DNA of 51,029 nt, counting the filler, from Bipalium vagum (taxonomy: Eukaryota), in NCBI GenBank assembly GCA_037834085.1. It is 3 parts of 3 records of this genome, joined end to end, with 100 filler letters (N's around TTAATTAATTAA, not from the genome) between each part and the next. Parts side by side here need not be neighbours in the genome. Positions count along the whole stretch, not along the records: positions 1 to 16,641 come from JBBMKC010101104.1; positions 16,742 to 33,020 come from JBBMKC010118543.1; 1 more part is not named here. One strand, 5' to 3'. Positions 1 to 51,029 of this stretch are shown here, in pieces; position 1 is the first letter of the stretch, and each line of letters opens with the position of its first letter. Under the pieces are notes generated by a model. That model made no database searches, was not told the DNA's origin, and saw only the letters and a list, made by a program, of their open reading frames with translations. Position numbers and translations under genes: made by a program.

Positions 1-1999
1 TATATAAATTACTATTAATTTGAAAAATAAATATTTTGTGATTAAAATCAGAATATCTTCAGAACTTTTGTAAAAATTATTAATAATTTTAGAGAATGTA
101 AAATGTTTTAAAATATTACTAATTTATAATTTAATGTAATGAAATTTTAATTAAAAGTAAATTCTGAAAATTTCTGTATTTTTGTCTGAAGAAATATTTT
201 AAAATTTATTTCTATATGTTTTCAATCTTATCATTGAGAAATTTCTTATTATTTAATATTCCTTAAGGTATCTGAGGTAATTGAAATTTAAACACATCAT
301 TAGATACTTTTGATAGTATATTCTGACGGCTGATTTAAAAAAGAATAAATTACACACTAATACATCACTTAATTTTTCTTTGATTGAGTTTTCTAAGCTC
401 TTAGAATATAATTTATGAAAATCATTAAAAAATTGTTGCTATAAAAATAAATAATAATGGTAATAATAATAGCAACAATAATAAATAATATATAATAATA
501 AAGATGTTAATATCAATCGGTTTATACTTAGAATTAGAAGACTTTTTTGAATAGATTTATTAAGTGATCAAAAAAATAATATTTAAACAAATTTTCTTAG
601 ACCTGGAAAACCTTTTTTTATTAAATTATTTTTTATTCAGCTTATTTTAAAAATTCCTCAGGTCTGACTGGCCTCCTCATAAACGAAGTATTTTCGTTAT
701 AATAATTTTGACATAATTAAATTTTATAAATTGAAAACATTTTATAAAAAAATTTATTTTACTTGAAAATAAAATTAATAAAAATCGGAATTAAGCATTA
801 ATTAACATTAACTACATCATACTGCGAAGAATTTTAACTAAATTTAGATATTTTATTTTTTAATCGTTTTTTTGAGAATCAAAATTAGTTTAATGAAATC
901 ATTTGAAATTTCAATTATGATTTACAGATATTCTTCAAAAGACATGCTTCTTTTATAATTTTTGCACTTGATTTGACAATTAAATGAATTATGACTGTCA
1001 AAGAAATAAAACAACTCAACACTAACTAAACTTTAAAAACATTTATAATCATATTTTAATTTTATAATTTCAAAAAAAATCTTCCTGAATAACAATGGGA
1101 GAAGAAAATTATAATTTTCTTGTTGAATTTTGTTAGTCAAACCAGATTTTCAGTCATAATTAATTTTTGATATTTAAATCTTTTCCAAGTCTTCATCAAA
1201 TATTGTTGGGGTAGCAGTATTCGGTTATTCAATTAAAAATATATTAAAGCCGAAAAATAGATTTCATTTCTGGCACAAAACTGTTAAATTTCATTATGCA
1301 AATATTTTGGGTTGTCAAAGATAATTTTCTTAAATAATCTCAAATCATTAATACAATTTTGGATTGTCATATATATAAATTTCTTTGCCAAAAATACTCA
1401 TTAATGCATGAAAAGTGAAAATGCAAAGTTCCAACTTGATGAATTAAAAATAAAAAGGGACGAAGAAATTCGTTGGAAATTGATTCTGATTCAGAATTGA
1501 ATTGAAGAAATGAATAGGTTGCTTTTTAATTACTTTAGCTATTATTTATAATTAAGATGTATAGTGAAATAAATAATGACACGGAGCAATTTAAATACAG
1601 AGTCTAATTAAAGTTATTTTCACTCTTTATTAAAATTATTTTTTATTGGAAAGTTTCCAATTTTCTTGAAACCTTTATTTTAATTTCAATTTTATTTAAT
1701 TTAGAGAACAGCTAATTTAATTTAAAATAATTTTTAAACGGAGAAATCTTAAATATTTTTTGATACGTGAATACTTAAATAATCTTTTTTCATGAATATT
1801 TTTATAAAATAAAAGTTTTAACTTTTAAAGCTAAAAAATATATTTTTTCTCTAAAATACAAATAATTGAATTATCTTAAACTATGGACAATGTTTTTTAA
1901 TATTTAAAAAAACAAAACTTTTAAAAATTTCGGGAAAATGAAAAAATTTAGCGGAATAATTTTTATTTCAGAAGTACTGTCAAAGAAATCTGTCCTTTT

Positions 2000-2510
2000 G
2001 GTAATCTCTGAATTAGTTCATTATATCGGATTATGTCTGAAAATGTGTTTCTGTAAGGTGGGTTTTTCAAAGACTAACAGAGGATCACAAGACGCGAAGA
2101 GTAAAATTTGCTTAGAAATCTGAATATTCATATTGTGGTGATTGACAAAAACTAGATGTCCAATGCTCCTTTTCCTACTCAGCACGATAATTCATACTTG
2201 GTTGCGTAGATGATGACCAGACAACAGTTGCCAAAGAACTATATCAGAGATGAAATCTCAACTAATTGTTTCCTTCAATTGTTGAAGTGATTTCCGTTTC
2301 AAGTTTTAGATCACAAACAATCTACTAGTGCTGAATGTCATATGGATTTCTTTCAAAAAAATATTGGATATCAAGAGAGTTGAACATTTAGACTTCTAGT
2401 ATGATATTGTTCGTCTCCATATGATTGTCACGATTCAAGTCTTTAGTAAAAAGCATGGAAATGAAAATCTAAGGCAAACAACTTTACTCTCCAGATATGA
2501 GAGTAAAAAT
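2000..2510 (+). mobile_element. Highly degenerate mariner transposase remnant (C-terminal half)
   Basis: YDIVRLH at 2400-2420 is a degenerate HDNARPH. YSPDM at 2485-2499 matches the YSPDLAP motif. The two are frameshifted relative to each other. Confidence 0.55.
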
Positions 2511-2539
2511 TAATCAGGTAAATGTTCAGAAATATGGCG

Positions 2540-2750
2540 TTTGACAGGAGAAAAATACAACAAGAATTTTCTTCCAAAGAATGCATAATTGCTTTCAACT
2601 AAAGGTCAAATAAAGAGCTTCTTCCAGAATCTGACTCATCATTAGATCTGTATTGGCCGAATTGAATCTTTAAAACCATTTGATAGCTGTAACGAATTTG
2701 TCTTCTTCAACTTCATCTGGCACTAAATTCATTTTTCAAATAATGGAGTA
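2540..2750 (-). mobile_element. Degenerate mariner N-terminal HTH remnant
   Basis: Minus strand reads IKWF*RFNSANTDL/NDESDSGR, matching the mariner WF.RF.SG..DL.DE.RSGRP motif. Confidence 0.55.
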
Positions 2751-3524
2751 AAATGATACGAACAGGATTAATTTAATCAATTTTTATATTATTCTGTGAT
2801 TATTATTCTGTGTGTGGACTGGGCAATGTCCATAAGAAATAAAATTCCCTTGATACATAGAATAATATATATGCTATCTTAAAAATTTTTGTAGCCCGGT
2901 TTTGCAGTTTTACAAATGGTATTAAAAGAATTAATTTATAAAATAGACCTGGTTAATCAATGATCATCAAAATATTCCTCGATATTTTTCAAGGACATAT
3001 AGAAATCCTTGAAAATATCTACAGATTCGTTAGTCTTCATTTGACCATAAAGCTTTCTTAACTTCTATCTATTTCGCTTTTTAAATATAAAAAAATTAAA
3101 ATAAAAATTAATTAAAAAATAAAATAGTCACAAAGTCTAATGACATAAGCTTCTCTGAAAATTGCACAGTGTTTTGATGCAACAACTCACCATTTAGAAG
3201 CGCAATTTTCATTTTCATATCACCTATGCACGTATTTAATCTATTCAATAGATTCAATTGTCTAATTTTTGATAATTAAGTTTGAAAATTGTTTTGTAAT
3301 GTGGGTGTTGTTCTGAAGTTTTGATAATTTAAGCCTTCTTTTATTAAATTATTAACTGAAGTTTGAAAGCAGTCTTGAACTTTGTTGGCAATATTTGTGC
3401 TATTATCTCATTAACACAACTCGTTTATCTTATAATTAATTTTCTTTACTTTTTGATCATATTTTAATTGAGAATATTTCTTTTAGATTTACCTATAGCT
3501 ATTTTCCTGCCATATCTGAACGTA

Positions 3525-4808
3525 TAGGGTGGTGCATTTAAAACGTTCGAAAGTAAAACATCAAAACTATGGAAAAAACCATAAATAATTTATTTTTATT
3601 TGTTAAACATATCATTAAAATATGGAGATTTATCTATTTGTATATAATATTGATAAGATGGCCTCCATTGAGATTTATGCATGTTCTGTATCTCGCCCAA
3701 GAGCTATTCATTACCGCTGTGAGAATTTCTTTTGAAATCTTGCGGATTGCATCTCTGATAGCATCTTTTAAGTAGGCGATGTTTTGCGGGTTGGTTTGAC
3801 AGACCTTGTCCTTGCAAGAGCCCCACAAAAATAAAGCTGGAGCTGTCAAATCTGGCGATCTGGGTGGCATTTGAAATTGGCATTCCGTGAGAGGATGCGA
3901 TCAGAGAAAATTATCCTCAAGTATTCCATGACGATCTTTTTGATGTGCGATGTTGTTCCATCTTGTTGAAACCATGCTGAACGAATATATGTACGAATTC
4001 TGGCACAAAATCTGGTGTAACACCTCCAAATAACTCTCCCCAGTAACATTTGCACTTTTACCTTGCATTTCGAAGAAATAAGGACCAATGAAACACTAGA
4101 CGATACTGTACACCACACAGTTACTCGACCTGGATGTAATTTCTTTTCGTGGATAATGTTTGTGTTTTTATCTGCCCAATAACGAAAATTTTGCGTATTC
4201 ACATTTCCGTTAAGGTCAAAATGTGCCTCATTAGATATGAACAAACGGTTTAACAAGGTTCCATCCTCTTTCACCATACTGATAATTTTTCGCGGAACTG
4301 GAGACGCAAACGGTAGTCAGTTTGCTCTAATTTACTCATTATTTGCATTTTGTATGGAAAAAAATGCATATCATCATTTAAAATTTGTTGAACACTTCGT
4401 CTTCTGATATTGAGTTGACAAGACAGTCTGTGTGTTGATAATCTCGGATTTGTTTCAATTGCCGCGGCTACTGTAGAGATGTTGGCAGCAGTTCGTATGG
4501 GACAATTTCTATTTCTTGGCATAACATAAACATTACCCTCACGTTCGAAATGATCAATTACAAGCCTCATGGTTGTTGTACTCGGTGTCTTCCATTTATA
4601 TTCCCATCTGAATGCTCGCCGGACCAAAATTAGAGAATGGAATTCATAAAACAATTAATTATTTTAACTTTGATTGCTGGATCGATAATTATATTGATTT
4701 AAATTTCCACACTGTACTTATAACAAAATAAAACATTAAAATAAATATGCCTGCATTGAAATGAATTTATCAATCATTACTTTCAAACGTTTTAAATGCG
4801 CCACCCTA
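3525..4808 (-). mobile_element. Full-length but frameshifted rosa/DD41D-type Tc1/mariner transposon
   Basis: 32-bp TIRs TAGGGTGGYGCATTTAAAACGTTYGAAAGTAA, with TA at 3523-3524 and TG at 4809-4810. ORFs 4271-4654, 3846-4277 and 3634-3870 carry the HTH, SNEAHFDLNG.VN.QN.RYW, WFQQDG and PPRSPDL motifs. There are 41 residues between the 2nd and 3rd catalytic positions. Confidence 0.92.
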
Positions 4809-5479
4809 TGTAATTTAAGTCAAATAATACATGTAAAAAAGTGGATATAACATTTAAATATATAAGAGGCAATTAAAATAAATCAATTATTAGAATATTT
4901 ATTTATTTTCTAACAATATGGCAATCTTTAGAATTTAGCATATTACACAAAAATGTTATACACAACGATACAATATAATTTTTTAGTAATGGAAAATTAT
5001 AGAACTTCACTGTAATTATATTATTATATAATTAGTATTTTTACAATTTTCTAACAAATTGAAAATTATTTTTTAATTTGCTAATTTTATTTTGATCAAT
5101 AATGTCTTTGATTTTAAATATAAATAAAGAATGCAAATTGTTAATAAAAGAAAAAATCAATTTGATAATTTTCTCAAATAATATGAAGATAAGTTTTTAA
5201 TTTTAAATTTATTCAATTTGATCAGAATTCTCAAATTAGAAAATATAATAAAATTTTTTTGACAATGTCTGCAAATCATTGGTTATTGAACTTGAAATAT
5301 TTATTAAAAATAAATTGTCTTTACTATCCCGCTAATATTTATATTTCAGATATTTTAGAGGATGTTAGAAATGCATTTTTGTTATTTTCAACGTTTTAAC
5401 AAACTTCGTATTTTATAAAATCCATCTCACTTCCGTTTGTTTATTGATGATATTAATTATCTAAAAAACATTTTATAAT

Positions 5480-6360
5480 TTTGTATATGACTTCGGGATA
5501 CCATAAAATATCAGCAGGGGTAGAAAAGATTCTACCAGGAAAACATAAACATAACTAAAATGTTTAAGAAAGATTATGAAATAATCGAAGTACAAAAATA
5601 AAATATACACCGAAATTTCATAACCGATGTAAAATAGGTTGATGGTGATGGATTTAAAAATAAATCTCATCTAACAAAGAGATGAGTGTGGCAAACTCAT
5701 CAGTTAGCGTATCAAATAATCTTATGTCCTCCGACAGAAAGGAAAAGCCAATTGGTTAACTTAAGGCACATGTTTTACTTAATGACGAAGCATTATAATT
5801 CTGGAATCATAAAATTCTTCTCAGATGAGAGAAGTCCTATCGTTCAAGACAGGAAAGTTAACAGGCAAAATACCGTTGCTATAATATTTCTGATGTCCAG
5901 ATGGTCATATATTAAAAGTTTCCGGCATCTTGTTTTGTTACTGGCTATCATATCTAGTAAGGATAAAGTCACCCGCGTCAATTTTACAAGAAAGGCATTG
6001 CAGGGAATCAAGAGAAATATATGAAAGATGGTTATGAAGCCTTGAATTGACAAAATAAGAGTGAAGAGAAAGTATGTAAGAGAAAGACAGGTCTGGCTCA
6101 TTAAGAAATATGTTTATGAAAATTTAACTTACCATTGGTCAATCGATTTCTGATTTCCTCTCAGTACAATTCCTTCGATAACTATCTATAAAGCATAGTT
6201 GAAGCTTAGGACACAGCAAAATCTCAGAGTACTACCAAGATTTTACAAGAACGCTCTCAAGAAGATAATGGAATATTTGAATCGAGCGGAGATAAAATGA
6301 GCATGTAGCAGTCTTAGTACAGAAGCGTTTGTATCATGTAAATTAGATAACATCGATAAA
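5480..6360 (+). mobile_element. Degenerate maT (DD37D-type) transposon remnant
   Basis: Motifs FFSDERS..QDRKVNRQN, KFPAS, VMKP*IDKI and terminal ACSSL. Same family as 12181-13170 and 23590-24010. Confidence 0.75.
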
Positions 6361-6889
6361 TCTGTGTAGCTTCATATTATATATTAATTTTTTATTTAGA
6401 TGCACTGAATACATCGTTTTATTTATATTGTTTTTTAAAATTCCAGACTCCTGAATATTAAAAATGTAAAAACTGTTGTAAAAATAGTTTTCAAAATAAA
6501 AAGGTGAAAAAACATGAAATTTTTTTGCTGAAAATATTTATCTATTTTTTCTTTTATTGAATTTTCAAAATTTTGAATATCTAAAATCATTGAAATTTTT
6601 TTAAAATCTGAAGTTAAAATATAAATGATTATATAAAAATGGAAAACTTTAATAAAGTTTGAAATTGAAAAATATTTATCAAATTAAAACGTTTGAGATT
6701 TTAAATTACAATTTTTACAAACAGATTTTCATGAAAAGAAAATATTTTATTTACATAATCATTTTTTCAAAATTCACGCTCATTTTAATTCATAATTTAA
6801 AAATCAATAAAAAAATAAATATCAAATTGATATAATTTTTATAAATATATATGTATTGATTTTTGAAAATTCCTAAGAATTTTTTTCTT

Positions 6890-7500
6890 GACTTATTATT
6901 CGCATTCAATGAAAATAAAATCCAATGAATATTAAGGGTATACTTAAATGACAGGAATGATTTAAAGTCAGATGGAGTATTGAGGATGTGACGGAGTTCC
7001 CATTTCAATGTGTATAACTTTTTCTTAATCTTTTCATCACATTATTTGGTGTGGTCTTGGTAATTCCTATCGATTGATATTGACCGCTTAACTCTGATAA
7101 CGGCTGTCAAACGACTTAACTGTTTGCATTAAGTATCTTCTTTATTGATCTTGTGCTTAAATTTCCAAACGATTTAGTCATCTGTAGTCTCACAAAATGC
7201 ACAATGGAGTTTTCTTTGGATGTAACACCAAGTCTGGGAGTATATATTAACATGCAAATTTATCTTTTTTTTTCAGAGTATACATACAATACATATTTTT
7301 CATCTTCTATAACTGCTTCCAAAAACGAACCAATCTCAAAATGAAGAAGTAAAGAATTGGAGATCGTGAGATAATTTTTTTCTGATCCTAGAGCCCTACG
7401 ACGTACGTCAAATTCCAAGATATCATGATCCAAATACAGTGGGTTACAAAAGGAGAACAATATTTGATGGCCTTATTTAATAAGCATATCACATAAAACG
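6890..7500 (-). mobile_element. Degenerate mariner (DD34D) remnant
   Basis: NSLLLHFEIGSFLEAVIEDEKYVLY corresponds to FL.RIVTGDEKW.LY. RPH and KLYTLKWEL..HPQYS/PSDF are also present. Confidence 0.7.
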
Positions 7501-7599
7501 GTTATCATCATGTTGGAATTCAGAATAAAACAGAATTATTTTAACTAAATACGTATTTGTAAAGGCTTTACTTATCGTAGTAGCTGGTAAGAAAATACG

Positions 7600-7810
7600 A
7601 AAATGTATATTAATTTTGAAAGAAAATCTTTTTTATTTTTTTTTGCCAAATGTAAAAAATGAAAGATAAAACCATTAAATTATTTCTGTGGGAAAACGTT
7701 ATTTGAACAATTAATTGTCGATGTCTGTGAAGAAACATCAAAGCAATTCTAAAGAAAACGAATTTTATAATAAAACATTTTAATATCTTTAAGTCTTTAA
7801 AATTTATTCG
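7600..7810 (-). repeat. Duplicated segment (second copy about 14370-14560); probable terminal kinase-domain exon of the receptor family
   Basis: 7681-7770 (tatttctgtgggaaaacgttatttgaacaattaattgtcgatgtctgtgaagaaacatcaaagcaattctaaagaaaa) aligns with about 14442-14520. The minus strand shows a ttttctttag acceptor followed by NCFDV../RHRQLIVQI. Confidence 0.6.
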
Positions 7811-8004
7811 TTTTATTAGTATCAAAAGAGGAATTTGTAAACGGATGGAGTAACTTTATCTCGTTAACATTTTTTATAATCGAGATTAATTTGGTTTTCA
7901 AAATTTTCTAATATATTTTAATTTGTTTTTGTAAATATCGAAAATAATTATATATGTCCTATTTTGTTTTCGTTATTTTAATCTCTTTTTAAATTTAGAC
8001 ATTA

Positions 8005-8340
8005 CAGATGTACGGGTTTAGAATGAAAATTTTTTGACAGTGAAGAAATGTTTATTTTAATTAAATAAAAAAATTTTGTTATTCAAAGTTATTTCCATCG
8101 TAACTTTGGATTATTTAAGTGATAGTTTGTGAATATCGTAAAAAACCTGTTTCATTACGATCCACTCATCAATCTAATTTTTGAAGTTGTCGAAGCGTTT
8201 TTGAGAGAAACAATGTGTTATGAGTCTGAACAAATAATAATCAGTTGGAGCAATGTCTGGCGAATATAGCCAGTGTGTTAAGACATTCAGGTACATCTAA
8301 CGTTTCCTTTACCGGTTTTGAAGCAGGATACAAAGTGCTA
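8005..8340 (-). mobile_element. Mariner 3' fragment
   Basis: LNVLTHWLYSPDIAPTDYYLFRL on the minus strand. Confidence 0.8.
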
Positions 8341-8389
8341 TTATACAGATTTTCCCTACTTCTTTTTACTAATTCTGATCGTTAACAAA

Positions 8390-9142
8390 TTCTGAAATAC
8401 GGACCGATAAATTTATTTTTATGACAATGCAGACCAAACATTTACCTCTTGGGATTTTCTAGCAGTTTCAAAAGTAACGTGTGGATTACCTTCTGACCAA
8501 TACCTAACGTTATGTTTATTTACAAATCCTTTTAGGTAAAACGTTGCTTTATCTTAAAAGAAAATATTTTCCTGAATATTCACATTTTCTAATATTGGGA
8601 CCAGAGTTTTGCACATCTCAATTCTGTCTTGCAAATCCTATTGATGTAATTCCTGCGTGAAATGGACCTTAAAGGGTTTCAATGATAACTGTTCTCTCAT
8701 AATTCGATGAGATGTTGTTCGCGAAATGGAGAGGATGGTTGCAACAAATCGGATACTGCATTGTGGGTCACTTTCAATAACTTCACTCATTTTCTGAACC
8801 TCATTTTCAGTGATCAGCCTTGGTCTTCCAGAACGTTCAAGATCTTCCAAAAATACCAATCTCACAAAAACAATGAAAAGTCTCTCTTATAGCACTTTCA
8901 CTTGGTGAGGTTTTCCCAAATCAGGCATTAAAAGTACATTTTACATTACAAGTACAATTTTGATTCTTAATTTCAAATAAAGTGGCATTTGCTAATCTAA
9001 TTTTAAAATATTAAAACTTAGACTTACATACTTTATATTTCAATCAAATTGAATAATCAATTGAAATAATCAATTTTCAATCGATTGAATTTAATGAAAG
9101 ATATTTAAGTTTACTTTCCACGGGGACTTATGGGACACCCTA
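8390..9142 (-). mobile_element. 3'-truncated rosa/DD41D-like transposon (5' half)
   Basis: ORF 8638-8865 has EDLERSGRP, an HTH and LKPFKVH. Downstream are FYLKGFVNKHNVRYWSEGNPH and VNVWSALS..IGPYF. A TIR-like end TAGGGTGTCCCATAAG lies at 9142 (minus). Confidence 0.8.
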
Positions 9143-9343
9143 TAGTTTATTATTAAAAAAATATTGATAAACTATATTAAATTGAATATATCATTCATCA
9201 CACATTGATATATCTATTATTAAATAATTTTGAAAAAATATTTCTGCCTATAATAATGAAATTTAGAAAAATCAATCTAATTTCAGAGTTAAGTCCTTTA
9301 AGATTTTTAAAATATTTTGTGTTAGCATGCTCAGCTCTAATCC

Positions 9344-9350
9344 TATAAAA
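9344..9350 (+). promoter_or_regulatory. Candidate TATA box of the 9398 ORF
   Basis: cc-TATAAAA-gg with GC flanks, starting 54 nt upstream of the ATG. Confidence 0.5.
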
Positions 9351-9397
9351 GGACTTGTTTTTCTCAATATATTTATAATTCGAAAAATTTGTAGAAT

Positions 9398-10150
9398 ATG
9401 AAAATAATTATTTTAACAATAATTACGTTGCTTATCTTGTGCGAAATATGGGAAGCAAAGTTCATCTTTAAAGGTAAGAAAAAAGAAAAAGATTCAGAAA
9501 ATGAAGAAGTAAAAAAAGAATGTAAAATTAAAAAACTGGGGAAAAATGTAATAAACAAGGTTAAAGAATGTGTTAAAAATTTGAAAAAGAAAAATGCCAA
9601 TAAAGAACAAAATGAAAATGAAGTAAATGAAATAACCAAGCATAAAGAAGAAACGAAATCTGTAACTCAAGGAAACACATTTATAAAACCAACTCAAATA
9701 ATAATCAAAACCCAAAATGAAACTAAAATTCCAGATAAAGTAACAAAAGCTATGAAGATTAATAACAACGAGCAAAGTCAAATTCCAAATGAAAATAAAG
9801 TGACTGAATCTGTAACAGTTAATGTCAATGACGAAAATTCAACTCCACAAGAAAATCAAATGATACAATCTGTGACTGTTAAAGTAAAGGAAGAAAATCG
9901 AGCTAAAAATGAATATAAAGTGACTGAATCTATAACAGTTAAAATCAATGACGAAAGTCAGTCTCCAAACGAAAATCAAAGGATGGAATCTATGACAACA
10001 ACAAAAAATAACAGAAATGAAGATGAAGATGAAGACCCAATGACTGAGTCCGTAACCGATAACACTAACAACGAAAATAAAAATGACAATGAAAAAAATG
10101 TGCAAGAAGATATAATTAAAGCCACCATTGAAAACGATATGGACAAATAA
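9398..10150 (+). CDS. Intronless orphan secreted protein (250 aa) with Lys-rich N-terminal region and 6-7 tandem 20-aa N/E/T/V-rich repeats
   Basis: The longest intact ORF in the window. Signal-peptide-like N-terminus MKIIILTIITLLILCEIWEA. Repeats such as NENKVTESVTVNVNDENSTP. Upstream TATA and downstream AATAAA at 10152 and 10176. Confidence 0.8.
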   Translation: MKIIILTIITLLILCEIWEAKFIFKGKKKEKDSENEEVKKECKIKKLGKNVINKVKECVKNLKKKNANKEQNENEVNEITKHKEETKSVTQGNTFIKPTQIIIKTQNETKIPDKVTKAMKINNNEQSQIPNENKVTESVTVNVNDENSTPQENQMIQSVTVKVKEENRAKNEYKVTESITVKINDESQSPNENQRMESMTTTKNNRNEDEDEDPMTESVTDNTNNENKNDNEKNVQEDIIKATIENDMDK

Positions 10151-10374
10151 TAATAAATATATAAATTGAGAAAGTAATAAAAGCATAAACCAATTGTCTG
10201 ATCAGATATCGTACTTCATTAATGAAATATTTGTTCAAATTCTAAAAAATAAAATAAACTTTGAAGAACTTAAAAATATTATTTACATTTATTATTATTT
10301 AATATTAATAAGAAATAAACGTTTTAATAAAAGCATTTAATTATTCAATCCTAAGGAAGTTCAGAAAGAGTTCA

Positions 10375-10690
10375 GATAATTTTAAAGATTGACCAATTGA
10401 TTTGTTCTGTAGAATAGAGAGTCGCAATCAACTGAAATACTCAGGAATAATTGATGACATACTGATAATGCTAAAGATATGATAAATAATAATAAATGGT
10501 TAATAATAATAATATCATTCATCAATGTAAAGGGTATATTTTTATCTGTTAAACTCAAAAATATCAGACCTTTCAAAATTATTTTCTTTTATAAATGACA
10601 GAATTATCTAAAAACGCAAACATACCGGGTATAATCATATAAGATAAGACGTATAAAATAAGATTAATTAAATATTACTGCAATAAAATT
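10375..10690 (+). pseudogene. Insulin-receptor-like FnIII-1 fragment (paralog b)
   Basis: Reads ILKIDQLICSVE*RVAIN*N..IIDDILIMLK...QCK...TELSKNA/TYRV. Nucleotide similarity to 13340-13530 on the opposite strand is clear. Confidence 0.6.
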
Positions 10691-11001
10691 ACTAGAAACT
10701 CATTATTTTTTACATTATTACTGATCGAGTGATAGGATTATTCTGAGAGTGTATAAGAAGTGACTAAATCCACTTTTGAGAGTTTTCTAACGAACAGAGC
10801 CACTAATATCAATGGTAGTAGTAGCAGTTGAAACTACAGATTAAGGTTATTAATCAAATTGAAAGTTTTATGAGAGTATGTTATTGAAATAAATTAACCG
10901 AGGTTAAGCATGGGAAATTATAGAGGTTAAAGGTATTATGACATTTATAAAGTGATTCTTAAAATTATCAGGGTTCAGAATAAATAACTGATTAAAATTG
11001 A

Positions 11002-11002
<1 letters not shown>

Positions 11003-11038
<36 letters not shown>
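11003..11038. repeat. (ATT)n microsatellite
   Basis: About 12 ATT units. Confidence 0.95.
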
Positions 11039-11042
11039 TGTA

Positions 11043-13336
11043 CAGATGCTCCCAAAAGTAGGTTAGCAAAAGCACGTGTTTTGTATTTTAGCAGATATTT
11101 CTTAACAAAATAAGTTTAATTAGATGAAATATATATATACCTTGGATATTAAGGATTAAGACTAAATCAAATTTACTGGATACTGAGGAAAATTAGTATT
11201 TTTTTATTTATCAAAGTTAAGGTTAAAAATTTTGCCCATTCATAAATTAACAAATTTTTGAATCGAGTTCAGAGACAATTATACTTTAATTATTAAGTAA
11301 AATAAATTCAGAACTTATTCTCCAGTAGTTAAAGTATACTAATTAACTGTAATTAAAAAGAAATATTAGAGAAATATATACCTACATGAGCTAAATGTTC
11401 CCCATATCATAATGGAGCCCCATCTTTGGAAAATATTCCTAGGTGTTTGCGCGATGGTTGTAAAAATGGGGGTGTTGCTCGTAAAATTGGTAAATTTAAT
11501 ATGGTTAAAAGAATTAGTTTTTATTATAAAAATTCTCTTAAACAGCTTAATTTTTGGTCTAAGATATTACGGAGAAGTGAATTAGTGACATACCAAAAAC
11601 AGAGTCACGGCCGAGTTTATGTCTGTAAGAAAAGTTAAGAATGAATAGAATATAAATGTACCAAACTAACGTTGAATGCTCATGATAGTGTTATAACGGT
11701 ACGAGGTTGCATGACATCTAATGCTGTTGTTAAGATTATTATTAATAGCATCAGATACCTATCTTAATATATTGAAAGATGTAGCCATCCAAGATAAACA
11801 GACTGATTAAACCAGATTTTATGAATCAACAAAGCAATGTGCCCATCCACAAAGCCAAAAAAAGCATATTTACTTTTCCAGAGAAAATGTAAGTATTTTT
11901 CAATGGCCTCCACAAAGTTCAGACGGGTCTTCAATCAAAAATCTTTGGGCTATATTGAAGAAGTGACCAACATCCAATAAATATCACTGATTTAAGAACC
12001 TGTATTACAAAATGTTTGTATGAAATATCTGTTGAAAAATTTCGAAAGTTTGGACTTTCATTACCAAAAAGAATTTTCACAATGCACGCAAAAAATGAGA
12101 TCACTATGGATATTTATATTCTTGTTAACATACTTTTGATGAATAAATTTTGTAAAATTTTTCTTTCGCTTTTGATATTACAGGGTTTTTGTTGTAAATA
12201 TATAATGTTTTCAAACAAATATTATAAAAATAATTTTATAAAACTAATCTGACCATCACTTGTTTAAGTAAGCTAATATATCAATAATATCAATAGATCA
12301 AAAATAATTTTTAAAGTTTTAGACAGAAGATTGGTTTGGTTGCAGCAAACTAATAGTATACAACCCCTTCAAAAGGTTTAAGAAAGATCATGACAGTGAC
12401 AATGTAAATACCAAAAGTGCAGAAAGAGAAAAATCACTCAAAAAAGACTAAAACTCTCGTGGCCGATTTAAAAGAGAAAATTGATGTTGATGACTCTAAA
12501 GGTATGGCTGATTTCACCAAGGAAATAAATGTGGTCAAGTCAACAATTATTTTAGCAATAAAGGAAGACGTCGACAACTGTTAACAGAAAAATTAAATTC
12601 AAGCCGAAAACTTAAAGAACTGGTTTTGCTTAATGACATAAAACATGACAGTGCCGGGCACTTAAGGTTCTTCTCCGATGAGAAATACTTTTTTAAGACA
12701 AAATAATCAATCGGAAAAATGACTGCTGGATATGATCATGTATTTAAATTTTCTATCATCTGCCATTGAATTGACTTTCATATCTAGTGAAGGTAACATT
12801 ATGCAACCTTCTTTTTTCGACCAAGGGCTTAAATTAAAGCAGATAATTATATCACCACATTGAATACGGTTGTCAAACCCTGGATGGACGAGATAGCTGA
12901 TGGAAGATATCTCACCATCAAGTCATTACAGGTTGCTGTCAAAGGGGTAATGGCACATTTGGATAAGTAAGAGGTAAAACTAGCATGTAGCAGGTTTTGG
13001 CTTAGACTTGAAGCCGTTACTGCTGCTAATGAAGGTCACTTTGAATAATATTATTATGTAATTTTTCATATAGTTGTTTATCAATTTTTATTAAAATATA
13101 TTTATTACATCGCTCTATGTACATCGTTTTATTTGTTGTAAAATATTCCCAATTTATGTCAAATACTCTGTAGTTAAAAAACAATTTTCTGTGCGTCATT
13201 TTAATTTTAATATGTAATCCAGAATTATCAAAGTATATTTTTGAACAATCATTAAAATGTAAAATTCATTTTGGTTAGCATAATTCAGTCTTATATAAAA
13301 AACATAAAGTTTTAAACCTACTTTTGGGAGCAACTG
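11043..13336 (+). mobile_element. Degenerate Tc1 (DD34E) transposon containing a nested maT element
   Basis: TIRs CAG(A/T)TGCTCCCAAAAGTAGGTT are 21/22 identical, with TA at 11041-42 and 13337-38. Internal motifs: HDSVITVRGCMTSN, QQSNVPIHKAK and WPPQSSDGSSIKNLWA. Confidence 0.85.
12181..13170 (+). mobile_element. maT (DD37D-type) element nested in the Tc1, internally deleted
   Basis: Degenerate TIRs CAGGGTTTTTG.. / ..CAAATACTCTG flanked by TA. Motifs LRFFSDEK, INRKNDCW, ISSEGNIMQP.FF.QGL, VVKPWMD and ACSRFWLRLEAVTAANEGHFE*. Confidence 0.8.
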
Positions 13337-14686
13337 TACATTTCCCTGCTGATTAGATTTGATTGATAAATTCATATTATTATAATAAAGCATTTGTTAT
13401 TATTTCGGATATTTTATCATTATTAGTATGTCATCAATTATTTCTAGGTATTTAATCCGAGGACTATTTCAGTTAATACCTGTTCTCCATTCTCTAGAAC
13501 AACTCAATTCTTCAATTTTTTAAATTATCATTTATTATGAAATAAAATATTAATTAAAAAAATCGTTGGAAATTAGACTACGGTATTTCTTAATTTTAAA
13601 ATCTTAATTTTATTTAATTTTAATTTTAATGGTTTTAGTATAAATATAAATAATATAATAATAATAAAATTATAATATAAATAATAAATATTTACAAATT
13701 AGTTATGTACTTTTTAAAACTTTATTAAACAACATATGTACCTTTACATCTATAAACTTTTTCCATTTTTCATATAATCAATTTTTATCCATGAAAAATG
13801 TCTTGGATTTTTGGCTAAAAATTGTAACAAATGTTTTTCAAAATCCTGAATTGAACTTAACTCAACTTCGTTAAGAGAGTTATGCAGACATCTTAATTAA
13901 TAATAATCTGAAAGTTTCAGATCCGGGCATTACGATGGATACATAATTATATTATTTTTATCCGATTTAATAGAAGAGCGTTTTTAAATATGCAATGATT
14001 ATGGGTACTGATAGATATAATCTTATGATGGTGCAGTTGTGTTTTGTTCATTTTGACACAGATTTAAGAATCAAAATGTTATACAAAGAATAAATGCAAG
14101 GACCTCTCAGAGTAAGTTCAACTGATGGGACAAAAGGGAAGGAAGCACCCATATTAAATATATAAAGAAGCAAAAGGAAAAAGTTACTTAAAAATATAAC
14201 CCACGTAATGCAATCGCTCAAATATTGTCTTCTGAGTACCACTAATCTTATAGTAAGTTGATTTTGAGACTATAATTCATTTTTATTTAACAAATTCACT
14301 AAATCATGTTCTTCGAATTTTTAAGGAAGCCCTTATTAAATACACAAAAAAGAACAAAATCTAAATCTAAATCAATTAAATTAAAAAGAAATTGTAATTT
14401 ATTCGGCCAAAATAAATTGACTTGCAAAAAATTAAATTATTTATTTCTAGGAAAATATTATTTGATCAATTAATTGTCCATGTCTGTAAAAAACATCAAA
14501 GTAATATTAAAGAAAATAATTTTTGTAATATTCGATTTCTAATTTTTTAAAAATTACTCTTAATGAAAAATATTTTAAAAGTATATGCTGAAATATTTAT
14601 TTAAAAATTTTTAGTCAAATTTTTTCCATTAACACCACAAAATTAAAACTAAAATAAATTTCATATTAATATAAATATTAATATAA

Positions 14687-15762
14687 TCCAGCTGTCAATC
14701 CAATTTTGAAGGTCTTCAAAGGAACTGAACCGCTCTCCGGAAAGTACTGATTGCAAAGAACGGAACAAATGGTAATCCGAAGGAGCGATGTCTGGTGAAT
14801 AGGGCGGGTGAGATAAGACTTCCCATTTTGTACCTTCTAAGTACTTATGTATTTACAACTGAATTAACGTGTGGTTTTGCGTTATCATGTTGTAAAATTA
14901 TCTTTTCGTGTTTAGTCACCCATTCCGGTCGTTTTTCATTCAAAACTTGCTTCAAACGATCGATACAGTTCACCAGTTTGAGTTTGAGAAGATTTCAAAA
15001 AATCATAATAGATCACTCCTTTCTGAACATACCAGATACACAACATAACTTTCAAACCGTGGATATTTTGTTTCAGTGTTGATGGACCGGGTTCACCTGG
15101 CATCACCCAAGCTGCTTTGCGTTTTGGATTGTCATAACGAATCCATTTTTTTGTGTCCTGTAATAATTCGATCCAAAAAACTTTTCCTTTTTGTCTCTGA
15201 AGGAGGATATCACAAATTATTTTTCGCCTTTCAATCCATCTTTCTGTCAATTCATGTTGGATTCAAATTTTTAATTTTCTAATAATTCCTAAAGCTGCCA
15301 GACGTTTTTAAATGCATTGTTGAGTCACATTTCATGCGACAGCCAGATCAGATTGTGTTTGACATGGATCTTCATCCAACAGCCTTCTCAAATCTTTATC
15401 TTCACATTGTTTTTATGGCTTCCCATGCTCCTTATCGTTTGTATCACATTGGCCATTTCTAAAACGGCAAACCAATGTTTACATGTGGTAATCGAAGGAG
15501 CATGTTCTCCATATGTATCTCCAAGCAAGTGGTGTGTTTCTGCTGCAGTTTTCTTTGCAATAATGTAATGTAAAATTACTTCCCGCAAATGTCGTTTATT
15601 TGGGATGAATATTGACATTTTGAATTCCTATAATATTTAAACAAGGAATATTAAAACAACTGTCTCGTGATATTATTAATTATATGATATTTCTGTTTAT
15701 AAATGCAAACATAATTTTTATTATCATTTTGAAAAAATCCGGAGTCATAGTTGTACACCTAA
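14687..15762 (-). mobile_element. Mos1-like (mauritiana-type) mariner, copy A, 3'-truncated
   Basis: Motifs MSIFIPNKRHLREVILHY, WIRYDNPKRK, KVMLCIW, HDNAKPH and PYSPDIAP. One TIR (TTAGGTGTACAACTATGA) ends at 15762, followed by TA. Confidence 0.92.
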
Positions 15763-15845
15763 TATATTAAATAACTGATTTAATCTAACCAGTAGAGGCA
15801 AAGTCAGTCTGATCACAAATATTCTCCAAATTTCAGTATAAATAT

Positions 15846-16640
15846 GATGCCTAAGAGCAACACAACAAGTTTAACTCAACGGAATTACATAATAAAGAAA
15901 ATGAAGTATTTTTGAATTTAGAAAACGTGGTAAAACCAACGTTTAAAAATTCGATTTCCGACTTTATGAAATTCCGTCTGGAGGATATTTTCGAACCAGA
16001 GGTAATTTTTTCTATGCTTGCTGACTTTCTTTCTAGGAAACATAATGACGCCAAATGCAATGGTGCAAAAACATTTTCAAAAATGCCCCAGGATAAAGTT
16101 TTTTCCGAAATTCTGGTGAAACCTTGTCGAATAGTGATATTCAACTAGCTAGCCATGATAAGCAGGGAACGACTAATCGGACGCCACCTGGGCTGTCAAG
16201 ATAAGTCGATGGGAAGCCATCCAATGTCCGTTCAACTCTGGATGCTCTAGATGCAATGATAAAATCAATTTCGGAAGAAATTCTTTGCATACGTAAGAAC
16301 TTTTGCAATTTGAATAATATTGATCCCAGTTCATCCGAGGAGATCGGTGCTGATGGCATTTCTCATATCGATTCAGTTTTTAATTATGAAATATAATAAG
16401 ATTAATAATGATAATAATTTCAGTAAAGATCAAACTAAGGAAAAGTAAATAACAAGTCATCAAATAATGATAGTCACAATAAAAATGATAATCAAATAAT
16501 CGGTTTTAAATTTAAAAATATTAATAAAGCTGTCTCTGAAAGATTTTCAGTGATGAAAAAGAGAAAATATAGACCTGATAACATTAATAATTTTACTAGG
16601 TTATATTTACCTCGTTCAAAAAAGAAGGAGTTGCTCTCTT
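15846..16640 (+). other. Unassigned decayed coding-like segment (possibly retroelement ORF1/gag), cut by the scaffold gap
   Basis: Higher GC than the flanks and long, nearly open frames (15912-16148 and downstream). No recognisable motif. Confidence 0.3.
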
Positions 16641-16641
16641 T

Positions 16642-16741
16642 NNNNNNNNNNNNNNNNNNNNNNNNNNNNNNNNNNNNNNNNNNNNTTAATTAATTAANNN
16701 NNNNNNNNNNNNNNNNNNNNNNNNNNNNNNNNNNNNNNNNN
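16642..16741. other. Scaffold gap with artificial six-frame stop linker
   Basis: N44-TTAATTAATTAA-N44. Confidence 0.97.

Positions 16742-16812
<71 letters not shown>
16742..16812. repeat. (TAA)n microsatellite at contig end
   Basis: More than 20 TAA units directly after the gap. Confidence 0.95.
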
Positions 16813-17039
16813 TTAAATGATAATAATTAGTAATAATAATTTATATAATATTTTAAATAAGGAAAATGAATTATTATGAATTGATTATGTGGTCTGAAAA
16901 GTAGAATACAGACTACATTTATTACTTAAATTACTTTGTTATTATTGAAAATCAAAATATAGATTTGTCTTTTTGTTATTTTTATTGATCCTACGAATGG
17001 CGTAACTTTTATTTTTCTATTTTTTTATTTAATTTTTTA

Positions 17040-18590
17040 TAATCTAAATCTCCCGATAATACCGTACTCGTTATTTTAATGAATGGACTGGGAAAAAAGG
17101 CCTGAACAGAAGACCAGAGACAAGGATGTTGACGATGAGACATATCGTTTATCAATGATAGTTATATTTTCTCTGTGTATAATAATAATAAAATGAATTA
17201 ATATATAAATTGAATGCATTGGTACTTGTATATCTCATAAATTAAATATCGAATCTCAATAAGCGATACCCTAAAAACGGACTTACCATAATTTACATTT
17301 TAATTAGATAAGAAGATCTTTTGCCAACGTACGGTTTAGTATGAGGAAAACGGTATTACCATTTGACAACCTTAGGGAGGAAGAAATGTATTCTATTTAA
17401 AATTCCGGAAAAGAGTTTGGCATTTTCAATTAGTATACACATTTTGTAATATTTTTCTCTTTCTTTTTTGTCCTATCTCATATTCTATCACAACTGTCAA
17501 AGACTGAATAAATAAAATGATTAAGTAAATAGATATTTTTCAAAGGATTTGTTCTTTCTGTTGATATCATTCTCTTTTCAACGAGACATTTGAAATAGTC
17601 TTCTTTTCACCAATTTTCCGAAGAGAAAAGTATAATTAATTTTTTGGACCTCGAATTTTTTTACTTGATAATTAAAAATTAGTGAAAAAAATAATAACTC
17701 TGGTACTTCATTAAATGGTAGAAGAATTTGATTAATTTTTAAATAATTACCAATAATTATCCTTGAAATTAAAACAAAATAAATTCTGACAATATTGTAA
17801 ATATGAAACTCGTGAATATAAATGAGTTTTCTGACGTTGATTACGTTTTTTGAAGTACACAAAATACAATTAATGAGGACTATGAAACAGAAAAAAGACA
17901 TTTTATAATATAATCAGATCATTTGAATAATTAGGATTTTCATTTGTTTATTGAAACATGGATTAACGTACAAAATTGTTATGACTTTGCGGCAAAAACC
18001 CTGACCGTTGAAACCGATCACAATGACAGTTATGTTTTCCAAAGGATAAATCGAAGATCGATATATAAACATGAGAAATGCGGTAAAACAATGATATAAA
18101 GAGTGTAAATCGTAAAATATGTTAAAAAACAAAATTAATATGAAATCTATAATAAATGATTATTATTCCGTTAATTAATTGGCTCTAATTTCATTTTAAA
18201 TATGTGGAAAAAAATACCACCCTGATTGTGATTTGGCTATTTTTATGATTAATTTATTATGATTAATTAAGATTAATATTTCCGAAAATTGTTGAAGCCC
18301 GAAAATAATTGTCACATATAACCAAAAGTTTTGGGATTTGATTTATCTAAACATATTTCCACAGAAGATGAAAGGGAACCGTTGATCCTAATCAAAAAAC
18401 GATGGAAAATATTAACTTGTGAATCTTTTGTACAACCTGAAACCTTTCGTATTTGTTTCTCAATATAAATGTACCAAGATATCAAAATCTTTTTCCTCTG
18501 TATAATAAATGTTGTCATTTCGTCAAAAGATATTACAACATATTTCAAAATAACGAAAAAATAATTAGAAAAAATGTTTAGAAAAATAAA
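17040..18590 (+). pseudogene. Insulin-receptor-like pseudogene fragment (paralog d): FnIII segments, TM-like stretch, kinase-like C-lobe
   Basis: YPKNGLTIIYILI (about 17265-17310). LDLEFFT**LKISEKNNNSG (about 17645-17705). TM-like TTLIVIWLFL*LIYY (about 18215-18260). EAR/IIVTYN/PKVLGFDLSKHISTED..IKKRW...ESF (18290-18430) resembles tyrosine-kinase subdomains VIb-VIII. Confidence 0.55.
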
Positions 18591-18734
18591 CATAACAGAA
18601 AATCTTAAAAATTAAGAAATTTATCTATTTTTACTAATTATCCTATCAGAATTTTAAATTAATCTAATTAATTGGATGAATAAAAAATATTTTAAGTTTC
18701 AATGTCAAATCCTTTTTTAAAATAAAACACCTAA

Positions 18735-18790
<56 letters not shown>
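18735..18790. repeat. (AAT)n microsatellite
   Basis: About 18 units. Confidence 0.95.
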
Positions 18791-18792
<2 letters not shown>

Positions 18793-20749
18793 CAAAACCA
18801 AACCCAAAAAAATTATTTCACGCTTTTTATGTTAAATTTTCGATAAAATCCTTGATATTTTTCTGTCCAATTATCCAATTAATGATAATAAAACGATAAA
18901 TATTGTTTCGTTTAAAATGATCAATAATGTAACGATAACATATTAAATTAATAATGAATATTTGAAAATGAATAATGCATAATTTTCGTACAGAAATATT
19001 GAGAAAAATGCAAAAATGAAAAATAACTCACTTAGACTAAGCATAATATCCATTTAACTAAAAGTAAAAAATTCCTACACCAATATTTTATGAAAGTAAA
19101 CTAATCGATTAACAGGTTACTATATGCATAGTAATTTTTTAATCAATATCATTACTAAGTCTGACTTAAATAATCGATCCAGTGTTTGTTGAATAACGAT
19201 TTGATAGAAAATTAGAGAATGTAATTGCCTTATAACATAAATTAAATATAATTTCCTTATTTGTTCTGACGGATAAGTGGCTAACTGATTGAATGTAACA
19301 CACAGTGTTACCAATAACATGGGCGAATGTGAACTACTGCGATCGTTGAGACACGCCAGAAATCTTCGATAGTATTGCTTAGTAAACGGCCATGGTTTTG
19401 ACAGTTGATTGGAGAAATCAAGCTAAAGCACAAATCAATCAAAATTTTCTTGATCATTATTGAAAAACAGTAAGTGTTTTTTTAATTAAATTTCAACGAA
19501 TTCCAACTGTTTGATTTGTCTTATAAACAATCAACTGTGTGATGCTAATGTTGGTAAGTTAATCACAACAAGTGCCTCCAACAACCAATTGGAGCGATGA
19601 GGAGACAGAAAATTCGTTGATAATATTTGCAATCACTTTTCAAAACTGCTGGCGATTAGATTGTCTACTGTCCAAAGTCAAAATTATCATAACTCAAGAA
19701 TTTCTCTCTGGTGAATTTTTAACTATTTGATTTCTATATATTACCAAATCATGAGAGCTTTTGCTTTTGCGTGTTTTTCTTTTGGTTTTCTCTTTTTCCT
19801 TTTCTATCGGAACGGCTTTTCGTTTTTCTCACTCTTGTTTTCTTGGAACGAGAGAGGGGGGGGGGCGTTTCTCAGCTGGTTCCAATTTAATTCTTTTCTG
19901 GTATTAGAATTTTTTTTGACAAAGTCTACACCATTCAGTAAAATACGAAATCGATACTATTGTTTTTTATTGTGACGAAAAAATATCGTTTTTTTTCTGT
20001 TTTGTGGGAGAATGATTTTTTTTGTTTCTTTATCATCAGACTTTTTTATTTCTTAATTTTTCGTAGATTGTTGATTAGGAGACTTTTTTCTGTTACCTGT
20101 GTATTTGATCTTAAAACTTAATAAATCATTATTATTACCAATACTCATTCGCACATTTGCGTAACACCATTTTTGATTAACAAAACCAGTTTTGGATGGT
20201 ACTTTAAATTGATGAATGAAAAAGGAAACCGGAATGATTTTAAGATTAAATGTATCTTCAACTAACTTTTTTTACTTTTTATAACATCACCTTATTTCCG
20301 GTAATGTTGTGGTTCATCTTCGTAAATTCAAAATTTTAAATTTAAACCAAAATTTTGATTATTACACAATTATCGTACATATGATAAATGATACCAATCA
20401 TAATTAATTTTTAGGATCATGGTCAAAGGGGAATAACAATACTATCAAATATGGGACTGCAGAATAAAATCATCAATACAATTTCAATGGCAAGTTTAGT
20501 TGCTTCGGATACCGATAAAATAATGATCGACAGCAGCAATGCCGACGACAAAGAAGACAGCTCCCGTTGGACAATTTTGATGAAGATTTATTATGAACTA
20601 TTGATTGTAAAAATAACTATCTGTAATATTTAACGATATTCGTTGTTATTATCTTGTAAAAAGATCCTAATTGTATTTATCTGGCATGTTAATTTTTTTA
20701 AATAAAATTCTGTTTATATAATCTCTCTTATTTTGCCTTCTTCATTGAG

Positions 20750-21560
20750 TTTCCCCAAACAAATTCATGCAAATAGGAAGCTCGGCACATAAAATTGTTC
20801 ATAATTAGTCTCCGTTGTATAAGAAACAGTATTACAACATTAGCTTAGTTCCTTTAATTCTCTAATATTTTCTTTATGTCTATTTTCAATAATATTTTCT
20901 TTTACAACAGTTGCTTTGTCAAAGGGATCGTACAACATTCCTTTTTCAGTTAATTTTTTTAATAATTTCTTTTAATAATTACATCGAAGTACCTGTCAGT
21001 TTTGTAAGCTAAACTGCTACCTTTATAACGTGATAGAAATGGCAGTAGAAAATGTTTTGCTTCGAATTTTTCATACACTCTCTTTTGGTGTTCCGCTTAG
21101 AGGTGCTCTTCCATATCTTTTTCTCATACTCCCATTTCATCCACAAACTTTTTCAATATCGACCTCAAGAATTGTTTTTGCAAAATGAAATCTTTCAGTA
21201 ATGTTAGTTTCAATATTTCGATTTTCAAGAATTAATTGTATCTGAACAAAGACGCTCCAGTTTCATTATTTATGGTCTTTAAGATGATTTATTGTTTTCG
21301 AACAATCTTTTCCAATTTCATTTCTGATTATTATTTGTACCTGATTTCTTAAAACATTTTTACTTTCGTACATTTTCTTTTTACCAGCAATTAAACCCGT
21401 TTCTTATACTTATTAATTACTGATCGAACATTTTGGGATTTCATAACCAGGTCAGTTGATATTGGTGAGAAAGATTTACCATTTTCATATTCCTTTCTTG
21501 TCAAATTACGCATTTAATCATTTCCGTTTAGTCCTGGAAATATTTCACATAGAAATACAT
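20750..21560 (-). mobile_element. Degenerate IS630-like Tc1-superfamily transposase
   Basis: HTH-like RKEYENGKSFSPISTDLVMKSQNVRSVINKYKKTG and FVDEMGV..RYGRAPLSGTP..KIRSKTFSTAIS, which fits the FIDE.GFN...R.YGR...G.P family. TIRs were not identified. Confidence 0.6.
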
Positions 21561-22175
21561 TGAATACCTATTTTTTAAATTTGTTCCTTTTCATTTTTAA
21601 GGAAACGAATTTTCAATGAAAAGACATTTTAGAGTTAAATATTGTGAAAAACATTGAGGAATACCACGATACAAAGTATTTTTTCTAATTTATAAAGTAA
21701 AGGGGTACAAGATAAAAATATAGAATGAAGAATAACATGAAAAATTGTGTTTGGCTGACCAAAGGGTCTGACAATAACAATAATTAATACTACTACTAAT
21801 CAATAATAATTATAATAATATAATTATAAATATTAATTAATAAAAATATATGTTAATAATAATATTATAAAAATGATAATTTTTCATCATAATTTTCTTA
21901 TCTTGACAATGTCGAATTACCAAGATCAGATAGGCAATTAGGAACAGATTTAGAAATTTACATTTCCTGGTGTGAATATTGGTCTACGACTGAGTAGATA
22001 TCTGGTCAATATAAAATCCTTAATGGACGGTCCAGTAATTTATTGTTAATGAGATTTATTGAAAATCTACGAATTGTGTCAAATAATTACGAAAATTATT
22101 GCCGAGAAAAAAATATTATAATACACGATGCTTGCGAAAAATTGTTAAAATATTGTTAAACCAAAAACTAATATA

Positions 22176-23436
22176 TTAGGTGTGCAACTATGATCCCGGC
22201 TTTTTTTAATAAGAACATAAAGCTATTTATTACAAATTTTATTTTAAAACATTCCATTGGAAACTACAACCTTTGCCCACCTTTCAGGTAATGAATGAAT
22301 TCCATGAAAGAAAAACTCTGGTTCTTTAGATGAAATTCAGCTGTCAATCCAATTTTGGAGGTCTTCAAGGGAATGGAACCGCTCTCCTGAAAGTGCTGAT
22401 TGCATAGAGCGGAACAAATAGTAATCCTAAGGAGCGATTTCTGGTGAATAGGGCGGGTAAGATAAGACTTCCCACTTTTTACCTCCTAAGTATTATTTAC
22501 AACTGAATTAACGTGTGGTCTTGCGTTATCATGTTGTAAAATCATCTTTTCGTCTCTAGTCACCCATTCCGATCGTTTTTCAAATTGTTTCAAACGAATT
22601 AATTGTGATCGATCAAGTTCACCAGTTAGTGTTTGAGAAGATTTTAAAAATTCATAATAGATCACTCCTTTCTGATCCCACCAGATACACAACATAACAA
22701 CACAACATTTTTGGACATTTTGTTTCGATGTTGATGGACCGAGTTCACCTGGCATCACCCAAGCTGCTTTGCATTTTGAATTGTCATAAGGAATACTTTT
22801 TTCGTCTCCTGTGATAATTCGATGCAAAAAAATTTTTCCTGTTTTGTCTCTGAAGAAGGACATCGCAAATTGTTTTTTGACGTTCAATGCATCTTTCTGT
22901 CAATTCATGTGGGATCCAAATTCCTAATTTTCGAATAATTCCTAAAGCTGCCAGACGTTTTGAAATATATTGTTGAGTCACATTTAATGCGACAGCCAGG
23001 TCAGATTGTGTTTGAAGTGGGTCTTTGTCCAACAGCCTTCTCAAATCTCTATCTTCACATTGTTTTTGTGGCTTCCCATGCTCCTTGTCGTTCGAATCAT
23101 ATTGGCCATTTCTAAAACGGCAAAACTAATCTTTACATGTAGTCATCGAAGGAACATATTCTCCCTCGGTATCTCGAAGCAAGCGCTACGTTTCCGCTGT
23201 AGTTTTCTTGGCAAAAAAGTAATATAGAATTACTTCCCGCAAATGTCGTTTATTTGGGTTGAATATTGACAATCGCTATAATATTTTAAAAAGGCATATT
23301 AAAATAACTGTCTCGTGACATTTTTAACTATATGACATTTTTGTTTATAAATCAATTCAATATAATTTAGATATACATGCAAACAAAATTTTTATTATCA
23401 TTTTAAAAAAAGCCGAAGTCATAGTTGTATACCTAA
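22176..23436 (-). mobile_element. Mos1-like (mauritiana-type) mariner, copy B, full length (1261 bp), frameshifted
   Basis: TIRs TTAGGTGTGCAACTATGA.. / ..TCATAGTTGTATACCTAA with TA on both sides. Motifs WIPHEL, FLHRIITGDEK, VMLCIWWD, HDNARPH and YSPEIAP. Confidence 0.95.
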
Positions 23437-23589
23437 TATTTAAAGCAAAAGATACATAAAGACGATTATTAATGATTGATTTGTTCAAAAAAGTCTCATT
23501 TAGCAGCAATAATTGCTTTAACTCGATCTCAAAATCTGGAGAAAGCTCTAAATAGGTTAACCTTATCCAGTGACACAAATACTTTACTA

Positions 23590-24010
23590 ATCTTTACTTT
23601 TAAAGACTTGGGTCATTATTATTAACATCTCTTTCGCAAACGCTCTACAGATAATAATCTAAAGGATTAATCTCCAGTGATGTAAGAGCCCACATATCCT
23701 TTGGCCAGAATTCAGGAACATTAGCCCAGAGAAAATCTTGATCCTTCTTGGCATTATGTGCGGGTGCACCGTATTGTTGGAATATAAAATGACGTCTATT
23801 GTTCACGTTCTTCATCTATGCACAATGACGTTCCTCAAAACCTCTAAGTATACATCACTGTTTATCTTTAAGCCCTGAGAAAAGAAATAAGGGCCCACGA
23901 TATGCCCTTCATTGCTGACAACACCCAAAACCATAGTTGTAGTGAGAAATTTAATACGTTAACAACATAATAATAACATAAGTAAGAGGGTCAGTAGAGG
24001 GTCACGAGCT
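23590..24010 (-). mobile_element. maT (DD37D-type) catalytic-domain fragment
   Basis: TMVLGVVSNEGHIVGP/YFFSQGLKINSDVYLEVLRNV, FIFQQYGAPAHNAKK, EFWPK and LTSLEINPLDYY. Confidence 0.8.
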
Positions 24011-24789
24011 AATAGTTACACGGTTTTCATAATATTATAAAACGTCACAATTGTTTCATACTTATAGTATATCAAATTTCATTAAGTCCAATCCAATCAT
24101 TAAGCTATTTATTCCAAGCCAAGGTTAATATGCTCAGAAAGTGTGATGTAAATGTTTTAATGATAAAAAAGGGTTTTATTGTCAAATCAAACCTGAAATC
24201 AGTATCAGTAAATATCGGATTTGAGTTATGTTGCTCTCAAAACTTATTCTCACTGATAACAATAAAATTATAAAAAATAAAATATTAGGAAAATTGAAAA
24301 GTAAAAATTATTTTTCGGTTTCACTTATGAAAAACAGAAAAGTAAAGATTTGAATAATTTTTTCTTTAAAGAAAACGTAGAAAAAAATGTCCATGAAATA
24401 TTTATTATTACATATTTTTGGAAACGAATAATGATTATAATATTAAGATTGGATGTGGTTAATCAATAATTCTACTTTAGTATCTTATAAAATTATGTAA
24501 AGAGAAAATATAATTTAAAATTAAATCCTGGATATAAAAAAAGTATTAATGGATTTTATCTCGGAAAATCATTAATTGTTTTAATTAAAAAGAAGATAAA
24601 ACTAAAATTAGAAAAAATATATAATGAAAAAATTTAATTTCACTCCTTATTTCATTTTACTTTACGAAAAAATTTAATTTTTTTAATTAAATTGTGCACA
24701 TCTTTTTCAAGTTGCTGAGAAATGTAGAGTTTTTACCTTTTCAAGGTTTAATTTTCTAAAAATATTAATAATTTATTATTAATAAAATA

Positions 24790-25110
24790 TAATATTATGT
24801 TCAAAACGTTAGGTGACTGTCAAAATAAAACACGTAATGTTCATTTAATCACCAAAATTTATTTTGTCTCTTTCAAAGTACTTTACGCCTGCCGCGATAC
24901 ACATGTGTCAACGTTTAATCCAATTCAGAAAGTACTTCTCGGAATGTTAATAAGTTCGTATTTGGATTTTTGTTTTACTGATTCAACTTGATCAAATCTG
25001 GTTCCTCGAAGGGGCTTCTTTAATCTATTGAACAGAAACAAGTCACAAGGTGACATATCTGAAGAAAATGGTGCACACAAAATAACATTTATTGAATTTT
25101 TGGTGAATTT
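24790..25110 (-). mobile_element. Mariner 3' fragment (irritans-like)
   Basis: APFSSDMSPCDLFLFNRL/KPLRGTRF ... HMCIAAGVKYFE on the minus strand. Confidence 0.7.
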
Positions 25111-25265
25111 TAATCACCATACACATAAGTACCGCAATTTTTTTAAGGTTATGTTGTGAACAACTACCACAAAAAATCAAATATCTTAAAGTAGATTAAA
25201 AGATTTTTTAATCTGAAAAAGTATTTAAATTTTCAAAATAAATTTAAAATGCTAATAATAAATAA

Positions 25266-25267
<2 letters not shown>

Positions 25268-25336
<69 letters not shown>

Positions 25337-25350
25337 AAGAAGAAGAAGAA
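25268..25350. repeat. Compound (AAT)n(AAG)n microsatellite
   Basis: An AAT run switches directly to an AAG run. Confidence 0.95.
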
Positions 25351-27610
25351 TAATCATATATACATTTGATAATTTTGAAATGAACATTTTTTAGAAAAAC
25401 CTAGAAGAAAACCCCATTTTAATGGAATTTCAAAAGTTTTGGTGGGTAGTTTCAAAAACAGAGTACTATGAAAATGAAAGTCATTTTAAAATCTTTATGA
25501 TGACTGATAATTATTAAACTTACAAACAACAAATCAATGAATCTAAAACGGAATGAATCCTTACAATTTTAGGAACATGACAAAATTGAGAACTTCGTTA
25601 TAGGCTGCACCTTAATACTTCAAGTATTATTGGTGTTAAAAAGAAAGAAAAGATATATTCATTTGTTCGAAAAGTCACTTTATTTTTTAGTAAAAGGCGA
25701 AATGACTTTCCGAACAACCTTTTCATTTGTTGAGTCTTCTATGTTTTTTATTTAAACAAATCCCATTTCTTAACCTATATAAACTTACTTTAGATATTCA
25801 GATTAAAAATAAAATTCAGATTTAAAATAAATTGTTATTTTGACCTTATTTCAAATATAACTAACGTTACTGTTTACCTTAATTTAGAACAAGATTAATG
25901 CACCATCATAAATATCATTTGAGGTCTTCTAAAGAAGTTATCATTTAAGAATAACGAGTTGCAAATTTATAAAGATGTTTTAATTCTAAAATGGACCTAT
26001 TTTAGAAAATTAAATTTTACATTGTGCAGGTAATTCTAAAAATCAATTTTCTTAATTTTAAAATATTGTTCCTTCTTGAAAAATTGGAAAACTTTTTTAT
26101 ATTTAAATTCATTAATAATGCTTGTTTGAAATCTCTCTTCAATTCCGTAACCCCTCTAAGAGGTGATAAACTATTTTATTATTTGTTATATTGTTCAATC
26201 TGATATTTTTAGAGTTATTAATTATTTATTTTATTTTAAATAAAATTTTATTGGCTATAAAAAAAATTATTTTTGTTAAAAGATTTTGATAAATTTCAGA
26301 TTTGATATTTCGAAATAACAAAGGCAAATATTTTTAAACAACATATCCCTAAGTTTTTGTGGAGTTTTCATTTTATGAAACATTATTTTTCACTTATTTC
26401 CATATCATTTTTAATCTCTTACTTTATTGTTTTCGAATTTTATTATTTTCAAGATATGTTTTGATGTTAAATGTGCGAACCTCTAAAACAGCGCTTTTAA
26501 GCATAATGTTCTTGGATTAATGTTCTTTTTAAATTCACGTCCTTTTGTATGTGTTATAAAGTCTCCTTACACCTCATGGTTCCTGGACAACAGTATTAAA
26601 TGAAGTCGAACAAATATTCTGTATCCAATAAATTCAAGACGCGATCAATCCAATATTTGACATTTATAAACTGAAATTTTATTAATGCACTTGCACTTGA
26701 TAATTTTACATTTGCGTCTCCATGAAATATTATTTTATATCGTTTATTTTCCTTTATGCAAACAGGATTGTACATATTTTTCAAAATAAGCGCTTTCAAA
26801 TTTTTAAAAACGGAAAAATAATTTTTTTAGATATTTTTTAAACGGAATTCTTTTAGTGAGGCGGCGTAAAATTGACACCAGTTGTCTGATCAGCATAAAA
26901 TAATTTGTATGACTAAGACACAGCTCAAAATGTATACTGGCGAGTAAGACTAATAATAAATGCGGAAAAAGTCGAACTGTTCTTATTGTCGCTCAATATC
27001 CATCAATTCGTGAAATTACAACAAAACAACGCCTCAGATGTATCAAACTGTCACGCAGTTAATTATCTGGTTTAATGAGCTATAAGCAAGTTACATACCA
27101 ATATTTTATGCTTGTTTACTAAGAATGTTTAAAAATACGATTAAAAACAGCAAAAAGTATTTGTAGGATCATTAAAAGTAAAGTTCATGCGATATTACTT
27201 TCTTTACAAAAAATTATGTGTAAGCAGTTCGATAATAGTATCACATATGATAAAATTTTAATTTAATTCAATGTTCTTTTAAAAATTCATTAATTCATTG
27301 AAGCCCGTTTAATATCATTTCTTTAATTTTCTTGAATGGTTTAGATGGATACAAATTTGCAGTCCAGTGAAACTTAATGGGTGATGATTTACAGACCGTT
27401 ACATATCAAGCATGTTTTCCAGATAGAACTACAAGCATCCATATACTGCATAAATATGTATAAGTCAACTCAAAAAAAATATAGATCGTTTAACATTTTC
27501 GAAAATTCTTTTATTTTATATGAAGCAAATATTGATTAAAAAACATTTTTAACTAATAGAGGATTATTATCACTAACGGATTTTGCCGAAGTATCAAAAG
27601 AAAGATAATA

Positions 27611-28750
27611 CAGTCGAACCTCTATTTAACGATGCTTGAGCGCGATCCCGACAAAAAAGGTAAAGGGAAACCTTAAATAAAATCTCTAATTAACGACATT
27701 ATTTTTAATAACAAATAAACATTTACATTAAATTTAACCTTTATTTAACGACACGTAATTTGTTTTAATTTTTTAAAATCATTAAGCAAACATTTCAAAT
27801 TATGATTTATATATATTATGATTTATGTATTTATTGATTCATCATTATTTATTCATAATTATTGATATTTAGTTCATTTATATTTGTAGAAATAGAATTC
27901 CGTGTATTGGAGCCAAAACATTTAAAGAGACGCATCTTGAGATCGTATAAAAAAACAGATTATCGAAATTGCATCTAAGATTTCTAGCCATACAGAATTG
28001 GCCAAACGTTTTGGAGTTCCCAGAACCACCATTATTGGGATTCTAAATTCCAAGACATCAATCTAAAATGCCACTATGGTAGATGGTAATGGGCTAAAAC
28101 GAAAAAGAATATTTCAAAGTCTACATGAATGTCTCGATCAGGTGATTCTAATGTGGTTTAAACAATCTAAAAACCACAACATTCCAGTCACTGGCCTTCT
28201 TTTACAGGAAAAAGCCAGAACTCTTGCAACAGCTTTAAATATAAACGACTTTCAGGCAAGCAACGGATGGCTTCAAAAGTTTTTGCAACGTCATTCCATC
28301 GACTTCAAGTGCTTTCAAGGAGATGCTGGTTCAATTAATATAACTGATTTCAATAATTGGTAGCAAGATGTGCTCCAAGAAAATATTGGGCAATATTATC
28401 CAAATGATGAATTCAAGGTGGACGAAACTGGTCTTTTCTGGAAACTGTTGCCGGAAAAGACTCTGACTTTCAGAGGAGAACGATATACGACAGGCAAAAT
28501 GAGTAAAGAGAGAATAACAGTTTTGGTTAATGATGAAAGTGGTGATTTAGATAAATCAGAATTAGCTCCTGTTTTAGCTAAGGCAGCATTTAACACTATG
28601 GAAATTGTGCGACGTTATATGCAAGAAAATGTTGATGATCCAGTGATAATTAATGCTTGTGATATTATTTATAATGCTTCATGATATTAATTCTAAAAAT
28701 CAATTAAAAGAAATGAAACAAACAACTTTATTTGATTTCAATAACTAAAG
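27611..28750 (+). mobile_element. pogo/Tigger transposon, internally deleted, right TIR not found
   Basis: TA followed by the TIR CAGTCGAACCTCTATTTAACGA, with subterminal TTAACGAC repeats. HTH ELAKRFGVPRTTI. CENP-B HTH (WFKQ..IPVTG.LLQEKA..FQASNGWLQKF). DETGLFWKLLPEKTL..KMSKERITVLV is joined directly to a C-terminal tail. Confidence 0.9.
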
Positions 28751-29666
28751 GATTACCTAGATTGTGATCGATCGATAAAAATGTGGATTTTAATAAAGTA
28801 TCATAATAAAATCGATCTTGGCAGAAACGTAAACTTTTGTAAAAATTATTTCAATCGATTCATCGTTTATGTGATTATAAATATGCCTTGATAAACCACA
28901 ATCTTTTCTCTCACTATTTAATTATTGGAGCCAGTGTGTTAGTTGATAAAAGATTTTTTGAACTACGCTAACCCATTTTCATTAACTATGTTTACATAAT
29001 AATATTACATAATAGTAAAATGGTACTTGATTTAAGATAAACCAAAATTATAAACTTACAAAGATACATATTTTTATATAGTTAATTTAGATAAACATTT
29101 TCCTAACCACCATTAGATGTGAAGGTACAGATAAGGAAGTTTTAGTATTATATTACACATCAGCCTTTTATGAACCATCTTAATCAGAAGTATTTATATC
29201 ATTCTGAATTTTTATTAATATTGTTATTTGTTAAAGAAAGATTATTAAAGAAAGTGTCAACAGTGATAGAAAAAAATGTATTGATATAGAGTAAAATTAG
29301 ATCTGTTCAATCAATATTTTTCGTTAAAAGTGAGAAAAATTATGCTAAAATTCAAAGATTAATATATTTTTATTTGAATAAGATTTGCTGTTCAAGTGTC
29401 ATCGGATGGACAGTCCTGAAGTATCATGTCAAACTCCATAATTTTCCGAAGGTGCTGCCTCGCATTGTGTTAACATTTTTCCAGACTTTACACACTCCCT
29501 ATTTTCTAATGCAAATGACTATGGAGATCAGTCAAATTTTCATTAAAAACGATTTAATATTACCCTAATATATGAGAAATATTATTCACTTTATATCAGC
29601 ATATTATGTACTACTCTTATTTTTCAGTAATCAGTTTTACAAATATGAACAAAATAAAAATACTTC

Positions 29667-29670
<4 letters not shown>

Positions 29671-29717
<47 letters not shown>
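29671..29717. repeat. (TAT)n microsatellite
   Basis: About 15 units. It accounts for the poly-Ile ORF 29606-29794. Confidence 0.95.
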
Positions 29718-32599
29718 GTTTAAAAAAGCCTCTATTTTATTGGTATAGATTCAAAGTTAAATACATTTACATGTTCAAAGAACTTGTTTTGTAACTAAGG
29801 TAACTCATTGAGTAATCATTTGACACTCTTCCTTTAAATGAATCATTTAATAAAATATTATTTTAGGGTTAAATCATTACATAAGTTTTTAGAAACATCA
29901 ATATAATTCTGAAATCTAATATCAAGCCAAAGTCTTTTATGATAAATATAAGAAAATTACTGCATCCAGGTAGAGCTGCTTATACTTCGCTATCCGTAAC
30001 TTATTTATTTTGTCGAATTTGCTCAAATAGTTAAAAAATAAGTTAAATTAATTAAAAAAAAGAGTGTTTTGCATAAGCAGCAAAGAGTACATTTCATTTT
30101 TAACAATTTCATTACACTGTCATAAATTATCAATTATGGATTTTCGGATTAAGTTCATCTTCAGTTGAAACATTTAAATAATGCTCCACAAACTCAGTCA
30201 TTTTTTTTCACTGAAAGGCTAAACATCTATTGGTCATAAGTTAAGATTTTCAATATATGTGGGTTTTTTTTCACAAACCCTCTTACAGTTCGGACAGTAA
30301 CTTTGATAGATTATCTTTTTTTAATAATTAATATTTTAGACTTTGGAAATAATAATAAATCATTCAAAACTTTTTGTACTTGAAATTTTTAAATTGTCTA
30401 GAGTGCGACCTGAACTTTTAATTACTATATTGTCTTTTAAATTCTCGAAACAAAATCTCGTAGAATTTACAGTGTGACTTAATATATCGATTGAGGTAAA
30501 AGTATTGCAGCTTTTTCATATACTTACTTTAAAGCGAAAATACCGACTGATATTTGTATATTTATTGATAAACAATAATAAGGTAGGTAAGCCTCTTTAA
30601 AATTAAAGTTATTTATTATTTTAGATTTGTTTTAATAATATTAAACGTTATTTATAACTACGGCGAAAATTTGAACTTGATTACTTATTGAATAAAAGTT
30701 ATGAATATAAGAAAATAATTTATTTAAAAATATGACTAAAATTACTTAAGTAGTGGACATATCCTCAAGAAAATCTTAAATGTGTACTTTGACAGATTTA
30801 AAAGAACGAAGTTTTTTCTGCCACCATATTAAGATGTTAATTATTAAAATTTATTTTGAGGTTAACTTTTAATTAATTTTTATTTTGTACCGGGTTTTTT
30901 GTATGCCCCAAAACTGTTCAATTTTGACATTTGGCTTTAATTAAGCTTGACAGGTTTCAAATATGGTTTTAGATAAATTTTAAATCACCATGAGGAATTA
31001 TAAAATTCTTCCGAAATGGTCTCGTCATATTTTTATAAATCCCTTTTCATGTTCTGCAACAGGCTTTTCAGAAAAGAAAAATGATACTTATAACTCATAT
31101 TTTTGCGAGGTATGCATGTGTTGTGGATAAATGTCCTTGGACTCGTACAGAAATACGAATGACATTTTTTATTACTGTTTATTTAAACCTTATAAATTAT
31201 ATTGGTTATTAGAATTTTTTTCAATATAAACACCTGCTTCCAGACAGTTTTTCAATTGATTTACAAATGAAATAGGACCATTTTAGAAGAAAAATGCATC
31301 ATTTTCATTGAGAAAATCTTTAAATTGGAATCCAAGCAAATAACTAGCAAGTTACATACTAACAGCAAATCTTACTAAACCTAATCAATAGAGTCTTTTT
31401 TTAAAAATGTCAATTGTTGAATAGAATAAGTTGAGTAAATCCAATACTATGAGATACACGATAATAATAATATTAATAATTAATAATAATAATAATTATT
31501 ATTTTTCTTATTATTATTATTATTATCAATCATGATGCACACTGAAAACATTTTTATTCATCAATAATATTTACAGAATGATAATAAATCCATTAAACTC
31601 TATTTTTCATATACTTCGTAAATAACTGAAAGAAAACTTTTATTTTATTTTCAATATTTTGGGTTATTAAATAATTAAATTGTTTAATTTACCAGTTCGA
31701 TAAAATGCTTCCTGTCTTATCTTTTATGCTATCAGAAATTAACAAATACATTTCACATTTAAAACAAATTATTATTATTATTATTACTATTATTTGTTAT
31801 TTTAGGAATAATTGAAACAAAGTTTAATGAAAATATTGATTTGAAAAATTATAAATTTAATGAATTGCGGATTTTGCAAAACCGCGAAATTTATTTTTCA
31901 TTACAGGGTACATTTGGCAAAAAATAATCAAAGGAAAGCGCAGTTCGTCAAAACTGCATTCTAATTTAATTTTATATTATATTATTAAAAATATTACAAA
32001 ATATTCATAACGTTAATAATATTCGAAATTCCACTGGAGAGTTATAATTCCTTTTTGGAATTATTATTATTATTATTTTAAATCTCGAAAATATTATATC
32101 TTAAAAATTACCATTTTTAAAACACCTCAAAGATTTTTTAATTCCAGGAAAAATTCTCTTTAATTTTAATGTAAAATTCTCGAAATAATTTTAATTTATT
32201 TATATTTCCATAAATTAAAATTGAATAATAAATTTTAATAAAAATTAAAAAATTAAACAAAAATTAATTTTAACAAATTTCAAATGTATTATTAAAACAA
32301 TAATTAAATAATTATAAAAACCTGTTACTATTTATTAAGAATGCAGAAAGTCATGTGAAAAAAATATTGATTTTGTTGTTATTTTTTGAAGACTTATTTT
32401 TTTTTACAAATGTAATAAGATCAGACTTTTTATTTACATACATATACCCCAATAATTATCCGTACGATTACAATACAAATAAAAAAATAACAATTTCACT
32501 AAAAAAGAAAACACTTATTATAAAATTCTATTGTTTCCAAGTATAATATTAAAATAAATATAATATTAAAAAAAATAATAATATTAATAATAGCTATCC

Positions 32600-33020
32600 C
32601 GGATATATAAAATAAGAATAATTTATAGGTAAATAGTTGTTTTTAGAATTGTAAGCATTAATTATTTTTGAATGTTCGAAAATGAGTAATACGAAAAGTA
32701 ACCAAATGAATACATTTATTATAAGCGTACAAAAAATTTGTATCAAAATTTTGTTTTTAATAATTAATTGGTCCACCCCTATTCTTGATGTTCATTTTAC
32801 ATTTCATATTCATCGAAGTATCAAATTTTTTGCAGAAATCTGGGTTAATTTGTTGCCATTCTTTCAAGATGTACTTTTTCAGTATGTCTTTTCCAGTAAT
32901 TTCTTTCTGACCCAAATACGTTAAATTTACACTCTAGACCAAAAACTTTATTCCAATCGGTTGAAGAGTTTAACAGTTCTCTTACCCATGCAACTCGTGC
33001 TTTCTGATTCATCTTCGAAA
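32600..33020 (-). mobile_element. Internally deleted Tc1 remnant, cut by the gap
   Basis: KARVAWVREL..DWNKV..KFNVFGS is joined to EWQQINPDFCKK..GPINY*. Confidence 0.7.
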
Positions 33021-33120
33021 NNNNNNNNNNNNNNNNNNNNNNNNNNNNNNNNNNNNNNNNNNNNTTAATTAATTAANNNNNNNNNNNNNNNNNNNNNNNN
33101 NNNNNNNNNNNNNNNNNNNN
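33021..33120. other. Scaffold gap with artificial six-frame stop linker
   Basis: N44-TTAATTAATTAA-N44. Confidence 0.97.
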
Positions 33121-33121
33121 T

Positions 33122-33362
33122 AGATGAGTTAGGTGGAGCACGTTATTTTAGCTCAATAGACCTGGGTAATGCTTATTATCAAGTTGAATTGGACAAAATC
33201 GCAAGAAAATACTGCTTATTCTACTAGAGATTGACAGTACTGCTTTAATAAAATGCCATTTGGCATTGCAGCGGCATCAAGAACGTTTCAAGAAGTAATG
33301 ACAAAGGTTATCGATAAAATCAAAGAACCTATGGTATATCTAGATGATATTCTGGTTTTTAG
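33122..33362 (+). mobile_element. Ty3/Gypsy reverse transcriptase fragment
   Basis: DELGGARYFSSIDLGNAYYQV / TAYSTRD*QYCFNKMPFGIAAASRTFQEVM..VYLDDILVF, containing the YLDD motif. Confidence 0.9.
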
Positions 33363-33417
33363 GAGCTAGACCCTTTCACATGCGCATAGATTGCTATGAC
33401 CGCTGAGCTATATCCCC
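33362..33417 (-). pseudogene. tRNA-Ala-like 5' fragment (tRNA pseudogene or SINE head)
   Basis: GGGGATATAGCTCAGCGGT...GCGCATGTGAAAGG resembles eukaryotic tRNA-Ala (GGGGATGTAGCTCAGTGGT...YGCATG). There is no intact T arm or 3' acceptor strand. Confidence 0.55.
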
Positions 33418-33428
33418 CGAATAAATTA

Positions 33429-33720
33429 TCAATTTACCTCACAGCCTACATGAAGAGATAAGGTGGGATTGATTGTACTTAGGTGGTTTAAAGAAGTTCT
33501 AAAATTTCTACACTGATCTGGAATTATCTTATGTTCAAAAATAAGGTTAAATATTTTTAGGAGGTAATCATGATGTAGATCAACAGTTTTCCACTCGTTG
33601 AAAGATATTCCATTGGATTCAGGGACAGAGAGTTTAAATTTTTTAAATGCTATCTCCAATTCAGTCATGGAGATAGACATAAACTTGCAAAAAGTAGGAA
33701 TTCATCTTCTCATGTGATTA
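33429..33720 (-). mobile_element. Non-LTR retrotransposon RT N-terminal (domain 0/1) fragment
   Basis: ISMTELEIAFKK..SVPESNGISF.EWK..LLKIFNLIF...IPDQCR.FRT.L corresponds to I...E....K..APG.DGI....W...L..IFN......IP..W. Confidence 0.7.
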
Positions 33721-34199
33721 AATTTAAGTTATCTTATTTCTACTTACTTTTATTGAAATTTGGAAAGGAAAGGACGATCAATATAAACTCAGGATAAATA
33801 TTTAACTCAAGAGACATGAATGACTTAGCAATAAAATGAAATGTCTAAAGTTGTTTTTCTGCACTTACCATTTCTATAGTGAGTACCAAATACACACAAT
33901 TCAGAGCTGTGTGAAGGCCAATAACGCAAATTATTAATATAGAAATCGTATTTTTACATTATTTTAAAATAATGCGCAATAATTTTTGAAATAAAAAGAA
34001 CAAAACACTTATATTGTATTATTAACATTGACGCTAAATTAATCTCACTGTGTGGTTTCATATTAATCTAAGAATGTTCCCACTAAATGCACTGACACAG
34101 TCTGTTACAAAGGATGATAAAGATAAAAGTGCAGAAGAAATATTAAACAACGAAAACAATTATTTACAAAATCTCAAGATTATTATCAATCAAGGCTGT

Positions 34200-34634
34200 T
34201 TAATCCAATTCTATTTGGTCTAAATCGAGCTCCTGGAATGAAGGATTTTGGTTGTAATTCATCAAATCTGAATTATTTGTTAATTGTCGAAAACAAAATC
34301 CAATTGACGAAACGTTATTAACCAAAGAATCACCAACAATTTCTGGAGGATCATCTGGATCGCGATATTCTGATCGAGATGACGACTCACAATCTGAATT
34401 TCCGATACAATTTTGGACATGAGCACCATTATTTGGATCCTCAGAATTAGTTGAATACGAATTTGTTGTCATACTTGAAGTTACACTCACACTACAACTA
34501 CCTGTACTCTGACGAGACTTAATAAAAGAGCGATCTTCCCAAAATTGTAATTGATCTCTTTCAGAACTCAGAGAAATATTGAACAATCCATCTGTATGAG
34601 AATGAAAATCAATTTTTGCTTTTGTACTTGATCT
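34200..34634 (-). CDS. FAM53: FAM53-like last coding exon
   Basis: tttttcag acceptor. Ends QELDLDQIELD*. Confidence 0.85.
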   Translation of the reverse strand, partial: RSSTKAKIDFHSHTDGLFNISLSSERDQLQFWEDRSFIKSRQSTGSCSVSVTSSMTTNSYSTNSEDPNNGAHVQNCIGNSDCESSSRSEYRDPDDPPEIVGDSLVNNVSSIGFCFRQLTNNSDLMNYNQNPSFQELDLDQIELD

Positions 34635-37600
34635 CTGAAAAAGGATTTAAAATACAAAATAAATAGGAATATTATGAAATATAAAAAAATGGAAATGTTA
34701 TTTTTGATTCATCGTACAATTGTGCCAGACCTTTCACCTACTTATTATTATTTCTTCAAACATTTGGACTTCAGCGACAGAACCTTACCAAATGATAATG
34801 CTCTCATTAAAGCTCTTGAAGATTTTTTTATATGTAAAACTCCAAATTTTTATCGAATCAGGATAAATAACCTAGTGACTCGTTGGGAGAAATGTGTGTA
34901 GTGTAATGATTTCTATTTTGATAAAAGAAATTTTGTTAAACCTGTGAAAAATAAAATTATGATTCTTATGGAAAATATACATCTATAACGATTAACAAAC
35001 AAATGGTGAACAAGATTTCTATTTTTTCTTGAAACTAAAGAAAAGAATTAATGGTTGAAAGTGAGTAAAAATGTAATATAACCAATTAGTTATCTAGTAA
35101 AATATGAAGAAATTTTCTTACAGTCCAAAGTTAACATAAGGAACTTTGTCTAAAGGTAATTTGTACAAAATTAATTATATCAATTCAAGAAGGAATTAAG
35201 TTTGTGACGAAAAGAAATTAGTAAATCCCCATTTGTTTATAATTTAAATAATAAAGAATTAAAATATAGTTTCAAAAAAACATATTCAATAGTAAAATTG
35301 GTTACATTTACATTATCCATCGTGTATTCGTCAGCTTCCATCATTTCTACGTCTTCCAGATTTTCTTTATTAGTTGATATTGAATTGTCAAGTAATGTTG
35401 ATCTCTTTAAATAAATTAATGAACTGAAATTTGGAACTATTGTTGGTGCAGTGGTATCTGTTGTGGTGGAAGTTGAATTAGATGGTTTTCTTTGACGACG
35501 ATTAATTAAGGAATCTGTTTGATCGAATTTTTTCAACGAATCGTCCTTGTGACTACTTGTAATCGATTGTGGCAAAAAAGGAGTTGGAGAACTTGCAATT
35601 CTGGGAAGACTTACCAAATAATTCCGATTATTTCCAAAGAAATACCCTTCTCGTTTACAGTTGGGAAATACTAGCTTGAATGGACTAGGACTTGTATCAG
35701 CTGAACTTGTTACACATTTATAACATGGTTGTGTCGTGTTGTTTGTATTTTTCTGAAAATAAGACTTAAGTTTACTTAAAACATAGGTAATTCACTTCAT
35801 AAGATTTCTTTTATAAAAGAGCTTCGAAGATCGATCAGCAACACGTTAAATTTGATAATTAATCCAACTAATTTTATTTTAAAATTGTTACAGGAATGAT
35901 GACCACAAAATTTAGTAATTGGCATGAATTTCTATCAAAGATAATATTAAAGAAAGAGAAAAAACGACAGAAATAATTTTCTGTTATGTAAAGCAATTTT
36001 TTTTAAAAAGTTATTAGTTAATCAAAAGTATTCCTTATGAACAGTTGAAGAAAATGTGAAATTTTCATTTAGAGAAAAACAATAAAAACTTTATCAAATG
36101 CTGCTGCAATTTTTATTTTTTTATTATCATTAGATATTTATATATAGTTATGCTTTTTCCAAAATACGGTTCGCCTCATTTGCATAATGTTGATTAACAA
36201 AATTGGCAGATTGCAAGTCATAAATTGGCCTGGACGCCAATTGTCGGGTCTACACGGTAAATTTATTGCGTTTTATATAAATATCTATAAACTAGAATAT
36301 TTGTCGCTATGATGTCGTTAGATAAATATTCTACACAGTTTACAGTGTCATTTGCGGGTTAATAACAATTTTATCTACACACAGAATAGTTAAAATGACT
36401 TAAATAATATTTAATGACTCCGTTCTTTTAGCAAAAATTAGAGAACAAGCCGATTATACAATGAAATATGATATTTATTTTTAGCTCATATAAATATTAT
36501 GATTTAGCGCAGAACACAAAAATTTTCCACTAAATAATTTTTAAAAAATTCGTTTTAATAAAAACCCAATTGGTTTTTCTCGAAATATATTTGATTATTT
36601 ATAAAGTTTATTTTCTGTCTGTTACATGTCAAAATTGAAATTTAATAATTTTTTATTAAAAAAAAACTAATAAATCGATTATAGAAATCAATGTTTTTAA
36701 AAAATTATATATTGGTTTTTTCACCTTTTTAAAGTAAGTTCCCATTTAAATCAATTTTTGATATATACTATTAATTTATACACGGATTTAATTTATTTAA
36801 ATTTAATTTACACTGATTAATTTTAACACTGATAATACGGAAATACCAATAATAAGCAAAGAAAATTTTAAAGTTAACGACATTGAATACAGAAAAAAAA
36901 TTATTGATATTTTTTTAAAAATATTATTTAAAAAGATTTGCGAGAATATTAAAATATAAAATAATTCAGTTTAAACATTCAGAAAACTTTAAAACTTCTA
37001 AAATCATGAATTCAAGCTTTTTTTTGAAGATTTTTGAAAGTAAAATATAGAGAAAATTGTTGGATTGAGATGAAATATAAGGGAAAGAGGTTTTCCAGAA
37101 AATAACCAAGAATTCATAAAAGCATTATACCAATAGAACTTTTAAAAATCATCTGGTAAATAATAAGTGTTCTTAAAACGAATTAAAACTGTAAATGATT
37201 TATGAAAATATCTGTGAATTGGCACATGTTTGGAAACTGCTTCAACAGAGAAATATTGAAAATATACATGAGGGAAGTTCAATAAGTCTGTTAAAAATGA
37301 AATAAAGAATAATATACTTATACAAAGCAGTTTATTATTCGAAAAAATCTTCATACACTTATTATACCGCTATACATGTTTCTTTATTTCTTCTTTATAA
37401 ATTTTTCAAATCTTTTAAAATACGCATTTACTTTTCCTAAAGATGAAAAAATATTAAAATTAAAACGATTTTTCATAATAATAAATTTTTTAAATAATTC
37501 TTATTAATTCTGAACATGTATAACGGGTGACCAATGAAGAATGATAAATTTTTTAAATACATTATTTTTAAACTAAAAAAATTTAAATTTGAATTATTAA

Positions 37601-40600
37601 TTGATTTAATTTATACCAAGGTTTTTAATATCTTGTAAAATAAACATAGGCTATTTTTAACAATATTTTCTTTTAGATAATGACGTATGAGAGCTATGTA
37701 AGAAATGTAATAAAAACCAACTATGAAAATGGGAAAACATCGGAAGAAATTTATGAAGCTCTAGAAAAAACGGTACCAAAGTCCAATATTTATAGATAGA
37801 CTAAACTAATAAAAGAGGGAAAATCATTACTTTCTCGAAATTCCCCTGAACATCTAAGAACCATAAGAACGAAAACATTTATCAAAAAATTAACAGAAAC
37901 CTTACAAAAAACAAAAAAAGGAAATCAGCTAGAGAGTTAGCTTTAGATTTCAAATGTTTGAGAAACTATTGGAAATATTATATATAATGACTTAGGATTT
38001 AAGTGTCAGGAAAATAAAAGTTCCCTATCTATCTGAGTCCAAAATCAATAGACGAAAGATGTGCTCATGTTGGTTAAGAAAAAGATTAAGTAAACAAGCA
38101 GTGAACAAAATTATGTTTAGTGATGAAAAATCTTTTGATGCAGATGGTCAGTTTAATTCACACAACGACGTCGTTCATGCTGTATCTAGAAAAGATGCAA
38201 ATTTAAAAGGTGGGCTTTTTCCAAAGAGAAAATATCCTTTGAAAGTGATGGTATGTGTTGGACTGATATATCAGGATCCGACCAAACATGTATTCTTACC
38301 GACAAAAACATCTTTTGATACCAGATTTTATATATCAAATATGGAAGGGAGCTCATTGAAAGCGATTTCATATATCAGCAGGATGGTGCTAGCTGTCTCA
38401 GAAGCAAATAAACGATTGCGGCATTCAAAAAGACTGGTATTTCAATAATAGCTCCAAATCATTGGCCACCAAATTCACCAGATCTTAGTCCTCTTGATTA
38501 TTTCTTTTGGGATGAAGTATCAAAGAGACTGAAAACAAAAAAATTGAAAAATCGTACAAAACTGATTGAAAAAAATTAAAGAAACAATTGCAGAAATTCC
38601 ATTAAATATGATTCGCGAAGCCATCGATTCCTTTCGACAAAGAGTTTTGACCTTAGACAGGCATAAAGGAGGTTAAATATATTATATATATTATTATATA
38701 GTTAAATAAATTTTGGCTTTATTCTTTATTAAATATTTTTAATAGAGTTAATTTAACATTATTCTGTCTATGTCAAACGTCATTCAAAGAATTATCATTC
38801 TTTATTGGATACCCGCTATGTTTAATTTTTATCAATTATAATAGTAAATACTTAAACTCACATTGTCTTGATGACAATGGTATTAAAGGTATGTTAATAT
38901 TGTGATATACATATTTATCCAAAAGGTTTTTTCTAAATTACCACAAATAACTAATTAAAAATATTTTATTTTATTATGATGCTGATTTCCACAGATTTTT
39001 TATGAATTTAGTAATGACTTAATTTTATAAAAGTAGAAAAAACAACACCTTCAATATTTCTGTTAATGTAAAAAAAGAAAATAAGGCAAGTTGGAGTAAC
39101 TTAAGAAATTTTAATAATTGGCTTTAAACATTTTATTTTTTAACTCACAAAAAATAAAATTGAAAACGTATTGAAAAACTGAGTGATAAATGAAAAATGT
39201 CACTTTAAAATACAACTTTTATTAATTCTGTTGATATTTTATTAGTGGAATTTTATTGACAGGGGTATCTTGAGAATGAATAAATTCTACAATTTAAATA
39301 AATTTATGTTTTTTTATCAATGCAAATAAAACGAACTAAATTGTTAAAATTGCTCATGATTGTTATTAGATCAATAAGTGAGATAAGTAAGATTAAAACA
39401 ATAAATTCACGAATAATTAAATTAATTTCTATGAAGTGCAGGACACTTTAAGAATTATTAGATAAAAAATCTGAGAAAACTTTTTGAAAAACTAAGGAAG
39501 AGTACACGTTAAAGAAGACAATATTATTCTTAAATATAAAAAATATTTAACCAAGTTATAAAATTATTTTTAAATCGGTTATTTTATATTTTAGTAATTT
39601 TATATTTCAATATTATCCAGATTTTAAAATTAAATTGAAAAAGAGTACGGAAAATAGTTAGACAAAATTTATATTATAAATATAATAAATTAATAATTAT
39701 AAAACAGCAGAGATTAATTGGAATTGTCCCGGGTTTCAAAAATATTGAAATATTTTTATTTTTCATATGAACTTTCCCATTTAAAAATTAAATACACTTT
39801 AAAGAACAAAATATCTTCAGAACAATGATTTTTAAAGCATCTTAAAAATGTAACTGACAATTTAATCCATTCACTTACAGCACAAATAGTATCGGATTTA
39901 TTTGCTGAAACGATCTGACTCAAAGATGGATATCTTCGCTTCAATGGTACATGAATTTGGGAATTTGTGCGAATACTTGTGACTTCAGTTTGGCAGCTGA
40001 TAGATTTATGGGTTCTTATTAAAATTGGATGGTTATTAATGTTTCTTAAAACTGGATCGTAACTGGGTTGCGAATGACAACGAGTAAAAATAACAGATGA
40101 ATGGTCAGATGGTTTGATGGTCTTATTTGTGATAGTGGCACAACCAGATCGCTGAAAATATATTTGTTCATAAAACTATAATTATATTTCCAAATAAATA
40201 ATAAAGAAAATATATTTAACTTCTTTTCTAATCTGCATACATTAATTAAAAAATTTTCTTATTTTCCCCAATAATTCTATAGATGACCATCACACATTTC
40301 CGCTCAGTGGGTCATTTATAATTATATTTTGACAAACAGGATTAGCTCTTAAGCAACTCAGATGTTCTATTTGTTCATTACAACACAAGTGCTTTATTAT
40401 TAGAGTAGCATAACAAAAAGATTTCTTTTATATAAATGATGCACTGTCCATTTTTTTAGCAATAGTAAGAGAAAGATTTTCACTTAGAATAAGTATTTTA
40501 TAAAAGAATGGTAACAAAAAATATACGCACTGAAGTTATGAAACAAAAGATTTTGTGCTAATCATTAATCATTTTGTGTATCGCAAGGTTTCAATAATAA

Positions 40601-43600
40601 AATACATGACAAATCCTAATGATAAAAAATAATACTAGAAAACTGCCTAAAGTATTTGATGAATACAAAATATATAGGATGTTTTTCCCAATTTATAACA
40701 TGCTTTGAAATAATAAACTGAAAATATTTTATCAATTACTTCAATGACTCTTGAGTATCAAAAGAGTTTCTTTTATGTACAAAAAATAAATAAGAGTTAA
40801 ATGAAGATGAAAGAGAAAAAAGAAAGATTACAGGAAAGACAAGATAAATAAGTAGAAACCTATATATGTGAAAATCAAAATAAATGATTGATATCCTTTC
40901 ACGTGAATGAATAATTATCTCTATTAGCTATGAATAAAAATACAAAATATGAAATATTATGTTGTAAAATGATCGCAATTTTCGATTAAATATATTTTTT
41001 TTAAAAATATAATTATTTTACTCTTTACAGTGGATATTTTTCAGAATAAATACATAAAAAAGCAAAATATTCAGTTTATACAGTTTGATAATTTCAGATA
41101 AACAGAATTATTTTTTATTTAAGATACACATGTGATAAATCCTAAAAATCAATAGAAAAATGTAAATTAGAGAAAAGTATGATAAACTAAAATAAGAGAA
41201 TTTTTCTGTATAATTATTTTAATTAACTATGTCATAAATATATTAAGGACCAAAAGTTATTCTTATGATTAAAAATTGATTTTGCTTCCTACCCTTACAA
41301 AAATTTTATAATTATAAATCTTCAATATAAAAATAAATCATTAAATTTTACTTTCTAATATACTTAAAATTACCTATTAGGTCACATTAGAATAAAAATG
41401 AAAATATTTAATTACCTCTTACAAGAAATTAATTTGAAATGAAAAATTTTAAAATTCTTTAATTCAATTGCAATTAATTAAGTCTTTGTAATCTTTTTTA
41501 TTATAAATATTTTACTTAAAATTGATTTATTTTTAATCTTTATTATCTTACAATATGTGAAGAGAATGAAATCAATATTGAGTTATTGAAGCACAAAATT
41601 AGAATATCTTGTAAAAATAATTCTGAAAAATATGAACTAAATAACAATTTTTTTCCAATCTTTTAATCAAAAATCTTTGTTAAGTTAATCGATTATATTT
41701 TAAATACAAGAAATTTATTGTCTTTTACAGATTTTAATTTTCTTTCTTAAGATCATTTTCAACGAATCCATTTCAGTCTATCTTTATTTTAATTATTCTT
41801 ATAATATCTCTTATTTATAAGACAAAATTTTGGTCTTTATACTGTGTAGATTGAAAGTATCATTTAAACAAAGAATTATCCAATTTTTACCTCAGCTGAA
41901 AATATTGCTTCCAATAAATTAAGTAATGCTACAATTTTTTTAGTATGTCATAAAAATGAATTTATCATTAACAATTATTATAGAAATATATTATTGTTCA
42001 TGAGATAAATTTCTTTGTTTAAAGAATCTTTTATGTTTTACTTTTATGTTCTAAGAAATTAATTGAAAATATTTTTTTAAAAAAAGTAACTGTTTTATTT
42101 ATCTTTTTATTTTATTTTCAAACTAAATATTTACAATATATATTTCAGCTTCATTGAAAATTATGCATTTTCCTCCTTTGATAAATAACTATTGTCTTAT
42201 ACAATTATCAGTTACGAGGTTGGAAATAATTTTTTTTGCTATTGACTTAAAAAGCAAATAAATGATGTTACTAAAATAACAATACGGTATCTTATATTCT
42301 TCTTTCTAAGAGAATTTTGTAATTAATGATATTATAATATATTATAAAGGAAAAGGAATCTAATTTTCCATTAAATGTTTCTTGTTTTATATTAGTTGAT
42401 ATAAAAGGAATTTAAAAAATGAACGAAATCTATGTCAAAGAATTTTTAAACTCTTTCGTAACACTTCAATACTAAACGGAAATCTTCACACCTAACCCCG
42501 ATTAATTTTTTATTTTGTACAAATAATATGTACATCCTTTAGAAGTTAAATATTCAGTAAGAAAGAGAAGCCAGTATTAATTAAAATGTTAATTAAAAAT
42601 AAGCTGTATTTGTAGGATAAATTTAAAAGTTCATTAATTTTGCGAACATGTTTTGTACAATTTATTCATGAATATCAACTTATTTTAAAAAAAAACCCCC
42701 ACATCGAAATGATAATGATACAAATCTTAAATAAATAATTAATTCTTTGAGATTGATTGACAATCTCCCTGAATATCCAGACCTTAAGAACAAGAGTTTT
42801 CTATAGCCTAATTGGTCGTCTTTCAATTATCGTTACCATTTTTATAATTTTAAGCTTTCAACATAAAAATTCACACAGTTTACTTTTCTTTTGTTAAAAA
42901 CGATCACCAATTACAGAAAAAACAAACACTGAGATGTATGAGCAATAAAAGATATGATTATAAATATCAAAATCTCATCTGTGTAGGTCTAACATTATCA
43001 TACCTGACAATAGTCTATCAAGGTGTTCCTTTTTAAACATAAAATAAATTTATAAATCTTCCATTACAAAAAAACAATATTATATTTTTGTCCAGAAATA
43101 GAATTTAAAAAATCGTATTTTATCACACTTGAAAGGTCTGATAAAATCTATATTGAGTGCAATATATTTCAAATGCCATTTTATTTAAGTTATTTTTATA
43201 ATTAAAGTAGGTGGTTTAATTAAGTTCCAGAAAAATTGCAAAGGAAAGGTCATTTGAGAAGAATAACCAACATATCAGGTTTATGTAAAAATCAATATTT
43301 CAAATAATTAATAATATAATAAGATATGAATTAAATGTCTTGATTTTTTGAAAAATATCGATTTTTTTAATATATACCTTATAACCATTTTATGAAAAAT
43401 TCATTTTATTATAGTTTTAGAATGCAAAGATAAAATCCAACTTATGTATTATTATTACCATATTTTAAATTAATAATGTATTCGGCATTTATAAAAGTAT
43501 CCAATCAATAATTTTATTTTTTTAATTCTTGAGAAACTTTATTACCAAACAATTTAAAAGTTTGACCAATCGATGATTATTAAAATAATTAAATTTAACT

Positions 43601-44499
43601 GATTTACAAATAGAAAGAATCTTAATTAAATTTGGCTTTAATAATATTCCATAAATATCATAAATGAACTTTGCATTTAAAATAAACATAAAATAGCTGC
43701 CAACAATAATAATACCGGTTGACAATCAACTTGATTATTCTTATAATTACTTATAATATAAATTTACTATATAATAATTGTTATTATTATCATCATATTT
43801 TTCATTGCATTCAAATAAAAAATTTTAAATAACAGACTTTTTATTTTACTTATTTATCATTAAAATATTGTCTGATAACTTAATTCCCTCATTGACATAA
43901 GAAATACATAAAATGTAACAATTAATTAAAAAAAATAACCTGATTGGAATCCGGGGAGCAATTCGTATCAACCAGTAAGGATTGTTGAGAACATTCATGA
44001 AATCCTGATGATGTCACGGATTCGGATCTATGCATTGGAGATTCAATATCAGGAGACATTGAATAATCTGAGGTACTGGTATGAGGACTATTGGCTGACC
44101 TCGTGGAAATGAATGCTGATCTGAAAAGATAACAAATGGAATTTTTTATTTATATCCAAGTACGAAGGCCATATTTATTTTGGAAAAGAGAAAAATTACT
44201 GATTTTAAATTATCCATATTTCTCTATTTAAGAAACGATGAAAATTTCAACAATCTCTGTTAATAAATTAGTATTAGCACCGTCCTACCCACATCAAACC
44301 AAAGACTGCGGAGATCTCAAAGAAAATGATGGATACAGAAATCTAAGAGGAGTGTGAGCGGTGCGGCAAATCAAAGAAATTTGATGAAAATTAATGCATG
44401 AGAAAATTATATTTTTATTCAATAAATCACAATTCTCAAAAGAATTTAAATGCATGAAAATAATCTTGATTATTCAGATAATTTATTTTATTTTATAAA

Positions 44500-44531
<32 letters not shown>

Positions 44532-47500
44532 TTGTGTGATCATAAAACATTTATGTCAAATAAATAAGTAAAAACTACGAAAATTGTTTATAAAATTGGT
44601 ACTTCACATTAATTTTAATAATGCCAATATATAATTTCTTTACAAAATCAATATTTTGACGAATCAATAAATTGTTAGAAAACATAAAAAAGTTAATTTT
44701 TAAAAATATTTTATAAAGAAATTTACAATTGATTTCGAACAGGTAATCAATATCAACATCTAAGCCTTAAGCCTTGTGATGTTCATCTAGCCAAAAAGAA
44801 ACCGTTTGTTTAATACACAAAAATATTTTGAATAATTACAATGTTAAAGTTAAATGTTTCTTAATATATATATAAAACATTATTTCTTTAGCATTAAAAA
44901 GGAATCCTCTTTATATTTTTTTCGAGTTGATATCACTGTTTACTAATAAAAAGATTTTTCAGAAGCTCTTTATAAATATTTTGAAAATTAATTTTTATTT
45001 TATTAGATCCTCGGGTAATATTTTTTATTTTAAATAAACTTTTAAATTGTAATTCAATTTTAACATAGAATTTTCATTATTCATATTCTTGAGTCATTTA
45101 GAAATAAAGTAGGCCAGAAATCATTTTCTTTCTATCAAAACTATCCCCACAAGTATTAAATTGTACATCTTTTATACAATATTGAAAATGTCTAATTTTT
45201 CTTTGCTAAGATCGATATAAAAGAAAACCGAGAAATCTCCCTAATCATGCAAAAAAGATAATGGATTTTGAAGAGATCACAACGTGAATTAATCATGGAA
45301 ACACCATATGATAAACGATAATAAATTATCTATTCATCATTACATTGAAAGATAATCTGTGTTTCTGTTTCTTTCCTTCGAAATATTCAAAGTACAGATA
45401 TCCAGACAGAATCTAGGCAAATATAATTAGTAAGCAAAAGGAACAGACGTGGACACTAGTCTTATCCGAGATATTGCTGCAAATCATATTGCCGTTCAGT
45501 TGAAAACAATCAACACCTGGTTCTATGAAATATGTATGGTATAGATAATTGTACATATGATGAAGTTACTGACGTGTCACACTCACGTTTCTCCAATACG
45601 TCTTCTAACGAAGAACATTGCGATATATGAATATTGTATGTATAATATTAGTTGGGAAATTGGAAAATATTCGATAACTATTTGCCAAAACTGTTGTCAT
45701 GATGATATCAACGAAAACTAATAGAAAATATGATATTGTACAAGAATGCTTATTATTTATTAATTGTTAATGGGAAATAATAATACAAAATCTTTAATGC
45801 GGAAACGGATATTATGTTGAAAAACATATATATTGTTTATGTTCTTTACTTAATTCCATTATACAACATTCATTAAGAAAATAATAATAATTAGATTAAT
45901 ATTTGAGAATTATATTAATAATAGAAAAAATTAATGATAATTTTGAAACTTATAAAAAGATTTTTCGTCAGTTTCCAATGTCACTTTAATTTCAATTGTC
46001 TTAATACATTAGACATGAATATTCCTCATCTCAAAAAATATTTTTTGGTTTTCATTTTAGATATGTTAAATGTCTTTTATTAATTTAACTTTTTTATTTA
46101 ACATTAACAAAATTCTTATTTAAAATGTCGCCCATGAATCACAAAATCTTAAAAGTTCAAAGTCCGGGCTATTTAGGCGATTTCGAAAAAAACTAATAGT
46201 TCAAAATCAAATGATTAAATAAATATTATAATTATTATTAAATATTAAATATTATTATTATTATTAAAAAGATTCCAATTAATGCTGGTTAATGCTAATA
46301 ATAATAAATAATTTTTTGGAAAAACAATTTTTATATATCTCTCAAAAAATGGACAACGAATAAAAATTAATTAAGTTAGAAAGAAGAACATGTGAATCTT
46401 TTCATAATTTCTAAAAAAAATTAATGAACATGAATCCAAATATTAAAATTGGATTCCTTAATAAAAATGAAGATTATACGAAATGTTAAAAAATATTATT
46501 AAGCATCTTTATAATGAAAAATATTAATATATTAAAAAATTGGAATTTAAAAATAATTATTTTAAATATTTTTCAAAAATTTCATTAAATATAAGAATAT
46601 AAAACGGATTGAAAAGGACAATAAAGATGAAAATTGAAAATAACCAATTACAAAATAAGAGAAAAATTATTGTATAGTACCAATGTCAATTTTAAATTTC
46701 TTAAAAACAGAAGAAAAATGCATAAATGTAAGAGTAAATAATGAAAAACAATATAAAAGAAATACACAATTAACAATGGTAACACTAAAACCGGAATTAT
46801 TACGCACTTAAGTCAGCCAAAAACCAGAATTCTAAGCAGAATAATTTAAACAGAAGATCGAATAATAAATGAAATTCTTTTTTTTCTTTTCAAAAAAACG
46901 AAGAAACTAATAATGAATCTAACTTACATATCCAGGAAACACTGCTTTTTTCTACTTTAATACCAATGTACCTGATAATTATGTAAGCTCAATTTTTTCA
47001 TATTGATTTGTTCTTATTAGATTTTGAATGAAATTTTCATTTCTTCTGGTTTTCTGGACTCGCCAGTAATTTATTTCTCCGCAAATACAATCTCTCTCTG
47101 TGTTACATTGTCATAGTAACATGAGTAGAACATAATGTTTCTTTTCTCCAAATATCAGAAATCTTAGCATTTTGTAGATTTTTTTTAGAAAATATTACAT
47201 GGATAATTATTACTGAGTTGTTGGAAAAGGTTTCAAATTGTTAATAGAAAATCCAAATTTTTACATGAAAAAAAGAATGCAAAATATAAGACATGCATAT
47301 TCATAGTTGTCATTATTAATGTTCGTACCACATGACTGTTGCTCATCTTTGCAAACTCCAAAAATAATGAGAAATATTAAACTTACATTTATCTAACAAG
47401 TAAGGAAAATGATTCAATAACAAATTTCACATTTTATTTATTGAAAAAATTTCATGTGACAAACTTTGAAGAGGATTTACATGGTAATTTTCGATAATTA

Positions 47501-49746
47501 ATAAAATTAAATTTTTAATATAAAAGTTATATTTTTCAAATAAAGTAATAAATAAAATATTTTTTATTCTATATCGAAAATTGGTCACTAATTTTTTTAT
47601 CTGATATTATTAAATAAATCCTCTTTTCTGTGAAAAATATTTTAGATTATGAGTAAATTTGAAAATCAAATAAATATGTATAAAATATTACATTAATTCT
47701 GGTGAACAGAAATCATTTTCGATTAAGTACCTAATTTATTTAAATTTTGTTAACATAACATATCTTAATTTATGAAAATATCAAGGCACTAATGGTTACG
47801 ACAGAAAATTCTCTGAATGGGTCTTTGGCGACTATTTTCTGATCAATAGTTTTCAGTTGTTTGCTTTCTTCATTGCTATAGAAGGTATCTGAAACTCGTC
47901 TTTTCTTTACATTCTTTAGTGGAATGTAATAATTTGTTTGTTATATTCATTTAAAATTAGTCCCGTTTCTCGTATATGCCATCCATCACAATGAAAAGTA
48001 GTAGTAAAATATTATCTTACCGTTGCTTAAGGCAACGACTTGTACCTGATCTATTTTAATTCCTTACTTTTATATTGTTTGATTTCTATTTTAAAAAGTA
48101 TTAGAAAATAATGCTACTTTACGTTTTGCAAAATCAAAAATATTAATAATAAATTTTTAAAATATTGTTGACACTTTACGTCATAAATGAAAGATACTAT
48201 ATATTTGTGCAATAATAAAAATAGCACTTATATTATATGACTAAATGATAATAAGATATACTCGATAATATCTATCAGTTATTATAAATCAATTAAAGAA
48301 TTAAATCAATAAATTTAGATTAACAAAATTACTGAAAACTAGAAAATTACTTAAAATGCTTGTCTCTAACACCCGAAAACAAGAAAATAAAATACTTACA
48401 GAATTTATTCATGTAAAATAGCATAAATAACAAAACATTCAAGGCAAACAATTGGGACAAAATCAGTATTAATGTGACATTTTAAACATAGTTTTGAGAC
48501 TTTATTTTGTTTATATGTTAAATTATTTCTCATTATCTTATGCAATTTTTTACTACTCCTCAAAAATAAAATTTTTGAAATAAAGTTTTCAGAATAAATT
48601 ATAATTTATAAATAATAATTATAATTTATTTATTCCAAATTTTTGTTAGAAAAATTAACGAATCAATGATATGAATAAAAAAGTATTATTTTTGTATTAA
48701 TATTTTTTAAAATGTTTATCATTGTTTTAAAAAGATGAAAATAATTTTTCTTAATGTCACTTCCACTGGATAGAAGAACAAAAATAATAAATATTTTATT
48801 GATTTTCCAAAAAACTGACTTCGTGATAAAAAAGACTTAATCAAAATTACTTTTTATGAGCGAATATCACTGGCCTGTTCATCGATGCTCCGCAATTATT
48901 TCGTTGATTTTGGCACAACGATACTTTTTTGCTGATATTAGAAGAAAGTCTTGCGATTGGCTGAAATTTCGTTGGGCTTTCAGCGGGTTTTTCAGGAATT
49001 GCTCGAATAAGACAGCAAGAATCATCAAGCGGGTTTGTAGCAATGATATTGATGTTATCATTATCTTGAGACTTGATGCAGATTTTAATGGGAATAGGAC
49101 GAGCAATATAATCGTTAGTCGAAGTTACGGAATGACATTTACGTTTTGTCGGTAATTCATGATGCTTCAAAACATTGGATTCGGGTGAAGCAGTGCTTAA
49201 CATCTGATTATTGGAAAGTCGACAATATCCCGAAGAAAAGGAATGGCGATGTGAAGGAACACTTGTTGAAACTTAATAAGTAACATTTTTATAGAATTTG
49301 AAAGGAAATTTATTTATATAAAGAAATTTGATCATGATACAAATCTGAGATCATTTGTTTAAATAATTTAATAATTTATATCTCAAATTTTAAAAGGATT
49401 AAAATGTTAAATTCCAATAATTTTTTTAACAATAAAAATAAAATTAATAATTTTTAAGATAAATTTTAAACAATTAAACAAAAAAACAGAAACTTACTGT
49501 TGCTGTATTTCATACAGTTTTCATGACTGATCAATTTCTAAAAGAATTATATCAATAATTAAATAAAATTCCATATACAAAACATACATAATCTACATCG
49601 TAGTTAAAAGAATTATTTACAATATCATTTCCTTCAATGTCACAAGCTTTATCTTCCGTCAATGTCGAAGATTCCATTTGATCGGCCAAGAGACTCATAA
49701 CACTAATGGGTCTAATGTAAGCAGAATTTGATGATATCGAAGACAT
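34200..49746 (-). CDS. FAM53: FAM53-family protein (FAM53A/B/simplet-like), about 659 aa; join(49746-49588,49537-49498,49271-48851,44120-43940,40151-39879,35752-35282,34634-34200)
   Basis: Seven exons with GT-AG boundaries and compatible phases (0,1,2,0,0,0) give one 1980-nt open frame. FAM53 motifs: VMSLLADQMESSTL (cf. MVTLITEKLQSQSL), PTKRKCHSV (PTKRHCRSL), SPMHRSESVTSSGF (SP.PRP.SASSGF), RCHSQP (RCRSQP), KRRYPSL, IASSP and C-terminal ELDLDQIELD* (ELDLEQIENN*). Confidence 0.85.
34674..34930 (+). mobile_element. Mariner 3' fragment in a FAM53 intron
   Basis: PDLSPTYYYFFKHLD..FYRIRINNLVTRWEKCV. Confidence 0.85.
35282..35752 (-). CDS. FAM53: FAM53-like coding exon 6 (donor uncertain; alternative in-phase donor after 35312)
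   Basis: ttttcag acceptor. The frame is open through SLPRIASSP. Confidence 0.75.
37523..38816 (+). mobile_element. maT DD37D transposon in a FAM53 intron, degenerate
   Basis: TIRs ACGGGTGACCAATGAAGAATGATAA / TTATCATTCTTTATTGGATACCCGC with TA flanks. Motifs IMFSDEKSF..NSHND and QQDGA...WPPNSPDLSPLDY, with 37-residue spacing. Confidence 0.9.
39879..40151 (-). CDS. FAM53: FAM53-like coding exon 5
   Basis: ttttcag acceptor and GTAAGT donor. Contains RCHSQP and LKRRYPSL. Confidence 0.85.
43940..44120 (-). CDS. FAM53: FAM53-like coding exon 4
   Basis: cttttcag acceptor and CAG|GTTATT donor. Contains SPMHRSESVTSSGF. Confidence 0.85.
44507..44531. repeat. (TA)n microsatellite
   Basis: About 12 units. 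Confidence 0.9.
45200..45750 (+). mobile_element. Very old Tc1-like remnant
   Basis: Weak motifs only: DIAANHIA (cf. DNA..H.A) and SPI/..EEHCD (cf. SPDL.PIEH.WD). Confidence 0.35.
47780..48050 (-). mobile_element. Tc1-like N-terminal remnant
   Basis: Weak: KTIDQKIVAKDPF with an upstream HTH-like segment. Confidence 0.35.
48851..49271 (-). CDS. FAM53: FAM53-like coding exon 3
   Basis: ttattaag acceptor and GTAATT donor. Contains PTKRKCHSV. Confidence 0.85.
49498..49537 (-). CDS. FAM53: FAM53-like coding exon 2 (40 nt)
   Basis: cttttag acceptor and GTAAGT donor. Encodes KLISHENCMKYSN and supplies the required phase 0 to 1 shift. Confidence 0.75.
49588..49746 (-). CDS. FAM53: FAM53-like coding exon 1
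   Basis: ATG at 49746, GTATGT donor at 49587 and an upstream ttttgcag acceptor at about 49803. Confidence 0.8.
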
Positions 49747-50080
49747 AATTTATGGTTTCAAATCTATGATTTTGTTTTAATTCGAGGCTGCAATCCGAAA
49801 TTCTGCAAAAATAAGTAATATAAAGGCATCGCAAAATAGCGACAAATGCAAGCCATTAATTTGCAATAATGCCTAATAATCATTAAGTCTTTTAATTCAT
49901 CTCATAAAATCATAATGTTCCAAAAACAATCTGAAATTCAACATCACTGTACAAGTCCGCATCAAACTGCTATTTTCTTGTCAAAAAGCCATCGCAAGGC
50001 AGAAAATATCCCTGTGTTTGTGTGTATTACAACTGGGGAAATGACAGAAAGAAAATACATGGTAATATTTCATAACTCAC

Positions 50081-50200
50081 CGTTTAATTTTCCATACAAA
50101 CACGATAATCACTTTAACTAAATATATTTGGCTATTGGCCAATTCGGGTCATTAGCAAGTCATGCATTGAATCTCAATATATTAACTGCAACAGAGCACA
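50081..50200 (-). other. Probable non-coding 5' exon of FAM53 (upstream boundary uncertain)
   Basis: The strong donor AACG|GTGAGT at 50081/50080 pairs with the acceptor at about 49803 upstream of the ATG. Confidence 0.45.
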
Positions 50201-51029
50201 AACATGTTTTTAGATAAAACTAAAATACCAAAATGATTTTTTATGTCAATTTTATTATTTTTTTAATAATTCTAAAATATTTTAAAATATTAACTCAAAA
50301 AAAATATTAAAATCATATCTCAGCTTATATATTTGAAATATCACTAGAATCAATACAAAAAAATAAATGATGTGGTTTTGTTGAATTATCAATTTATAAA
50401 TCATTAAGAGATGATCAAAATATTATTTTTTTCCATAATAAATCCAAACTTAATCTCATGCACTGATTTTGTAAATAAGTTCTGTATTTGATAAATAATA
50501 TAAGATATACATGACAGATAACTAAAAAAAATTTAAGAAATACTTACTTCTATTTTCATCAATTCTTAGTACAATTTCTAAATATTAAAAATAACTTTCC
50601 AAAGGTTATATTATTTAAATCAGTTTGATTCATTAAAACAATTACCAAATTTTACTTACATTTTAAGCCAGAAAGCGGTGTTATTATTTAATCTTCAACA
50701 AATGTGCACATTAACCATTAGAGAATTGAAACTTATTTTATAAATTAAAATTTCAGGATTAATAAATTAATTAGAAAATTATATTGTGTTTGCATTAAAA
50801 TACAAAAAGATTTTTATTATTTTTCAATTGACTAAAATTTAATAAAAATTCACTCTAGAAAATTCTCTTATAATCGAATAACAATTTGGACAATACTAAC
50901 ATATATTTAATATATGTTTATATTATATTTCATATATAAATATAATTATGTAAAGATCCTAAGTTGATAGACAAAAGGATAGCAAAGGTCGGAGCGTGAA
51001 TATGACTTAGGTCTCAACGGTTGAAGGTT

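Follow-up and report, generated by a model that had tools for sequence, protein, structure and literature searches.

The window analysed here, a stretch of 51,029 nucleotides of Bipalium vagum DNA, is in our reading (probability roughly 0.6) a transposon graveyard, made up of Tc1/mariner and pogo elements, with likely one dead copy of an insulin receptor (InsR) family gene at about 25.9–30.3 kb on the plus strand (copy F). Fragments of a second (copy E) are possibly present at 21.9–24.7 kb, and the other ‘copies’ proposed for this DNA are likely chance. The initial annotation had placed a tandem cluster of at least six decayed InsR-like receptor kinases at 1090–31320, hereafter the region. Transposon remnants make up about 37% of it; in the window they are evident from matches to Transposase_1, HTH_Tnp_Tc5, CENP-B_N and DUF4817, from inverted repeats and from related copies. 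These Tc1/mariner and pogo/Tigger remnants do not differ from known elements, the copies in the window being ordinary and decayed. The pogo element that splits copy F shows TA followed by CAGTCGAACC at its left end; its right end was not seen, and many other contigs match it at about 89–92% identity.

Table 1. Positions, strands and basis of assignment of the features discussed.
Feature	Position	Strand	Basis or remark
IYDNPKL motif	1380	−	
[LV].NIEEY motif	2992; 21640	−; +	
NCTII motif	14038	−	
NPGY motif	24524	+	
WILSR motif	24550	+	
ILIKY motif	about 28790	+	
PPLDVK motif	29107	+	
Short duplication	7609..7792 / 14375–14550	+ (first piece)	second piece adjoins mariner end
Short duplication, ‘copies b and c’	10375..10526 / 13529–13362	+ / −	inverted; 123/151 aligned bases identical
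Decayed mariner	14685..15779	−	Transposase_1, E 3.6e-18; 84% identical to copy at 22173–23453
Decayed mariner with both inverted repeats	22173..23453	−	Transposase_1, E 5.7e-18; splits candidate copy E
L2-like (or FnIII-2-like) fragment, candidate copy E	21940..22099	+	hhalign to L2
FnIII-3/transmembrane/juxtamembrane-like fragment with NPGY and WILSR, candidate copy E	24273..24668	+	
Short genome-wide repeat	25747..25900		immediately upstream of L1-like piece
L1-like remnant, copy F	25916..26342	+	forward score, full AT adjustment
Cys-rich-like region, copy F (weak)	26837..27239	+	local test 1–9/100
L2-like region, copy F (weak)	27123..27551	+	local test 10–21/100; on top diagonal
Pogo/Tigger-type DNA transposon inserted in copy F	27611..28744	+	HTH_Tnp_Tc5, E 8e-16; CENP-B_N, E 3.6e-5
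FnIII-1/FnIII-2-like stretch with ILIKY and PPLDVK, copy F	28757..29160	+	by eye; sub-profile matches on top diagonal
FnIII-3-like remnant, copy F	29960..30260	+	forward score
Possible kinase C-lobe remnant, copy F	30869..31336	+	by eye only; not significant (15–38/100 permuted profiles)

A custom InsR profile was built from 63 sequences and the window was scanned in a way that tolerated frameshifts, decay and AT bias. Thirteen models of domains were used under three adjustments, and column-permuted profiles, shuffled DNA and scrambled domain order served as nulls. The scan yielded one collinear remnant on the plus strand (about 25,916–30,260), with L1, weak Cys-rich (CR), L2 and FnIII-1/2 parts and FnIII-3. 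Its diagonal ranked top, at the same place, in all eight settings and again in both settings of a separate sub-profile scan. Column-permuted profiles reached it in 0–2 of 24 trials in eight of nine settings (16 of 24 in the remaining one), shuffled DNA in 0–18 of 44 and scrambled domain orders in 0–3 of 60; with L1 omitted, permuted profiles reached it in 0–13 of 24. L1 and FnIII-3 are the best matches of their domains window-wide, share a strand and lie 3,888 nt apart, as against about 3,760 expected with inserts; the interval 29300–29560 was excised as an insert by eye, which Pfam did not confirm. Custom composition-adjusted statistics, and only these, suggest an InsR/IGF1R-type origin for copy F, with L1 to FnIII-3 in order at the spacing of the family. 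The family assignment and the collinear order proposed for the whole array find support in this one segment only.

The L1-like piece contains a 65-codon open stretch (26006–26200), with stops upstream and two frameshifts downstream. At full AT adjustment its forward score was 17.4 bits, about 4 SD above both nulls (shuffled DNA 6.3 ± 2.3, 0/30; column-permuted profiles 7.2 ± 2.6, 0/100). The match was significant in four settings with alpha 0.8, where no shuffle of 80 reached it, and not in eight with alpha 0.4 or 0.6, where 12–62 of 80 did; a control stretch at 50.5–50.9 kb also yields an L1-like local match (0/25; 1/100). IGF1R (1igr, E 5.2) was its only PDB match at E ≤ 10, and hhalign gave P 0.44. 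FnIII-3 scored 13.5 bits against 7.8 ± 1.8 for shuffles (1/30), and permuted profiles reached it 2/100 times window-wide and 0/100 locally, rising to 17/100 at weaker AT adjustment (hhalign P 0.053; PDB match unrelated). Between the two, CR and L2 joined were reached by 5–9 of 200 permutations and 4–12 of 100 shuffles, the L2-like part has nine stops in its best frame over 27102–27610, and FnIII-1/FnIII-2 was not significant alone (local tests 28–97/100). A kinase activation-loop look-alike at 26826–26958, a rival to the CR assignment, came top of 1791 hhalign windows (30.9) but lacked significance in forward tests (2–30 of 30 shuffles).

The annotation had also listed transmembrane, NPxY and kinase parts. 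No catalytic kinase motif is in place: HRD[LI] and W.[AS]PE are each absent from the region, and its sole G.G.FG, at 12946, lies within a Tc1 remnant. The set of features that marks receptor tyrosine kinases (a transmembrane helix, NPxY, and a kinase with GxGxFG, VAVK, HRD, DFG and APE) was not recovered. At copy F, permuted profiles equalled the transmembrane–juxtamembrane part in 47–94 and the N-lobe in 87–100 of 100 local tests, and kinase sub-profiles had no match on the diagonal. Two other placements were rejected, a kinase at 25.5–26.5 kb and a single-frame transmembrane–kinase reading at 26.15–27.16 kb, whose N-lobe scored below all nulls.

Stops and frameshifts occur inside the matching pieces of copy F themselves. 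Contigs of the public run X1, possibly the assembly's own sample, are identical to the window over 25400–27634 and 28709–29640, and the breaks there are therefore not base-calling errors; assembly error was discarded as their source. The disabling changes are genuinely in the DNA over these intervals, as in a pseudogene. At the repeat just upstream, 35 contigs show loose ends at 25747 and 46 carry a different letter at 25851. Copy F is likely an ordinary pseudogene, and a new receptor expansion is not indicated. An InsR gene that was already fast-evolving and AT-biased may have been duplicated or retro-duplicated, and the duplicate would have lost its function and accumulated stops and indels before transposons inserted into it; such a dead copy would be intron-poor and yield no receptor.

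Evidence for copy E is borderline. Its upstream fragment aligned to L2 with hhalign P 0.005 (35% identity over 46 columns) and was the window's top match in six of six settings, reached by 0–2 of 30 shuffles and 1–3 of 20 permutations over a range picked post hoc. The stretch 21,900–22,110 aligns to FnIII-2 and to L2 equally well, the incompatible FnIII-2 fit being reached in 0–3 of 100. For the downstream fragment, a place picked by eye, local tests gave 1–3/100 for transmembrane–juxtamembrane and 3–22/100 for FnIII-3; window-wide it was not significant (100/100).

Standard searches gave no significant L-domain, FnIII or kinase match in Pfam, PDB or protein databases. Pfam found no receptor domain (Recep_L_domain and fn3 included) in 24 frames of the claimed copies translated through their stops, nor in 15 further inter-transposon frames, at a limited sensitivity that also missed most decayed Tc1 remnants (a transposase-type HTH match was returned in one of eight intervals). 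Searching with the 63 InsRs by hmmsearch and tblastn produced nothing significant (best E 0.10). No match to copy D was found by phmmer among 1.84 billion representatives; word-indexed protein searches with the L2 of copy C and the L1 of copy F returned 12 and 48 candidates, none at E ≤ 10; Atlas searches gave no usable match; seven PHROGs queries gave no match or unrelated ones; and two ORFs looked up exactly were absent. In phmmer against PDB the family was matched by the L1 piece only, three other queries hitting unrelated proteins (E 1.2–3.5). Local Viterbi scans were blank, as were forward scans whether uncorrected or moderately corrected for composition. Whole-gene forward scores were not significant (reached by nulls in 3–9 of 60 and 3–20 of 30), and in a chain test nulls were at or above the real score in 5/28 and 1/28. 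Simulated copies at about 20% identity to the consensus with at least 20% decay drop to null scores, and very divergent, heavily decayed copies would escape the scan.

Most of the motifs on which the array had been built are literally present (table 1), but they lie dispersed on the two strands, and InsR words occur no more often than in shuffles; PNG and LC.NEI do not occur in the region. Compared with 200 local shuffles, counts were at chance level for I.W (51 versus 47.4), IS.W (4 versus 3.3), NYC (6 versus 5.5), L.P..Y (4 versus 7.3) and NP.Y (7 versus 4.3, P 0.16). Only [LIV].NIEE[YF] (2 versus 0.02) and PPLDV (1 versus 0.00) exceeded shuffles, and since both patterns were read off the sequence itself their test is post hoc. 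Tests free of this post hoc choice gave no excess. The 5-mers common to at least eight of the 63 InsRs numbered 23, with 20.1 ± 4.0 in shuffles and 25.3 (scaled) in a control region. Likewise, 14 of 899 real 90-residue windows reached an hhalign score of 22, compared with 12 of 892 reversed ones, windows with microsatellite-driven alignments (33 real, 40 reversed) having been removed. Six-frame translation of AT-rich DNA produces, by chance, InsR-like motifs that look convincing, among them two readings of a single stretch that exclude each other; by-eye reading is unreliable in this region, and the case is a methodological caution on motif reading in such translations.

Similarity among the claimed segments, a check that the annotation itself had named, was confined to two pieces of 100–170 nt, both beside transposon ends. 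One partner of the inverted pair (13529–13362) ends 22 nt from a Tc1 inverted repeat, and the InsR fit of the other is not significant; in the second pair, the core (7674–7772/14431–14530) is identical at 83 of 98 positions. Neither pair was found to have a third member, and their mismatches lack codon periodicity. At the protein level, where 4 of 6840 frame pairs exceeded the control maximum, the segments showed nothing further apart from an unexplained 30-residue match between 16166–16256 (+) and 19883–19802 (−). Profiles seeded with one copy placed no sibling beyond the null edge; the one seeded with the FnIII-1/2 of copy F ranked the hand-read copy D first, within null (10.4 versus 9.5 ± 1.9).

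These results bear on the alternatives to a single dead copy. That the window has no receptor gene at all, being AT-rich intergenic DNA and transposon debris in which all InsR-like pieces, even copy F, match by chance, is an unlikely but serious possibility. It accounts for the blank standard searches, for InsR words and hhalign matches no more frequent than in controls, for the two stretches that each fit two incompatible InsR domains, and for the strong AT adjustment that the copy F signal requires; it accords poorly with a single collinear diagonal that ranks first in every setting and in most of them outperforms the permuted-profile and scrambled-order controls, and with the L1 score at full adjustment. 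We give less credence still to the array as originally proposed, at least six pseudogenised, hyper-divergent InsR-like kinases produced by lineage-specific birth and death, of which canonical profiles would detect only the best preserved. The support for copy F, a borderline copy E just upstream on the same strand, the double occurrence of [LIV].NIEE[YF], the ranking of copy D, the null scores of simulated decayed copies and the two short non-transposon duplications would all suit it. Yet the second-best diagonal never beat chance (matched by 22–44 of 44 shuffles), and copies A, B, C and D were unsupported even with their places given, permuted profiles reaching them in 10–84 of 100 position-constrained tests. 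So little mutual similarity, and the missing kinase motifs, also speak against a tandem cluster. Public protein searches, of low power for such queries, found no intact paralog of a lineage-wide expansion, and among the 8 matches listed of 501, no long contig at 80–95% identity covered the non-repeat parts of copy F.

Copy F could instead belong to a gene that is still alive and spliced, either a divergent InsR or a decoy lacking the kinase, whose stops, frameshifts and pogo element are intronic; this we regard as highly improbable. A 24-nt stretch bounded by AG and ended by GT does open the L1 frame, and passages of Smykal 2020 (PMC7253209) describe kinase-less decoys in insects. The domain spacing, however, leaves introns little room outside the CR region, the breaks fall inside the matching pieces, and the longest plus-strand open frames outside repeats span 65–92 codons.

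On our preferred reading, a single dead copy, the closest known system is the InsR/IGF1R family (e.g. PDB 1igr; P0002 from Tubulanus and P0013 from Lingula; locus L047). Copy F resembles it in how L1-(CR)-(L2)-FnIII-1/2-FnIII-3 are ordered and spaced along a single strand and in the IGF1R match of L1. It differs in its identity of about 20% to the consensus (23/120 columns in L1, 17/89 in FnIII-3), AT-biased residues, stops, frameshifts and pogo insertion, and neither a transmembrane nor a kinase part could be demonstrated in it. Should copy F alone be real, it hints at past duplication of a fast-evolving InsR gene in this genome. An array, if true, would depart from the usual one to few InsRs per animal and would suggest receptor diversification under turnover; we found no report of an InsR expansion of this kind in flatworms in the open-access literature. 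We know of no EGFR with FnIII domains, and the FnIII-3 match would argue against EGFR family membership of copy F. Flatworm EGFRs are also L-domain receptor kinases, and according to sections of Barberan 2016 (PMC4914847) they multiplied independently, with six in Schmidtea and eight in Macrostomum, one having a probably inactive kinase; unlike copy F, the copies described there are intact and have introns. In insects, the passages of Smykal 2020 (PMC7253209) report duplicated or retroposed InRs, some intronless and some without a kinase (the decoys SDR and DR2), with up to four InsR copies in Cicadellidae; the insect InRs, SDR and DR2 described there are intact and expressed, whereas copy F is broken.

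Copy F, a candidate insulin receptor (InsR)-family pseudogene on the plus strand at approximately 25,916–30,260, split by a pogo transposon, is in our estimate real with a probability of 70–75%. It was scored against references assembled from a metagenome motif scan, which gave 62 loci, 11 of them with InsR frames of more than 1,100 residues. One of these long-frame sequences retrieved 120 InsRs, and 57 of these plus six locus frames formed the 63-sequence InsR profile. The 11 loci hold full or near-full receptors in single frames of 1,161–1,565 codons; these are intronless host copies or transcripts. Our custom forward scan tolerates frameshifts and nucleotide decay and is corrected for local composition. 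In simulation it detected pseudogenes carrying up to 20% substitutions and 1.5% indels if the intact form had shared ~25–35% identity with the consensus; copies near 20% identity with at least 20% decay were lost.

With a moderate AT adjustment (the strength of the composition correction), the forward scan placed no domain above null. With a strong adjustment, L1 at +25910–26342 scored 13.9–17.4 bits against null maxima of 10.9–11.4, and FnIII-3 at +29900–30230 scored 12.7–13.5 bits (reached by the null in 0–1 of 30); column-permuted profiles equalled these scores in 0/100 and 2/100 cases, respectively, where 13 domains were tried and significance varies with the setting. For collinearity, 26 sub-profiles were summed along diagonals of the transposon-excised window (36,149 nt), with places not picked by eye and one excised interval, 29300–29560, called by eye. 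The best diagonal was the identical plus-strand gene model each time. Shuffled DNA equalled it in 0, 0, 0, 3, 6, 6, 11 and 18 of 44 cases over eight settings, scrambled domain order in 0–3 of 60, and permuted profiles in 0–2 of 24 under eight settings and 16 of 24 under a ninth (0–13 of 24 with L1 left out). Whole-gene forward scores for the InsR profile were not significant. In domain order and spacing, copy F resembles an InsR ectodomain, and to that extent the decayed InsR-like receptor of the initial annotation is supported; the kinase test failed. No kinase sub-profile lay on the best diagonal. The best hhalign window overall, 26826–26958, is a kinase activation-loop look-alike (30.9 versus a reversed maximum of 27.9); as such it fails the forward tests, and the collinear model puts the Cys-rich region there. 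Hhalign matches overall were not enriched (14/899 real, 12/892 reversed).

The L-domain, fn3 and kinase matches anticipated by the initial annotation were absent from a Pfam search of 39 read-through frames, where the power of Pfam is low because most decayed Tc1 pieces were also missed. Neither plain hmmsearch nor tblastn with the InsR set exceeded the reversed control (best E 0.10). Searches of PDB, a 1.84-billion library and Atlas, and two word-indexed searches, returned either no match or unrelated ones, with one weak exception: piece 25916–26200 matched IGF1R alone in PDB (E 5.2), a match that is not independent, since the piece was picked after scoring with the InsR profile. Most of the InsR motifs first named are present, but they are spread over both strands, and the short ones occur at shuffled rates. 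A motif search of the finding region (1090–31320) gave no PNG, LC.NEI, HRD[LI] or W.[AS]PE, and its sole G.G.FG falls within a Tc1 remnant. Above the shuffled rate were [LIV].NIEE[YF] (twice) and PPLDV (once), both patterns defined from this very sequence. Conserved InsR words, counted without such bias at three conservation levels, were not in excess: 120, 23 and 5 against 112±10, 20±4 and 2.7±1.4 in shuffled DNA, and the control region had as many or more.

Copy F is probably dead, a duplicate of an InsR-family gene that was fast-evolving and AT-biased; it would have decayed first, been split by pogo later and yield no receptor. Its domains are tightly spaced, which points to few introns or none. 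This would suit a retrocopy origin, and in insects InRs that are retroposed and lack introns have been described (PMC7253209). Contigs of one public run, which may be the assembly's own sample, match 25400–27634 and 28709–29640 with zero substitutions or gaps, which speaks for genuine breaks in copy F there.

The proposed tandem array of at least six copies failed its tests. When tested at their given places, copies A, B, C and D scored no higher than 10–84 of 100 permuted profiles (one copy D test gave 1/100 shuffles but 10/100 permutations), and the second-best diagonal was equalled by 22–44 of 44 shuffles. Candidate E, a possible second copy at 21,940–24,670 (+) split by a mariner, did better, being equalled at its given place in 0–3/100 for FnIII-2, 1–3/100 for TM-JM and 2–3/200 in the joined test. 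Its first piece fits L2 equally well (hhalign P 0.005; top of window), so at least one of these readings is chance, and its TM-JM piece gave nothing in the window-wide scan. Mutual similarity among the segments came down to two short duplications: 26 tile pairs exceeded the control maximum in DNA self-comparison, nearly all of them transposon pairs, and the clear non-transposon exceptions were these two, both adjoining transposon ends, with no third copy found and mismatches free of codon periodicity. We infer local, transposon-associated duplication from these sequences. Protein-level comparison of segments and profiles seeded with each copy added nothing family-like. Both 100-nt scaffold gaps carry a 12-nt all-frame stop linker mid-gap; adjacency across 16.7 kb is therefore unproven, which weakens the single-cluster reading. 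In flatworms, EGFR is a known case of expanded L-domain receptors (PMC4914847), and the available portions of PMC8662651 and PMC11957544 hold nothing further on InsR copy number. A six-copy InsR expansion is improbable, and keeps a small chance because copies past the detection limit would go unseen. Outside the finding region, an L1-like local alignment (equalled by 0/25 shuffles and, in another test, 1/100) is absent from the top window-wide L1 matches and is chance or another remnant.

Coordinates of features in the window and of reference loci
Feature	Position	Strand	Remarks
Copy F, L1	26.0–26.35 kb	+	best diagonal
Copy F, CR/L2	27.07–27.35 kb	+	best diagonal
Copy F, FnIII-1/2	28.8–29.2 kb	+	best diagonal
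Copy F, FnIII-3	30.07–30.17 kb	+	best diagonal
Two mariners			84% mutually alike; Transposase_1 E 4e-18 and 6e-18 (Pfam)
Tc1-like pieces			several in finding region
Pogo element	27611–28744		Pfam
Inverted Tc1-type terminal repeats	11039–13340		2.3 kb apart
AT-rich repeated element	25747–25900		short; possibly a MITE
GC-richer stretches	19100–21700, 15900–16350, 1950–2800		possibly old mobile elements
Gaps	16642–16741, 33021–33120		
L1-like local alignment	50481–50900	+	
Intact single-exon ORF	9398–10150	+	250 aa
Exon-like frames (among others, in 34203–50160)	34203–34646, 35240–35791, 39759–40175, 43925–44149, 48850–49272	−	Ser/Thr-rich
Insulin receptor loci on metagenome contigs	L047:258–4952, L031:563–4963, L027:3587–7915	−	

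The window is animal-like DNA of 18–34% GC per kb, and in the finding region (30,231 bases) transposon remnants account for 11,312 bases, by approximate intervals. The pogo element has many relatives among contigs of one public run. The Tc1-type terminal repeats flank two differing Tc1-like remnants, the inner one similar to 5616–6434. Dozens of contigs in the public run are related to the AT-rich repeated element, which has no second copy within the window. The GC-richer stretches have a decayed-ORF look and were blank in Pfam and PHROGs; a 30-residue match joins 16166–16256(+) to 19883–19802(−), with a score of 70 against a control maximum of 47. The intact ORF lies amid transposons, with a signal-peptide-like start and three [VM]TES.T repeats spaced 40 aa; it is without a convincing Pfam or PHROGs match, is absent from a 15-billion collection and probably encodes a lineage-specific secreted protein. 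Four of the exon-like frames gave no convincing Pfam match, and together the open frames form a probable long spliced gene.
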